Positions 1-21,993 of a DNA stretch of 21,993 bases are shown in pieces (within the stretch, counting starts at the first letter, position 1; every line of letters starts with the position of its first letter). The notes beneath the pieces are model-generated. The model worked only from the letters and a program-made list of their open reading frames with translations, was not told where the DNA came from and did not search any database. A program made the translations under genes and the position numbers. Source of the DNA: Clostridia bacterium (GTDB taxonomy: Bacteria; Bacillota; Clostridia; Oscillospirales; Acutalibacteraceae). The DNA lies in the NCBI GenBank assembly GCA_017429345.1, contig JAFRPB010000153.1:1-21993 (forward strand). Reading direction: 5' to 3'.

Positions 1-179
1 GGTTAAATCTATTGAAAAATATACAATTTCTCCGCCTCGCCACCCCCACCGCAAGGGGTGCGGATCGCCGGTGGCGATCTCTGCCGCAGGCAGAAGCACC
101 GACCGAGCCGGCAGGCGAGACTTGGGGATGCCTTCGCCGTCAATCGGGCGGTCATGCCCGCCCCTACAAATAGCCTCCC

Positions 180-195
180 CGATAAATCAGAATTT
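180..195 (+). repeat. Copy 1 of the 16-nt motif CGATAAATCAGAATTT. Single half-site, immediately followed by the hairpin terminator downstream of the EF-G2-like gene.
   Basis: Exact 16-mer cgataaatcagaattt read from the sequence. The same 16-mer or its reverse complement recurs at 9271, 11423, 13071/13092 and 13257; one-mismatch copies at 11471, 16188 and 16212. Confidence 0.6.
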
Positions 196-230
196 AAAAG
201 AGCGCCGGTCGATCGATCGGCGCTCTTTTT
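196..230. terminator. Rho-independent terminator hairpin (12-bp GC-rich stem aaaagagcgccg / cggcgctctttt) flanked by T/A runs. Sits 3' of the minus-strand EF-G2-like gene.
   Basis: Perfect inverted repeat 196-207 / 218-229. On the minus strand it is followed by a U-run (revcomp ...CUCUUUUAAAUU). Located 12 nt past the stop codon at 242-244. Confidence 0.55.
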
Positions 231-241
231 GCTGTTCGGAA

Positions 242-2311
242 TTATTCTTCTTCGTTCTTCTTGGACTCTTCGATGACCTTGTCGGCGACGTCCTTCGGCG
301 CGTCCTCATAGCGGACGAACTCGAAGGTGTAGAAGCCTCTGCCGGCGGTGACGGAACGAAGCACGGTGGAGAAGTCGCCCATTTCACCCATGGGAACTTC
401 GGCGACGAGCTTCTGCATGCCGTCTTCGGCGGGCTCCATGCCGAGCACTCTGCCGCGGCGCTTGGAAACGTCGGACATGATGTCGCCGAGATTGTCGGAG
501 GGCATGAAAGCCTCAAGCGTGCCGTAGGGCTCGAGGATCGTGGGCTGCGCCTCGGGGATCGCCGCCTTGAACGCGAGCTGCGCTGCGGTCTTGAACGCCA
601 TTTCGGAGGAGTCGACCGGGTGATAGGAACCGTCGTAAAGGGTCGCCTTGATGCCGACCATCGGATAGCCGGCGATAATACCTCTGGAGATACACTCTCT
701 CAGACCCTTTTCGACCGCGGGGAAGAAGTTCTTCGGTACTGCGCCGCCGACGACTTCCTCTGCGAACTCGAAATCGTCGCCCTCGATGGGCTCGAAGCGG
801 ATAAACACGTCGCCGAACTGGCCGTGGCCGCCGGACTGTTTCTTATGTCTGCCCTGCTTGGAGACCTGCTTGCGGATCGTCTCTCTGTAGGGAACGCGCG
901 GCACTTCGAGGTCGACCTCGACGCCGAACTTGGATTTGAGCTTGGATACGATCACGTCAAGATGCTGCTCGCCGAGGCCCGAGATGATCTGCTCTCTGGT
1001 TTCGTCGGCGATATAGCTCTGCATGCTGGGATCTTCCTGAGAAAGCTTCTTGAGACCTGTGGAGACCTTTTCTTCCTCGCCCTTTTTGCGGACCTTGACC
1101 GCCATCGAAAGGCAGGGATTCGGGAACGCGACGGGATCGAGGCTGACCACTCTCTTTGCGGAGCAGAGGGTATCGCCGGTCTTGAAGTCGTCAAGCTTGG
1201 TGATAACGCCGATGTCGCCCGCGGTGATCTCGGGGATATCCTCGGTCTTGCCGCTCTTGAGAACGATGAGCTTGCCGAGTCTGACGGCGTCGCCGCTTCT
1301 GGAATTGACAAAGCTGCCGTCGGTTTTGATCGTGCCGTCGGCGACCTTGAAGAAGGACATCTTGCCGACGAACGGGTCCGCGACGGTCTTGAAGCAGATC
1401 GCGGCGACCTCCGCGGCGGGATCACATTTCATCGCGACGTCGTTGCCGGCGTCGTCCTTCGCGGTCTCGGGAACCTCGGCGGGGGAGGGAGCATACTTCT
1501 GAATGGCGTTCAGAAGGAAATCCACGCCCTCAAGCGCGAGGGAGGAGCAGGCGTAAACGGGGATCATCTCGCCGCTCTTGACGCCCTGATTCATGCCCTT
1601 GACGATATCGTCGTGGGTGAAGGACTCGCCGAGATCTTCGAAATAGCGCTCCATGAGCTCTTCGTCTGCGGAGGCGACCGCCTCGGTGAACGCCTCGTGA
1701 AGGCTATCGATCGCGTCGTCGGCGGGCATCGCGGTCTCCGCGGCCTTGCCCTTGCTATATGTAAACGCCTTGCCCTGCAGGAAGTTCACGTAGCTGACGA
1801 CCTTGCCGCCCTCGTAGTGGGGAACCACGACCGGGCAGACCGCCGCGCCGTATTTTTCCTTCACGGCTTCAAGGGTCTTGTAAAAATCGGTGTTTTCCGC
1901 GTCGCACTTGGTGATCGCGAAGATCTTCGGCAGCTTGCGGGAATCCGCGGCTTTCACAGCCTTCTCGGCGCCGACGTCAAGGTCGGAGCCCGCCGCCAGA
2001 ACGGTGATCACGCAGTCCGCGGCTCTGACGCCCTCGGAAAGTCCGCCGGCGAAATCAAAGAAGCCGGGCGTGTCAAGAAGGTTGATCTTGACGCCGTTCC
2101 ACTCAAGGCTTGCCGTTGCGGAGGAGACGGAAATGTGTCTCTTCTTCTCCTCGGGATCGAAGTCCATTGCGGTGTTGCCGTCCGCGACGCTGCCCATGCG
2201 GTCGATCGCGCCGGCGGTGTAAAGCATCGCCTCTGCGAGGGTGGTCTTGCCTCTGCCGCCGTGACCGGCGATGGCGACGTTTCTGATGTCCTGTGCCTGA
2301 TAGGCTTTCAT
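242..2311 (-). CDS. Elongation factor G family translational GTPase, EF-G2-like paralog (689 aa)
   Basis: Full-length ORF. N-terminal G domain has P-loop AIAGHGGRGKTTLAEAML and DTPGFFDF (G3), followed by EF-G domains II-V. Its G1 differs from canonical FusA (AHIDAGKTT) and resembles Thermus-type EF-G2 (GHAGSGKTT). AGGAGG RBS 8 nt upstream of the ATG. Confidence 0.85.
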   Translation of the reverse strand: MKAYQAQDIRNVAIAGHGGRGKTTLAEAMLYTAGAIDRMGSVADGNTAMDFDPEEKKRHISVSSATASLEWNGVKINLLDTPGFFDFAGGLSEGVRAADCVITVLAAGSDLDVGAEKAVKAADSRKLPKIFAITKCDAENTDFYKTLEAVKEKYGAAVCPVVVPHYEGGKVVSYVNFLQGKAFTYSKGKAAETAMPADDAIDSLHEAFTEAVASADEELMERYFEDLGESFTHDDIVKGMNQGVKSGEMIPVYACSSLALEGVDFLLNAIQKYAPSPAEVPETAKDDAGNDVAMKCDPAAEVAAICFKTVADPFVGKMSFFKVADGTIKTDGSFVNSRSGDAVRLGKLIVLKSGKTEDIPEITAGDIGVITKLDDFKTGDTLCSAKRVVSLDPVAFPNPCLSMAVKVRKKGEEEKVSTGLKKLSQEDPSMQSYIADETREQIISGLGEQHLDVIVSKLKSKFGVEVDLEVPRVPYRETIRKQVSKQGRHKKQSGGHGQFGDVFIRFEPIEGDDFEFAEEVVGGAVPKNFFPAVEKGLRECISRGIIAGYPMVGIKATLYDGSYHPVDSSEMAFKTAAQLAFKAAIPEAQPTILEPYGTLEAFMPSDNLGDIMSDVSKRRGRVLGMEPAEDGMQKLVAEVPMGEMGDFSTVLRSVTAGRGFYTFEFVRYEDAPKDVADKVIEESKKNEEE

Positions 2312-2353
2312 AAAAATTCCTCCTGTTTTTCAATGCGTTTGTGTAACAGAACT

Positions 2354-2382
2354 ATTCTATCATAAAGAGTAAAAGTTTTCAA
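2354..2382 (-). promoter_or_regulatory. Sigma-70-type promoter for the EF-G2-like gene: -35 TTGAAA, 17-nt spacer, -10 TAGAAT (read on the minus strand).
   Basis: Reverse complement of 2354-2382 reads TTGAAAacttttactctttatgaTAGAAT, about 45 nt upstream of the RBS/ATG at 2311. Confidence 0.45.
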
Positions 2383-2425
2383 TAAGTATTTTTCTGTTTT
2401 TTGGTTTTTTGCGATGATTTTATTT

Positions 2426-2464
2426 AAGACAGCACCGCACAAGCGAATTGTGCGGTGCTGTCTT
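2426..2464. terminator. 17-bp perfect hairpin (aagacagcaccgcacaa-gcgaa-ttgtgcggtgctgtctt) directly 3' of the PHP-family gene. Putative terminator or RNA-stabilising stem-loop.
   Basis: Perfect inverted repeat 2426-2442 / 2448-2464 with a 5-nt loop, 33 nt past the PHP stop. Flanked by A/T-rich sequence but no clean U-tract on either strand. Confidence 0.4.
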
Positions 2465-2496
2465 AAATAAATCGGAATATGTTTCCGCTTTTGTTC

Positions 2497-3384
2497 TCAG
2501 TTCGCGGTCGTCAGCAGCGCGGCGGCCTTGTTCTCCGCGCGTTTCTGCTGCCTTTTCTTTCTCGCTTTATAGTTCAAAAACTCGTCAAGCTGCTTATCCG
2601 TCGGGCTGCAGTCGCCGATCTGGATCGGCTGCACATTGTACATTCCGCGGAAATCCGTGCCTCCGGTCACGAGCAGCTTGTTTTCTTTCGCGATCTTCAG
2701 AAGACGCGCCTTGTCGGTCTCGCTGCAGCTCGGGTGCTCGACCTCGATACCGTCGAGCATGGGAAGCAGCCGCTCAAGCGTTTCGAAGCTGTCGTTGACG
2801 GCGGGGTTCGCGTAGATCGCAAGGCCGCCCGCGTCGTGGATCGCGCCGATGACGTCCTCCGGCGCTTTGAAAACGGCTTTTGTAAGAATAGAAGAAGGCG
2901 AACCCTCGCCGAAAAGCTCGCCGTACAGCTCGCCGTAGATCCGATCTGTGTGGCCTGCGTCCATCAGCGCGTGCATGATGTGAGACGGAAACAGATTTGC
3001 CGACCCGTTGGAGCGTTTCGCGATGAAATCGGAGGGCAACCCGAATTTCGCGACTGTCTTGAACATCATTCGCTGCCCGGCGCTTTTGCGCGCGGTCTGG
3101 TTCTCGTGACAGAGGCCTTCGAGCCTGTCCGGAAAATCCGGCTGATAGCACAGAATGTGGATCTCTTTTCCGGTTTCCGGATCCGTCGCGGACAGATCCA
3201 CGCCCGGCACGACCTCAACGCCCATCTTTTTACCGATCATTTTTCCGCGTACCGTACCGGCGAGGGAGTCGATATCCATAATGGAGATCACGTCGACGCC
3301 GCGCTTTGCCGCAAGCATGACGAGCTCTTCAAGCCCGACGGAACCGTCGGACAGCTTGGTGTGACAGTGAAGATCGCCTTTCAT
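2497..3384 (-). CDS. PHP-domain metal-dependent phosphoesterase, TrpH/YciV (RnaAM)-like (295 aa)
   Basis: N-terminus MKGDLHCHTKLSDGS...VISIMDIDSLAG matches the PHP-family motif (DLH-HT-SDG...TDHD-like) and the ~290-aa length of TrpH/YciV. RBS AAGGTGG 7 nt upstream. Confidence 0.7.
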   Translation of the reverse strand: MKGDLHCHTKLSDGSVGLEELVMLAAKRGVDVISIMDIDSLAGTVRGKMIGKKMGVEVVPGVDLSATDPETGKEIHILCYQPDFPDRLEGLCHENQTARKSAGQRMMFKTVAKFGLPSDFIAKRSNGSANLFPSHIMHALMDAGHTDRIYGELYGELFGEGSPSSILTKAVFKAPEDVIGAIHDAGGLAIYANPAVNDSFETLERLLPMLDGIEVEHPSCSETDKARLLKIAKENKLLVTGGTDFRGMYNVQPIQIGDCSPTDKQLDEFLNYKARKKRQQKRAENKAAALLTTAN

Positions 3385-3763
3385 TAAATTTCATCCACCT
3401 TTCCTGTGATTTCGGCAGATGCCTTACTTGCAGAAGCGCCATCGGTGTTTCCTTGTGAAGAGGGTAAACGGTAACGGGAGCAACGGTTTTCGCCTTGTGG
3501 GCGGCAATTCAGGCATATCCTGTTTGTGATTTTTATGTATTTTTGACACTACTACTCGAAATTTTATCTTTTTAATGATCCTATTCTACACTATCCGGAA
3601 GATTTTTTCAAGCTTTTTTACGAAATATGTGTTTTTTTGTGAAAAAATATTATAATAGACAACTGATAATCAAATAAAAACAGCTTGATTTATCCGAAAA
3701 ATACAAAAAATCGGATCGCGCGGAGCGTAAATGTAAAATTTTTTTCGGCGTCTTCACGTAAAA

Positions 3764-3801
3764 AACGGAGAGCGCGGACGGTCCGGTCCGTTCTCTCCGT
3801 T
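3764..3801 (-). terminator. Rho-independent terminator for the esterase/GH3 operon (minus strand).
   Basis: Stem aacggagag / ctctccgtt enclosing a GC-rich loop. On the minus-strand RNA it is followed by UUUUUUAC. Lies 34 nt past the stop of the 3835..4875 gene. Confidence 0.55.
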
Positions 3802-3834
3802 CTGCGGTTTTCTTTTTTTCGCTTTTTCTCGCCG

Positions 3835-4875
3835 TTATTCCGCGAGAAAATCAAAAGAACGCGCGCCGTGCACGCGGTGGCGGCCGTCGAATTCGTCGAC
3901 GGTCAGCGCGTCCTCCGCGCCGAAAAGGCGGTAGACCCGTCTTGCCCGTTCGTGCGCGTCGCGCGCGCCTTCGATCGGGAACAGCGGGTCGCGCGTCCCG
4001 GACTCGATCAGGAGCCTCCTCGGCGCGACCGCGGCGGCGAGATCGCCGATCTCGCCGATGCGCAGGATACCGGGGATATAATTGTCCGGGCAGTGCCAAC
4101 GCGCAAGAATGCTCTCGCGGAAGGTACAGGCGTAGCCGCTGACGACCGCGCGGGCGAAGCGTTCGTCCGCCGCCGCGGCGTAAAGCGCGGCAAGCCCGCC
4201 GCCGGAAATGCCCATCACGCCGAGCCGTCCGGGGTCGGTCCCGGGCAGGGACAAAAGAAAGTCCGCGCATGCGATCGCCTGAAACACCCGCACCCCGGCG
4301 GTGTTGAGTCCGTAGATCAATAGGTGATGCGACACCGTGTCGCAGGAGCTCGCGTAAAACGGCTTGCGCAGGTCTTTTGCAAGGCGCGCCTGACCGAACG
4401 CGACCGGCTCCGGCGCGGCGACGATACAGCCGCGCTTCACAAGCTCAAGCGCGAAATGCCGCTGATAATCGTCAAGATACGGCAGACGTTTCGGGCGGTC
4501 GTTTTTCGTCACGCCGATGATCTGCCGCACGCCGTAGCCGTGTCCGCAGAGGGCGACGACGCCCGGCGCGGGGGCGGAGAGCTTCCGCGGCGTCAGCAGA
4601 TAGACCGCGGCCGTCAGCCCCGGCAGCAGCGCGTGCGCGTATTTCTGTATCGTATAGTCTTCCGCGCAGATCGGTTCGCCGACCGGTACGGGTGAAGCGT
4701 TCGTTCTCATATTTTCAAGCACGGGCAGCGCGAGGACTTCGCGCAAGGTTTGCCTGACTTCTTCCGCCGCCGCTTCCGCGGATGCTTTATCACAGACGGA
4801 AGCGAACGGCTCCCCGCGCAGCGTATCGTAAAGCCCGTTCAGAAAGCCGTCCGGGCAGTAATCCTTCCGGGTCAT
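3835..4875 (-). CDS. Alpha/beta-hydrolase fold esterase, probable carbohydrate esterase (dienelactone-hydrolase/acetyl-esterase-like), 346 aa
   Basis: Nucleophile elbow GISGGG (G-x-S-x-G), HGYG oxyanion-like motif and a C-terminal acid/His region. Its start ATG overlaps the GH3 stop (ATGA), implying co-translation with the glycosidase. Confidence 0.6.
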   Translation of the reverse strand: MTRKDYCPDGFLNGLYDTLRGEPFASVCDKASAEAAAEEVRQTLREVLALPVLENMRTNASPVPVGEPICAEDYTIQKYAHALLPGLTAAVYLLTPRKLSAPAPGVVALCGHGYGVRQIIGVTKNDRPKRLPYLDDYQRHFALELVKRGCIVAAPEPVAFGQARLAKDLRKPFYASSCDTVSHHLLIYGLNTAGVRVFQAIACADFLLSLPGTDPGRLGVMGISGGGLAALYAAAADERFARAVVSGYACTFRESILARWHCPDNYIPGILRIGEIGDLAAAVAPRRLLIESGTRDPLFPIEGARDAHERARRVYRLFGAEDALTVDEFDGRHRVHGARSFDFLAE

Positions 4876-6956
4876 CGTTCCGTCTCCGCAAACCGCAGCG
4901 TTCCGGCGGCAAGAAAACTCCGCCCGTCGTTCGTGACGCTGAAGGAATACGCTTCGTCCGGGCGCATCCGTTTTTCTTCGTGGTCGTAGAATGCAAGATC
5001 CTCCGCGCTGACGCAGAGCTCTACGCGTTTCTCTTCGCCCGCTTTGAGCGGGACGCGGGCAAAGCCCTTAAGCAGCTTTATGGGACGGTCGGCGTCCGTC
5101 CGTTCGGACGAGGCGTAGAGCTGCACGACCGCGTCGCCGTCCCTCTCTCCGGTGTTTTTCACTGTAAGACTGACGCGCGCGCCCGTCTCCGTCTTTTCCG
5201 CCGAAGCGTCCGACAGCGAGAATTCGGTATATGAAAGCCCGAAACCGAAGGGGAACTGCACATTCTTTTTCGTTTTGTCAAACAGCGTATAACCGTGATA
5301 ATAGCCGTATCCGATGCTCTTTTTCTCGCTGCCGATGTGCAGGAACGGGGGGTAGTCGTCGGGATCTTCCGCGACCGTGAACGGCAGCCGCCCGCAGGGA
5401 TTCGCGTCGCCGCTGAGGATATCCGCGAGCGCGTTCCCGCCCTCAAGACCGCTGTAGAACGACATGAGAATGCAGTCGGCGAGATCCGACCAATCCTTTA
5501 TTACGTACGCGCTGCCGCCCATGATATCGACGATCAGGGGTTTGCCCGTCTCTTTCAGCGCGCGGATCAGCGCTTCGTCCTCCGCGGGGATACGCAGATC
5601 GGCGCGGTCACCGCCGCTGCCCTTCGGCTTGCTCTTCACGTTGCCGAGGTTGACGAGGAATTCGCCCTCCTGCAGCCAGTCGCTGCCGACGAGGATCACG
5701 ATATAATCGCTGTCTTGCGCCGCTGTCGCCGCCTTGAACGGGTCGCAGCCGTTGTAACAGGTCACGCTGTCCCCGCCGAAGCGGTTGCGGATCCCCTGAT
5801 ACGCCGTGACGGTATAGGGACTGTAGACCTGGCTTGAGCCGTGGTCGCCCACGTTCTTTTTATCGGCGTATCTGCCGACGACGGCGATCTTCGCGCCCGC
5901 GGGCAGCGGCAGCACGCCGTTTTTATTTTGTAATAAGACCGTGCCCTTGACGGCGGCTTCCCGCGCGAGGGCGATATGCTCCGGCGAGAGGATCGCCTCT
6001 TTCGGCACGTCCTTCTGCTTCGGCAGGGTGACGATCAGGGCTTTGAGCACCCGCGTGACCGCCGTGTTGATCTGCCGTTCGGTGATCCTGCCGCGTCTGA
6101 GCGCCGCGCCGAGCAGGGCGTAGCGGAAGATATAGGGCATCTCCACGTCGAGCCCCGCTTTGAGCGAACGCGCGCCGTCGTAGATGCCGAAGAAGAAGTC
6201 GGAGAGCGCGAAGCCCTCGAAGCCCCATTCGTTTCTGAGGATATCGGTCAGCAGGCGGCGGTTCTCGCAGCAGTAAGTCCCGTTGACTTTGTTGTAAGCG
6301 CCCATGATCGACATGGCGCCCGCGTCGATGCACTTTTTGAAATGCGGCAGATATACGTCGTAAAGCGTGCGGTCGTCGCAGCGCGCGTCGACGCTGAAGC
6401 GCAGATCCTCGATCGAATTGAGCGCGTAATGCTTCGGGCAGGCGATGATCCCGTTCTCCTGCATGGCGCGGGTCTGTACCTCTCCCATTCTGCCCAGCAG
6501 AAACGGATCCTCGCCGTAGGTCTCCTGCGCGCGTCCCCACATCGGGTTGCGCAGCAGATTGATACAGATGCCCGCGAACAGGTTCGCGCCGCCCGCCGCG
6601 GCTTCGCGCGCGAACGCCTGCGCGATCCGGGATTCGAGATCCGTATCAAAGCTCGCGCCGCGCATCATCGGCATCGGAAAACAGGTCCCGTGCCGCATCA
6701 CGATCCCGCGCGGTCCGTCGGTGAATTTCACCGGCGGCACGCCCAGGCGACGGCATCCGCCCGCGGCGTACGCCTCGCCGTTATAGTATCTTCCCTTCGT
6801 CAGAAAGGTCTTCGCCGTCGTGCCGAGCGCGTGCCCGCGCAGCATGTGAAGACGCTCGTGCAGCGTCATCTCGCGGCAAAGCGCCGCGGCGGCTTCGTTC
6901 AGCGTTTTTCTGTCGGGGTGTTCCTCATAGATCCTTACGGCGTCCTGAAAATTCAT
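4872..6956 (-). CDS. Glycoside hydrolase family 3 beta-glycosidase (BglX-like), ~694 aa
   Basis: GH3 N-terminal (beta/alpha)8 domain with KHYALNS and nucleophile motif GFEGFALSDF, an alpha/beta sandwich domain, and a C-terminal FnIII-like domain. Start placed at MNFQDAV (6956), where GGAAAGGAG lies 9 nt upstream. The longer ORF-track start at 7157 lacks an RBS and adds an implausible N-terminus. Confidence 0.85.
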   Translation of the reverse strand: MNFQDAVRIYEEHPDRKTLNEAAAALCREMTLHERLHMLRGHALGTTAKTFLTKGRYYNGEAYAAGGCRRLGVPPVKFTDGPRGIVMRHGTCFPMPMMRGASFDTDLESRIAQAFAREAAAGGANLFAGICINLLRNPMWGRAQETYGEDPFLLGRMGEVQTRAMQENGIIACPKHYALNSIEDLRFSVDARCDDRTLYDVYLPHFKKCIDAGAMSIMGAYNKVNGTYCCENRRLLTDILRNEWGFEGFALSDFFFGIYDGARSLKAGLDVEMPYIFRYALLGAALRRGRITERQINTAVTRVLKALIVTLPKQKDVPKEAILSPEHIALAREAAVKGTVLLQNKNGVLPLPAGAKIAVVGRYADKKNVGDHGSSQVYSPYTVTAYQGIRNRFGGDSVTCYNGCDPFKAATAAQDSDYIVILVGSDWLQEGEFLVNLGNVKSKPKGSGGDRADLRIPAEDEALIRALKETGKPLIVDIMGGSAYVIKDWSDLADCILMSFYSGLEGGNALADILSGDANPCGRLPFTVAEDPDDYPPFLHIGSEKKSIGYGYYHGYTLFDKTKKNVQFPFGFGLSYTEFSLSDASAEKTETGARVSLTVKNTGERDGDAVVQLYASSERTDADRPIKLLKGFARVPLKAGEEKRVELCVSAEDLAFYDHEEKRMRPDEAYSFSVTNDGRSFLAAGTLRFAETER

Positions 6957-7024
6957 AAAAGCGCGCTCCTTTCCCGATCCTTCTTCCATTGTATAAAATA
7001 TTCCGCCGCAATGCAATCTTTTAT

Positions 7025-7053
7025 TTGCGTTTGGGGAGAAAATATGGTTTAAT
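7025..7053 (+). promoter_or_regulatory. Putative sigma-70 promoter for the lyase gene: -35 TTGCGT, 17-nt spacer, extended -10 TGgTTTAAT.
   Basis: TTGCGTttggggagaaaatatggTTTAAT located 30 nt upstream of the GGAGAG RBS/ATG at 7084. Confidence 0.4.
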
Positions 7054-7083
7054 AAAGACAGAAAGAAAAAGGAGAGACGGAAA

Positions 7084-9084
7084 ATGCAGATACTGAAAGT
7101 CATTTTGTCGGCGCTCTTGTCTTTGATCAGCGTGTTTACGACGAACGGATTCGGCAAATATACGCCGCATCTCGCGGTGATCCCGGACCTCGTGCGCGTC
7201 GGTGCGGAGGCGCTGCGTCTGAACGTATGGGACGGCGCGCCGGATAAAAAAGAAGTCGCCGCGGCGCTTGAGAATGCAGAGGTCCCGCACCCCTTCGTGC
7301 TCGCGGGCGCGGAGCGGTTCGACCTTCTGCGCTTAGAGTTTGCTTCCGGCGGGGCCCCGGAATACGCTTCGGATCTTCTGAAGTACGTGCTCGCGAACGC
7401 GGACGCGCTGCTCGATACGCAGGTTTTCCCGCCCCTTGCCTACGAGCTCGACGAGGAGAACAGCATCCTGCCGATCTCCCGCGAGACCATGAACCGCATC
7501 GTGATCCTGGGCCTTGCGCGGCAGGTCACGGGCGAGGAAAAATATTTCACTCGCGCGTGGGAAGAGCTCGAGAACGTCTGCAATTATCCCGACTGGTGCA
7601 CCGGGCATTTTCTCGCCACCGCGGAGATGGCGCTCGCCGTCGCGGTCGGGTACGACTGGCTGTATGAGGATCTGACCGACGCGCAGCGCGATCTGCTCGC
7701 CGAAACGACGCTGCAGTACGCGATCAGGCCCGCGATCTCGGCGGTGAATACGGGAAAATGGTACACAACGACGAAGAACAACTGGAACAGCATCTGTTAC
7801 AGCGGTGTCGGCATCGCCTGTATGACGCTTGCGGACCGGTACCCCGCGGAGGCGGCGAAATACCTGGCGAGATGCTTTAAGTATATGCCCGCGGCGTATG
7901 AGAATTTCACGCCGGACGGCGTGTATATCGAGGGCCCGGGCTACTGCGAATCCGGCATGAACGCGATCGTGTATTTCATCGCCACGGCGCGGGAGCGCTT
8001 CGGCACCGATTTCGGCATGTCGGAGCTGCCCGGCTTCCGGGAGCTGGGCATGTTCCCGGTCTATATCTCCGGCAGCGTCGGCGAATTCAATTTCGGCGAC
8101 AACCGGAACCGCGCGTTTTATTCCCCCGCGCTGGACTGGTACGCGGCGAATTATAACGAGCCGCTGCTGGCGGTGCATCAGATGAGCGGCGGCGTGGGCG
8201 AATACGCCGCGGGAGAGCCGGTCTATACGGAATCGAACGGCGACGGCAGGGAGAACGCGCTCTCGGCGCTCTGGTACGACCGCTCGTTCACGGGCGACAG
8301 AGCGCAGTTCTCTTCGCAGCCGAAGAGCGTCTATCTGCGCTCCGACTGCGGGCAGGAGCTGGTGCTGATGCGCTCGGCGTATCTTGAAAAAAACGCGTTC
8401 TTCGTCGGGATGAAAGCGGGCGACAATTTCATCAATCACGGCGATCTCGATATCGGCACCTTCGTTTACGACGCGCTCGGCGAGCGCTGGGCGGCGGAGC
8501 TCGGTCCCGGACCCTACGACGCGCCGGGGTATTTCTTCAACCCGCCCGCGGGCGGCCGCTGGCGCAATTACTGCAAGCGCGCCGAGGGGCAGAATACGCT
8601 CGTGATCAATCCGGATATGACGCTTGACGATCAGTACGCGCTCGCGCGGTGCGTATTCTCCGACGTGGAGATCGGCGACGGCGGCGGCGCGTGCCGGATC
8701 GATCTGACGGACGCCTACCGCATGAACGGCGCGATAAGCGCGGTGCGTTCGTTCGCCTTCGACGCGGATACCGGCGCGCTGACGGTCGCGGACGAGGTCA
8801 AATGCCTTGTGAAAAGCGATATTTACTGGTTCATGCACACCCGCGCCGCGATCGAAATTTCCGAAGACGGCAAAACAGCCGTGCTGAAGCAGAACGGCAA
8901 ACAGATCACGGCCGTTCTCTCGGGCGACGGCGAATTCTCCGTGCGGGAATGCGAATCGCTTAAACCGAATTACGTTTATCCCGAAACGCACGACGGCGTG
9001 CGCAGACTGACCGTCGCGCTCACCGGCGTGCGCGAGGCGAATATTTCGGTACGGCTGGCGCCGGAAATCAGAATATGGAGATAG
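7084..9084 (+). CDS. Secreted heparinase II/III-like polysaccharide lyase family protein (666 aa)
   Basis: N-terminal signal peptide (MQILKVILSALLSLISVFT). Central (alpha/alpha) toroid-type motifs (WNSICYSGVGIACMTLAD) and a C-terminal beta-sandwich with NHGDLDIGTFVYDALGERW, typical of the heparinase II/III-like (alginate/heparin lyase) fold. Divergent from the GH3 operon. Confidence 0.55.
   Translation: MQILKVILSALLSLISVFTTNGFGKYTPHLAVIPDLVRVGAEALRLNVWDGAPDKKEVAAALENAEVPHPFVLAGAERFDLLRLEFASGGAPEYASDLLKYVLANADALLDTQVFPPLAYELDEENSILPISRETMNRIVILGLARQVTGEEKYFTRAWEELENVCNYPDWCTGHFLATAEMALAVAVGYDWLYEDLTDAQRDLLAETTLQYAIRPAISAVNTGKWYTTTKNNWNSICYSGVGIACMTLADRYPAEAAKYLARCFKYMPAAYENFTPDGVYIEGPGYCESGMNAIVYFIATARERFGTDFGMSELPGFRELGMFPVYISGSVGEFNFGDNRNRAFYSPALDWYAANYNEPLLAVHQMSGGVGEYAAGEPVYTESNGDGRENALSALWYDRSFTGDRAQFSSQPKSVYLRSDCGQELVLMRSAYLEKNAFFVGMKAGDNFINHGDLDIGTFVYDALGERWAAELGPGPYDAPGYFFNPPAGGRWRNYCKRAEGQNTLVINPDMTLDDQYALARCVFSDVEIGDGGGACRIDLTDAYRMNGAISAVRSFAFDADTGALTVADEVKCLVKSDIYWFMHTRAAIEISEDGKTAVLKQNGKQITAVLSGDGEFSVRECESLKPNYVYPETHDGVRRLTVALTGVREANISVRLAPEIRIWR
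9064..9078 (+). repeat. Degenerate copy (13/15) of the motif, gaaatcagaatatgg, inside the last codons of the lyase gene.
   Basis: Shares the exact 10-mer aaatcagaat plus a following tgg with the 13260-13274 copy. Chance expectation for a 10-mer in 22 kb is ~0.04. Confidence 0.3.
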
Positions 9085-9111
9085 GAGGTTCGGAAGTAGG
9101 AGGTTCGGAAG
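9082..9111 (+). repeat. Perfect tandem duplication of the 15-mer TAGGAGGTTCGGAAG (two SD-like GGAGG elements), beginning at the lyase stop codon.
   Basis: 9082-9096 and 9097-9111 are identical. They are followed by the palindrome aagtcgcttcgcgactt (9109-9125). Confidence 0.6.
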
Positions 9112-9270
9112 TCGCTTCGCGACTTGAATAGAAGAGAGAGTAAAGGAAAAACCGTTGCAAATCATAACAATTTTGCTTGTTTTACCGTTTCTATAATTGG
9201 GGTATGGGGCGGAGCCCCATCATTACCTCCTCCCTCCTCCTTCCTACTTCCTCCTTCATCGGGCGCAGCC

Positions 9271-9286
9271 CGATAAATCAGAATTT
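9271..9286 (+). repeat. Copy 2 of the CGATAAATCAGAATTT motif. Single half-site immediately 5' of the RBS of the first WYL-like gene.
   Basis: Exact 16-mer. GAAAGGAG RBS begins 1 nt after the motif, ATG at 9300. Confidence 0.6.
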
Positions 9287-9299
9287 GAAAGGAGTCTCC

Positions 9300-10520
9300 A
9301 TGCCCTACCAAGAGCTGATCAAAAATTTTTCCCGGGTACGGGCGTACCTGCGCCAGTTTTACGTTTACGGCTTCCGCAGCCGGAGCGAATTCGACGAAAA
9401 AAGCGCCCGTTCCTATGACGATGAGCGCCGCCGGGTCGAAAGCTGGCTGAGGGAGTACGTGTCCGCCCGCCGCACGCCGGAGGGAAAGAATATCTATATC
9501 TCCGTTGACAGCCGCCGCAGGAGCCGTGATCCTCTTTACCGGGTGTGGAAAACGAAGAGCTTCACCGACGGCGATATCACCTTGCACTTTCTGATCTTTG
9601 ACGTTCTTTATACGCCAACGGCGGCGCTGACTGTAACCGGGATCCTTTTGGGGATCGATGAGCGGCTTTCCGCATTTCCTTCGGCGAAGACCTTCGACGA
9701 GTCCACCCTGCGCAAAAAGCTGGAGGAGTACGTCCGGGAGGGACTGATCGTAAAAGAGAAAAAAGGCAGAGCCGTGTTTTACCGGCGCGCGCAGGGAACG
9801 CCGCTGCCCGAGGCGGACGCGCTGGCGTTTTTCTCCGAAGCTGCGCCCTGCGGCGTGATCGGCTCTTTCCTTGAGGATAAGACCGATGAGCGTCCGGAGC
9901 ATTTTTTATTCAAGCATCATTATATCACCCAGACGGCGGACAGCGAGATCCTTTGCCGCGTCTTCGAGGCGATCTCCGACCGGCGGGAGCTGATCTCCGT
10001 TTCCCGACACCGGGAATCGCTCGCGCGCGTCCTGCCGCTGCGGGTCTATATCAGCGTGCAGGGCGGCAGACAGTATCTGGCGGCTTACGACTTCGATATG
10101 AAACGCGTCGTTTTTCAGCGAATAGACCTGATCGAGTCCGTCGCTGCGGGGCCGGTTTGCGGGGAGTTTGAAACGTACCGGAGAAAACTGGACGGGCTTG
10201 CGCCGCATATCTGGGGCGTAAGTCTCTCCGGCAGAGCGCTCGAGCACGTCGATTTTACGATCCGTTATGAAGACGACGAGCCCCATATTCCCCTGCGCCT
10301 CGAGCGGGAAAAACGCTGCGGAACGGTGGAGCGGCTGAATGCGAATGAAAGCCGCTTTTCCGCCGGGCTGTACGACGCGGGGGAGCTGATTCCATGGATG
10401 CGCACATTTATCGGCAGGATTACGGAGTATCACTTCTCAAGTCCGAAGCGGGAAGAGCGGTTCCGGGAGGATCTGGAACGGATGTATGCACAGTACGGGA
10501 TCGGAGGCGACGAAGAATGA
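9300..10520 (+). CDS. WYL/WCX-like putative ligand-sensing transcriptional regulator, paralog 1 (406 aa)
   Basis: Start at MPYQELIK (RBS AGGAG 7 nt upstream); the longer ORF-track start has no RBS. Central wHTH-like segment (TFDESTLRKKLEEYVREGLIVKEKKGRAVFY). WYL-like strand motif KRVVFQRIDLIESV. C-terminal WCX-like tail ELIPWMRTFIGRITEY. Stop overlaps the next start (ATGA). Family assignment rests on motif recognition, not a search. Confidence 0.5.
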   Translation: MPYQELIKNFSRVRAYLRQFYVYGFRSRSEFDEKSARSYDDERRRVESWLREYVSARRTPEGKNIYISVDSRRRSRDPLYRVWKTKSFTDGDITLHFLIFDVLYTPTAALTVTGILLGIDERLSAFPSAKTFDESTLRKKLEEYVREGLIVKEKKGRAVFYRRAQGTPLPEADALAFFSEAAPCGVIGSFLEDKTDERPEHFLFKHHYITQTADSEILCRVFEAISDRRELISVSRHRESLARVLPLRVYISVQGGRQYLAAYDFDMKRVVFQRIDLIESVAAGPVCGEFETYRRKLDGLAPHIWGVSLSGRALEHVDFTIRYEDDEPHIPLRLEREKRCGTVERLNANESRFSAGLYDAGELIPWMRTFIGRITEYHFSSPKREERFREDLERMYAQYGIGGDEE

Positions 10521-11431
10521 CCTTTTTCAGCGAGCTTTACGGCGCTTATTACAACGCTGTCGCGAAGATCCTTGCCGCCGCCGTGCAAAGCCCCGTGACG
10601 AAGGAGGATATCCGCCGCATCGTGCGGGAGAACGCCTTCGCCGAAAGCGGGATTGAGATCGAATCGGCGATCTTCGCGCGATGGCAGCTGCTTGACGAGC
10701 GGGGCGGAACGCCGCTTCGGCATGTGCCCACGACACCCCTGACGCATCTGCAGAAGCGTTGGCTCAAGGCGGTCTCTCTTGACCCGCGTCTTGCGCTATT
10801 TGACGCGCCTTTTCCGGAGCTCAAGGGTGTGGAGCCGTTGTTTCAACCGGAGGATATCTGTGTGTTCGACCGTTTCACGGACGGCGACCCCTATGGGGAC
10901 GAAACCTATATTCGCATATTCCGCATTATGATGAGCGCGGTGCGGGAGCGGACGCCGCTTTACGTCGAGATGCTTGCCCCGAGAACAGGTGCGCGGAAAA
11001 TGATTCTGCTGCCCCTGAAGCTGGAATATTCTGAAAAGGACGATAAATTCCGTCTGCTTGCGGCGGACGGCAGGGGAGAGGTTACATTGAATCTGGCGCG
11101 GGTCACGCTGTGCCGTCCCTATGACGGTGCGCCGGTGCATTTTGCGAACCCGGCGGATTTTGCCGGCAATCGGGAAGAACGCAACTTTGTGCTTGAACTG
11201 ACGGAAGAGCGCAACACTCTTGAGCGGGTGATGCTGCATTTCGCCCATTTCAGAAAGGAAGCCCGGCGGGCGGAGAACGGCAGATATCTTGTAAGAGTCT
11301 TTTACGAGCGTCCGGACGAGACGGAGCTGGTGATCCGCGTGCTCTCATTCGGCCCCACCGTGACCATCCGCGAACCGGACCGGTTCGCCGGACTGGTGAG
11401 AGAACGGCTTTTGAAACAGTATAAATTCTGA
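10517..11431 (+). CDS. WYL/WCX-like putative regulator, paralog 2 (304 aa), translationally coupled to paralog 1 (PafB/PafC-like pair)
   Basis: C-terminus LVIRVLSFGPTVTIREPDRFAGLVRERL closely matches the conserved WCX tail of WYL regulators (...[VI]LSFGP-V-VLEP-ELRE...). WYL-like segment LPLKLEYSEKDDKFRLLAADG...LNLARVTLCR. GGAGG 10 nt upstream. Stop TGA lies inside motif copy 3. Confidence 0.5.
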   Translation: MTFFSELYGAYYNAVAKILAAAVQSPVTKEDIRRIVRENAFAESGIEIESAIFARWQLLDERGGTPLRHVPTTPLTHLQKRWLKAVSLDPRLALFDAPFPELKGVEPLFQPEDICVFDRFTDGDPYGDETYIRIFRIMMSAVRERTPLYVEMLAPRTGARKMILLPLKLEYSEKDDKFRLLAADGRGEVTLNLARVTLCRPYDGAPVHFANPADFAGNREERNFVLELTEERNTLERVMLHFAHFRKEARRAENGRYLVRVFYERPDETELVIRVLSFGPTVTIREPDRFAGLVRERLLKQYKF

Positions 11432-11486
11432 TTTATCGTTCTGCCGTGATACCATGTGCGCTTGACTCCGCGACAAATCAGAATTT
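11423..11486. repeat. Inverted pair of the motif (AAATTCTGATTTATCG ... CGACAAATCAGAATTT) around a 32-nt spacer. The left arm overlaps the WYL paralog-2 stop codon.
   Basis: 11423-11438 is the exact reverse complement of the 16-mer. 11471-11486 is a 15/16 copy (T to C at position 4) in direct orientation. Confidence 0.6.
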
Positions 11487-11491
11487 AACTT

Positions 11492-11527
11492 CGCATCTTT
11501 TTTTCCGTGAAAAAGGTGCGTTTTTTT
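11492..11527 (+). terminator. Rho-independent terminator after the WYL gene pair: stem cgcatcttttt / aaaaaggtgcg (one G-U), 7-nt loop, then TTTTTTT.
   Basis: Inverted repeat 11492-11502 / 11510-11520 followed by a T7 run at 11521-11527. Confidence 0.5.
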
Positions 11528-11535
11528 GTTATACT
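11527..11535 (+). promoter_or_regulatory. Extended -10 element TGtTATACT immediately after the terminator. Candidate promoter for the long leader/SPFH transcript.
   Basis: TG at -15/-14 followed by TATACT. Weak -35 (cgtgaa). The downstream ~430 nt carry no credible ORF before the SPFH start. Confidence 0.3.
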
Positions 11536-11962
11536 CTTCCTGCAGGATCGCCAGAGCGGGCGCTTCGCGGGAAGCCGCGGCGCTGCGGTGCACAGGATGA
11601 TATCCTTTTTATGTATGCCGGCGATGCTGCGGCGCGTGATAAGCGCATCGTGCAAGGCCGCACATTATTGCGGGTTCGACTCCCGCCGCGAGCAAATCGT
11701 GACCGATGGTTGGTGTTTATTGAGGAACTGCATTTTATGCGTCAGTTGCACAGAAAAAAGAAACGGCGTTCCGGCGAATCGATGCGGAAAATCTTCTCCC
11801 GCGTTTTCGCAGCGCGGACGGAGCCCTGCCTTTCGGCGGATACCGCTTTGCAAAACGGAAGACCGAATTATCCGTCTTTCGCCGGTCGAAGCTCAAGCCG
11901 GGAGCCGCCCCGTCGGCGCGGAACGCCGCGACGCGATCAACCTTTTAGGAGGAATATATATT

Positions 11963-13072
11963 ATGAAAAAAAGTATGATCAAAAAGACCGTCGTTCACGA
12001 GAACGAAAGAGGCCTGCTGTTCAAAAACGGCAGGTTCGTCCGCAGGCTCCTGCCGGGCAGATACTACGCCGTCGGCGACAGCGAGATCGAAACGCTGCCC
12101 GTGTCCGCGCCGCTGCGATCGGCGTTCTGTGAGACGCAGACGCTTCTGCGCGACCCGCAGATCGCTTCGGAGACCGCCCGCGTGGACGTTCGCGACAGAC
12201 AGAGGGCGCTGCACTATGCGGATGGCAGGTTCAAAGAGCTGCTTCCCGTCGGTACACACGTATTCTGGACCGCCGCCGGCGCACACGAATTCCGCGTGCT
12301 GGACGCCTCCGTTCCCGATCTGCCGGAGGATTTTCCCCGCGACATTCCGGCTGACATTCTCGGCAGTGACGTCTGCACGTTTGTGATCCATGCCGAAGAG
12401 GTAGGACTGCTGTTCGTCAACGGCAGGTTCGACCGTCTGTTGGAAGCCGGCGTCCACGCGTTTTGGGATCTGCCTGAGTTCCGGGTCTCCGTACGCTGCA
12501 GCGATACTCAGCTGCAGCAGATGAATATCTCCTCGCAGGAGCTGCTGACCGCAGACCGGGTCACGATCCGCGTCAATTTTGTGGTCGGCTGGCGCGTCAC
12601 CGACCACGTCCGTGCGGCGTTGGAGCTGGACAATCAGACAGAACTGCTTTACACCGCCGCGCAGCTGGTGCTGCGGGAGGTCGTCGGCAAATACCGCCTT
12701 GACGAGCTTCTGGAACATAAAGAGGCCCTCTCCGGCGAGGCGCTGGAGCTGCTGCGCAAAAAAGCGGAGTCCCTCTTCGCCGAGGTGACCGACGCGGGCG
12801 TAAAGGATATCATTCTGCCCGGCGAGGTGCGGGATATCATGAACACTGTCCTGGTGGCGGAAAAGCGCGCGCAGGCCAACGTCATTACCCGCCGTGAAGA
12901 GGTCGCTTCCACCCGTTCGCTGCTCAACACGGCGAAAATGATGGAAGAGAATCCCACGCTTTATAAGCTCAAGGAGCTGGAATATGCGGAGCGCATCTGC
13001 GAGAACGTGGGAAATATCAACCTCAACGGCGGGGACCTGCTCGGCGGGCTACTGGCGGTGTTGGGAAGGTAA
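11963..13072 (+). CDS. Cytoplasmic SPFH/band-7 (stomatin-prohibitin-flotillin-HflKC) domain protein with a triplicated N-terminal motif (369 aa)
   Basis: AGGAGG RBS 10 nt upstream of ATG 11963; the 5' extension of the ORF track is Arg/Cys-rich junk. SPFH core (RVNFVVGWRVTDHVRAALELDN...LREVVGKYRLDELLEHKEAL...VKDIILPGEV...AEKRAQANVITRREE), then a coiled-coil tail. Three N-terminal repeats of G-LLF-NGRF---LL-G-H-FW. No N-terminal TM helix. Confidence 0.65.
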   Translation: MKKSMIKKTVVHENERGLLFKNGRFVRRLLPGRYYAVGDSEIETLPVSAPLRSAFCETQTLLRDPQIASETARVDVRDRQRALHYADGRFKELLPVGTHVFWTAAGAHEFRVLDASVPDLPEDFPRDIPADILGSDVCTFVIHAEEVGLLFVNGRFDRLLEAGVHAFWDLPEFRVSVRCSDTQLQQMNISSQELLTADRVTIRVNFVVGWRVTDHVRAALELDNQTELLYTAAQLVLREVVGKYRLDELLEHKEALSGEALELLRKKAESLFAEVTDAGVKDIILPGEVRDIMNTVLVAEKRAQANVITRREEVASTRSLLNTAKMMEENPTLYKLKELEYAERICENVGNINLNGGDLLGGLLAVLGR

Positions 13073-13107
13073 ATTCTGATTTATCGCGGAGCGATAAATC
13101 AGAATTT
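13071..13107. repeat. Perfect 37-bp palindrome built from two inverted motif copies, AAATTCTGATTTATCGC-GGA-GCGATAAATCAGAATTT, starting inside the SPFH stop codon.
   Basis: Read directly; both 17-nt arms are exact reverse complements with a 3-nt spacer. Stop TAA at 13070-13072. Confidence 0.7.
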
Positions 13108-13252
13108 AGTCCCGAGTTTCAAGCCCCGAGTCTCGATGCGATAATTTTCAGTCAGGATAATAAATGGAAAAACGTATTGTTTCCTGCTGTTTTACCAAGA
13201 CGCACGAGCTTACCTCACGTATCTCGGAACTCGGAACTCGGGACTCGGGACT
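13108..13252. repeat. Inverted arrays of the heptamer CTCGGRA flanking an 85-bp AT-rich core: two copies on the left in reverse orientation, four perfect tandem copies on the right.
   Basis: Left arm agtcccgagtttcaagccccgagtctcg (13108-13135). Right arm ctcggaa ctcggaa ctcggga ctcggga (13223-13250). The right arm is immediately followed by motif copy 5. Confidence 0.5.
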
Positions 13253-13256
13253 TTAT

Positions 13257-13272
13257 CGATAAATCAGAATTT
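13257..13272 (+). repeat. Copy 5 of the CGATAAATCAGAATTT motif. Single half-site immediately 5' of the RBS of the hypothetical gene, embedded in the local palindrome TTTATCGATAAA.
   Basis: Exact 16-mer. GGAAGGAG RBS starts 1 nt after, ATG at 13286. Same motif-RBS-ATG layout as at 9271. Confidence 0.6.
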
Positions 13273-13285
13273 GGAAGGAGAAGCC

Positions 13286-13840
13286 ATGAAACATACTGTC
13301 GACCGCGGAGAGCTTTGGGACGCATGTAATTATTCCTTTCAATATGCTGATAAGTTTCCCACACGATATTATAATATCAACGACGAACGCATCGAAGCGC
13401 TTGAGGATGTTCTCGTCGCGCTGAATATTCCACAGACCCGATTTCAGACTTATTATTATGATTACGATTATATCCCCATTCCCGTGACGCCGCTGGTGCC
13501 CGCGCTGAAAGCCTACGTCGAAACGGTGAACGATAAAAACATCCGCCGTGCGCTGCGCGACGTGCCGGATGACAGATACGAATGCGCTTTTAACCGTATC
13601 TGTTGGGATGACCGGGAATTCCGTCACGGCTGGAATGAGTTTTCCGCGGATATCGTAAACGGGGTCTGTGAGCGGTGGTGCGCGGAATACAATGTGACGC
13701 CGATCCGGGATCCCAGATGCGCATGGACCGGGGAAAAAGACAGGGAGTTCAATGCCGCTTCCGCCCGCAGAATGCAGAAAGAATATGAAGCGTCGAAAGG
13801 GCGGTTCCGAAGATATCGGAAAGAAAAGAGCAAATATTGA
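13286..13840 (+). CDS. Hypothetical Cys/Trp-rich protein with a basic C-terminal tail (184 aa), no recognisable family
   Basis: Good RBS (AGGAG, 5-nt spacer). Codon usage consistent with neighbours. Conserved-looking Cys pairs (CAFNRICW, VCERWCAEY, PRCAWTG) and a KGRFRRYRKEKSKY tail. Directly upstream of the rtcB remnant with an 24-nt gap. Confidence 0.45.
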   Translation: MKHTVDRGELWDACNYSFQYADKFPTRYYNINDERIEALEDVLVALNIPQTRFQTYYYDYDYIPIPVTPLVPALKAYVETVNDKNIRRALRDVPDDRYECAFNRICWDDREFRHGWNEFSADIVNGVCERWCAEYNVTPIRDPRCAWTGEKDREFNAASARRMQKEYEASKGRFRRYRKEKSKY

Positions 13841-13864
13841 ATTTTTAAAGGAAGTGAACCGGAA

Positions 13865-14192
13865 TGATTGCCGTTTACGGAAAATACAATACAGCCCTTT
13901 GCTACTGCTCCGTTTCGGAGGAGGCTGCGGCGGAGCAGATCAGAACGATTTGCGACAGGGCGAGTTCGCGGCTTCGTGTATCCGCATCATGCCCGACGTG
14001 CACGCCGGCAAAGGCTGCACCATCGGCACAACGATGACGCTGACCGACAGGGTCGTGCCCGCGATGGTCGGCGTCGATATCGGCTGCGGAATGCTCACGG
14101 TCAAGCTGAACGCGCGGGAGCTTGACTTTGCCCAGATGATCATCTGCCGCTGCGGTTCCGTAACAGGGGGCGTGCAGTTTATGGAGAAATAA
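13865..14192 (+). pseudogene. rtcB: RtcB RNA-ligase remnant: N-terminal ~110 codons only, with a -1 frameshift near 13950, then truncation
   Basis: Frame-2 start MIAVYGKYNTALCYCSVSEEAAAEQIRTICD continues in frame 0 as (Q)GEFAASCIRIMPDVHAGKGCTIGTTMTLTDRVVPAMVGVDIGCGM. This matches the N-terminus of bacterial RtcB (MPDVHxGxG...VGVDIGCGM). Re-reading the shared c at the junction restores ...ICDQGEFAASCIRIM. The ORF ends ~35 codons after GCGM, whereas intact RtcB is ~400-480 aa. Followed by a terminator and a low-GC gene on the opposite strand. Confidence 0.6.
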
Positions 14193-14224
14193 TATTGGCT
14201 CACCGATTTTTTTTTACAACTCAA

Positions 14225-14260
14225 AAGCCGAGAATCACCAAAGTCAGTGGTTCTCGGCTT
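14225..14260. terminator. Rho-independent terminator (10-bp stem aagccgagaa / ttctcggctt) shared by the convergent rtcB remnant and the membrane-protein gene.
   Basis: Perfect stem around a 16-nt loop. The minus-strand RNA continues UUUUGAG. The plus strand has T9 just before the stem. Confidence 0.6.
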
Positions 14261-14300
14261 CTTTGACGCTGTTTATTTACATCCTTTTATTTACTTTGAT

Positions 14301-15950
14301 TTAAGGAGTTGTCATAATCTGAACTAAAATAACATCTTTGTTTTCAATAATACGAAATCGGCTTGTCGGATCGTTTGCAACAACCATTTTTCTTGCTTCT
14401 GCCTTTTGCTCCGCGGAACAGGATTGCAGCGAATATCCCAACCTCTGCATGACCCGCAGGTAATTATCATTATAAGCCCATCCTATATAAGAAGTGTACG
14501 CAGTAAACGAATCGGCAATTTGATCTGCAAGTTCTTCCGAGGATCGGAATACATATCCATAACCCCGCACTTTATCATAGAATCTTTTCGGCAGAACATT
14601 ATCAAACAACAAAGCTGAATATTTTCTGTACTGTGTCATTATAAGATTCGGCTCGTTTTTGGAATGCCGCAAGCTTTCGGGAAGTTGATAGTTTTCCGCC
14701 GAAAACACAACCGGCTTGCTTTGCGTATCATATTCGAGCAGCTCTTTTCCTATATCCTGCAGCAGAGAGATCTCATAAGTGTGTCTTTCAAAATTATCAA
14801 CTGCGTAATTATTGATATCTTTCGTTTGATTTAAAACGATTACCACCAGCACACATGAAATAACAATGTGCAGTTTTTTGTTTTGGCGGCAATACAGAAA
14901 CAACAGCATAATGACAAACGCAACAAAAACGGAAAGCGTCTGCATCTGTCTGAATTCAACCATACGCCCAATGAGCAGCGGAAGCGAAACCACAGACAGA
15001 CACAATATGATAAAAATGCATGCGGGGAACAAGGATCGTTTTTTCACGGAAAGCAAAACAGCCCCTGTCGTTCCGATAACGACGGTAACAAGAAACATCA
15101 GCAAAAACGGAAGAGAAATGCTGCCGATAACAAATGAGGTGAACATCATAACGATAAACCGAACCAGATTTTTGATCGGAGCTCCGGACAGCCAATATAT
15201 TTTAGTATTCGGCTCATACCAAAATTTCGTTGTACCGCAAATGACAAGATTGACCAGCTTTGATATGATAAGATCTACAATAACAGCTGCAAGCAGCAGG
15301 CCGACAGCCATCGCAGCAAGAACAAGATAATCCTTTATACCTGCTGTTGTTCGGTTATCATAATAAAAAAACAGCAAAAGAGACGCAAAAAAACCAACCA
15401 AATATACACTCGCAAAAGATTCGTACATATCTACGGCGGGAATCAACGCAAGCAAAGAAATAACTAACCGTTTTACAAGGTGTTTTTTGTCAGCAAATCC
15501 CAAATAGAGCTGGCAGAGTGAAACAGGAACCAGAACGTATGCCAAAACGATATTAAGAACCGGATACGTCAGCTGTGCGGTAATCACGGGATAGGATACA
15601 AAAACCGTACCAAACGCAATTTGCGCCGATTGGGGAATTTTATCTCCGGATACGACTGAAAACAATACGGACCACGCAACAGATGCACAAAAGAGAATAA
15701 TCGCCGTTAATGCAGTATGCCAGAACGGGGCAAAATTCATCCAATTTGTTAACAAATGAATCAAAGGCGTCGCCCATCTGCCGGCACCGACCAATATGGA
15801 TCCATTGTAATACTCCGGCATCAGCTGATCAATATGGATTGAGTAGTGACTTGCATAAAAGCCATAAGAGAGTATCAGCGTAATGACAACGGATATTATG
15901 TACCCCTTATTGCGGGACAAAAACGATAAAACAGAATTCGGTTGGTTCAT
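14301..15950 (-). CDS. Polytopic integral membrane protein (>=11 predicted TM helices plus ~170-aa C-terminal soluble domain), possible GT-C-fold glycosyltransferase-like. Low-GC, likely horizontally acquired.
   Basis: Long hydrophobic segments throughout (e.g. YIISVVITLILSYGFY, LTAIILFCASVAWSVLFSVV, LLLAAVIVDLIISKLVNLVI). GC ~42% versus ~60% around it. Start placed at MNQPNSV (15950), which has GGAG 6 nt upstream; the ORF-track start MEYYM (15962) has no RBS. Functional call is by architecture only. Confidence 0.55.
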   Translation of the reverse strand: MNQPNSVLSFLSRNKGYIISVVITLILSYGFYASHYSIHIDQLMPEYYNGSILVGAGRWATPLIHLLTNWMNFAPFWHTALTAIILFCASVAWSVLFSVVSGDKIPQSAQIAFGTVFVSYPVITAQLTYPVLNIVLAYVLVPVSLCQLYLGFADKKHLVKRLVISLLALIPAVDMYESFASVYLVGFFASLLLFFYYDNRTTAGIKDYLVLAAMAVGLLLAAVIVDLIISKLVNLVICGTTKFWYEPNTKIYWLSGAPIKNLVRFIVMMFTSFVIGSISLPFLLMFLVTVVIGTTGAVLLSVKKRSLFPACIFIILCLSVVSLPLLIGRMVEFRQMQTLSVFVAFVIMLLFLYCRQNKKLHIVISCVLVVIVLNQTKDINNYAVDNFERHTYEISLLQDIGKELLEYDTQSKPVVFSAENYQLPESLRHSKNEPNLIMTQYRKYSALLFDNVLPKRFYDKVRGYGYVFRSSEELADQIADSFTAYTSYIGWAYNDNYLRVMQRLGYSLQSCSAEQKAEARKMVVANDPTSRFRIIENKDVILVQIMTTP

Positions 15951-16187
15951 GTAATACTCCATGAATTATTATAATCAACAGCCCACACGAAAACGGGTGT
16001 TTCTTCTTTCAGCAGAGGGAGATCCGCGCCTCGTTCCCCATTTATAAATAACGGTGTCGGACGCTCATATTTTTTCATCGGGTACGGGCAGAGGTCGTCC
16101 GCCATATGGCGCAGCCGCATATCACACGCGAAACGTATATCATCCGCAGTAGGCGAATATCATTCGGCAACGCCGAATATCATTGCA

Positions 16188-16233
16188 AAATTCTGGTTTA
16201 TCGAGGCATGAATGCCTCGATAAACCAGAATTT
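16188..16233. repeat. 46-bp near-perfect palindrome made of two inverted variant motif copies, AAATTCTGGTTTATCGAGGCAT-GA-ATGCCTCGATAAACCAGAATTT, ending 3 nt from the ddh stop codon.
   Basis: Both 22-nt arms are exact reverse complements. The core differs from the other copies by one base (ACCAGAATTT vs ATCAGAATTT). On the minus-strand RNA the stem is followed by AAUUUUGC, so it may also terminate ddh. Confidence 0.65.
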
Positions 16234-16236
16234 ATC

Positions 16237-17223
16237 TTATACCAGATGCGCTCTCTGCTCCTCGGCCGAGGACGGCAGCAGGTAGGTCGGGGCGATATCC
16301 AGCACGGTATGCGCGCCGAATTTCTTTTCGCCTGCAAGGCGGTACGCCGCCCGCGCGTAGGCGAGCAGCACGCTCGTGGTGAACTCGGGGTTCGAGTCGA
16401 GCTTGAGCGAATATTCGATCAGATGCTTCGTCTCGCCGTTTTCCCCGGTCGCGCCGGCACGCAGCACGAAGCCGCCGTGCGCCATGCCGCTGTGATCACG
16501 AACGAATTCCTCTTCGGTGATGAATTTCACCGTGGTGTCGTTGTCGGCGAAATAGTTGGGCATGGTCTTGATCTCTTCCTCGATCCGGGCAAGATCCGCG
16601 CCCTCCTCGGGTACGACGTAGCAAAGACGGGTGTGCTTTTCACGCGTGGTGAGGTCGGGCGTTTCGCCGCTTCTGATGCGGTCGATCGCCGCCTGTACGG
16701 GGATCGTATACTGCTTGCCGTTCTTCACGCCCTTGATGCGGCGGATCGCGTCGGAATGGCCCTGACTGACGCCCTTGCCCCAGAACGTGTAATCCTTGCC
16801 GTTTGGCAGCACCGCGTTCGCGTAGGCGCGCGCGATGGAGAACAGGCCGGGATCCCAGCCCACGGAGATGATCGCGGTCGTGCCCGCCGCCTTCGCCGCG
16901 GCGTCCACGTTCGCGAAATGCTGCGGGAGTTTCGCGTGCGTATCGAACGAGTCGATCACGTTGAAATATTTCGCGTATTCCGGCGTCTGCACGGGCAGAT
17001 CCGTCGCGCTGCCGCCGCAGATGATCATCACGTCGATCTTGTCCTTCCACTGCGGCGCTTCCGCCGCGGCGACCACGGGCACGCCCGGGGTTTTGATCTG
17101 CAGCTTCGAAGGATCTCTGCGTGTGAATACCGCAACGAGCTCCGCATCCGGCGCGCATTTCACCGCAAGCTCGACGCCTTTGCCGAGATTGCCGTAGCCC
17201 ATGATTCCGATTCTCATACTCAT
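16237..17223 (-). CDS. ddh: meso-Diaminopimelate D-dehydrogenase (328 aa)
   Basis: MSMRIGIMGYGNLGKGVE Rossmann N-terminus, then ...MIICGGSATD..., VGWDPGLFSI, FWGKGVSQGHSDAIRRIKGV, and GMAHGGFV. Collinear with Corynebacterium/Clostridia Ddh over the full length. RBS GGAGAG 6 nt upstream. The ORF-track N-terminal extension was rejected. Confidence 0.85.
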   Translation of the reverse strand: MSMRIGIMGYGNLGKGVELAVKCAPDAELVAVFTRRDPSKLQIKTPGVPVVAAAEAPQWKDKIDVMIICGGSATDLPVQTPEYAKYFNVIDSFDTHAKLPQHFANVDAAAKAAGTTAIISVGWDPGLFSIARAYANAVLPNGKDYTFWGKGVSQGHSDAIRRIKGVKNGKQYTIPVQAAIDRIRSGETPDLTTREKHTRLCYVVPEEGADLARIEEEIKTMPNYFADNDTTVKFITEEEFVRDHSGMAHGGFVLRAGATGENGETKHLIEYSLKLDSNPEFTTSVLLAYARAAYRLAGEKKFGAHTVLDIAPTYLLPSSAEEQRAHLV

Positions 17224-17258
17224 ATAATTCTCTCCTTTTCTAAATTTGTTACAAAATA

Positions 17259-17287
17259 ATTTTATAATAAAAATCCTATGATTGCAA
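17259..17287 (-). promoter_or_regulatory. Putative sigma-70 promoter for ddh: -35 TTGCAA, 17-nt spacer, -10 TAAAAT (minus strand).
   Basis: Reverse complement reads TTGCAAtcataggatttttattaTAAAAT, about 30 nt upstream of the RBS. Confidence 0.4.
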
Positions 17288-17474
17288 TACATCGCCGTCG
17301 ATTTTTTATCGGCAGGCATATTTTTTTGCGCGCAAAACATACTGTTAATATACAAAATCTAACGGATTTGTTAGAATGTATTCATACTGCGTTCATAAAG
17401 ATGTAGTATTATTATCTAAAATCGATATTAGTTAAAGCTTTTAATTAATATCGCATTACATGGAGGGAATAAAT

Positions 17475-19301
17475 ATGTGCGGAATTATCGGTTACGTCGG
17501 CGGGAACCCCGCGCTCCCGCGGCTGATCAACGGTCTGAAAAAACTCGAATACAGAGGCTACGACTCTGCGGGGATCTCATTTTTCACCGAGGCGGGCGTC
17601 GTGACGGTCAAGGCGGAGGGACGCATCGCGAACACAGAGGCGCTGCTGCAGCGCGGCTTCCCCGACGCCCAAAGCGTCTGCGGCGTCGGGCACACCCGCT
17701 GGGCGACCACGGGCAAGCCCAGCGACGCGAACGCGCACCCGCACCGCGTCGGCGCGGTCACGGTGGTGCACAACGGCATCATCGAAAATTATAAGGCGCT
17801 GAAAAAAGAGTGCGAGGCGGCGGGCAGGGTCTTCCGTTCGCAGACCGACACTGAGGTGATCGCGGCGCTGGCGGATATCGTTTATGCGCAGTGCGGCGAC
17901 CCGGTCAAAACGCTGCACAGGGTCATATCCCGGCTTGAAGGCTCGTTCGCGGTCGCGGCGCTGTTCGACGATCGGGAAAATACGGTCTACGGCTTCCGAA
18001 AAGACAGTCCGCTGATCGTCGCCGAGACCGAAGACGGCAATTATTTCGCATCCGATTTTATCGCGGTGAAGCATGCGACCGATACCTACCGCCTCCCCGA
18101 CGAGGAAACGGTCGTCGAACTGACCGCGGCAGGCGCGCGGTATTATACCGCCGACGGCGGGACCGCCCCGCCCGCGCCGATCCGCGTTACGGACGCGAAC
18201 CGCGACGACGGCAAGGGAGATTTCCCGCATTTCATGCTGAAAGAGATCTTTGAAGTCCCGGACGCGATCCGCAACACCTGCCGCGACCGCGTATGCGAAG
18301 GGCTGCCCGCGTTCGACGACGAGATCCTCGGGCGTCTTGCGGCGTCGGGACGCATCTATATCGTCGCCTGCGGCACGGCGCTGAACGCCGGGAAGCTCGG
18401 CAAAGGGTATATCGAGAAATTCGCCCGCATCCCCGTCTCGTGCGAGCTCGCGTCGGAGCTGCGGTATTTTCCGCCGCTGTATGACGAAGGCGACAGCTTT
18501 ATTTTCATCAGTCAGTCCGGCGAGACCGCGGACACCGTCGCGTCGCTGCGTATGCTCAAAGAACGCGGGATCTACACCGTAGCGCTCGTGAATACGCCGA
18601 ATTCCACCATCGCCCGCGAGGCGGACGGCGTGCTCTACACCCGCGCGGGGACGGAGACCGCGGTCGCGAGCACCAAGGCGTATAACGCGCAGAGCGCGCT
18701 GCTGTTCCTGCTGGCGCTCGGACTCGGCCTGCAAAAGGGCAGCATAACGGAAAAAACGGCGGCGAAACTGACGGCGGATCTGACGCGGGGCGTTCCCGCC
18801 GCGGTCGAAAAGATCCTCGCCGACGCGGAGAAGATCCGCGCGTTCAGCGAAAAATACTGCACCGCGCCGAGCTGCTTCTTCCTCGGCAGAGGACCGGATT
18901 TCTGCCTTGCGGAGGAGAGCTCCCTCAAGCTCAAGGAGATCTCGTATATCCACTGCGAAGCTTACGCCGCGGGCGAGATCAAGCACGGCACGATCGCGCT
19001 GATCGAAAAGGACGTGCCGGTGATCGCGATCATCTCGGGCGATAAGATCCGCAGCAAGACGATCAACAATGCGTTCGAGGTCAAGGCGCGGGACGCGAAG
19101 GTCCTGACCGTGACCGACCGGCGCGTGCCGGGCGAGGAGGAGACCGCGGACGATATCTACGTCGTCGACAGCCCGGACGAGTCGCTGTTCCATATCCCGG
19201 CGGCGACGTTCTTCCAGCTGTTCGCGTATTATACCGCCCTCGGCAGAGGACGCGACGTCGACAAGCCGCGGAATCTCGCCAAGTCGGTGACGGTGGAGTG
19301 A
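17475..19301 (+). CDS. glmS: Glutamine--fructose-6-phosphate aminotransferase (isomerising), 608 aa
   Basis: Starts MCGIIGY (N-terminal catalytic Cys of Ntn amidotransferases). Two SIS domains (SQSGETADT...). C-terminal ...KPRNLAKSVTVE. GGAGGG 8 nt upstream. Confidence 0.9.
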   Translation: MCGIIGYVGGNPALPRLINGLKKLEYRGYDSAGISFFTEAGVVTVKAEGRIANTEALLQRGFPDAQSVCGVGHTRWATTGKPSDANAHPHRVGAVTVVHNGIIENYKALKKECEAAGRVFRSQTDTEVIAALADIVYAQCGDPVKTLHRVISRLEGSFAVAALFDDRENTVYGFRKDSPLIVAETEDGNYFASDFIAVKHATDTYRLPDEETVVELTAAGARYYTADGGTAPPAPIRVTDANRDDGKGDFPHFMLKEIFEVPDAIRNTCRDRVCEGLPAFDDEILGRLAASGRIYIVACGTALNAGKLGKGYIEKFARIPVSCELASELRYFPPLYDEGDSFIFISQSGETADTVASLRMLKERGIYTVALVNTPNSTIAREADGVLYTRAGTETAVASTKAYNAQSALLFLLALGLGLQKGSITEKTAAKLTADLTRGVPAAVEKILADAEKIRAFSEKYCTAPSCFFLGRGPDFCLAEESSLKLKEISYIHCEAYAAGEIKHGTIALIEKDVPVIAIISGDKIRSKTINNAFEVKARDAKVLTVTDRRVPGEEETADDIYVVDSPDESLFHIPAATFFQLFAYYTALGRGRDVDKPRNLAKSVTVE

Positions 19302-19314
19302 ATTTCGGTTTAGG

Positions 19315-19415
19315 TCGTGAAGTCGTGAAATCGTGAAGTCGAGAGGTCTTGAAGTCGATGACCGATGCCTGATCGGCTGTCAGCTATCCGCTGTCGGCTA
19401 TCTGAGATCGGCTAT
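19315..19415 (+). repeat. Two adjacent degenerate tandem-repeat blocks directly after the glmS stop: six copies of the 8-mer GTCGTGAA, then three copies of the 14-mer CGGCTGTCAGCTAT.
   Basis: gtcgtgaa gtcgtgaa atcgtgaa gtcgagag gtcttgaa gtcgatga (19315-19362). cggctgtcagctat ccgctgtcggctat ctgagatcggctat (19374-19415). Confidence 0.5.
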
Positions 19416-19675
19416 TGTTCATGACCGAATTATACGAAAAACGTCCGTGCATGTCCGTTTTAATCGTTTGTTATTGTTTGATTGTCGAAATTTTTATATT
19501 GACAATTAAAAAATGTCCTACACAATATAATTAATATTATGAAAGTACCCCGGAAATCTCATTCATACCCGAAAAATAAACTGCTCACGCGGAACGGTGA
19601 AAAAAGCGGTTGACATGAGAATTCAAAGATGATAAAAAGGAAACAGAGATATCATCCGGAGGTAGTGATAAGAAA

Positions 19676-21928
19676 ATGATGAGGAAGTGTTTGTCTTTTT
19701 TCATGACTCTGGTTCTCCTGCTTACCGCGTTTCCGGTCGGCGCAGTTTTCGCTCACGCCGCAGAAATCATTGACAGCGGTGAATGCGGCGAAAACGTAAC
19801 ATGGACGCTGGACAGCGAGGGTGTTCTCACGATCGAAGGCGAGGGAGATATGTTTAATTGGGAGGATCCCGACGGAATCGTATCACCCTTCTGTGATATG
19901 GGTAATACCATCTCTGAAGTCAATATAAAAAACGGCGTAACAAGAATCGGAGATTATTCGTTTTACGGATGCGGCAGCCTGACTTCGGTCGCTATTGCGG
20001 ATAGTGTGACGGCCATAGGCGAGGATGCGTTTTACGGCACCGCGTATTATAATGATAAAACCAACTGGATCGACGGTGTGTTATATATCGATAATGCTTT
20101 GATCAAAGCTGACGAAGAAGCAATTGCCGAAAATTATACAATAAAAAAAGGTACAACGGTCATTGCCGATAAGGCATTTATCTATTGCACAGATCTGACG
20201 GGCATCATGATCCCCGACAGTGTGACAAGCATTGGTTTTTACGCTTTTTTTTATTGCACCGATCTGACAGATATAACGTTTCCGGACAGCGTGACAAGCG
20301 TTGGCGATTATGCGTTTTATAATACGGATTATTATAACAACGATAAAAATTGGGTCGACGGCGTATTATATTTCGGCAAGGCATTGATCAAAGCTGACGA
20401 AGAGACCTTAAACGGAAGCTATGCGATAAAAGAAGGAACAAAGGTCCTTGCCGACGGAGCGTTTTTCAACTGTAACCGTTTGACGTCGGTCAATATTCCG
20501 AACAGTATCATCAGAATCGGCAGTTCTGCGTTCGGCAACTGTAAAAACCTGACTTCGGTAACGGTTCCGGATAGTGTGATGAGCATCGGCAGCGCTGCGT
20601 TTGTAGGCTGCAGCAACATGACCTCGGTAACGATTCCAAACGGTGTGAGGAGCATCGGCAGGGCTATGTTTGGTGAATGCAGTAAATTGACGTCATTCAC
20701 GGTTCCGGACAGCGTGACGGGCATTTGCGATTTTGCGTTTTACAGCTGTCGTAATCTGAAGACGGTCGCTATCGGAAAAAATGTAACAAGTATCGGGGAG
20801 TCCGCGTTTTACGATTGCCGCAGTTTGACGTCGGTCACGATCCCGGACAGCGTGATAAACATCGGGGAGTGCGCATTTTCCGATTGCGCCGGGCTGACGT
20901 CAGCCACGCTCGGAGACAATGTGATAAGCGTTGGCGAGAGTGCGTTTTCCGATTGCAGCAGCCTGAGGTCTGTTGCGATCGGAGACAAAGTGACGAGCAT
21001 CGGGGACGCGGCATTTTTCAATTGCAACAGACTGAAAAAAGTAATTTATTCCGGCAGTAAAGATGACTGGGACGAAATCGAGATCGGGAAAGAAAACGAT
21101 GATTTAATCGGCGCGAAAATGCAATACTTGAGGGTTGCTTCCGAAACGACAGAGACTTCCTCCGTGACGGCAGCTCCCACTACAAACGAACCCCCGACTG
21201 AAACGGAATCTTTGACCGCAACGGAACCCCCGACTACAACGGATGTTCCAATTGCAACGGATGCCCCAACCGGAACGGAAGCGCCGACTTCGACAGAAGT
21301 CACGACCGCGACGAAACCCGCGACTACGACGGAACCCACGACTACGACGGAACCCACGACCGCGACGGAACCTGCGACTGCGACGGAACCCACGACTGCG
21401 ACGGAAACGCCGGCCATTACCGAACCTGTCAAGGCAATCGAATCCAAAGACGCGGAAAAGGCGATTGTGAATGCCGAAAAGAAACAGGTCGCGATCCGGC
21501 CCGGGCAGTCGCCCGACGAGCTGAAAGACCTTCTCGGCGGGAATGTGATGATCCTCGGCGCGGACGGCAAGGCGCTTGACGCGGGCAAAAAAGTCGGCAC
21601 CGGCTGTATCGTTAAAACTCCCGACGGCGCGGAATACACAATTGTCGTCCCCGGCGACACGGACGGCGACGGCAAGGTCGGCGCGTCCGACGCGAGAAAA
21701 GCCCTTCGCGCCTCGGCAAAGCTTGATTTGCTTTACGGCGCGTACGGCAGAGCAGCGGACATCAACGCCGACGGCAAGATAAAAGCCGCCGACGCACGCT
21801 CGATCCTGCGCATCGCCGCGAAGCTCGACGAGATCACAAAAGATATCCTTGCTAAGGCAACACCGCACAAATGCGAATGCGCGTCTTGCTTGATCTTTGT
21901 TTCGTCATCCTGCACAGCTTTTTCTTGA
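19676..21928 (+). CDS. Secreted cellulosome-associated surface protein: BspA-type leucine-rich-repeat domain, Thr/Pro/Glu-rich linker, C-terminal type-I dockerin (750 aa)
   Basis: Signal peptide MMRKCLSFFMTLVLLLTAFPVGAVFAHA. ~15 tandem ~23-aa LRR_5 units (IPDSVTSIGxxAFxxCxxLTSVTI). Linker TEPTTTTEPTTATEPATATE. Dockerin Ca-binding pairs DTDGDGKVGASDARKALRASAKL and DINADGKIKAADARSILRIAAKL, resembling Ruminococcus-type dockerins. Confidence 0.75.
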   Translation: MMRKCLSFFMTLVLLLTAFPVGAVFAHAAEIIDSGECGENVTWTLDSEGVLTIEGEGDMFNWEDPDGIVSPFCDMGNTISEVNIKNGVTRIGDYSFYGCGSLTSVAIADSVTAIGEDAFYGTAYYNDKTNWIDGVLYIDNALIKADEEAIAENYTIKKGTTVIADKAFIYCTDLTGIMIPDSVTSIGFYAFFYCTDLTDITFPDSVTSVGDYAFYNTDYYNNDKNWVDGVLYFGKALIKADEETLNGSYAIKEGTKVLADGAFFNCNRLTSVNIPNSIIRIGSSAFGNCKNLTSVTVPDSVMSIGSAAFVGCSNMTSVTIPNGVRSIGRAMFGECSKLTSFTVPDSVTGICDFAFYSCRNLKTVAIGKNVTSIGESAFYDCRSLTSVTIPDSVINIGECAFSDCAGLTSATLGDNVISVGESAFSDCSSLRSVAIGDKVTSIGDAAFFNCNRLKKVIYSGSKDDWDEIEIGKENDDLIGAKMQYLRVASETTETSSVTAAPTTNEPPTETESLTATEPPTTTDVPIATDAPTGTEAPTSTEVTTATKPATTTEPTTTTEPTTATEPATATEPTTATETPAITEPVKAIESKDAEKAIVNAEKKQVAIRPGQSPDELKDLLGGNVMILGADGKALDAGKKVGTGCIVKTPDGAEYTIVVPGDTDGDGKVGASDARKALRASAKLDLLYGAYGRAADINADGKIKAADARSILRIAAKLDEITKDILAKATPHKCECASCLIFVSSSCTAFS

Positions 21929-21993
21929 CAACCGTCAGGTTGCCTGCGAAAAATCTGTACAATCTGACGAAAAAATCTACTGCGCAATCCGCA

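Follow-up and report, generated by a model that had tools for sequence, protein, structure and literature searches.

A hairpin-forming extragenic repeat, solo and composite, dispersed beside unrelated genes of uncultured GC-rich Clostridia

The stretch of DNA analysed here (the window: 21,993 nt of contig JAFRPB010000153.1 from a Clostridia bacterium) contains a 16-nt motif that recurs around the genes of a central island, two of which encode adjacent WYL proteins. A reading made from the sequence alone had offered two explanations, an operator of the paired WYL regulators or a palindromic repeat of the REP/BIME kind, and the question is which of the two the motif represents. The 16-mer is an arm of a short repeat able to form a hairpin, here called H, and not a WYL control site. 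We estimate at roughly three in four the probability that it is the arm of a repetitive extragenic palindrome belonging to a dispersed family, with both solo and composite members.

The 16-mer and the hairpin it forms

A scan of the window detected nine copies of the 16-mer that are exact or differ at one position, and a tenth that differs at two. The expectation from dinucleotide shuffles is 0.00 matches compared with the 10 present, and the motif noticed in the sequence-only reading is therefore real. Exact copies are located at 180(+), 9271(+), 11423(-), 13071(-), 13092(+) and 13257(+), and one-mismatch copies at 11471(+), 16188(-) and 16218(+). The last of these had been placed at 16212, which is correct for the start of an extended 22-nt arm, whereas the 16-mer proper begins at 16218. 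The two-mismatch copy was missing from the earlier list and could be a relic or a chance match. All three arrangements of arms described earlier were recovered, namely single arms, perfect hairpins (13071-13107 and 16188-16233), and an inverted pair (11423/11471) with a 32-nt spacer. The single arms end directly before the SD, 13 nt 5' of ATG 9300 and of ATG 13286. The further statement that the motif brackets every gene unit holds for the WYL-1/WYL-2 unit and the SPFH unit, whereas the stretch with hyp184, the rtcB fragment and GtrII is bracketed only as a whole. The copies outside the composite repeats, together with one adjoining terminator, are as follows.

175..195 (+): half hairpin, with the loop-half 'ctccc' and the arm CGATAAATCAGAATTT; it adjoins the EF-G terminator (196-230), and its partner arm is lost
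11423..11486 (+): hairpin whose arms are separated by a 32-nt insert; its left arm contains the WYL-2 stop, TGA (11429-11431)
11492..11527 (+): canonical intrinsic terminator directly 3' of the 11423-11486 hairpin; it ends the WYL operon and lies outside the repeat
15924..15939 (+): two-mismatch copy of the 16-mer within the 5' part of the GtrII-like coding sequence
16188..16233 (+): solo hairpin, its 22-nt arms separated by a 2-nt spacer, 3 nt from the ddh stop (16237-16239), at the right edge of the island

The layout of H is AAATTCTGATTTATCG, a self-complementary apex of 2-14 nt, and CGATAAATCAGAATTT, for a total of 37-46 nt, and its arms lie 2 to 32 nt apart. Across 60 distinct copies 93.6% of cells are paired, and compensatory double changes are found at 9 of the 19 stem pairs (63 cells). 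None of 500 shuffles reached these values of pairing and covariation, and pairing drops to only 32-48% when the partner arm is slid out of register. The apical stems vary in sequence yet remain complementary (AGC/GCT, GGGCG/CGCCC, AGGCAT/ATGCCT). Within the window, the arms at 16188-16233 contain a compensated A>G / T>C change (TGGTTT/AAACCA) and have a predicted fold of -33.2 kcal/mol, while the hairpin at 11423-11486 scores 46.9 bits with the covariance model and has a predicted fold of -35.6 kcal/mol including the terminator.

H stems have a GC content of 27-38% and are not followed by a T-run. The intrinsic-terminator scan called only 11492-11520 and no H hairpin. H hairpins are not classical terminators because they have no U-tract, and we rejected the identification of H as an intrinsic terminator, which combines a GC-rich stem with such a tract. 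Stem mismatches in the sense orientation comprise 7 G.U and 9 A.C; the counts are symmetric and therefore give no strand-specific sign of selection on RNA, and strand-specific selection on H was rejected. No Rfam family reached the gathering score in the window or in 8 composite-carrying loci. Many of the window copies are decayed, with arms deleted at 180, 9064, 9255 and 13252.

Composite repeats

H is commonly the end module of a composite repeat of 200-320 bp, and it also occurs alone. The order of modules in the composite is H, tandem heptamers, a core with one to three small hairpins, inverted heptamers, and H. The segments 9064-9286 (composite A) and 13071-13272 (composite B) of the window are two decayed composites, with the following parts.

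9064..9076 (+): composite A, remnant of the left hairpin with the right arm GAAATCAGAATAT, now translated as the terminal codons of a heparinase-like ORF (7084-9084)
9082..9112 (+): composite A, left tandem array with two copies of AGGAGGT TCGGAAGT (TRF, fold)
9113..9227 (+): composite A, core with small hairpins; GGAAAAAC...TGTTTTACC is common to the core of composite B
9228..9257 (+): composite A, right inverted-heptamer array, TCCTCCT, 4.3 copies (TRF), pairing with 9082-9112 in the fold
9255..9286 (+): composite A, right hairpin with truncated left arm, TTCATCG-ggcgcagcc-CGATAAATCAGAATTT, then the SD and ATG 9300
13070..13108 (+): composite B, left hairpin of 'type 1', with a 5-nt spacer between the arms, a 17-18 bp stem and a 3-nt loop
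13108..13136 (+): composite B, left array of 4 GTCCCGA-like heptamers (inverted repeat, fold)
13137..13222 (+): composite B, core (sequence, fold)
13223..13252 (+): composite B, right inverted-heptamer array, CTCGGAA/CTCGGGA, 4.3 copies (TRF, fold)
13252..13272 (+): composite B, right hairpin, collapsed to TTTATCG directly followed by ATAAATCAGAATTT, then the SD and ATG 13286

The copy at 9064, described earlier as degenerate, is indeed a copy: comparison with an 85%-identical relative (L322) shows a surviving right arm and deletion of the left arm of the hairpin. The relative keeps an intact hairpin, TAAATTCTGATTTAGC-gga-GCTAAATCAGAATTT, at the matching point, where it provides the TAA stop, and its heparinase-like ORF has 660 aa compared with 666 aa in the window. 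The right hairpin of composite A gives a weak covariance-model match at 9246-9286. The left hairpin of composite B scores 61 bits with the covariance model and folds at -22.5 kcal/mol (z = -8.6), and the TAA stop of the SPFH gene consists of T13070 and the first two A of its left arm. The predicted folds of the two window composites are -75.1 (z = -6.4) and -77.4 (z = -3.1) kcal/mol.

We aligned five composites of one MAG and four from three other MAGs end to end. In these nine composites the similarity ends exactly at the outer arms and the flanks are unrelated. The number of heptamer copies per array ranges from 4 to 13. Every composite is bounded by inverted 16-mers, in the manner of terminal inverted repeats, and outer arms alone, with 130-290 nt between them, are found at three places (L024 1368-1538, L075 3774-4077, L200 6046-6193). 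The idea that the composite is an invertible promoter ('inverton') was rejected; among the 11 composites that could be classified, 9 share one fixed arrangement and the core is flipped in 2, which is too few to argue for switching. A promoter scan called no sigma-70 promoter inside the composite cores.

Dispersal, gene borders and turnover

A genome scan for the motif yielded at least 114 blocks. Among the blocks listed, at least 47 contain two or more arms (median GC 0.61), and at least 7-9 separate 8-kb blocks come from each of the MAGs RUG14340, RGIG5665, RUG340 and JAZSAA01. Members of the family are scattered over many contigs from at least ten Clostridia MAG species, and the family constitutes a set of non-coding dispersed repeats of a clade of uncultured GC-rich rumen and gut Clostridia. 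Motif-positive blocks contain one further element cluster per ~9 kb beyond the cluster that brought the block in, and 6 hairpins occur in a 36-kb stretch fetched via gene anchors. The density is about one copy per 6-9 kb, from which the copy number per genome is an extrapolation. Copies elsewhere adjoin MnmA, a SpoU methylase, MetN, PcrA/UvrD, aminotransferases, a TagF-like enzyme and a SpoIIE-like protein, and a prophage copy sits between the portal and terminase genes. A composite gave no blastn match among annotated plasmids and phages, neither full 16-mer was found in the literature, where shorter 13-mers matched only unrelated papers, and keyword searches of the literature returned no description of such an element in Clostridia.

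This distribution bears directly on the operator explanation, by which dimers of the adjacent WYL-1 and WYL-2 (PafB/PafC-like) recognise the half-sites in 5' UTRs as well as the inverted 16-mers and thereby control their own operon together with SPFH/hyp/rtcB. Copies do directly precede the WYL-1 and hyp184 SDs, and WYL-2 ends in one, with 7 copies within 4 kb around the WYL genes, and both proteins have sub-threshold WYL and WCX Pfam matches (the NCBI label for WYL-1 is 'WYL domain-containing protein'). However, a search allowing up to 3 mismatches found no upstream copy at 80 loci (807 kb) with a WYL-1/WYL-2 pair of 51-59% identity, the covariance model gave 0 matches at the same 80 loci, and WYL loci with GC of 0.54-0.58 are likewise without a copy. 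On other contigs H adjoins dozens of unrelated genes, mostly housekeeping genes and also prophage genes. Arm spacing of 2 to 32 nt and compensatory changes in the arms fit a hairpin in a nucleic acid and not a duplex operator of fixed geometry, and the 'half-sites' before two SDs are truncated hairpins. The operator explanation is largely refuted and has hardly any chance of being right, which removes a false lead. The absence of copies at the 80 loci therefore favours the other proposal made from the sequence, that of a REP/BIME-like repeat, which is also supported by dispersal beside unrelated genes, covarying hairpins, overlap with stop codons and position at the ends of the island.

At 29 of the 43 gene 3' ends that face an outer arm, the stop codon overlaps the arm (16 as T+AA, 9 as an internal TGA and 4 as a TGA at the arm edge). 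The opposite end of the element is often 12-27 nt before an SD and ATG. Composites are found in both orientations with respect to transcription.

Comparisons between relatives reveal both differences in the presence of the element and its persistence. Two loci that are ~90% identical (L024 and L048) differ in its presence at several junctions, and the 3' end of ddh has H in the window compared with an intrinsic terminator in the 85%-identical relative. Both species have the element at the 3' ends of the heparinase and EF-G genes, each with arm variants and decay of its own, and at the orthologous EF-G site of another locus (L324) a complete short-form hairpin immediately follows the EF-G terminator. 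Look-ups of the EF-G protein of the window gave no record. We found no clean pair of filled and empty sites, as strains that are 97-99% identical carry identical elements and the intergenic regions of 85-90% relatives are too diverged to define an exact insertion point; insertion of the element, and its target, are presumed.

The island itself is an example of a recently exchanged set of genes whose borders coincide with dispersed hairpin repeats. Homology between the window and the 85%-identical relative breaks at 9068 and resumes at 16237. Between 8985 and 9458 the divergence from two strains (L317 and L319) drops to 0.2%, compared with 2-3.5% before, and it increases once more at 16245. Inside the island (9.07-16.24 kb) the strains differ by 0.2-0.9%, except for a short 8% patch in hyp184, compared with 2-10% in the flanks. 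The edges of the recombination tracts and of the island fall at H copies.

Known repeat systems and possible modes of spread

REP and BIME of Enterobacteria and REPINs of Pseudomonas are mobilised by RAYT transposases (PMC3116915). H resembles these systems (PMC3116915) as a short, imperfect and extragenic palindrome, capable of forming hairpins by its folds and covariation, that is highly repeated and dispersed (with an extrapolated number per genome) and occurs singly or clustered with specific linkers. Further shared features are predicted hairpins in ssDNA or mRNA, location at gene 3' ends and within operons, decaying singlets, and arm variants within one genome that suggest concerted evolution. 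Unlike them, H has no sequence similarity to these repeats, its stem is AT-rich in a GC-rich genome, and no GTAG is found 5' of the stem in the flanks of 60 hairpins and 9 composites, where T is merely frequent. The inverted tandem-heptamer arrays of the composite, which differ in sequence between sub-families, are absent from REP/BIME/REPIN. No RAYT gene, which the sequence-only reading had suggested looking for, was found near H copies in a small sample of sequence (the portion from the clade is about 0.5 Mb).

Several other families share part of this architecture. Miniature elements derived from IS200/IS605 (PATEs) have hairpins at both ends, sharp ends, a non-coding interior and no target duplication. 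The composite matches this description, although its two terminal hairpins are near-identical palindromes and not distinct left-end and right-end structures, and no parent IS200/IS605 element, TnpA or TnpB was found for H in the limited sample. In BOX of Streptococcus pneumoniae, an intergenic repeat built of modules, the number of internal tandem sub-units of 45 nt varies; the composite is likewise modular with a variable internal tandem number, whereas its unit is 7 nt, its arrays are inverted and its sequence is unrelated. Correia elements of Neisseria have a terminal-inverted-repeat hairpin that is co-transcribed with neighbours and is a plausible RNase III substrate, and they duplicate a TA target. 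H would be a comparable hairpin, likewise transcribed together with adjacent genes and plausibly cut by RNase III, although no TA target duplication was seen and the sequence is unrelated. Intergenic heptamer tandem repeats are known from cyanobacteria (STRR), and the TAACTGA repeats of Beggiatoaceae are direct repeats of one specific heptamer (PMC4679880). The arrays described here share with both the intergenic position, often just 5' of start codons, the 7-nt period, the range from 2 to more than 10 copies and the lack of a known mechanism; unlike both, they form inverted pairs around a core, are capped by H and comprise many different heptamers. The family represents a REP-like system in uncultured Firmicutes with an unusual inverted-heptamer module.

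Because no transposase was found, we can only infer how the element spreads. The elements may propagate as non-autonomous units through a single-stranded hairpin intermediate. The likeliest agent would be a trans-acting HUH/Y1 enzyme of the IS200/IS605 or RAYT type, since the elements have terminal hairpins and no target duplication. Arm complementarity could be kept by template switching or by gene conversion within and between copies. Hairpins inserted in an operon might then act on the mRNA, shielding the upstream cistron when located at its 3' end and the downstream cistron when located just before its SD, and the long heptamer stem would offer a target to a double-strand RNase. Scattered copies may also supply homology for rearrangement and island exchange.

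Searches for the enzyme covered a clade sample of only about 0.5 Mb, and their negative outcomes are weak evidence. A regex screen found no Y1 transposase near copies, phmmer with IS200 and ISHp608 TnpA probes had no match in 2.75 Mb, and Pfam scans of the genes flanked by copies detected no transposase. The genes between paired arms 0.9-3.6 kb apart are housekeeping or phage genes, and no transposases, in this limited sample. Two candidates for an autonomous element were rejected on their contents: two viral contigs with arms 3058 nt apart contain prophage portal, terminase and repressor genes, and two contigs bounded by arms at both ends (L008 and L093) contain housekeeping genes. In the two prophage contigs each gene junction has its own hairpin.

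Spread by transposition is challenged by the notion that H is immobile RNA punctuation of operons, selected by the host to set mRNA stability or processing and copied mainly via duplication and recombination. The elements do leave little room between the stop codon before them and the SD after them, their predicted folds are very stable, and the copies at the EF-G and heparinase 3' ends persist across 85%-identical species. We nevertheless consider this improbable: G.U does not exceed A.C on the sense strand, elements lie in both orientations relative to transcription, copies occur in prophage, and many copies have lost arms (at the four sites listed above). Near-identical, sharp-ended copies of 200-300 bp at unrelated loci are, moreover, a copy-and-paste signature. 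A mobile element of another type, a classical MITE moved by a DDE transposase that binds the outer 16-mers as duplex terminal inverted repeats, has in our estimate a slim chance. It would agree with the outermost position of inverted 16-mers in every composite, with the copies that consist of outer arms only, and with the T before the left arm and the A after the right arm (25 of 44 each). Stop codons and terminator T-runs account for the flanking T, and no target-site duplication was seen at the seven composite ends with both flanks in the alignment or at solo hairpins, so that a TA or TAA duplication is unsupported. The apical stems are palindromic despite their varying sequence, which a terminal-repeat model does not need, and no insertion sequence with these ends was found in a limited sample.

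We give almost no credence to the proposal that H copies are site-specific recombination sites delimiting gene cassettes in the manner of integron attC. Conserved arms around a variable self-complementary centre, the location at gene 3' ends and bracketing the WYL and SPFH units, and the coincidence of both island edges and of the switch in strain divergence with copies are reminiscent of such sites. They are outweighed by copies on many contigs beside core genes in both orientations, by window ORFs among which neither an integrase nor any other recombinase lies within the island or next to it, and by arms that, read directly, have no GTTRRRY/RYYYAAC core.

The repetitive extragenic palindrome, then, is the reading that we prefer. 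More speculatively, the composite might be a previously undescribed self-propagating module of 'operon punctuation', whose H copies also serve as joints of island exchange between strains; we regard this bolder version as rather unlikely. In such a module two protective end hairpins may flank a cleavable long stem, with the heptamer sequence free to change.

The repeats also affect how these genomes are assembled and annotated. Assemblies break at repeats, and many copies are found 80-140 nt from the end of a contig. Assemblies of rumen and gut Clostridia are fragmented by the repeats, as contigs end at them, and both annotation and binning of the clade would gain from masking or modelling them. 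The ends of ORFs are likewise created or extended by the repeats, in that arms supply stop codons and one ORF of the window reads six codons into an arm.

The 16-mer hairpin and its positions in the window

The 16-mer CGATAAATCAGAATTT occurs exactly at 180, 9271, 11423 (minus strand), 13071 (minus strand), 13092 and 13257, and with one mismatch at 11471, 16188 (minus strand) and 16218. Its GC content is 25%, compared to 55–63% in the window, and dinucleotide shuffles of the window gave no matches to it. The three configurations distinguished by the sequence-only reading (single half-sites, palindromes with short spacers and a widely spaced inverted pair) are correct on re-reading of the sequence. 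A further copy with two mismatches (15924–15939) sits within the opening codons of the GtrII-like gene, in a low-GC insert, and may be a relic or a chance match.

Gene map of the window, from gene calls for the source contigs and Pfam scans
242–2311, minus strand, EF-G
2497–3384, minus strand, PHP-domain protein
3835–4875, minus strand, α/β-hydrolase (Abhydrolase_7)
4872–6956, minus strand, GH3 glycoside hydrolase
7084–9084, heparinase-like
9300–10520, WYL-1
10517–11431, WYL-2
11963–13072, SPFH
13286–13840, hyp184
ORF ending at 14192, RtcB 5' fragment
14301–15950, minus strand, GtrII-like gene in low-GC DNA
16237–17223, minus strand, ddh
17475–19301, glmS
about 19.7–21.9 kb, BspA-LRR/dockerin protein

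The 16-mer makes up one arm of a hairpin, here called H, whose usual form in multi-arm blocks is AAATTCTGATTTATCG, a short spacer and CGATAAATCAGAATTT. The commonest spacers measure 5 nt (c-NNN-g, type 1) or 9–10 nt (agc-NNN(N)-gct, type 2), and in both types the spacer ends lengthen the stem. Among 60 distinct H hairpins, pairing is kept in 93.6% of cells, with double-sided changes at 9 of 19 stem pairs (63 cells); one compensated change, TGGTTT/AAACCA, is seen in the copy at 16188. None of 500 shuffles attained any of the pairing measures, and sliding the partner out of register left only 32–48% pairing. Predicted folds of H examples from the window have energies of −22.5 and −33.2 kcal/mol (z-scores −8.6 to −11.3). 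In the EF-G/PHP intergenic region, a perfect inverted repeat of 24-nt arms and a 5-nt loop (2419–2471; TTTATTTAAGACAGCACCGCACAA / TTGTGCGGTGCTGTCTTAAATAAA) looks like a bidirectional terminator with no relation to the motif.

Composite elements and heptamer arrays

H often caps a larger repeat, whose order is H, 4–13 tandem heptamers, core, reverse-complement heptamers, H. The core comprises 1–3 small hairpins, in the commonest sub-family AAATCCC-nnnn-GGGATTT and GAAATCC-nnnn-GGATTTC, and the heptamers vary by sub-family (TAGTGGC, TTAGGGG/TTAGGTT, AGGAATG, GGAACAG, GAGACYC, AGGCATT, ATTTAGT). Period-7 arrays are strongly enriched, those of at least 3.5 copies lying mostly 0–10 nt from an arm. 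The window contains composites at 9064–9286 (heptamer AGGAGGT, predicted fold −77.4 kcal/mol) and 13071–13272 (GTCCCGA, −75.1 kcal/mol). The right-hand H is truncated in both, which is why single half-sites had been described immediately upstream of the WYL-1 and hyp184 SDs.

Nine composites (five of MAG RUG14340, the other four of three further MAGs) were aligned over their full length between the outer arms: similarity ended exactly at these arms, the flanks were unrelated and no target duplication was visible. Judged from this alignment, the pattern is typical of a repeat unit that is discrete and dispersed. Of 11 composites that could be classified, 2 (comparison loci L055, 6589–6801, and L022, 15–242) have the core flipped with respect to the two kinds of terminal hairpin, a pattern that an occasional inversion event between the inverted arrays of heptamers would produce.

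The modular build and variable number of internal repeats recall BOX elements, and the arrays resemble the heptamer arrays of cyanobacterial STRR. They also recall the TAACTGA repeats of Beggiatoaceae (PMC4679880).

Arrays also occur without H. Right after the glmS stop (19314–19402), 5.5 copies of the tandem octamer GTCGTGAA precede GCTATCC-like heptamers, and no H hairpin is present. GCTATCC/CTGCTGC heptamers also fill gaps between genes in the viral contig L314 (IMG/VR, GC 0.61), where nearly all intergenic gaps are taken up by heptamer arrays (about 30, with up to 17.6 copies; e.g., 1370–3660), including (ACATTTC)x11 and (ATGTGAA)x10 inverted around one gene. Arrays without H are also present in L022 and another locus, L048, so heptamer arrays may be a separate phenomenon in this clade.

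Dispersal, gene context and kinship

An exact-match scan with the 16-mer, covering one genome per species, matched at least 114 blocks. Of the blocks listed, 67, from many phyla and mostly of low GC, contain a single copy; by our estimate, this many matches could arise by chance for a 16-mer searched over ~1.2 × 10^12 positions. Uncultured rumen and gut Clostridia MAGs are the source of the 47 with at least two arms (median GC 0.61); among the matches listed, four of these MAGs give at least 7–9 separate blocks each. The H family is one of clade-restricted, dispersed, hairpin-forming, sharp-ended repeats, and it prefers sites between a stop codon and the SD that follows it. With coding direction inferred from GC3, the stop codon overlaps the outer arm at 29 of 43 element ends into which a gene runs: 16 are TAA (flanking T plus the first two A), 9 are the internal TGA and 4 are TGA at the arm edge. 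Proteins stopped at the internal TGA therefore end in Lys-Phe, as does WYL-2. At the opposite element end, an SD and ATG often lie within 12–27 nt. Elsewhere, copies flank a diverse set of genes (MnmA, a Cys/Met PLP enzyme, SpoU methylase, EamA transporter, MetN, a TagF-like enzyme, aminotransferase, GFO/IDH oxidoreductase, PcrA/UvrD, a SpoIIE-like gene and, by our reading of the ORFs, phosphoglucomutase-like and RluA-like genes); in a prophage, H lies between the portal and terminase genes.

The sequence-only reading had offered two explanations, an operator for the adjacent WYL regulators or a REP-like palindromic repeat. WYL-1 and WYL-2 can plausibly be assigned to the WYL/WCX regulators; both have sub-threshold Pfam hits, and WYL-1 carries the NCBI name "WYL domain-containing protein". 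The pair (9300–11431; L117–L196) resembles a PafB/PafC-type pair and is adjacent across many gut Clostridia (GC 0.34–0.58), in every metagenome locus long enough to show it (80 loci, 51–59% identity). SPFH and rtcB do not form a fixed module with it, since SPFH follows in only one of the 80 loci (L152) and hyp184 and rtcB were detected in none. Across these loci (807 kb), the 16-mer was not found upstream of the homologues at up to three mismatches, and a covariance model of H had no matches; the same model finds three intact hairpins in the window, plus a weak fourth match at the truncated hairpin 9246–9286, and it finds six in a 36-kb stretch from a relative. The motif-free WYL loci, variable arm spacing, covariation and genome-wide distribution lead us to reject the operator, and the repeat reading is supported: H is a real feature of an ordinary kind, namely an intergenic repeat similar to REP elements and MITEs.

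H works most like REP/BIME/REPIN and IS200/IS605-derived miniature elements. As to RAYT/REP family marks, there is no GTAG at H and no RAYT was found in ~0.5 Mb of clade DNA. Membership among DDE-MITEs fails for want of a target duplication. H is neither an attC site nor a WYL operator. We found no Rfam family and no annotated plasmid or phage sequence that matches the element, and our literature search found no paper describing it. Its architecture, from an uncultured clade, has no description in these sources.

IS200/IS605- or RAYT-type Y1 enzymes yield terminal hairpins without target duplication. RAYT transposases mobilise REPINs (PMC3116915). H probably spread as a non-autonomous element via a single-stranded hairpin intermediate, with arm complementarity maintained by template switching or gene conversion; no transposase was found in the ~0.5 Mb of clade DNA, and no clean empty site was recovered. 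On mRNA, a 3' hairpin could protect the upstream cistron, the long stem could be a substrate for double-strand RNases, and a 5' hairpin beside the next SD could protect the downstream cistron. A DNA-level or selfish origin is favoured over a host-selected RNA element, because sense-strand stem mismatches show no G.U-over-A.C bias (7 vs 9) and both orientations occur. Having no U-tract, H is not a classical terminator; a true terminator lies directly 3' of the H at 11423–11486.

Turnover and recombination borders

The elements are identical in strains 97–99% identical to the window (L317–L319). RGIG2774 (L322/L324, 85% identical) shares only 3565–9068 and 16237–19310, the second part inverted, and has other genes in place of 9069–16236. 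At the left edge of this island, H lies at the heparinase stop in both genomes. It is intact in L322, where it supplies the TAA; in the window its left arm is lost, and as this deletion removed the TAA, six codons of the arm that remains are now read as part of the ORF (9061–9084), giving 666 aa versus 660 aa in L322. At the right edge, H lies 3 nt from the ddh stop in the window, whereas L322 has a classical terminator and a heptamer element without H. At the EF-G 3' end, a terminator is followed by H in both species, with species-specific arm variants (TTTAGC vs TTTATCG), a pattern that suggests concerted evolution or re-insertion. Element content also differs at several junctions between L024 and L048 (~90% identical). 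The family shows turnover between relatives and coincides with recombination borders.

Divergence between the window and L317/L319
up to 8985, 2–3.5%
8986–13548, 0.2%
13549–13694 (inside hyp184), about 8%
13695–16244, about 0.9%
from 16245, 5–10%

The island diverges by 0.2–0.9% while its flanks diverge by 2–10%, which indicates, from these comparisons, that the segment between two H copies was recently exchanged, with a small mosaic tract inside (the hyp184 patch). The proposal that the motif marks cassette junctions is supported in part, for this one island bounded by two H copies. The island itself looks like a patchwork of rearrangements, since the "rtcB" ORF (13865–14192) covers just the 5' part of such a gene (positions 11–64 of the 426 in the Pfam RtcB profile), its last ~24 nt match the 3' end of a DegV gene in L322 (GGGCGTGCAGTTTATGGAGAA-TAA), and it is followed by a low-GC (0.40–0.47) segment, 14193–16000, with the GtrII-like glucosyltransferase gene.

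Follow-up and report, generated by a model that had tools for sequence, protein, structure and literature searches.

Mueller et al. reportedly described, in 2019, a PafBC-like class of HTH-WYL-WCX transcription regulators. PafBC and DriD are activators, while BrxR and CapW are repressors. To our knowledge, the only nucleic-acid signal known for WYL factors is single-stranded DNA (ssDNA), and the characterised nucleic-acid-binding WYL transcription factors all bind ssDNA, not RNA. For RNA repair, Burroughs and Aravind are said to have described in 2016 RtcB-centred operons that combine SPFH/Band-7 or Ro/TROVE-like scaffolds with cognate tRNA-like RNAs; in Salmonella, a Ro60 orthologue and tRNA-like Y RNAs are also part of the RtcB operon. 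We know of RtcB operon switching only in Proteobacteria, by RtcR, and of nothing described for the Firmicutes that dominate the gut.

Among the WYL factors reported so far, PafBC alone is heterodimeric; the HTH of PafB reads the promoter, that of PafC contacts sigma, and ssDNA runs across both WYL domains (PMC11804915). RtcR, a CARF-AAA+ sigma54 activator of rtcBA in Proteobacteria, has tRNA fragments as its signal (PMC7790460). RlaP is named in Burroughs & Aravind 2016 (PMC12776372); none of the papers covered by our literature search ties WYL proteins to RtcB operons in Firmicutes.

Here, we describe a tandem gene pair, ORF1 and ORF2, from a Clostridia bacterium, located in a stretch of 21,993 nucleotides referred to as the window. 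The design of the pair recalls PafBC, but the two systems are not orthologous. We think it fairly probable that the two proteins form a heteromeric, most likely heterodimeric, wHTH-WYL-WCX factor dedicated to the adjacent RNA-repair cassette, which comprises a tRNA-like RNA, an SPFH or DUF2828/DUF7788 protein, the ligase RtcB and the nucleotidyltransferase RlaP.

Two overlapping genes for probable regulators

9287-9294, + strand: Shine-Dalgarno-like GAAAGGAG before the ORF1 ATG (direct sequence reading)
9300-10520, + strand: ORF1, 406 aa, proposed large subunit (ORF call)
10517-10520, + strand: ATGA stop/start overlap of 4 nt, putative translational coupling
10517-11431, + strand: ORF2, 304 aa, proposed small subunit (ORF call)

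Judged by their sequences, both ORFs are real and conserved genes. For each, there are more than 6000 homologous clusters at 90% identity (best E 1e-150, ~55% identity), and many of the homologues carry the NCBI name 'WYL domain-containing protein'. The junction reads gaagaATGAcc, with 4 nt shared between the ORF2 ATG and the ORF1 TGA. The original prediction, read from the DNA letters, had described two adjacent ORFs overlapping by ATGA; the overlap lies where it was placed, and all the peptides quoted from the two proteins are found in their translations.

Domain structure and fold

ORF1 begins with a family-specific N-terminal domain, followed by an ArsR-like wHTH, a conserved linker and then the WYL and WCX-like domains. 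ORF2 begins with three helices, which a conserved linker joins to a putative divergent WYL and a WCX domain.

9300-9584, + strand: ORF1 residues 1-95, N-terminal domain, highly conserved, predicted with low confidence as H-H-H-beta-beta
9594-9845, + strand: ORF1 residues ~99-182, wHTH, ArsR/SmtB-like and PaaX-like (family profile and AF2)
9933-10169, + strand: ORF1 residues ~212-290, WYL (Sm-like) domain with GRQYL (Y259) and FQRIDLI (R274, D276)
10170-10493, + strand: ORF1 residues ~291-398, WCX-like C-terminal domain containing PWMRTFIGRITEY (AF2 secondary structure)
10901-11119, + strand: ORF2 residues ~129-201, putative divergent WYL with EYSEKDDKFRL and NLARV
11150-11425, + strand: ORF2 residues ~212-303, WCX, ending in …VIRVLSFGPTVTIREPDRFAGLVRERL

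The AF2 models of ORF1 and ORF2, built on shallow alignments, have mean pLDDT values of 64.7 and 73.7 and pTM values of 0.38 and 0.43. Conserved segments modelled with low confidence are residues 1-95 and 170-213 of ORF1 and 56-125 of ORF2. In Foldseek, both match PafBC (9fnd), DriD (8tp8), CapW and BrxR with probability 1.00 (E 4e-9 to 1e-6). The best matches are PafBC, DriD, CapW and BrxR for ORF1 (E 8e-9 to 1e-6), in alignments to WYL regulators that span the full length, and DriD, PafBC, BrxR, CapW and WYL1 for ORF2 (E 4e-9 to 3e-5). On these models, the two proteins are predicted to share the wHTH-WYL-WCX regulator fold. Considering fold and profile together, PafBC is the best match of the pair.

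At the sequence level, single-sequence searches of the PDB and NCBIfam gave no match for either protein, and the family profile A2 gave none against the PDB. The window copies fall below the Pfam cut-offs, with 15.0 bits against 21.8 for WYL in ORF1 and 19.1 against 23.9 for WCX in ORF2, yet Pfam WYL (PF13280) is matched by 34 of 39 ORF1 relatives (E <= 0.01) and Pfam WCX (PF25583) by 33 of 39 ORF2 relatives. The ORF1 family profile also matches PafB (E 6.3e-6) and fused PafBC (E 1.1e-4). The view of the pair as divergent WYL/WCX regulators is borne out at the level of the families, and both predicted folds are PafBC/BrxR-like.

The first 95 residues of ORF1 contain 35 invariant columns in the family alignment and are modelled with pLDDT < 50; they have no sequence match in Pfam, NCBIfam or the PDB, even when a 29-sequence profile is used. 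The wHTH that follows is modelled as H-H-H-E-E with pLDDT 80-90. The ORF1 family profile matches SmtB/ArsR wHTH structures at E 2e-3 to 2e-2, and the Pfam PaaX match of this region is sub-threshold. The N-terminus of ORF2 is modelled as three helices, and neither Pfam nor the family profile against the PDB gives an HTH match for it at the sequence level. The earlier description of the N-terminal halves as unlike classic BrxR/CapW wHTH N-termini holds only in part: in ORF1, an ArsR/SmtB-like wHTH follows the family-specific 95 residues, for which no relatives were detected, and the three helices of ORF2 are of uncertain nature.

The ORF1 WYL domain is modelled as one helix and five strands. Y259, R274 and D276 are conserved in the ORF1 family, and ORF1 retains the WYL tyrosine and the first conserved arginine. 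In the ORF2 family, an invariant Arg (FRL) stands where the WYL tyrosine would be, and none of the 39 relatives matches Pfam WYL; the strands of this domain are modelled with pLDDT 80-90 and the ORF2 WCX with pLDDT 80-94. The best sequence match of ORF2 is the Cas-associated WYL model of PADLOC (5.8e-8, residues 127-298). The predicted fold suggests a WCX-like domain also in ORF1, where the Pfam WCX search gave no match; hhalign aligns this C-terminal stretch with the ORF2 WCX.

The ORFs had also been called paralogous. Direct sequence paralogy was rejected: BLASTP finds no match between ORF1 and ORF2 (E > 3), and hhalign, run domain by domain, finds none between their N-terminal parts. The profile-profile alignments of the WYL and WCX halves (hhalign E 1.4e-4 and 3.7e-4, probability 53% and 37%) give weak sequence support, and at the fold level both proteins match the same regulators.

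Like PafBC, the pair consists of two tandem polypeptides of predicted HTH-WYL-WCX type, with asymmetric subunits, naturally fused in some lineages. However, PafBC is actinobacterial, whereas the pair is found in Clostridia and is not linked to pafA or proteasome genes. PafB and PafC are close homologues, while ORF1 and ORF2 resemble each other in their C-terminal halves only. Further, ORF1 carries the additional N-terminal domain ahead of an internal, ArsR-like wHTH, the putative WYL of ORF2 is without the tyrosine, and the promoter block of the pair, described below, is distinct, including a -35-like element at 17-nt spacing. Finally, PafBC controls a DNA-damage regulon, whereas the pair is linked to RNA-repair genes. 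DriD (Caulobacter), BrxR and CapW match the predicted wHTH-WYL-WCX fold of the pair (E 1e-9 to 1e-5) and are local regulators of neighbouring genes, but they are single-gene homodimers with symmetric sites and DNA-damage or phage-defence targets, whereas ORF1 and ORF2 are always paired.

The downstream RNA-repair cassette

11542-11700, + strand: 5' part of a putative structured ncRNA, boundaries uncertain, with a T-arm-like hairpin GCGGG-TTCGACT-CCCGC at 11670-11686
11963-13072, + strand: SPFH/Band-7 protein, 369 aa, first cargo gene (Pfam Band_7 2.6e-29)
13864-14138, + strand: rtcB remnant, residues 1-92 of ~419, with a frameshift near 13975 and then truncated (tblastn with intact RtcB)

The neighbourhoods of the pair were surveyed in the best 80 of at least 572 genome loci, all of them from Clostridia. 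Where at least 4 kb of downstream sequence was available (55 loci), 50 loci have RtcB (36), DUF2828/DUF7788 (26), SPFH (8) and/or RlaP (12) on the same strand, and five have none of these nearby. The genes upstream of ORF1 are not conserved. The original prediction had considered an SPFH gene and an rtcB remnant beside the pair an unusual arrangement. Both genes are indeed present in the window, but the arrangement is the standard context of the pair in Clostridia, with no defence genes seen among the conserved neighbours.

In the window, rtcB has decayed to a remnant, in which a 135-aa fragment has a precomputed Pfam RtcB match, while the pair, the promoter, the RNA and the SPFH gene are intact. 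The SPFH protein groups with those encoded after the pair in 10 other loci. It is cross-species conservation that points to a structured tRNA-like RNA in front of it: the region is conserved in an alignment with nine other SPFH-type loci, and two compensatory changes preserve the T-arm pairing. ARAGORN and Rfam made no call for this intergenic RNA in the window, and the window sequence folded alone is no better than shuffled (z -0.25).

The DUF2828 protein, which we take to be Ro/TROVE-like, has no sequence match to Ro60 in the PDB. The cargo agrees with the Burroughs & Aravind 2016 operons in having RtcB, RlaP, SPFH or DUF2828/DUF7788, and a tRNA-like RNA.

A conserved block between the pair and the cassette

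11489-11511, + strand: 23-nt block cTTCGCAtCTTTTTTTCCGTGAa, putative operator and -35 region of the cargo promoter, consensus GTTCGCAaCTTTTTTTCCGTGAT
11492-11520, + strand: hairpin followed by a T-run, window-specific, likely terminator of the ORF1-ORF2 transcript (dG -13.7 kcal/mol)
11507-11535, + strand: promoter-like GTGAAA-17 nt-TATACT (sequence reading)

The loci of 70 species share a nearly invariant block of 23 nt, GTTCGCAACTTTTTTTCCGTGAT. Together with its -10 box, it occupies 11489-11535 of the window, between the pair and the cassette. In 65 of the 70 loci, the C of CTTTTTTT is followed at exactly 33 nt by a TAnAAT box, with a 17-nt spacer after GTGATa. In 65 of 70 other loci the hairpin forms instead with an upstream arm, AAAAAAGTTGCGrAC, and the block is conserved also in five loci without a hairpin partner. 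Its conservation is partly explained by double duty, as terminator T-run and as promoter.

The position of the block follows the cargo. Within the ~20 kb scanned per locus it occurs once, always at the cassette, with a second copy in L065 as the exception, and it stays directly upstream of the cargo despite insertions of 0.6-3.7 kb after ORF2 in L006, L052, L039 and L068. L086 has the pair and the cargo in divergent orientation; there, rtcB is preceded by a related block that keeps the 17-nt spacing, with no regulator gene ending nearby. In a search for conserved motifs upstream of ORF1, the RBS and A/T-rich words alone recurred across loci, so we see no sign that the block mediates autoregulation; L065, which has a second copy, is the exception.

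These observations bear on a first alternative, in which the pair is an ssDNA-activated DNA-damage sensor of the PafBC/DriD type, possibly with a wider regulon, and the RNA-repair cassette is just its nearest target. The structurally characterised WYL factors among the best fold matches (PafBC, DriD and CapW) all bind ssDNA, and the Salmonella rtcBA operon is expressed during the SOS response (PMC9879122). However, in the ~20 kb covered per locus the block occurs once and always at the cassette, and no DNA-repair genes are linked in the surveyed loci. We consider this sensor unlikely, though its regulon could extend beyond these stretches.

Strict pairing of ORF1 and ORF2

An ORF2 homologue directly follows ORF1 in all 81 loci with room downstream. 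The ORF1/ORF2 junction was compared in 74 loci and comprises 44 four-nt overlaps, 21 longer overlaps and seven gaps of 0-2 nt. The stop/start overlap is thus present in 65 of 74 loci, and an overlap or a gap of at most 2 nt in 72 of 74. Single-chain ORF1-linker-ORF2 fusions with full-length matches to both proteins make up 11 of the best 150 50%-identity representatives, and one such fusion is a called gene on two contigs; P0278 is another example of a natural fusion. The fused regulator P0297 adjoins rtcB and Band_7 in divergent orientation. The folds, the family profiles, the strict pairing, the overlap and the fusions all agree with the tandem, translationally coupled PafB/PafC-like architecture that was originally proposed.

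Reported WYL factors other than PafBC are homodimers (PMC11804915), and the N-terminal halves of ORF1 and ORF2 differ strongly. Both points would suit two independent homodimeric regulators that share an operon, e.g., one autoregulator and one cargo regulator. However, such regulators would not be expected to show strict co-occurrence, a conserved stop/start overlap and repeated fusion in the fixed order ORF1-ORF2 all together, and a single conserved DNA block is seen, with none upstream of ORF1. Independent homodimers are therefore very unlikely in our estimate. As the two genes always occur together, in about 90% of loci ahead of the RNA-repair cassette, the pair is most likely a two-subunit on/off switch of that cassette.

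Proposed mechanism

We suggest that ORF1 and ORF2 are transcribed from their own promoter and that the transcript ends at the hairpin and T-run overlapping the block. The complex would bind the block, which is asymmetric (GTTCGCAAC-T7-CCGTGAT) and lies at about -53 to -29, with the ArsR-like wHTH of ORF1 as the main DNA reader. Single-stranded nucleic acid on the WYL domains would then switch transcription of the cassette. Of the two WYL domains, that of ORF1 has the tyrosine and the first conserved arginine, whereas that of ORF2 is divergent. The ligand would come from damage, plausibly as cleaved RNA. The weakness of the -35 and the upstream location of the block would point to activation rather than repression.

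WYL1 assists Cas13d. By analogy, the pair could consist of RNA-binding subunits of the repair machinery, in which the Sm-like WYL and the ferredoxin-like WCX hold tRNA-like or damaged RNA for RtcB. WYL1 is among the fold matches (6oaw, E 3e-5), ORF2 has its best sequence match in the Cas-associated WYL model of PADLOC, and a structured RNA appears to be encoded beside the pair; however, no cas genes are found near it. Such subunits would leave unexplained the well-predicted ArsR-like wHTH of ORF1, the terminator-like hairpin and then separate promoter between pair and cargo, the sequence-invariant DNA block at promoter distance and the divergent pair of L086, and we rate this role, too, as very unlikely. 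BrxR/CapW-type repressors of a phage-defence island are scarcely credible, since in spite of the good fold matches to BrxR and CapW, PADLOC finds only its generic WYL model, the conserved neighbours include no defence genes, and IMG/VR holds a relative on one contig only.

A phage origin of the pair was also considered, and it was rejected on the same IMG/VR result.

A dedicated two-subunit regulator of the cassette would correspond in function to RtcR, with the PafBC design as its basis. The likeness to RtcR would be one of function only, i.e., a dedicated regulator beside an RtcB operon with a nucleic-acid-sensing domain. The pair has no CARF, AAA+ or sigma54-interaction domain (Pfam, NCBIfam), and only the rtcB linkage is in common. 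More tentatively, and on balance doubtfully, it can be speculated that the pair represents a second, independently evolved obligate two-subunit WYL class, split or fused and widespread in gut Clostridia, which senses RNA damage via its asymmetric WYL pair and switches on the RNA-repair cassette from a combined terminator, operator and promoter element. If true, the pair would do for Gram-positive bacteria what RtcR does in Proteobacteria, and it would be the first WYL factor to respond to a signal derived from RNA.

The pair is a candidate for a second and very different WYL heteromer beside PafBC. It opens two questions, whether WYL domains can read RNA damage and how subunit asymmetry relates to an asymmetric operator. 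For these, it offers a defined candidate DNA site, natural fusions for structural work, cultured carriers (Ruthenibacterium lactatiformans, Anaerotignum lactatifermentans DSM 14214 and Faecalimonas umbilicata DSM 103426, among others) and a cassette readout with a tRNA-like RNA. It may also give functional context to thousands of 'WYL domain-containing protein' entries.

A further recurring sequence of the window, AAATCAGAATTT, was at first taken as an operator on account of its copies around the pair, one ahead of ORF1 and two behind ORF2. It was rejected as a shared operator: its 10 copies in the window lie at many unrelated gene boundaries, and it is absent from the loci of other species. 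From this distribution, AAATCAGAATTT reads as a species-specific dispersed repeat.

A coupled and sometimes fused pair of predicted regulators

The two genes lie exactly at the positions of the original prediction, and every peptide string that it quoted is found in their translations.

9300-10520, plus strand: ORF1, 406 aa, ATG start with GAAAGGAG just upstream
10517-11431, same strand as ORF1: ORF2, 304 aa

At the junction, which reads gaagaATGAcc, the TGA of ORF1 is overlapped by the ATG of ORF2. Each gene has homologues in more than 6000 90%-identity clusters, many already labelled 'WYL domain-containing protein' at NCBI, and the locus also occurs on other contigs of the species. Judged from their sequences, both are genuine genes under strong conservation.

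At least 572 species loci emerged from a genome scan; the best 80 of them, together with the same-species contigs, were examined. An ORF2 homologue directly follows ORF1 in all 81 loci with enough room, and the 74 junctions include 44 with a 4-nt overlap, 21 with a longer overlap and seven with a gap of 0-2 nt. Single chains of 685-855 aa make up 11 of the best 150 representatives of a 50%-identity library; in every one, a complete ORF1-like half comes first and a low-complexity linker joins it to a complete ORF2-like half. The natural fusions are P0274, P0278, P0289, P0297, P0298, P0312, P0326, P0335, P0352, P0379 and P0384, and locus L086 encodes one at 4097-6487; two contigs carry one fused chain as a called gene. 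The pairing, the overlapping junctions and the fusions bear out the proposed tandem, translationally coupled, PafB/PafC-like pair. The same split-or-fused pattern is known from PafBC, the sole heterodimeric WYL protein reported (2025 paper, PMC11804915).

Fold and domain layout

Alone, the window proteins match Pfam below threshold (ORF1: WYL, E 0.026, and PaaX, E 0.0075; ORF2: WCX, E 0.0017), and neither NCBIfam nor single-sequence PDB searches with ORF1 or ORF2 gave a match. At the family level, Pfam WYL is matched by 34 of 39 ORF1 relatives and Pfam WCX by 33 of 39 ORF2 relatives. The PADLOC WYL model matches residues 127-298 of ORF2 (5.8e-8). The profile built from 100 diverse relatives of ORF1 finds PafB (6.3e-6), fused PafBC (1.1e-4) and, with residues 99-182, ArsR/SmtB winged helices (2e-3). 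The AF2 models have a mean pLDDT of 64.7 (ORF1) and 73.7 (ORF2), and for both the top Foldseek matches in the PDB are PafBC, DriD, CapW, BrxR and WYL1 (E 4e-9 to 1e-4, probability 1.00). On these profiles and models, the predicted WYL/WCX assignment is firm at the level of family and fold.

Domain layout of ORF1 and ORF2 (residues)
ORF1, 1-95: family-specific N-terminal domain, conservation among the highest in the protein, low-confidence prediction
ORF1, about 99-182: ArsR-like wHTH, from profile and AF2
ORF1, 170-213: linker, conserved, low prediction confidence
ORF1, 212-290: WYL domain with the GRQYL tyrosine and R-x-D motif
ORF1, 291-398: WCX-like domain
ORF2, N-terminus: three helices
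ORF2, 56-125: linker, conserved, poorly predicted
ORF2, putative WYL domain: divergent, an invariant arginine replaces the tyrosine (KFRL)
ORF2, WCX domain: clear

Sequence and profile searches detected no relatives of ORF1 residues 1-95 outside the family. The conserved segments that AF2 fails to place in the monomers may fold upon complex formation, by analogy with the PafBC linkers. The two ORFs had also been called paralogous. This is weakly supported for the WYL and WCX halves, which show slight similarity in profile-profile comparisons (E 1.4e-4 and 3.7e-4), but not for the N-terminal parts, which are unrelated in the domain-wise profile comparison, and BLASTP detects no similarity between the two proteins.

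A conserved block in the predicted cargo promoter

Counting k-mers in the 320 nt downstream of ORF2 revealed a DNA block that is near-universal among species. It reads GTTCGCAaCTTTTTTTCCGTGAT, is almost invariant across 70 aligned loci whose proteins are merely about 50-57% identical, and usually lies 27-29 nt past the ORF2 stop. In 65 of these loci a TAnAAT box stands exactly 33 nt past the C of CTTTTTTT, and this fixed offset places a 17-nt spacer between the box and a -35-like GTGATa.

Promoter region of the window
11489-11511: block
11507-11512: -35-like GTGAAA
11530-11535: TATACT box
11492-11520: substitute hairpin followed by a T-run

In 65/70 loci, GTTCGCAACTTTTTT pairs with AAAAAAGTTGCGrAC, an arm further upstream that shows G-U wobbles and compensatory changes; the resulting hairpin is the predicted intrinsic terminator of the pair's transcript. 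The conservation of the 3' arm and the following sequence far exceeds the needs of a terminator. The block is kept in five loci without the pairing arm, the window among them; it occurs once per locus; and it still lies directly upstream of the cargo, the downstream RNA-repair genes, despite the insertion of 0.6-3.7 kb of unrelated genes after ORF2 (L006, L052, L039, L068). In the divergent L086, rtcB has a related form of the block in front of it, GGTTCGCAATATTTTTTAAATGAT-17 nt-TAAGAT, with no regulator gene end nearby. Together, these sequence patterns show that the block is part of the predicted cargo promoter, and this sharply defined candidate operator is the most useful new feature of the pair.

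Within 11423-11520 of the window, an inverted pair of a species-specific dispersed repeat takes the place of the usual arm. The substitute hairpin is about 25 nt further downstream, within the cargo-promoter spacer, and pairs with downstream sequence. Upstream of ORF1, a k-mer search across loci found no conserved motif. L065 has a second copy of the block (9510-9530) about 470 nt upstream of ORF1. In L083 the block (2998-3018) lies upstream of an 886-aa protein (3515-6175) that precedes ORF1; this protein has no Pfam match and may be an alternative cargo.

Downstream genes and structured RNAs

ORFs were called and clustered in 80 loci and the families named by Pfam. Genes upstream of the pair lack conservation, whereas downstream same-strand genes are conserved and encode RtcB, a DUF2828+DUF7788 protein, an SPFH/Band-7 protein and the RlaP nucleotidyltransferase. 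At least one of these is present in 50 of the 55 loci having at least 4 kb downstream (RtcB 36, DUF2828 26, RlaP 12, SPFH 8), which supports the suspected link to rtcB and SPFH genes. The window is an SPFH-type locus.

11963-13072: SPFH gene
13286-13840: 184-aa ORF flanked by SPFH gene and rtcB remnant, with a dispersed-repeat copy upstream
13864-14138: rtcB remnant, first 92 codons, frameshift near 13975 and then truncation, abutting a convergent GtrII-like gene

The 184-aa ORF has no Pfam match and is found in same-species contigs only. Despite the decay of rtcB, the regulator pair, promoter, RNA and SPFH gene are intact, and the decay does not mark this locus out as aberrant, because adjacent rtcB is missing in 7 of the 8 SPFH-type loci counted. 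The fused regulator P0297 is the divergent neighbour of an rtcB-Band_7 operon; therefore, the linkage of regulator and cargo outlives changes in gene order. In IMG/VR, a relative was found on one contig only.

Conserved structured RNAs in the stretch from promoter block to first cargo gene
Window: about 11542-11960, with a T-arm at 11670-11686
L008: 3253-3315
L013: 9787-9847
L018: 12499-12570
L026: 12360-12421
L047: 12241-12302
L079: 2569-2635
L086: 2557-2567, minus strand

In DUF2828-type loci, weak matches to the Rfam tRNA model (34-53 bits) lie immediately before the DUF2828 gene, and ARAGORN calls odd tRNAs for a few of them. The conserved RNA of SPFH-type loci, including the window, is of another kind and has either one or two T-arm-like hairpins; base pairs of the window T-arm are kept via compensatory changes. 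In L086, where rtcB comes first, the T-arm motif sits in the spacer between rtcB and Band_7, so the RNA keeps its place beside the SPFH gene. Burroughs and Aravind reportedly described, in 2016, tRNA-like RNAs that are cognate to SPFH and Ro-like scaffolds, and the RNAs beside the cargo fit this scheme.

Proposed mechanism and relation to known systems

We suggest that the pair would be expressed from its own promoter, with the transcript stopping at the hairpin. The heteromer would then bind the block, which is asymmetric, at about -53 to -29 and read it mainly through the wHTH of ORF1, and a single-stranded nucleic-acid ligand spanning the two unequal WYL domains would switch the cassette on or off. 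We favour activation, by analogy with PafBC and DriD, because the -35 is weak and the site lies upstream; the pair may instead act as a repressor, like BrxR and CapW. By analogy with RtcR, the proteobacterial rtcBA activator, which senses tRNA fragments (PMC7790460), the ligand may derive from RNA, or it may be ssDNA, as for all characterised WYL factors.

The pair would work like PafBC, yet it falls outside the PafBC family: ORF1 and ORF2 are not close homologues of each other, and phylum, gene linkage, promoter motif and the domain layout of ORF1 all differ. Nor is it a defence regulator of the BrxR/CapW type, and it is unrelated to RtcR apart from the genomic role. A literature search found no paper that connects RtcB operons of Firmicutes with WYL proteins, although an earlier notice in comparative genomics is possible. 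The pair is common in nature, loosely annotated already, and uncharacterised.

Repeats and surrounding genes

The dispersed repeat CGATAAATCAGAATTT has 10 copies in the window (7 exact; 0.13 expected), at 184, 9065, 9275, 11423(-), 11475, 13071(-), 13096, 13261, 16188(-) and 16222. Inverted pairs directly follow the stop codons of ORF2, the SPFH gene and the DAP dehydrogenase gene; single copies stand just ahead of the ribosome-binding sites of ORF1, the 184-aa ORF and the first gene. Loci of other species lack the repeat, and its appearance is that of a REP-like element confined to this organism.

The surrounding genes at 4872-9084 and 19676-21928 have no relation to the pair. They encode a GH3 protein, a protein resembling heparinase II/III and a BspA-type LRR protein with dockerin, and they suggest a Clostridia host that degrades fibre or glycans. 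At 9077-9106, the stop codon (9084) of the heparinase II/III-like gene lies within a tandem direct repeat of 15 nt, GGAGATAGGAGGTTC / GGAAGTAGGAGGTTC.

Follow-up and report, generated by a model that had tools for sequence, protein, structure and literature searches.

Analysis of a 21,993-nt stretch of Clostridia DNA (hereafter the window) indicated, with a probability that we put at about 85%, that the hairpin at positions 11670–11686 is the T-arm of a permuted tRNA mimic, which forms the middle domain of an RNA of about 420 nt leading a slipin–RtcB RNA-repair operon from its own regulated promoter. Three domains were distinguished in this leader (a 5′ three-way junction, the tRNA mimic and a 165-nt 3′ domain), and their sequence, order, strand and position are conserved in dozens of Clostridia genomes, with numerous compensatory base changes in each of the three. 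The comparison set consisted of 80 genomes or loci encoding a homologous slipin (SPFH/Band-7 protein).

The sequence GCGGGTTCGACTCCCGCCGCGAGCA was found on the + strand at 11670–11694, as a single copy within the window, and its inspection confirmed the location, 5-bp stem and T-loop fit that had been described in an earlier, sequence-only reading of this DNA. The T-arm mimic proper (11670–11686, + strand; GCGGG / UUCGACU / CCCGC) has a perfect 5-bp stem closing the loop TTCGACT, which fits a T-loop. All five stem pairs were paired in 100% of cells of alignment A2, and three of them had changed on either side; the UUCGA of the T-loop was invariant in the same alignment. Taken alone, the T-arm does not exceed chance expectation: of 200 dinucleotide-preserving shuffles of the window, 17% contained one or more perfect Watson-Crick T-arms of this kind, and 72% did when G-U pairs were allowed, so that its significance lies in the extended module and in the comparison with other genomes. 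Another T-arm motif of the same type is present in the window near 6226 on the minus strand.

The earlier reading had interpreted CGCGAGC-A, immediately after the T-arm, as an unpaired acceptor 3′ strand with its discriminator, and had called the element isolated after scanning its upstream side only; neither description held. C11687–A11691 pair instead with U11697–G11701 (C-G, G-U, C-G, G-C and A-U, around the loop GCAAA), forming a closed acceptor-stem mimic at 11687–11701 (+ strand; CGCGA / GCAAA / UCGUG), and the local Rfam YrlA alignment gives the same pairing. Directly downstream is a D-arm mimic at 11702–11714 (+ strand; ACCG / AUGGU / UGGU, with a conserved GG). The helix equivalent to the acceptor mimic showed changes on both sides in 6 of 7 pairs across 54 sequences, and the D-stem covaries across loci (GCCA/UGGU, GCCG/CGGU, GCCU/AGGU, UCCU/GGGA), with one of the D-loop G's invariant and the other at least 90% conserved. 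The arm order of T-arm, closed acceptor stem and D-arm is that of a circularly permuted tRNA mimic, as in the bacterial YrlA Y RNAs. The acceptor hairpin of the window copy is among the shortest of the family.

Most loci carry a capped hairpin 2–4 nt past the D-arm (GUCC-UUCG-GGAC, GCCG-GAAA-CGGC, GCUC-UUCG-GAGC and similar). No clean equivalent was found in the window, where an imperfect hairpin at 11726–11747 (+ strand; AACUG-CAU..AUG-CGU-CAGUU) is a possible counterpart of the tetraloop-capped hairpin and may, with some uncertainty, be a degenerate anticodon-stem analogue. The variable-arm position ahead of the T-arm is occupied in minimum-free-energy folds by two short variable hairpins (11632–46 and 11650–63, spanning 11632–11663 on the + strand), while other loci have one hairpin or a second T-arm-like hairpin there, with unconserved sequence. 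Many loci also have, between mimic and 3′ domain, a conserved hairpin with a U-rich tract after it (AACG..CGUUUUU).

The view that this is not a functional tRNA gene was upheld, as ARAGORN called neither a tRNA nor a tmRNA in the window and all Rfam families stayed below their gathering scores. When ARAGORN and Rfam at gathering score were applied to the window and 20 loci, nothing was returned for this RNA except in locus L031, which alone was a standard cloverleaf according to both ARAGORN and the Rfam tRNA model (tRNA-Asn-like, 40 bits); in locus L070 a tRNA at 4636–4715 was called by ARAGORN only. Relaxed Rfam scans gave T-arm-sized matches only, to YrlA, tmRNA and a tymovirus tRNA-like element; further relaxed matches to PyrR, ncr952 and a snoRNA were discarded as obvious noise.

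The tRNA-like module was located upstream of slipin, on the same strand, in 63 of the 80 slipin-encoding genomes. Covariance model R1 recovered the window and 63 loci, non-seed loci among them, with scores of at least 42 bits, and every match lay upstream of slipin on the + strand; 11 of the 15 pairs of the module change on both sides. In an unfitted MAFFT alignment 92.1% of cells were paired, compared with at most 47% in slid controls, and none of 500 shuffles reached the observed values. Models built without the window also identified it: covariance model R3 scored 31.6 bits (E about 2e-13) at 11667–11742, with the next best match at 9.1 bits, and a sequence-only profile gave one match, at 11667–11697 (E 4.6e-6). 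nhmmer searches, also without the window, returned single, colinear matches for all three RNA domains. Single-sequence folding energy was no better than that of shuffles (z of −1.1 to −1.2 for long stretches and +0.75 for 11632–11768) and hence uninformative, although several helices were still reproduced.

The 5′ domain (11541–11631, + strand) was modelled as a three-way junction of P1 (11540–52 paired with 11620–32), a hairpin P2, and P3 (11587–11619), which contains the conserved GGUGCAC..GGAU..AUCC..AUGUAUGCC. P1 was missed in the first RNAalifold run owing to gap misplacement by MAFFT at the 3′ end, and was obtained from duplex folding and from a model of equal-length sequences. Model R2, constructed from 16 loci with the window excluded, matched the window over its full length (23.0 bits, E about 0.002, 11541–11631) and gave one + strand match upstream of slipin in 74 of the 80 loci. 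In the model-fitted alignment of this domain, changes on both sides were seen in 26 of 29 pairs, and the share of paired cells was 90.7%, against at most 63% in slid controls; a P2/P3 pattern scan of viral contigs produced 0 matches. The 3′ domain ("element 2"; 165 nt, 11764–11928, + strand) ends just before the slipin ribosome-binding site and is enclosed by a closing stem of CGGCGUUCC (11764–72) and GGAACGCCG (11920–28), which the single-sequence fold reproduces, with conserved blocks GCCCUGCC..GGAUACCG (11838–45)..CUUUCGC..GCUCAAGCCGGGAGCCGCC on the + strand. RNAalifold of 36 sequences yielded 32 pairs for this domain, 27 of them with compensatory changes, and the only match of a profile built without the window was at 11775–11859 (E 1.4e-4).

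Upstream of the RNA, a conserved DNA motif, TTCGCATCTTTTTTTCCGTG, is located at 11490–11509 (+ strand). The motif TTCGCAGCTTTTTTTCCGTG was present in 73 of the 80 loci, 72 of which have exactly one copy, and its place is invariably a short way ahead of the RNA; the window has a single copy. This motif is a probable operator of the WYL/WCX regulator encoded upstream. A promoter-like site (11507–11535, + strand) comprises GTGAAA, a 17-nt spacer and TATACT with an upstream TG (extended −10), and the geometry in locus L008 is identical (GTGAAA-17-TAAAAT with TG, 6 nt ahead of the RNA 5′ domain); TGGTAAAAT from the promoter region is conserved across loci. A predicted "intrinsic terminator" at 11492–11520 was rejected as a terminator, since its position, ahead of the RNA, falls on the motif shared by 73 of the 80 loci.

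The genes around the RNA are arranged as a cassette. The upstream WYL-domain regulator gene (9300–10520, + strand; 406 aa as called on the identical contigs L081 and L082) was matched over 9306–10502 at 49% identity in tblastn with the WYL protein of locus L062 (PF13280), and has a homolog upstream on the same strand in 55 of the 80 loci. It is followed by a WCX-domain partner regulator gene (10517–11431, + strand; 304 aa, with a weak match to Pfam WCX PF25583), the product of which is 45% identical to the L062 WCX protein and has same-strand upstream homologs in 61 of the 80 loci. Downstream of the RNA, an AGGAGG ribosome-binding site (11947–52, + strand), 18 nt past the 3′-domain end, precedes the slipin (SPFH/Band-7) gene (11963–13072, + strand; 369 aa, Pfam Band_7 E 6.6e-30, identical to P0001). 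An intact RtcB is encoded downstream of slipin in 60 of the 80 loci. The window holds an rtcB remnant (13864–14138, + strand) covering residues 1–92 of about 402, frameshifted and then cut short by a low-GC insertion that carries a GtrII gene, and the identical truncation was observed in three independent assemblies. No TROVE domain was detected in any ORF of the window, in agreement with the earlier remark that a Ro60 gene is lacking, and the neighbours examined were WYL/WCX upstream and slipin–RtcB downstream, with Macro and ADP-ribosylglycohydrolase genes in place of WYL/WCX upstream in locus L037.

The functional steps that we infer for the RNA from these sequence patterns are as follows. 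The conserved motif would be the site through which the WYL/WCX pair controls the promoter, on the analogy of WYL regulators of the PafBC type, and the transcript would fold such that the T-loop and D-loop form a tRNA-like elbow. The RNA might then stay on the mRNA or be processed out, as YrlA is from the Salmonella rsr-yrlBA-rtcBA transcript, and could be a partner of the slipin oligomer in the way that a Y RNA is of Ro60. As a tRNA-shaped scaffold or decoy, it may recruit or regulate the repair, dependent on RtcB, of tRNA-like substrates that have been cleaved.

A purely cis-regulatory role is as good a fit as such a trans-acting RNA–protein role, given that no terminator was found and that the 3′ domain abuts the ribosome-binding site. 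The corresponding alternative, to which we give a tentative but appreciable chance, is that the 420-nt structure, mimic included, is a regulatory leader that senses a signal (tRNA-targeting nuclease cleavage, RNA fragments, RtcB or slipin being candidates) and controls read-through or translation of slipin–rtcB, without being a free RNA partner of any protein. A single promoter precedes the slipin ribosome-binding site, and scans of the window and two other loci revealed no canonical + strand terminator separating this site from the RNA. The 3′ domain stops 18 nt before AGGAGG, the RNA directly precedes slipin in most loci, and the U-rich tract described above could be a weak, regulated terminator. 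In about 14 loci the RNA lies some 900 nt upstream of slipin and the 3′ domain still follows it; in one of these distant loci, L026, the RNA is succeeded by what may be the ribosome-binding site and start codon of another ORF. Against this, the closest characterised relatives, YrlA and YrlB in Salmonella, arise by processing of the operon transcript and function as RNA–protein complexes (PMC7790460, PMC4201824), and no alternative pairing was identified by which the ribosome-binding site would be sequestered. The alternative is compatible with the identity proposed here for the RNA and differs from it only in the mode of RNA action.

A more ambitious interpretation, which we regard as rather unlikely, is that the leader is a single, hitherto undescribed three-domain RNA machine, with the mimic permuted at the variable loop, serving as a damage sensor or RtcB substrate and having a slipin cage as its partner. 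Cleavage of the mimic by a tRNA-targeting toxin, for example, or its re-ligation or circularisation by RtcB, might then switch expression of the repair operon. If true, such a machine would be a Ro60-independent counterpart of the Y RNA system.

That the element is a functionless chance T-arm-like hairpin or a decayed tRNA pseudogene was judged very improbable. The shuffle frequencies of 17–72%, the unexceptional single-sequence folding and the pseudogenisation of rtcB would agree with it, but models built without the window recover all three domains in the correct order, and decay would not account for the conservation of the permuted order with its covariation. In this genome, function may nevertheless have been lost in part. 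The window copy is the lowest-scoring in the RNA family: its P3 contains a C-A mismatch, its acceptor hairpin is short and a clean anticodon-like hairpin is lacking; together with the rtcB pseudogene, this low score suggests that the system may be decaying in this genome, where the RNA may no longer be functional.

The earlier proposal of an att-site scar, in which a tRNA or tmRNA 3′ fragment duplicated by integrase-mediated insertion would mark a mobile-element boundary between the WYL operon and the SPFH gene, can be dismissed with near certainty: the T-arm and the bases after it do resemble a tRNA 3′ half, and the nearby low-GC insertion and REP-like repeats point to a rearranged region, but a scar would be expected to show lineage-specific presence without structural selection, whereas 63 of 80 other genomes have the module in the corresponding place and each of its three helices shows compensatory changes. 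The supposed acceptor strand is half of a closed hairpin with the D-arm next to it, the 22 kb contain no further copy of the 25-mer when up to 3 mismatches are allowed, and none of the window ORFs was found to encode an integrase, a recombinase or another mobile-element protein; outside the window, the sequence covered was that of contig L081. In addition, the WYL/WCX genes, RNA, slipin and RtcB on both sides of the supposed boundary constitute one conserved cassette.

Among known systems, the arrangement recalls circularly permuted tRNA genes (Cyanidioschyzon merolae and others) and two-piece permuted tmRNAs, in which the 3′ half precedes the 5′ half and the acceptor stem is closed by a linker. 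Permuted pre-tRNAs mature with the use of an RtcB-type ligase. The likeness consists in a T-arm and acceptor 3′ strand that are encoded ahead of the acceptor 5′ strand and D-arm. In contrast to permuted tRNAs, no anticodon loop, 7-bp acceptor stem, CCA context or bulge-helix-bulge motif was identified here, and nothing indicates that the window RNA is processed into a functional tRNA.

The bacterial Y RNA YrlA, which rtcB operons encode, is likewise a tRNA mimic of permuted form (PMC4201824; bioRxiv 10.1101/312249), and its arms run V, T, closed acceptor stem and D (RF02553; Chen et al., RNA 2014, PMC4201824). The window RNA shares with it the order of T-arm, loop-closed acceptor stem and D-arm, conserved T-loop and D-loop nucleotides and an RtcB in the same operon; YrlA is likewise co-transcribed with protein genes. 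The alternative suggestion of the sequence-only reading, a Y-RNA/YrlA-like non-coding RNA of the sort that accompanies rtcB, was thus essentially right: it stood as to kind, by the local YrlA match and the YrlA arm order, but membership of the YrlA family was not borne out by the searches. The match to YrlA, the only meaningful one in Rfam, was local (17.9 bits, E 0.59, model positions 31–62 of 114), covered the T-arm and the next hairpin and fell below the 69-bit gathering score, and none of five typical loci gave a YrlA match at E ≤1. The GNCGAAN0-1G Ro60-binding motif, which YrlA has near its 5′ end (PMC4201824), is not conserved here: 9 of 66 family RNAs have it, and the 5′ part of the window RNA does not. 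A YrlA gene would also be expected on the same strand as a Ro60/TROVE gene and within about 4 kb of it, and no such gene was found among the window ORFs. In YrlA, the 5′ and 3′ ends pair and close the mimic via an anticodon-like stem toward the Ro60 site, whereas in the window RNA P1, the stem ahead of the V region, is formed with the extreme 5′ end and has a separate conserved domain inside it, and in the family form a capped hairpin of its own comes after the D-arm. The putative protein partner is slipin rather than Ro60, and the regulator is WYL/WCX rather than RtcR.

At the level of the operon, the RtcR-regulated rsr-yrlBA-rtcBA operon of Salmonella (Hughes et al., Cell Rep 2020, PMC7790460) follows the same logic of a dedicated ligand-sensing transcription factor, one or more tRNA-like structured RNAs, an RNA-binding ring or cage protein and an RtcB ligase. 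The Salmonella regulator is a sigma-54 activator with a CARF domain, whereas here WYL/WCX is found at a sigma-70-type promoter; the Salmonella protein is Ro60, here slipin, and RtcA is absent here.

The closest published concept, matched by description only, is the Band-7-associated tRNA-like RNA next to RtcB predicted by Burroughs and Aravind (2016) and, according to a secondhand account (bioRxiv 10.1101/312249), never validated experimentally. That account presents the Band-7-associated RNA (b7a-tRNA) as a proposed functional analogue of YrlA with Ro60, attributes to the same authors the observation that YrlA-type RNAs occasionally adjoin Band-7 genes, and describes b7a-tRNA as "strongly resembling an authentic tRNA" (bioRxiv 10.1101/312249). 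Other papers by the groups concerned with the Band-7 and Ro60 RNAs contained nothing further on the Band-7 RNA. A tRNA-like non-coding RNA adjoining a Band-7/SPFH gene and RtcB, as in this secondhand description, was found here. Unlike the RNA so described, that of the window and most loci is permuted and is called by neither ARAGORN nor the Rfam tRNA model, and L031 alone is a standard cloverleaf.

The RNA class is absent from Rfam and in the literature has so far been predicted only. Bacterial RtcB operons serve as a model of RNA repair, and the substrates of RtcB and the reason why tRNA-shaped RNAs accompany it are among the questions that they raise; the Ro60/YrlA version is the sole one studied experimentally. 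The locus described here shows that gut and rumen Clostridia have a second version, without Ro60, for which the comparative support is very strong; it comprises three RNA domains that covary, a promoter motif of its own, the WYL/WCX pair and a soluble slipin. It offers a candidate Rfam family and a defined DNA site for probing what WYL-type regulators sense, and Robinsoniella peoriensis (CCUG 48729, locus L050) is a cultured carrier in which the prediction of a Band-7 cognate tRNA-like RNA can be tested. For the annotation of the window, a false mobile-element boundary is removed, and the operon is degenerate here because rtcB has been lost. The palindrome AAATTCTGATTTATCG flanking the locus was considered as a regulator operator and rejected, since its 10 copies at unrelated gene ends across the window identify it as a REP-like repeat.

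The sequence GCGGG-TTCGACT-CCCGC-CGCGAGC-A occurs exactly as first described, on the + strand at 11670-11694, and this 25-mer is single-copy in the window. The sequence-only reading took its 3' end for a free acceptor strand and held that other arms were lacking, having searched upstream only; instead, CGCGA (11687-91) pairs with UCGUG (11697-11701) across a GCAAA loop, and a D-arm-like hairpin, ACCG-AUGGU-UGGU (11702-14), follows directly 3'. Its view that this is not a functional tRNA gene was borne out by ARAGORN, which called 0 tRNA or tmRNA genes in the window, and an Rfam scan of the window returned no family at gathering score. Statistically, the T-arm alone does not stand out: when the window was shuffled with dinucleotides preserved, 17% of the shuffles contained a perfect Watson-Crick arm of this type, and 72% did with G-U pairs permitted. 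The reality of the feature therefore had to be decided by cross-genome comparison.

A slipin-alignment search, with one genome retained per species, yielded 80 related loci, all from Clostridia (Oscillospiraceae, Acutalibacteraceae, Lachnospiraceae, Christensenellaceae and others), whose slipins are about 50% identical to the window's protein. In 64 of the 80, a perfect T-arm motif precedes the slipin start by no more than 900 nt, mostly by 250-430 nt; in almost every case a sequence-variable hairpin and then GCCAGUGGWUUGG come next. The T-stem, closed acceptor stem and D-stem were tested against 54 distinct sequences in an ordinary MAFFT alignment: pairing was found in 92.1% of cells, against 25-47% with the partners slid by 1-3 columns, and 11 of the 15 pairs showed both-sided changes; none of 500 column shuffles reached these values. 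The T-loop UUCGA and one D-loop G were invariant in this alignment and a second D-loop G was at least 90% conserved, these being the positions from which the elbow of a tRNA is built. The module's covariance model matched the window and 63 loci once each, at 42 bits or more; every match lay upstream of slipin on the + strand, and several were in loci outside the seed. Because the window sat in that seed, a second model was built from 47 loci without it and run with filters off; it matched the window at 11667-11742 with 31.6 bits (E about 2e-13, such E-values being rough), the next best match in 44 kb of sequence scoring 9.1 bits, and a sequence-only profile lacking the window agreed (E 4.6e-6).

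In most loci a short tetraloop-capped hairpin (such as GUCC-UUCG-GGAC or GCCG-GAAA-CGGC) stands 2-4 nt past the D-arm and resembles an anticodon stem. Counted with it, the module would be a tRNA mimic of four arms whose opening lies at the variable loop; the window has no clean copy of this hairpin. Many of the related slipin loci (L005, L009, L019, L022, L030, L039, L043, L047, L049 and others) also carry, 30-45 nt 5' of the main T-arm, a second T-arm-like hairpin, GGGGUUCAACUCCCC, preceded by a stem and hairpin; this arrangement suggests that their variable region holds tandem, partial tRNA-like modules.

Two more conserved RNA domains flank the module. The upstream domain is an 89-nt three-way junction, in which P1 (11540-52 with 11620-32) pairs the extreme 5' end with the stretch immediately 5' of the variable hairpins, P2 forms a hairpin with a bulge, and P3 (11587-11619) is near-invariant, GGUGCAC-GA-GGAUAUUCC-AAA-GUGU-AU-GCC, with one C-A mismatch in the window. 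Its covariance model, built from 16 loci with the window excluded, found one + strand match each in 74 of the 80 loci and matched the window full-length (11541-11631, 23.0 bits, E about 0.002). Both-sided changes occurred in 26 of its 29 pairs and 90.7% of cells were paired, slid controls reaching no more than 63%, in an alignment fitted to the model and so biased toward the structure; P1 and P3 were also recovered independently by duplex folding and RNAalifold. The downstream domain (11764-11928, about 165 nt), on the 3' side of the tRNA mimic, stops 18 nt short of the slipin ribosome-binding site. Its closing stem pairs CGGCGUUCC with GGAACGCCG in the window and GUUAUCAUUC with GAAUGGUAAC in the related locus L008, its conserved blocks include GGAUACCG, CUUUCCGC, CACUCAAAUUUUCAGCCGC and CUCAA..CAGCCGC, and RNAalifold on 36 sequences gave 32 pairs, 27 with compensatory changes. 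This domain had no Rfam match, and looks like an independent second structured element.

In 73 of the 80 loci the RNA is closely preceded by the DNA motif GAGTTCGCAGCTTTTTTTCCGTGA (in 72 as a single copy), which is about as conserved as the RNA itself. The window's copy, (GAG)TTCGCAGCTTTTTTTCCGTGA / GAGTTCGCAGCTTTTTTTCCGTGA at 11490-11509, coincides in part with the -35 region of the promoter that precedes the RNA. About 17-20 nt 3' of the motif comes an extended -10 box, which reads TGtTATACT in the window and TGGTAAAAT in most loci, and P1 starts 5-8 nt past that box. A terminator called by a simple scan at 11492-11520 was rejected, its hairpin being the conserved promoter motif. No + strand terminator was detected between RNA and slipin in the window or two typical loci, and the simplest reading is that one regulated promoter would serve all three parts, RNA, slipin and rtcB, in one joint transcript, for which the Salmonella rsr-yrlBA-rtcBA operon offers a precedent (PMC7790460). 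Judging from gene linkage and from PafBC-type WYL regulators, the motif is a candidate operator for the WYL/WCX pair.

The RNA has its own promoter and consistently heads slipin-RtcB operons, beside WYL/WCX genes: a same-strand WYL homolog lies upstream in 55 of the 80 loci and WCX in 61, and RtcB is downstream of slipin in 60, counts limited by contig ends, as many contigs are too short for the full set. Two additional loci with longer Band-7 proteins have the same RNA domains, one of them without WYL genes. Macro-domain and ADP-ribosylglycohydrolase genes take the place of WYL/WCX upstream in L037 (797-3484), and an RlaP nucleotidyltransferase gene lies 3' of RtcB in L085 (8168-8935) and L086 (7743-8510). 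In some 14 loci (L006, L018, L026, L048, L056, L060, L071, L078, L080 and others) about 900 nt separate the RNA from slipin; there too the 3' domain comes directly after the RNA, and about 600 nt of extra sequence with an apparent ORF precedes slipin.

The observation at 11670-11694 is real but was incompletely read. On sequence comparison, the feature is very probably (roughly 0.85-0.9) a variant of the RtcB-operon tRNA-mimic RNAs that is absent from Rfam. The proposal of a YrlA-like ncRNA was right in kind, as the form is permuted and YrlA-like, but this is not a YrlA member: the Rfam match is local, covers the T-arm and acceptor hairpin only, and scores 17.9 bits against a gathering score of 69. 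As had been noted, the window holds no TROVE/Ro60 gene, and the Ro60-binding motif GNCGAAN0-1G, present in 9 of 66 family RNAs, is absent from the window's 5' part. A tRNA gene was rejected, since ARAGORN on 40 loci found a standard cloverleaf in the module position only in L031, where a tRNA-Asn(GUU)-like cloverleaf (4681-4752; 40 bits with the Rfam tRNA model) replaces the permuted module directly 3' of the same 5' domain. The favoured first interpretation, an integration scar marking an element boundary, is wrong: the module is conserved at a fixed position across species with covariation, the T-arm runs on into a closed hairpin and D-arm, the window contains no repeat partner, integrase or recombinase gene, and both flanks are parts of one conserved cassette.

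YrlA RNAs are tRNA mimics with the arm order V, T, closed acceptor, D; their genes lie beside Ro60 and often RtcB, and they are modified by TruB and DusA (PMC4201824). The present RNA differs in the arrangement of its mimic-closing helix, in lacking a Ro60 gene and in not conserving GNCGAAN0-1G. Wang et al. (bioRxiv 10.1101/312249) relay a prediction by Burroughs and Aravind (2016) of a tRNA-like RNA encoded next to Band-7 and RtcB genes; they report that YrlA occasionally adjoins a Band-7 protein gene and describe the Band-7-associated RNA as then without experimental validation. The literature searched, the 2016 Burroughs and Aravind paper aside, contained no other mention of it. The present RNA belongs to this concept, of which the L031 cloverleaf may be the 'authentic-tRNA-like' form. 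Compared with the concept as relayed there, rather than with the 2016 description itself, it is usually permuted and YrlA-like, and a promoter motif and a conserved domain on either side accompany it.

As to mechanism, in which our confidence is much lower than in identity, a WYL/WCX regulator would activate or release the promoter, proteins would recognise the mimic as tRNA-like, and the RNA might be to the slipin oligomer what Y RNA is to Ro60: a scaffold, decoy or gate when RtcB repairs cleaved tRNA-like RNAs. An RNA that acts in cis only, as a regulator, is a serious rival that we consider less likely than not, and is compatible with a slipin-partner role; the missing terminator and the 3' domain abutting the slipin ribosome-binding site speak for it. 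Because rtcB is dead in the source genome and the window's RNA scores lowest in its family, this copy may be losing function.

In the window, the RNA lies within the intergenic region 11432-11962, between the WYL-type (about 9300-10520) and WCX-type (about 10517-11431) regulator genes and the SPFH/Band-7 slipin gene (11963-13072; Pfam E 6.6e-30). The slipin N-terminus (11964-12390) has no obvious membrane helix, and about 140 residues precede the Pfam SPFH domain and repeat its 'ERGLLFKNGRF' start, which points to a soluble SPFH protein with an internal duplication. The rtcB remnant (13864-14192) comprises the first ~92 codons, frameshifted, and is cut off by a low-GC insertion (about 40-47%; 14200-16000) whose opposite strand encodes a GtrII glucosyltransferase; the truncation is real, since three independent metagenome assemblies share it. 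An ORF of 184-189 aa (13271-13840) between slipin and the remnant had no Pfam match and no homolog among the 80 loci, is flanked by REP-like repeats and is probably an insertion. The remaining genes are ordinary chromosomal ones (EF-G, GlmS, DAP dehydrogenase, glycoside hydrolases). The 16-mer AAATTCTGATTTATCG has 10 copies in the window against 0 expected by chance (180-195, 9271-9286, 11423-11486, 13071-13107, 13257-13272, 15924-15939 and 16188-16233), often as inverted pairs giving hairpins at gene ends, and seems to represent a family of REP-like intergenic palindromes in the source genome, unspecific to the operon.

What the first reader, a model, noticed from the sequence alone, without database searches (positions are those of the whole stretch)
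11963..14192. Candidate RtcB-linked stress/RNA-repair or defence-type module: SPFH protein, Cys/Trp-rich DUF and rtcB, each preceded by the shared motif
Downstream of the WYL pair, three genes in the same orientation are each preceded by a copy of the motif: an atypical soluble SPFH/band-7 protein, an unassignable 184-aa Cys/Trp-rich protein with a basic tail, and rtcB. This suggests one regulon. RtcB operons in bacteria are induced by RNA damage (RtcR/CARF-type regulators). WYL-domain regulators have been reported linked to rtcB in genomes lacking RtcR. An SPFH protein and this DUF are not part of described Rtc operons, so the combination may be an undescribed variant of an RNA-damage response or abortive-infection-type module.
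Basis: inference. Interest (0 to 1): 0.7.

Follow-up and report, generated by a model that had tools for sequence, protein, structure and literature searches.

The report
Decayed Band-7/RtcB RNA-repair operon with repeats
This is a broken copy of an already predicted bacterial RNA-repair operon (two WYL regulators, a tRNA-like RNA, a Band-7 protein and the RtcB ligase); the "shared motif" is a genome-wide repeat rather than a regulatory signal, and the 184-aa gene is a foreign insertion.

Summary
The three co-oriented ORFs exist, but the finding holds only in part. The motif CGATAAATCAGAATTT lies directly before only the 184-aa ORF. It is 477 nt upstream of the SPFH gene and absent before rtcB. 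It is a REP-like palindromic repeat, also found beside EF-G and DAP-dehydrogenase genes in this window and on many contigs of several rumen Clostridia MAGs. So it defines no regulon.

Comparative genomics does show a conserved module: WYL/WCX pair, a 21-nt operator-promoter (TTCGCANCTTTTTTTCCGTGA-N19-TAnnnT; window 11490-11535), a structured leader RNA with a tRNA-like T-arm, a soluble Band-7 protein, then RtcB. The Band-7 plus tRNA-like RNA plus RtcB combination was already predicted as an RNA-repair system by Burroughs and Aravind (2016).

In this window the module is decayed. rtcB keeps 92 of about 402 codons, is frameshifted, and is cut off by low-GC foreign DNA. The 184-aa ORF has compositionally foreign GC3. 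Distant relatives (≤32% identity) were seen in two unrelated contexts, and it is absent from the other Band-7–RtcB loci.

Verdict: a degenerate member of a known kind, of low to moderate interest. By-products: the operator, the leader RNA (no Rfam match) and the repeat family.

The parts
9300..10520 (+). First gene of the regulator pair (406 aa), a divergent wHTH-WYL protein
   Evidence: Pfam WYL in 5 of 5 orthologues (best 3.7e-8). The window protein itself scores 0.026, below the cut-off. A profile search of PDB gives only a weak hit to PafC (E 0.59). The gene sits upstream of the operator in 64 of 79 informative loci.
10517..11431 (+). Second gene of the pair (304 aa), WYL + WCX; its last 3 codons and stop codon lie inside a repeat copy
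   Evidence: PADLOC WYL model 5.8e-8 over residues 127-298. Pfam WCX in 5 of 5 orthologues, best 1.6e-7. The C-terminus '...KQYKF*' is encoded by TAT AAA TTC TGA within the repeat.
11423..11486 (.). REP-like inverted pair of 16-mers with a 32-nt spacer, inserted between the WYL2 end and the operator
   Evidence: (I15). In other loci an imperfect inverted half-site of the operator lies here (28 of 107). No such half-site was seen by eye at this position in the window; this was not counted.
11490..11535 (+). Conserved operator-promoter: TTCGCATCTTTTTTTCCGTGA, then -35-like GTGAAA, a 17-nt spacer and TG-TATACT
   Evidence: Single copy in the window with 0 expected by chance. TAnnnT lies exactly 19 nt after the motif in 95 of 107 unique loci. 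The promoter scan finds GTGAAA-17-TATACT at 11507-11535.
11543..11946 (+). Structured leader / non-coding RNA with a tRNA-like module: P1 stem 11587-11619, T-arm GCGGG-TTCGACT-CCCGC 11670-11686, conserved GGATACCG block 11838-11845
   Evidence: Conserved blocks across loci. RNAalifold predicts 15 pairs, 8 of them with compensatory changes. An nhmmer profile built without the window hits only 11661-11715, E 2.4e-5, and its strong hits are only in Band-7 loci. No Rfam match and no ARAGORN tRNA.
11963..13072 (+). Soluble SPFH/Band-7 ('slipin family') protein, 369 aa, with N-terminal repeated beta-segments
   Evidence: Pfam Band_7 5.9e-30. PDB stomatin 1.3e-16. More than 6000 homologues. dN/dS 0.25 against the 78%-identical orthologue in L250. 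No transmembrane segment.
13071..13272 (.). Composite REP-like element: perfect hairpin 13071-13107, low-complexity arm, core, complementary arm, terminal motif copy 13257-13272
   Evidence: I2, I12; MFE -75.1 kcal/mol, z -5.4. The same architecture occurs in many MAG loci. GC is 0.42.
13286..13840 (+). Lineage-specific 184-aa ORF inserted between Band-7 and rtcB; distant UPF0158-like family, function unknown
13864..14138 (+). rtcB pseudogene remnant: codons 1-92 of about 402, with a frameshift near 13965
   Evidence: tblastn with the intact RtcB of L122. The same lesion is present in L001, L116 and L117, and the start of the remnant is seen at the end of L118.
14139..16113 (-). Low-GC foreign segment that replaces the rest of rtcB; it carries a GtrII-family membrane protein gene (14301-15962, - strand)
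   Evidence: Pfam Glucos_trans_II 1.2e-12. GC 0.41 and GC3 0.43.
16114..16233 (-). Another repeat copy: perfect 22-bp hairpin 16188-16233 abutting tandem small hairpins that resemble Gut-1 RNA
   Evidence: I3; RF01706, 46.3 bits, below the gathering score of 50.

Best explanation
The locus is a degenerate copy of the Band-7/SPFH, tRNA-like RNA and RtcB RNA-repair operon, under a PafBC-like pair of WYL/WCX regulators.

Intact form, as seen in relatives. The two regulator genes are followed about 20 nt later by a 21-nt site, TTCGCANCTTTTTTTCCGTGA. Its 3' end forms a -35-like GTGAAA hexamer at a fixed 17-nt distance from a -10 box. Transcription from there yields a leader of roughly 400 nt that contains a tRNA-like T-arm and covarying stems. 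Then come a soluble Band-7 protein and the RtcB 3'-phosphate/5'-OH RNA ligase, sometimes followed by an RlaP nucleotidyltransferase.

Inferred mechanism. The WYL pair senses a nucleic-acid damage signal and activates this promoter from the site abutting -35. The Band-7 oligomer with its tRNA-like RNA then acts as scaffold or cofactor for RtcB-mediated religation of cleaved tRNA or rRNA.

State in this genome. Three events have degraded the operon. (1) REP-like palindromic repeats, which are dispersed genome-wide in this clade, invaded the intergenic regions. They supply the stop codons of WYL2 and Band-7 and lie where other loci carry the operator's upstream half-site. (2) A compositionally foreign 184-aa ORF was inserted, together with a composite repeat, between Band-7 and rtcB. 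(3) rtcB was frameshifted and truncated after codon 92 by insertion of low-GC DNA carrying a GtrII-type gene.

Shown here: gene identities, synteny, operator conservation and spacing, RNA covariation, the dispersed nature of the repeat, and the rtcB lesion. Inferred: regulator-operator binding, the inducing signal, and the scaffold role.
For: Synteny. WYL-partner-gap-Band_7-RtcB is seen in L121/L122, L126 and L128. L127 has Band_7-RtcB-RlaP without the WYL pair.

Operator. A WYL pair is adjacent in 64 of 79 loci with at least 1 kb upstream. RtcB lies within 3 kb downstream in 23 of 38 loci with at least 3.6 kb downstream: 10 directly, 5 via Band-7 and 8 via a DUF2828/DUF7788 protein. TAnnnT sits at a fixed +19 in 95 of 107 unique loci. 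The window has one exact copy against 0 expected and a matching promoter call.

Leader RNA. 8 of 15 predicted pairs show compensatory changes. The profile built without the window hits only 11661-11715, E 2.4e-5, and otherwise only Band-7 loci.

Prior description. bioRxiv 10.1101/312249, citing Burroughs and Aravind 2016, states that RtcB is encoded next to a Band-7 protein and a predicted band 7-associated tRNA.

Repeat. 12 hits against 1.96 expected in the window, including sites next to EF-G and DAP-dehydrogenase genes. It is multi-copy in RUG14340, RGIG5665, RUG340, JAZSAA01 and other MAGs.

Insertion and decay.. The ORF's distant relatives lie in unrelated contexts.
Against: - The Burroughs and Aravind paper is not in the held library. 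Equivalence of this leader RNA to their 'b7a-tRNA' therefore rests on a secondary citation and on the T-arm, and ARAGORN does not call a tRNA.
- The window's RNA copy is divergent. The CCAAA/TTTGG segments seen in other loci are altered, and the profile hit covers only the T-arm region.
- Binding of the WYL pair to the 21-nt site is inferred from position only.
- 15 of 79 operator-bearing loci lacked a WYL pair within 400 nt, although three of them (L130, L133, L166) have one about 0.6-2.1 kb away. 15 of 38 lacked RtcB within 3 kb, so the regulon is broader or looser than a strict operon.
- Band-7 is still under purifying selection (dN/dS 0.25). It therefore may retain an RtcB-independent role, as in L129 and L241, where no RtcB follows.
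Confidence: 0.8

Rival explanations
1. One reading: SPFH, the 184-aa protein and RtcB form one new regulon or defence module, defined by the shared motif and controlled by the WYL pair through that motif.
For: The motif lies directly upstream of the RBS of both WYL1 (9273-9286) and the 184-aa ORF (13259-13272), with a similar downstream context, CGATAAATCAGAATTTGRAAGGAG...ATG (D2). The genes are co-oriented.
Against: The motif is absent before rtcB and lies 477 nt from SPFH. It occurs next to unrelated genes and genome-wide in several MAGs. It is absent from the orthologous loci L122, L126-L129, which instead share the 21-nt operator. The 184-aa gene is not co-conserved. No PADLOC hits for the SPFH protein, the 184-aa protein or RtcB.
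Confidence: 0.03
2. The 184-aa ORF has been recruited as a functional new partner of Band-7, for example replacing the lost RtcB function or acting as a toxin/immunity or RNA-binding factor. The locus would then be a remodelled, still functional system.
For: The ORF is intact in all same-species contigs. Between strains it shows 8 synonymous against 4-5 non-synonymous changes, dN/dS about 0.15. It gives a confident fold (pLDDT 85), has a strong RBS and a basic C-terminal helix. Band-7 is under purifying selection.
Against: No relative of the ORF was found next to Band-7 or RtcB. The two relatives examined lie between a cysK-like gene (identified by eye only) and an aminotransferase gene, and in a run of small ORFs. 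GC3 is foreign. No informative fold or family match. The substitution counts are too small for a firm dN/dS.
Confidence: 0.1
3. The repeat elements are functional transcription or RNA-processing signals (terminator plus promoter/5'-UTR cassettes) that now drive expression of the downstream genes. The reader's motif would then have a regulatory role, but a generic one.
For: Hairpin copies sit immediately after stop codons, and terminal copies sit immediately before an RBS, in many genomes. The composite elements fold into long stems with z-scores of -5.4 and -3.1. Arm sequences differ between copies while staying complementary.
Against: The hairpins lack a T-tract and the terminator scan does not call them. 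No promoter was called inside the 9063-9286 or 13071-13272 elements. The complementary arms could equally reflect a DNA-level transposition structure.
Confidence: 0.25

Closest known systems
[quoted passage not shown]
   Same: A soluble Band-7 protein lies immediately upstream of RtcB in relatives. A tRNA-like structured RNA lies upstream of Band-7. RlaP nucleotidyltransferase follows in some loci.
   Different: Here rtcB is a 92-codon frameshifted remnant, and a foreign ORF plus a repeat element separate it from Band-7. The RNA is part of a leader of roughly 400 nt that is not recognised as a tRNA by ARAGORN. The original description could not be read, so the WYL pair and the operator may or may not be part of it.
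RtcR-controlled rtcBA, and rsr-yrlBA-rtcBA of Salmonella (Hughes et al. 2020, PMC7790460)
   Same: An RtcB ligase operon with a scaffold protein and a tRNA-mimicking non-coding RNA, induced by a dedicated ligand-sensing regulator. In sister loci the same operator drives a DUF2828/DUF7788 protein in the position of Rsr/Ro60.
   Different: None of the proteins scanned matched RtcR or RtcA (the scans cover 12 of the window's ORFs; glmS and DAP-dehydrogenase were identified by eye), and sigma-54 elements were not searched for. The regulator is a WYL/WCX pair acting at a sigma-70-type promoter, and the scaffold is Band-7 rather than Ro60.
PafBC (actinobacterial WYL-domain heterodimeric activator of the DNA-damage regulon)
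   Same: Two adjacent paralogous HTH-WYL-WCX-type genes. A conserved upstream site lies at a fixed distance from a TAnnnT -10 box and takes the place of a canonical -35. The comparison with the PafBC promoter layout is from my own knowledge.
   Different: Sequence similarity is marginal (PafC E 0.59). The site sequence is different, the target is an RNA-repair operon, and the organism is a Firmicute. The ligand is unknown.
REP/BIME/REPIN elements of Proteobacteria and Correia elements of Neisseria
   Same: Short perfect palindromes, intergenic, multi-copy, often right after stop codons, and combined into mosaic elements with inverted arms.
   Different: The sequence is different and the host is a clade of rumen Clostridia. 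The arms are low-complexity repeats with a period of about 7 nt that differ between copies while remaining complementary. An associated transposase (RAYT) was not looked for.
Gut-1 RNA motif (RF01706; Weinberg et al. 2010, PMC2864571)
   Same: Tandem small hairpins separated by UGAUAU/UGAAAU-type linkers at 16114-16185 (- strand) align over the full model.
   Different: The score of 46.3 is below the gathering score of 50. Here the hairpins form one arm of a composite repeat that abuts the 22-bp palindrome.

Membership tests
Band-7/b7a-tRNA/RtcB RNA-repair system (Burroughs and Aravind 2016) | Soluble SPFH/Band-7 protein encoded next to RtcB | tested here: met
   Band_7 5.9e-30 and no transmembrane segment. 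The RtcB remnant is 792 nt downstream here. The two genes are directly adjacent in L122, L126, L127 and L128.
Band-7/b7a-tRNA/RtcB RNA-repair system (Burroughs and Aravind 2016) | tRNA-like non-coding RNA associated with the Band-7 gene | tested here: inconclusive
   A homologous structured RNA with a GGTTCGA T-arm and covarying stems lies upstream of Band-7. ARAGORN calls no tRNA. The published b7a-tRNA alignment could not be consulted.
Band-7/b7a-tRNA/RtcB RNA-repair system (Burroughs and Aravind 2016) | Intact RtcB ligase | tested here: not met
   Only codons 1-92 remain, with a frameshift. The same lesion is present in L001, L116 and L117.
Canonical Rtc operon (RtcR-RtcA-RtcB) | RtcR (CARF-AAA+-HTH, sigma-54 dependent) regulator and RtcA cyclase adjacent | tested here: not met
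   None of the window proteins scanned and 19 matches RtcR or RtcA. The neighbours are a WYL pair, Band-7 and an unrelated GtrII-family gene.
PafBC-like WYL regulator pairs | Two adjacent genes with HTH-WYL-WCX architecture | tested here: met
   WYL in 5 of 5 WYL1 orthologues (3.7e-8), with the window copy sub-threshold at 0.026. WYL2 hits the PADLOC WYL model at 5.8e-8 and Pfam WCX in 5 of 5 orthologues.
PafBC-like WYL regulator pairs | Binds a conserved promoter-proximal site and activates on a nucleic-acid signal | not testable with these tools
   Only positional evidence is available: the site lies about 20 nt after WYL2 and at a fixed 19 nt from the -10 box.
REP/BIME-type dispersed palindromic repeats | Short palindrome, intergenic, many copies across the genome | tested here: met
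   Seven clusters of copies in 22 kb.
REP/BIME-type dispersed palindromic repeats | Cognate RAYT/IS200-like transposase in the genome | not tested
   The source genome is not available beyond the window.
UPF0158 (PF03682), for the 184-aa ORF | Significant match to the family profile | tested here: inconclusive
   The window protein has no hit. 3 of 11 alignment members hit weakly, best E 9e-4.
Gut-1 RNA (RF01706) | Score at or above the Rfam gathering threshold | tested here: not met
   46.3 bits against a threshold of 50.
Known anti-phage defence systems (PADLOC) | Component proteins match defence-system models | tested here: not met
   Only the generic WYL model hits WYL2. The SPFH protein, the 184-aa ORF and RtcB have no hits.

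The most novel reading that the evidence does not exclude
The WYL/WCX pair together with the 21-nt TTCGCANCTTTTTTTCCGTGA-N19-TAnnnT promoter may be an undescribed, RtcR-independent switch. It appears widespread in gut and rumen Firmicutes. It would drive three interchangeable RtcB cassettes: RtcB alone, a DUF2828/TROVE-like protein with its own RNA plus RtcB, and Band-7 with a roughly 400-nt tRNA-like leader plus RtcB. The leader would then be a new structured RNA family absent from Rfam. Separately, the composite palindrome, low-complexity arm, core, arm, palindrome elements may be a new class of Clostridial mosaic repeat to which Gut-1 belongs.
Probability: 0.3. Interest if true: 0.55.

Novelty: new member of a known kind. 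Interest (0 to 1): 0.3.

Why it matters
As submitted, the finding does not reveal a new system. It is a pseudogenised copy of a predicted RNA-repair operon, and the linking motif is a repeat.

Its value lies in what the comparison exposed.
- A sharply defined operator-promoter and regulator pair for RtcB operons in Firmicutes. This makes it directly testable by EMSA or reporter assays what induces RtcB in bacteria that lack RtcR.
- Independent comparative support, with covariation, for the never-validated Band-7-associated tRNA-like RNA.
- A clear example of how dispersed repeats and foreign insertions dismantle such an operon. This warns against inferring regulons from shared intergenic motifs in repeat-rich genomes.

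Tried and rejected
- ARAGORN on the window and five orthologous loci found no tRNA or tmRNA.
- Rfam at E up to 1 (window) and up to 10 (L122) found nothing in the leader.
- The word-indexed protein search for the 184-aa ORF found only a same-species copy. The exhaustive search found ten distant relatives.
- PHROGs and PADLOC gave nothing for the ORF family.
- Sequence searches of PDB with the WYL proteins alone gave nothing.
- I considered an integron attC or gene-cassette reading for the palindromes flanking genes. I rejected it because copies occur next to core genes (EF-G, DAP dehydrogenase) and as composite elements.
- I considered a sigma-H-type -10 (GAAT) reading of the motif. I rejected it because no consistent -35 is present and many copies are in inverted pairs.
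- I considered that the T-arm marks a tRNA-fragment attachment site of an integrated element. I rejected it because the same RNA is conserved upstream of Band-7 in 20 or more loci.
- The Burroughs and Aravind paper could not be retrieved by DOI or PMC id.
- BLASTN of the window against the fetched GTDB loci found no conspecific genome.
Full report
**What is at the coordinates.** The region holds three co-oriented ORFs on the + strand.
- ORF 11963-13072 (369 aa) is an SPFH/Band-7 protein. Pfam Band_7 scores 5.9e-30 and PDB stomatin 1.3e-16. No hydrophobic segment is long enough for a membrane anchor, with a maximum KD19 of 1.27.
- ORF 13286-13840 (184 aa) has no Pfam, NCBIfam, PHROGs or PADLOC match.
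- The third ORF is only a remnant of rtcB. tblastn with an intact orthologue places codons 1-34 at 13864-13965. After a frameshift, codons 35-92 lie at 13965-14138. Nothing homologous follows.
- From about 14139 the GC content falls from about 0.60 to 0.41, and a GtrII-family membrane-protein gene lies on the opposite strand.
- Three independent same-species metagenome contigs (L001, L116, L117) carry the identical lesion, and L118 ends inside the remnant. It is therefore a fixed pseudogene and not a sequencing error.

**The 'shared motif'.** ATAAATCAGAATTT is strongly over-represented, with 12 matches at up to 3 mismatches against 1.96 expected. Its distribution does not fit the claim.
- It lies 13 nt before the ATG of the 184-aa ORF and equally close to the first WYL gene.
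- The nearest copy is 477 nt from the SPFH start.
- The 23-nt gap before rtcB has none.
- Copies also lie beside an EF-G gene (position 182) and a DAP-dehydrogenase-like gene (identified by eye; 16188-16233), and a degenerate copy lies beside a PHP-family gene (position 2467).

Most copies form perfect palindromes, AAATTCTGATTTATCG-loop-CGATAAATCAGAATTT, placed immediately after stop codons. The stop codons of WYL2 and of the SPFH gene lie inside the repeat.

Two larger composite elements (9063-9286 and 13071-13272) have the layout palindrome, low-complexity arm, core, complementary arm, terminal motif. They fold into long stems, with z-scores of -3.1 and -5.4.

It returned the motif on at least 7-9 separate contigs in each of several rumen Clostridia MAGs (RUG14340, RGIG5665, RUG340, JAZSAA01 and others). 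Single hits elsewhere are consistent with chance. In those MAGs the same palindromes and composite elements recur, with arms that differ in sequence between copies but stay complementary.

The motif is therefore a REP/BIME-like dispersed repeat.

**What is really conserved.** The SPFH protein has more than 6000 homologues, named 'slipin family protein' by NCBI. The gene neighbourhoods of five of them show a recurrent unit: a 417-418-aa WYL protein, a 302-304-aa partner, a 600-980-bp non-coding gap, Band-7, then RtcB of 402-407 aa separated by 12-150 bp, sometimes followed by RlaP.
- One locus lacks the WYL pair (L127).
- One locus lacks RtcB (L129).
- None contains the 184-aa gene.

The WYL assignment of the window's pair is weak for the proteins themselves but consistent across orthologues. 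Pfam WYL is found in 5 of 5 WYL1 orthologues (best 3.7e-8) and WCX in 5 of 5 WYL2 orthologues (best 1.6e-7). WYL2 also hits the PADLOC WYL model at 5.8e-8.

**The true operator-promoter.** All the gaps share a 21-nt block, TTCGCANCTTTTTTTCCGTGA. It occurs once in the window, at 11490-11510, with 0 expected by chance. After removing duplicates, 107 loci remained.
- The WYL pair is adjacent in 64 of 79 loci with at least 1 kb of upstream sequence: 60 have WYL2 ending within 400 nt on the same strand, and 4 have WYL1 divergent.
- RtcB follows within 3 kb in 23 of 38 loci with enough downstream sequence. In 10 it follows directly, in 5 behind Band-7, and in 8 behind a DUF2828/DUF7788 protein of about 490 aa with a DxSGS vWA-type motif.
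- A TAnnnT box lies exactly 19 nt after the block in 95 of 107 unique loci. The block's 3' end (GTGAAA) therefore sits at a 17-nt spacing from the -10 box.
- The promoter scan independently calls GTGAAA-17-TG-TATACT at 11507-11535.
- A subset of loci (28 of 107) has an inverted half-site about 10 nt upstream. In the window that position is occupied by the repeat pair 11423-11486.

This layout has a conserved activator-type site abutting a weak -35 at a fixed distance from TAnnnT, next to a WYL pair. From my own knowledge it is reminiscent of PafBC-dependent promoters.

**The missed RNA.** Downstream of the promoter, all Band-7 loci share a leader of roughly 400 nt with conserved blocks. An alignment of 15 leaders (A2) gives a consensus with a bulged stem P1 and a T-arm carrying the tRNA-like loop GGTTCGAAUCC. 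Eight of the 15 predicted pairs show compensatory changes. By eye, a hairpin 3' of the T-arm also covaries.

A sequence profile built without the window finds exactly one site in the window, 11661-11715 (E 2.4e-5). Its strong hits (E ≤ 1.8e-15) are all in loci with a Band-7 gene downstream, or in contigs (L208, L221) too short to show one; two marginal hits (E about 1e-3, L231 and L248) lie in loci with no Band-7 match. Rfam has no match and ARAGORN calls no tRNA.

**Relation to the literature.** bioRxiv 10.1101/312249 summarises Burroughs and Aravind (2016) as follows. In certain bacteria RtcB is encoded next to a Band-7 protein and a predicted, not experimentally validated, 'band 7-associated tRNA'. 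This parallels the Ro60/Y-RNA partners of RtcB. The original paper is not in the library.

From my own recollection, its abstract names SPFH/Band-7 and Rot/TROVE modules with cognate non-coding RNAs as scaffolds, plus a new nucleotidyltransferase. That matches the three cassette types and the RlaP gene seen here. I found no held paper linking WYL regulators to RtcB. Whether the regulator-operator pair has been described is therefore open.

**The 184-aa ORF.** It is real as a gene.
- It is intact in all same-species copies.
- Between strains it shows 8 synonymous against 4-5 non-synonymous differences.
- The AF2 model is confident, with pLDDT 85.

It is also compositionally foreign, with GC3 of 0.56 against 0.69-0.77 for its neighbours. 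It has only distant relatives (136-164 aa, at most 32% identity). Three of the 11 alignment members weakly match UPF0158. The two relatives I could place lie between a cysK-like gene (my reading of its C-terminal peptide) and an aminotransferase gene, and in a run of small unannotated ORFs. Neither is near Band-7 or RtcB. Fold searches gave nothing specific. It is best seen as a lineage-specific insertion that arrived together with a repeat element between Band-7 and rtcB.

A 78%-identical Band-7 orthologue from another species (L250) has the repeat both before the operator and after its stop codon. Repeat invasion of this locus therefore predates the split of the two lineages.

**Verdict.** The specific claims fail: that the motif defines a regulon, that the SPFH association is undescribed, and that the 184-aa protein is a component. 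The locus is a decayed member of a known, computationally predicted RNA-repair system. Band-7 remains under purifying selection (dN/dS 0.25), so it may retain an RtcB-independent role. The finding itself is of low interest. The operator, the leader RNA and the repeat family deserve separate follow-up.

Noticed in passing
window 11490-11535: A 21-nt site, TTCGCATCTTTTTTTCCGTGA, at a fixed 19 nt from a TAnnnT box is conserved in more than 100 gut and rumen metagenome loci. It lies between a WYL/WCX gene pair and RtcB operons of three types. It is a likely operator-promoter of an RtcR-independent RtcB regulon.
   Followed up: yes
window 11543-11946: A structured leader RNA with a tRNA-like T-arm (11670-11686) and covarying stems lies upstream of the Band-7 gene. 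It has no Rfam match. It is probably the 'b7a-tRNA' region of Burroughs and Aravind, embedded in a conserved RNA of roughly 400 nt.
   Followed up: partly
window 9063-9286, 13071-13272, 16114-16233; loci L054, L076, L089, L112 and others: A family of composite intergenic elements has the layout conserved palindrome, low-complexity arm with a period of about 7 nt, core, complementary arm, palindrome. Arm sequences differ between copies but stay complementary. The palindrome often supplies the stop codon (TAA or TGA) of the upstream gene.
   Followed up: partly
window 16114-16185 (- strand): A sub-threshold Gut-1 RNA match (46.3 bits against a gathering score of 50) directly abuts the 22-bp palindrome. 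Gut-1-type tandem hairpins may be one arm type of these repeat elements.
   Followed up: no
window 19300-19430: The intergenic stretch after glmS has similar low-complexity tandem units (gtcgtgaagtcgtgaaatcgtgaagtcg and gatcggctgtcagctatccgctgtcggct). They are flanked by GAATTTCGGTTTAG and GACCGAATTAT. This may be a diverged relative of the same repeat family.
   Followed up: no
window 14139-16113: A low-GC (0.41) segment with a GtrII-family glucosyltransferase-like membrane-protein gene on the - strand replaces the 3' three-quarters of rtcB. It looks horizontally acquired.
   Followed up: partly
loci L138, L139, L176, L185, L230, L238 (about +200 to +2100 from the operator): In these loci the same operator drives a DUF2828/DUF7788 protein of about 490 aa (vWA-type DxSGS motif), preceded by a different conserved leader block (…AAAGCGCAGACAGCAA…). 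RtcB follows, and in L138, with a remnant in L139, an RlaP-like ORF follows RtcB. This looks like a Ro60/Y-RNA-type alternative to Band-7.
   Followed up: partly
window 11492-11530: In this species and in L250 the operator region can also fold into a 12-bp hairpin followed by a T-run, which the scan calls terminator-like. The hairpin is not conserved in other loci.
   Followed up: no
L251 1953-2828: A distant relative of the 184-aa ORF lies immediately after another 138-aa ORF, in a run of small unannotated ORFs. Whether the two are paralogues was not tested. The arrangement is reminiscent of immunity-protein arrays.
   Followed up: no

Follow-up and report, generated by a model that had tools for sequence, protein, structure and literature searches.

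A short interval of a 21,993-nt stretch of DNA (the window) from an uncultured rumen Clostridia bacterium very likely bears the scar of at least two independent events in one lineage: the joining of the 5′ part of rtcB to the 3′ end of degV, and the separate insertion of a low-GC cassette. The locus is a pseudogene junction of an ordinary kind adjoining an acquired gene, and ordinary gene decay together with horizontal gene transfer account for it. At least two events are needed because the open reading frame (ORF) that starts as rtcB ends in degV 3′ sequence, and in the closest available genome, L008, degV is intact and the locus has neither rtcB nor a glycosyltransferase gene. The rtcB truncation and the glycosyltransferase insertion are considered separate events because the rtcB stub does not adjoin the low-GC DNA directly: a 3′ remnant of the native degV lies in between. 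The anatomy of the locus, its recurrence across several assemblies, its synteny with the L008 locus, the foreign composition of the cassette and the GT-C fold of its product are direct observations; how and in which order the events took place, and what activity and substrate the glycosyltransferase has, are inferred.

An rtcB stub joined to a degV remnant

Codons 1-91 of an rtcB gene of ~400 codons are retained on the forward strand at 13864-~14135 (23% of the gene). The start codon is intact, with AAGGAAGTG just before it. The initial annotation had claimed that the RtcB N-terminus through VGVDIGCGM can only be read by joining two frames, with a shift near ~13950, and both claims were borne out. 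Codons 1 to ~31 occupy the original frame (13864..13955), as seen in the ORF list, the DNA alignment and a tblastn search with the 400-aa RtcB of L172, and codons ~32-91 continue in the -1 frame (13956..14130), where Pfam RtcB, PHROG 1075 and tblastn all matched. In the tblastn search, RtcB residues 1-33 mapped to 13864-13962 and residues 34-92 to the other frame. DNA alignment with two rtcB genes placed a 1-nt gap, a single missing base, between 13955 and 13956 (TGCGA-CAGG; GA|CAGG here, GAT/GAC-CAG/CGG in relatives). By itself, the original frame continues to a stop at 14037, giving a 57-aa ORF. The -1 frame segment holds IRIMPDVHAGKGCTIGT and VGVDIGCGM, the latter with the equivalents of the metal ligands Asp95 and Cys98. 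The two joined frames matched PF01139 with an E value of 5.7e-13, only over profile positions 12-64 of 426, and PHROG 1075 ('tRNA splicing ligase') matched the stub with an E value of 1.5e-26. The joined 91 aa showed 66-76% identity to RtcB N-termini, aligned over 100% of their length, and a phmmer search of this peptide against the PDB gave no match.

In PhoRtcB (P. horikoshii numbering), the metal ligands are Asp95, Cys98, His203, His234 and His329, and His404 is the nucleophile (PMC9745838). Of these six residues, the stub supplies just two, the Asp and Cys in VGVDIGCGM, and the four His fall in the missing 77%. The 1-nt deletion and the presence of residues 1-92 of 400 only leave no uninterrupted full-length RtcB frame (~365-480 aa). 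With two of the six active-site residues and without the guanylylated His, the fragment is, judged from its sequence, dead and cannot ligate RNA. The stub is a pseudogene and not a member of the RtcB family in the functional sense. An intact rtcB orthologue was sought in all compared loci, and none was found outside this species.

RtcB similarity stops at ~14130-14138 (...RELDFAQ). The loss of rtcB had been placed exactly at the edge of the low-GC segment, which proved incorrect: the similarity is followed by 62 nt (14131-14192, forward strand) with 82% identity to the 3′ end of L008 degV in blastn, and the low-GC DNA begins only past the degV stop codon. On the basis of this nucleotide identity and of synteny, the sequence was identified as the 3′ remnant of a degV (fakB-like) gene, comprising the last 20 codons and the TAA stop, in agreement with tblastn (DegV residues 255-281 against the window, E 4e-4) and with the codon view. 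The remnant is joined in frame to the shifted rtcB frame, and the stop codon of the ORF (14190-14192) lies 32 codons past GCGM, close to the ~35 initially estimated. The junction falls within 14109-14138, with a possible microhomology GCGCnnGAGnTnGAC. Conserved DegV C-terminal residues are changed in the remnant (H->R, P->S and G->V, turning HxGPG into RCGSV). The 27-aa tail of the window gave no DegV/FakB profile match; the 29-aa tail of L008 hit PF02645 weakly (E 0.013). No further rtcB or degV pieces were detected by tblastn in the window or the 27-kb contig, and the reciprocal junction of an inversion (degV 5′/rtcB 3′), sought on the same contig, was not found.

The L008 gene is a DegV (TIGR00762, 3e-68) with intact 281 codons, which converges on ddh at a distance of 277 bp. 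The remnant has the same position and orientation relative to ddh, the native meso-diaminopimelate dehydrogenase gene (16237..17223, reverse strand; Pfam DAPDH_C 1.3e-75), which is convergent with it and served as the syntenic anchor. L008, whose ddh product is 95% identical in amino acids, provided the only outgroup locus for synteny. A ddh search of metagenome contigs gave no relative above 73% identity among the matches listed, and L008 therefore stays the sole close outgroup. The polarity (insertion here versus loss in L008) was derived from composition and from the truncated state of degV.

The locus sequence is identical, without gaps, in ERZ28654098, ERZ27256811 and ERZ28654133, and a 98.8%-identical contig of another strain (L007) is present in ERZ28654131. 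The frameshift is present in L001-L003 and L007. In all, the same sequence is found in five assemblies, which stem from at least two studies and were made with two assemblers. Because it recurs in four other metagenome assemblies, the frameshift is not an assembly error. Strain L007 carries a D->Y change at the metal-site Asp of VGVDIGCGM and also an M->I change, and the very small number of substitutions (five) that separate the two strains over the rtcB'+'degV stretch comprise 1 synonymous and 4 non-synonymous. The retention of the frameshift in L007 together with the loss of the metal-binding Asp to Tyr indicates, at the level of sequence, that the stub is under neutral decay and is not a functional mini-protein.

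Upstream of the stub lies a 184-aa gene (13286..13840, forward strand; GC3 0.56) that is very divergent and UPF0158-like, with a YYYDYDYIPIP motif and a weak UPF0158 match. With 8 synonymous versus 5 non-synonymous differences between strains, it is apparently under purifying selection. The ORF had no PHROG, NCBIfam or PADLOC match, no relative among the ORFs beside viral rtcB and nothing in the search of genome contigs; a homologue word-index search returned its own cluster only, and the single-sequence AF2 model was unusable (pLDDT 36). The gene is unlinked to rtcB in other genomes. The homologue P0143 is flanked by cysK- and nifS-like genes, and the 184-aa gene therefore has no functional link to rtcB.

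A low-GC cassette and its flanking repeats

In sliding windows, the GC content was 39-44% across 14200-16200 versus ~60% in the flanks, in line with the drop first noticed over 14200-~16190. The insertion spans 14193-16236 (~2 kb) in the degV-ddh spacer. Its gene (14301..15950, reverse strand; GC 41.2%) encodes an intact GtrII-family GT-C glycosyltransferase of 549 aa, and an exact-protein match was obtained with the 549-aa start. A polytopic GT-C-like membrane protein had been predicted here from the letters alone. PF14264 matched with 48.1 bits (cut-off 30) over profile positions 6-317 of 317, placing the protein in the GtrII family, and the architecture is that of GT-C enzymes, with a polytopic N-terminal membrane domain, an extracytoplasmic C-terminal domain and a fold similar to solved GT-C enzymes. 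In a 20-sequence family alignment, the first extracytoplasmic loop holds an invariant Asp (D41), a candidate for the acidic catalytic residue, together with nearly invariant residues. The enzyme would move a sugar from a polyprenyl-phosphate donor to a cell-surface polymer.

The GC3 of the glycosyltransferase gene is 0.43, versus 0.77-0.82 in native genes; the comparison with membrane-protein genes that had been proposed gave 0.84-0.87 for two native genes of this type (polytopic) from the contig and so upheld the unusual composition. Based on this foreign composition and on its absence from the orthologous L008 spacer, the GT-C gene was very probably acquired horizontally. Its homologues are at most 52% identical and are lone genes in unrelated contexts; they also form low-GC islets in two other high-GC relatives. 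The gene had no PHROG match and no relative in viral contigs. Between strains, 3 synonymous versus 5 non-synonymous differences were counted, numbers that do not demonstrate purifying selection. No gtrA/gtrB-like partner genes occur in the window, and the neighbours are the rtcB'/'degV scar and ddh, so that the gene does not form a gtrABC cassette.

A hairpin at 14226..14259 (-27 to -28.5 kcal/mol, z -4.4 to -5.1) has a 13-bp core stem. Read on the minus strand, it runs into the proper U-tract, UUUUGAGUU, and is therefore mainly the intrinsic terminator of the glycosyltransferase gene (reverse strand). The initial annotation had taken it for a shared terminator; the hairpin is indeed strong, but the two genes do not share it equally. 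It has no counterpart in L008, where another hairpin follows degV. At the other end of the cassette, upstream of the glycosyltransferase gene and on the same (reverse) strand, a Gut-1-like RNA motif (16114..16185) consists of four UGAUAU repeats separated by three small hairpins. Rfam RF01706 scored 46.3 bits, slightly below the gathering score of 50, with an E value of 2e-6 for the whole window and a match over the full model length. The predicted minimum free energy was no better than that of shuffled sequences, and the copies in L001-L004 are identical. No copy was found in L008, L168, L170 or L171. The idea that Gut-1 regularly accompanies this glycosyltransferase family was rejected, given that it was not seen in L168, L170 and L171.

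Between the Gut-1-like motif and ddh, a perfect 22+22 nt palindrome (16188..16233; -33 to -34 kcal/mol, z -8.7 to -10.2) lies directly against the stop codon of ddh. As initially annotated, it is a variant of the AAATTCTGATTTATCG repeat, with GG for GA in both arms. A composite intergenic repeat (13070..13272) forms the left border of the non-syntenic, lower-GC stretch. It comprises a tight motif hairpin (13070-13107), a long CGAG-rich inverted repeat (13108-13136/13224-13252) and a third motif copy (13257-13272) immediately 5′ of the RBS of the next gene. The palindromic repeats are also plain post-gene intergenic elements. The AAATTCTGATTTATCG repeat was seen only in this species, L008 and L170. 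The analysis thus had two by-products: a REP-like palindrome family restricted to the clade and, in a rumen Clostridia lineage that can be identified, a Gut-1-like RNA.

Recombination at the palindromes had been suspected from the start. The non-syntenic region does have palindromes at its outer borders (13070-13107 and 16188-16233), and L008 has them at synteny breakpoints; no copy of the motif is present at the rtcB'/'degV junction. A possible recombination role of AAATTCTGATTTATCG is raised by the copies that border the 3.2-kb lower-GC stretch on either side and by those at the L008 breakpoints. We regard it as unlikely that the AAATTCTGATTTATCG hairpins are more than terminators and act as recombination substrates that shuffle the region, and that the Gut-1-like RNA of the cassette is a cis leader of the surface glycosyltransferase. 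If the latter were true, it would give Gut-1 its first host and first gene association.

Proposed history and competing explanations

In the proposed history, illegitimate recombination (a deletion or rearrangement) would have joined RtcB codon ~91 to codon ~261 of the resident degV, destroying both rtcB and degV, with the junction in frame by chance. The 1-nt deletion at 13955/56 would have further broken the rtcB part. In the other event, the ~2 kb low-GC cassette would have landed in the short degV-ddh spacer, between the two stop codons, bringing the Gut-1-like RNA, its own terminator and the GT-C glycosyltransferase gene of GtrII type. The initial annotation preferred a single replacement, in which one recombination, perhaps between palindromic repeats, swapped the 3′ three-quarters of rtcB for the low-GC glycosyltransferase segment. 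The rtcB stub lies only ~60 nt from the low-GC gene, motif copies bracket the whole non-syntenic stretch and the palindrome is also found at an L008 synteny breakpoint, all of which fit one exchange. However, the stub is separated from the low-GC DNA by the 3′ end of the native degV, which has its own stop codon and keeps its ancestral position with respect to ddh, and one insertion into a gene would put the remnant at the edge, not in the middle. The lack of the motif at the rtcB'/'degV junction and the native-like GC3 of the stub (0.85), against 0.43 in the cassette, point the same way and leave a single replacement very unlikely. What stands of that proposal is the dead, frameshifted rtcB fragment and the foreign GT-C gene, absent from the L008 spacer; the low-GC segment did not replace the 3′ end of rtcB.

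The stub might instead be the outermost gene of a degraded prophage or island (~9.07-14.13 kb) integrated in the 3′ part of degV, with the 62-nt tail as the attR-side host fragment. Viral contigs commonly carry this RtcB subfamily (291 confirmed IMG/VR matches), always as an intact ~400-aa gene with PHROG-positive neighbours, and apart from the degV tail nothing in window positions 9082-16228 corresponds to the L008 locus. P0001, which at 76% comes closest to the RtcB-N among the proteins of the collection, is also a stub (residues 1-95) with an unrelated tail before a housekeeping gene. Such an origin is nevertheless unlikely: there is no integrase, the 406-aa, 304-aa (WYL) and 184-aa proteins have no phage-family match, and the SPFH protein only weakly matches a PHROG family annotated 'lipoprotein' (E 1.1e-7). 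Of these proteins, the two scanned against viral contigs, SPFH and the 406-aa protein, have no relatives there. Neither a reconstituted degV nor an rtcB 3′ part is present at the other end, and the GC3 of the stub (0.85) is host-like, versus 0.66 in the phage copy. RtcB residue ~90 was also considered as a truncation or att hot spot, as suggested by several short database ORFs that end there and by P0001, truncated at 95. This was rejected: those inspected resemble out-of-frame read-through or fragments from contig ends, proteins just long enough to cover the 91-aa query are ranked higher, and rtcB was intact in 80 of 80 viral loci. In the remaining explanation, the frameshift is programmed or arose as an error in sequencing or assembly, and a natural short RtcB-N domain protein is made, as the initial annotation had offered in part. 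Gene callers did predict 80-135-aa 'RtcB' ORFs here, and metagenome protein sets contain many short RtcB-N ORFs. The three further identical assemblies and the 98.8%-identical strain that shares the frameshift speak against an error, and TTGCGACAGG contains no X XXY YYZ slippery site. A mini-protein would have to work without equivalents of His203, His234, His329 and His404, with the D->Y change in the sister strain and a synonymous:non-synonymous ratio of 1:4, and the short database examples examined were frameshifted or contig-end fragments. This explanation is extremely improbable.

Implications and comparison with known systems

The 80-135-aa 'RtcB' ORF in public assemblies of this organism is a chimeric pseudogene made of an rtcB 5′ end, a frameshift and a degV 3′ end, which should not be counted as an RNA-repair function or a 'mini-RtcB'. 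The locus also illustrates that a gene fragment beside a compositional island can mimic a single replacement where synteny reveals two events. One DegV/FakB paralogue has disappeared from the lineage, which has acquired a lone GT-C glycosyltransferase. Cell-surface glycans affect phage and host recognition in the rumen, and the gain of the glycosyltransferase is a plausible source of strain-level variation in these glycans.

Compared with the RtcB family (PF01139, ~400-aa bacterial/phage subfamily), the stub retains MPDVHxGKG and VGVDIGCGM with the Asp and Cys metal ligands, but it is frameshifted, lacks the three His metal ligands and the guanylylated His, and is joined to a degV tail. The remnant resembles DegV/FakB (TIGR00762, PF02645) in its last 20 codons and stop, which match the degV of the sister genome, and in its convergent position beside ddh; ~260 of the 281 codons are gone, and what is left is too short to score against a profile by itself. 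GtrII-type proteins (PF14264) are known from the serotype-converting gtrABC cassettes of Shigella and Salmonella phages, and their fold class is that of STT3/PglB, PMT, ArnT and AftD. Unlike in those cassettes, there is here no adjacent gtrA (flippase) or gtrB (polyprenyl-phosphate sugar synthase) and no phage context, and the host belongs to Gram-positive-type rumen Clostridia.

Gut-1 (RF01706) was described from a human-gut metagenome, with the repeat UGAAAU, and was classed as not cis-regulatory (Weinberg et al., 2010, PMC2864571). The candidate likewise spans the full covariance model, with three small hairpins split by a repeated hexamer; it differs in having UGAUAU as the repeat, in coming from a rumen organism and in its possible 5′ leader position (compare PMC2864571). 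The AAATTCTGATTTATCG repeats differ from REP/BIME-like repeats in that no known RAYT-type transposase accompanies them here and some copies are single arms right before an RBS. They are alike in being short, imperfect-to-perfect palindromes at many intergenic sites just after stop codons, with arms that change together.

Structure and decay of the rtcB fragment

ORF listing and translation place a start codon (ATG, preceded by a good RBS) at 13864; the first frame begins MIAVYGKYNTALCYCSVSEEAAAEQIRTICD, and a second frame carries rtcB onward as GEFAASCIRIMPDVHAGKGCTIGTTMTLTDRVVPAMVGVDIGCGMLTVKLNARELDFAQ... When the two frames were joined, they matched Pfam RtcB (E 5.7e-13, profile positions 12-64 of 426) and PHROG 1075 'tRNA splicing ligase' (1.5e-26), and the joined stub aligned over 100% of its length with metagenome RtcB N-termini at 66-76% identity. 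The frameshift proposed in the initial annotation was confirmed: nucleotide alignment with two rtcB genes showed exactly one base missing between 13955 and 13956 (TGCGA-CAGG), and tblastn with the intact 400-aa RtcB of viral contig L172 placed residues 1-33 and 34-92 in two different frames. With this query, neither the window nor the longer 27-kb contig yielded further rtcB pieces; thus 23% of rtcB remains. The stub has neither the full-length frame nor the complete active site on which RtcB function depends.

A sequencing or assembly error combined with a naturally short RtcB-N protein had been considered as an alternative. Exact-sequence look-up of the 184-aa neighbour and of the glycosyltransferase led to contigs of three further assemblies (ERZ28654098, ERZ27256811, and ERZ28654133), which were colinear with the window, with zero gaps and 99.97-99.995% identity. 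A fourth contig, L007 (ERZ28654131), from a 98.8% identical strain, shows the same 1-nt deletion, and rtcB is truncated there as well. Between the two strains, rtcB' plus its tail carries five substitutions, one synonymous and four non-synonymous; two of them, D->Y and M->I, fall within VGVDIGCGM. The gap-free copies, the retained deletion and the 1:4 substitutions contradict that alternative. In Pyrococcus horikoshii RtcB, Asp95, Cys98, His203, His234, and His329 are metal ligands and His404 is the GMP-attachment nucleophile (PMC9745838). The counterparts of Asp95 and Cys98 lie in VGVDIGCGM, and those of the four His residues all lie in the missing part of rtcB. No slippery heptamer is present at the shift site. 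A functional mini-RtcB was rejected on the metal-site D->Y change, the four missing His residues and the absent heptamer. Together with the colinear copies, this identifies the stub as a pseudogene in decay.

The closest RtcB-N sequence, P0001 (1504-1914 of contig L253, also on L254), from another ~58% GC organism, is likewise a stub. Its residues 1-95 are 80% identical to phage RtcB and are joined to an unrelated 41-aa tail; it is flanked by a truncated lacI-like gene on one side and an apgM-like gene on the other, and its cluster has 23 members. P0001 represents another rtcB 5' remnant that arose independently. In some viral contigs, the 400-aa RtcB has an RNA-binding protein (PHROG 850) and a tRNA nucleotidyltransferase as neighbours (4384-9320 of L173), an arrangement that looks like a phage-borne RNA-repair cassette.

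The degV tail and the low-GC cassette

The adjacent ddh gene was used as query against species-representative genomes. A single close relative was obtained, the goat omasum MAG 'Clostridia bacterium RGIG2774' (locus L008; ddh 95% identical), the remaining matches being at most 73%. In L008, a 281-codon gene is convergent on ddh; its product matches DegV (TIGR00762) at 3e-68, resembles FakB, and ends in ...TIICHCGPGTVGVQFMEK and a stop. Window 14131-14192 translates as ...MIICRCGSVTGGVQFMEK and a stop, with 82% nucleotide identity to the L008 degV 3' end, which is the sole similarity between that locus and window 9082-16228. Because of this degV-like 3' end, which is in frame with the post-frameshift frame of rtcB, the apparent 'rtcB ORF' is a chimera in which rtcB codons 1-91 are followed by the final 20 degV codons with their stop. 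RtcB similarity reaches ~14138 and DegV similarity may start at 14109; within 14109-14138 a short GCGCnnGAGnTnGAC microhomology could have been common to both parental sequences. Conserved DegV residues have already changed in the tail (H->R, P->S, and G->V), which by itself no longer yields a DegV profile match. The claim that rtcB is lost exactly at the low-GC border thus did not hold, the ORF ending in degV rather than rtcB.

The GC drop from 14200 to ~16190 was reproduced, with 39-44% over about 14200-16200 and ~60% on either side. While the L008 degV-ddh stop-to-stop spacer is only 277 bp, with terminators of its own plus a CGAG-rich repeat, the same interval in the window spans 2044 bp (14193-16236), and its last element is the annotated palindrome (16188-16233), a perfect 22+22 one. 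The interval holds an intact 549-aa glycosyltransferase gene (14301-15950, minus strand) matching the GT-C/GtrII profile and fold. The hairpin at 14226-14259 has its U-tract on the minus strand and is therefore mainly the terminator of this gene; the initial annotation (14225-14260) was right about a terminator, not about its being equally shared. The GC3 of the gene is 0.43 versus 0.77-0.82 in native ddh, glmS, SPFH, GH3, and heparinase-like genes, and it is also atypical against two native, more hydrophobic membrane-protein genes of the same contig (0.84-0.87). The composition is thus unlike that of the genome's membrane-protein genes, contrary to what would have refuted the initial annotation. 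Its nearest homologues, only 47-52% identical, are lone genes at unrelated sites (by sipL/spoIVA in two genomes and by a PBP gene in another), two of the three again being low-GC islets within ~60% GC DNA, and their loci have nothing in common beyond the coding sequence. No phage connection was found: the gene has neither a PHROG hit nor a viral-contig relative. Its composition and its absence from the L008 spacer make horizontal acquisition of this putative low-GC surface-glycan gene, which the initial annotation had proposed, very probable.

A 72-nt Gut-1-like RNA (16114-16185, minus strand; Rfam RF01706) is located between the start of the glycosyltransferase gene and the palindrome and contains four UGAUAU with three small hairpins between them. 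This only Rfam match of the window is sub-threshold (46.3 bits versus a gathering score of 50, E 2e-6), with the full model covered. No such RNA was found beside the homologous glycosyltransferase genes.

Intergenic repeats and neighbouring genes

The window contains 10 copies of the 16-nt motif AAATTCTGATTTATCG (180-195, 9271-9286, 11423-11486, 13071-13107, 13257-13272, and 16188-16233), where 0.32 would be expected, and L008 contains six (5502-5534, 12325-12361, and 17192-17230), where 0.13 would be expected. Across the 3.3 Mb of retrieved loci, copies paired into hairpins were found elsewhere only in the related contig L170 (4509-4550, 4725-4765, and 10692-10728), and isolated single matches, with two mismatches each, in seven other loci; the motif is clade-specific. 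Most copies are hairpins directly 3' of stop codons, and both arms vary together (matching variants GG, AC..G, and C..C.A), so the palindrome is maintained. The single copies at 9271 and 13257 lie immediately before RBS and ATG. Copies also fall on the edges of stretches in which the window and L008 are not syntenic. Long imperfect inverted repeats (window 13108-13252; L008 reverse complement 6851-7010 and 7940-8135), with CGAG/CTCGG-rich or GGGAGAAGGGAT-type units and ~90-nt loops, are intergenic and adjoin the palindromic motif; they may be a second family of structured or MITE-like elements.

For the 184-aa gene (13286-13840, plus strand), a word-index search returned no homologues, but 10 remote relatives (136-164 aa, 23-32% identical) emerged from a full HMMER scan, so it is not strictly an orphan. 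They share YYYDYDYIPLP, NNKK, and WC.EN motifs and a weak UPF0158 signal. Most of its substitutions between strains are synonymous (eight versus five non-synonymous); they cluster in 13549-13694, a possible recombination tract. Two overlapping genes upstream of the SPFH gene (9300-11431, plus strand) are absent from L008: the 406-aa protein has no family match, and the 304-aa protein matches WYL (PADLOC WYL 5.8e-8) and, weakly, WCX domains. Together they could form a module of accessory or defence type. At 19676-21928 (plus strand), 69-nt tandem units build up the gene of a 750-aa BspA-type leucine-rich-repeat protein that carries a dockerin domain; its composition is atypical (GC3 of 0.59), and L008 lacks it downstream of glmS.

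History of the locus

The initial annotation proposed a single replacement of the rtcB 3' end by the low-GC segment. A single event does not account for the native degV tail, which separates, in its ancestral place, the stub from the cassette, and at least two events are required. A rearrangement probably brought rtcB' next to 'degV, and did so in the window's lineage, as the L008 degV is still intact and that of the window truncated; the low-GC segment was probably inserted separately between the degV and ddh stops. Moreover, block 3566-9081 lies inverted on the opposite side of glmS in L008, and 9082-13840 (406-aa ORF, WYL-domain protein, SPFH protein, composite repeat, and 184-aa gene) is missing from the 19-kb L008 locus; therefore, the neighbourhood was rearranged more than once. 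The rtcB'/'degV junction may be a plain deletion between two formerly neighbouring genes or, less probably, mark the edge of a degraded phage-derived island. Viral contigs often carry the RtcB subfamily of the stub, always as an intact gene. The genes around the stub, however, include no integrase and nothing phage-specific save a weak PHROG 'lipoprotein' match of the SPFH protein, and the stub GC3 of 0.85 is host-like.

The value of these results lies in the corrected annotation and the corrected one-event interpretation. All parts of the locus fall into familiar classes: a truncated pseudogene with a frameshift, the scar of a gene fusion, and an acquired low-GC gene. The glycosyltransferase belongs to no gtrABC cassette. 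Gut-1, of unknown function, has been described only from human-gut metagenomes (PMC2864571), whereas the copy here lies in a rumen Clostridia lineage.
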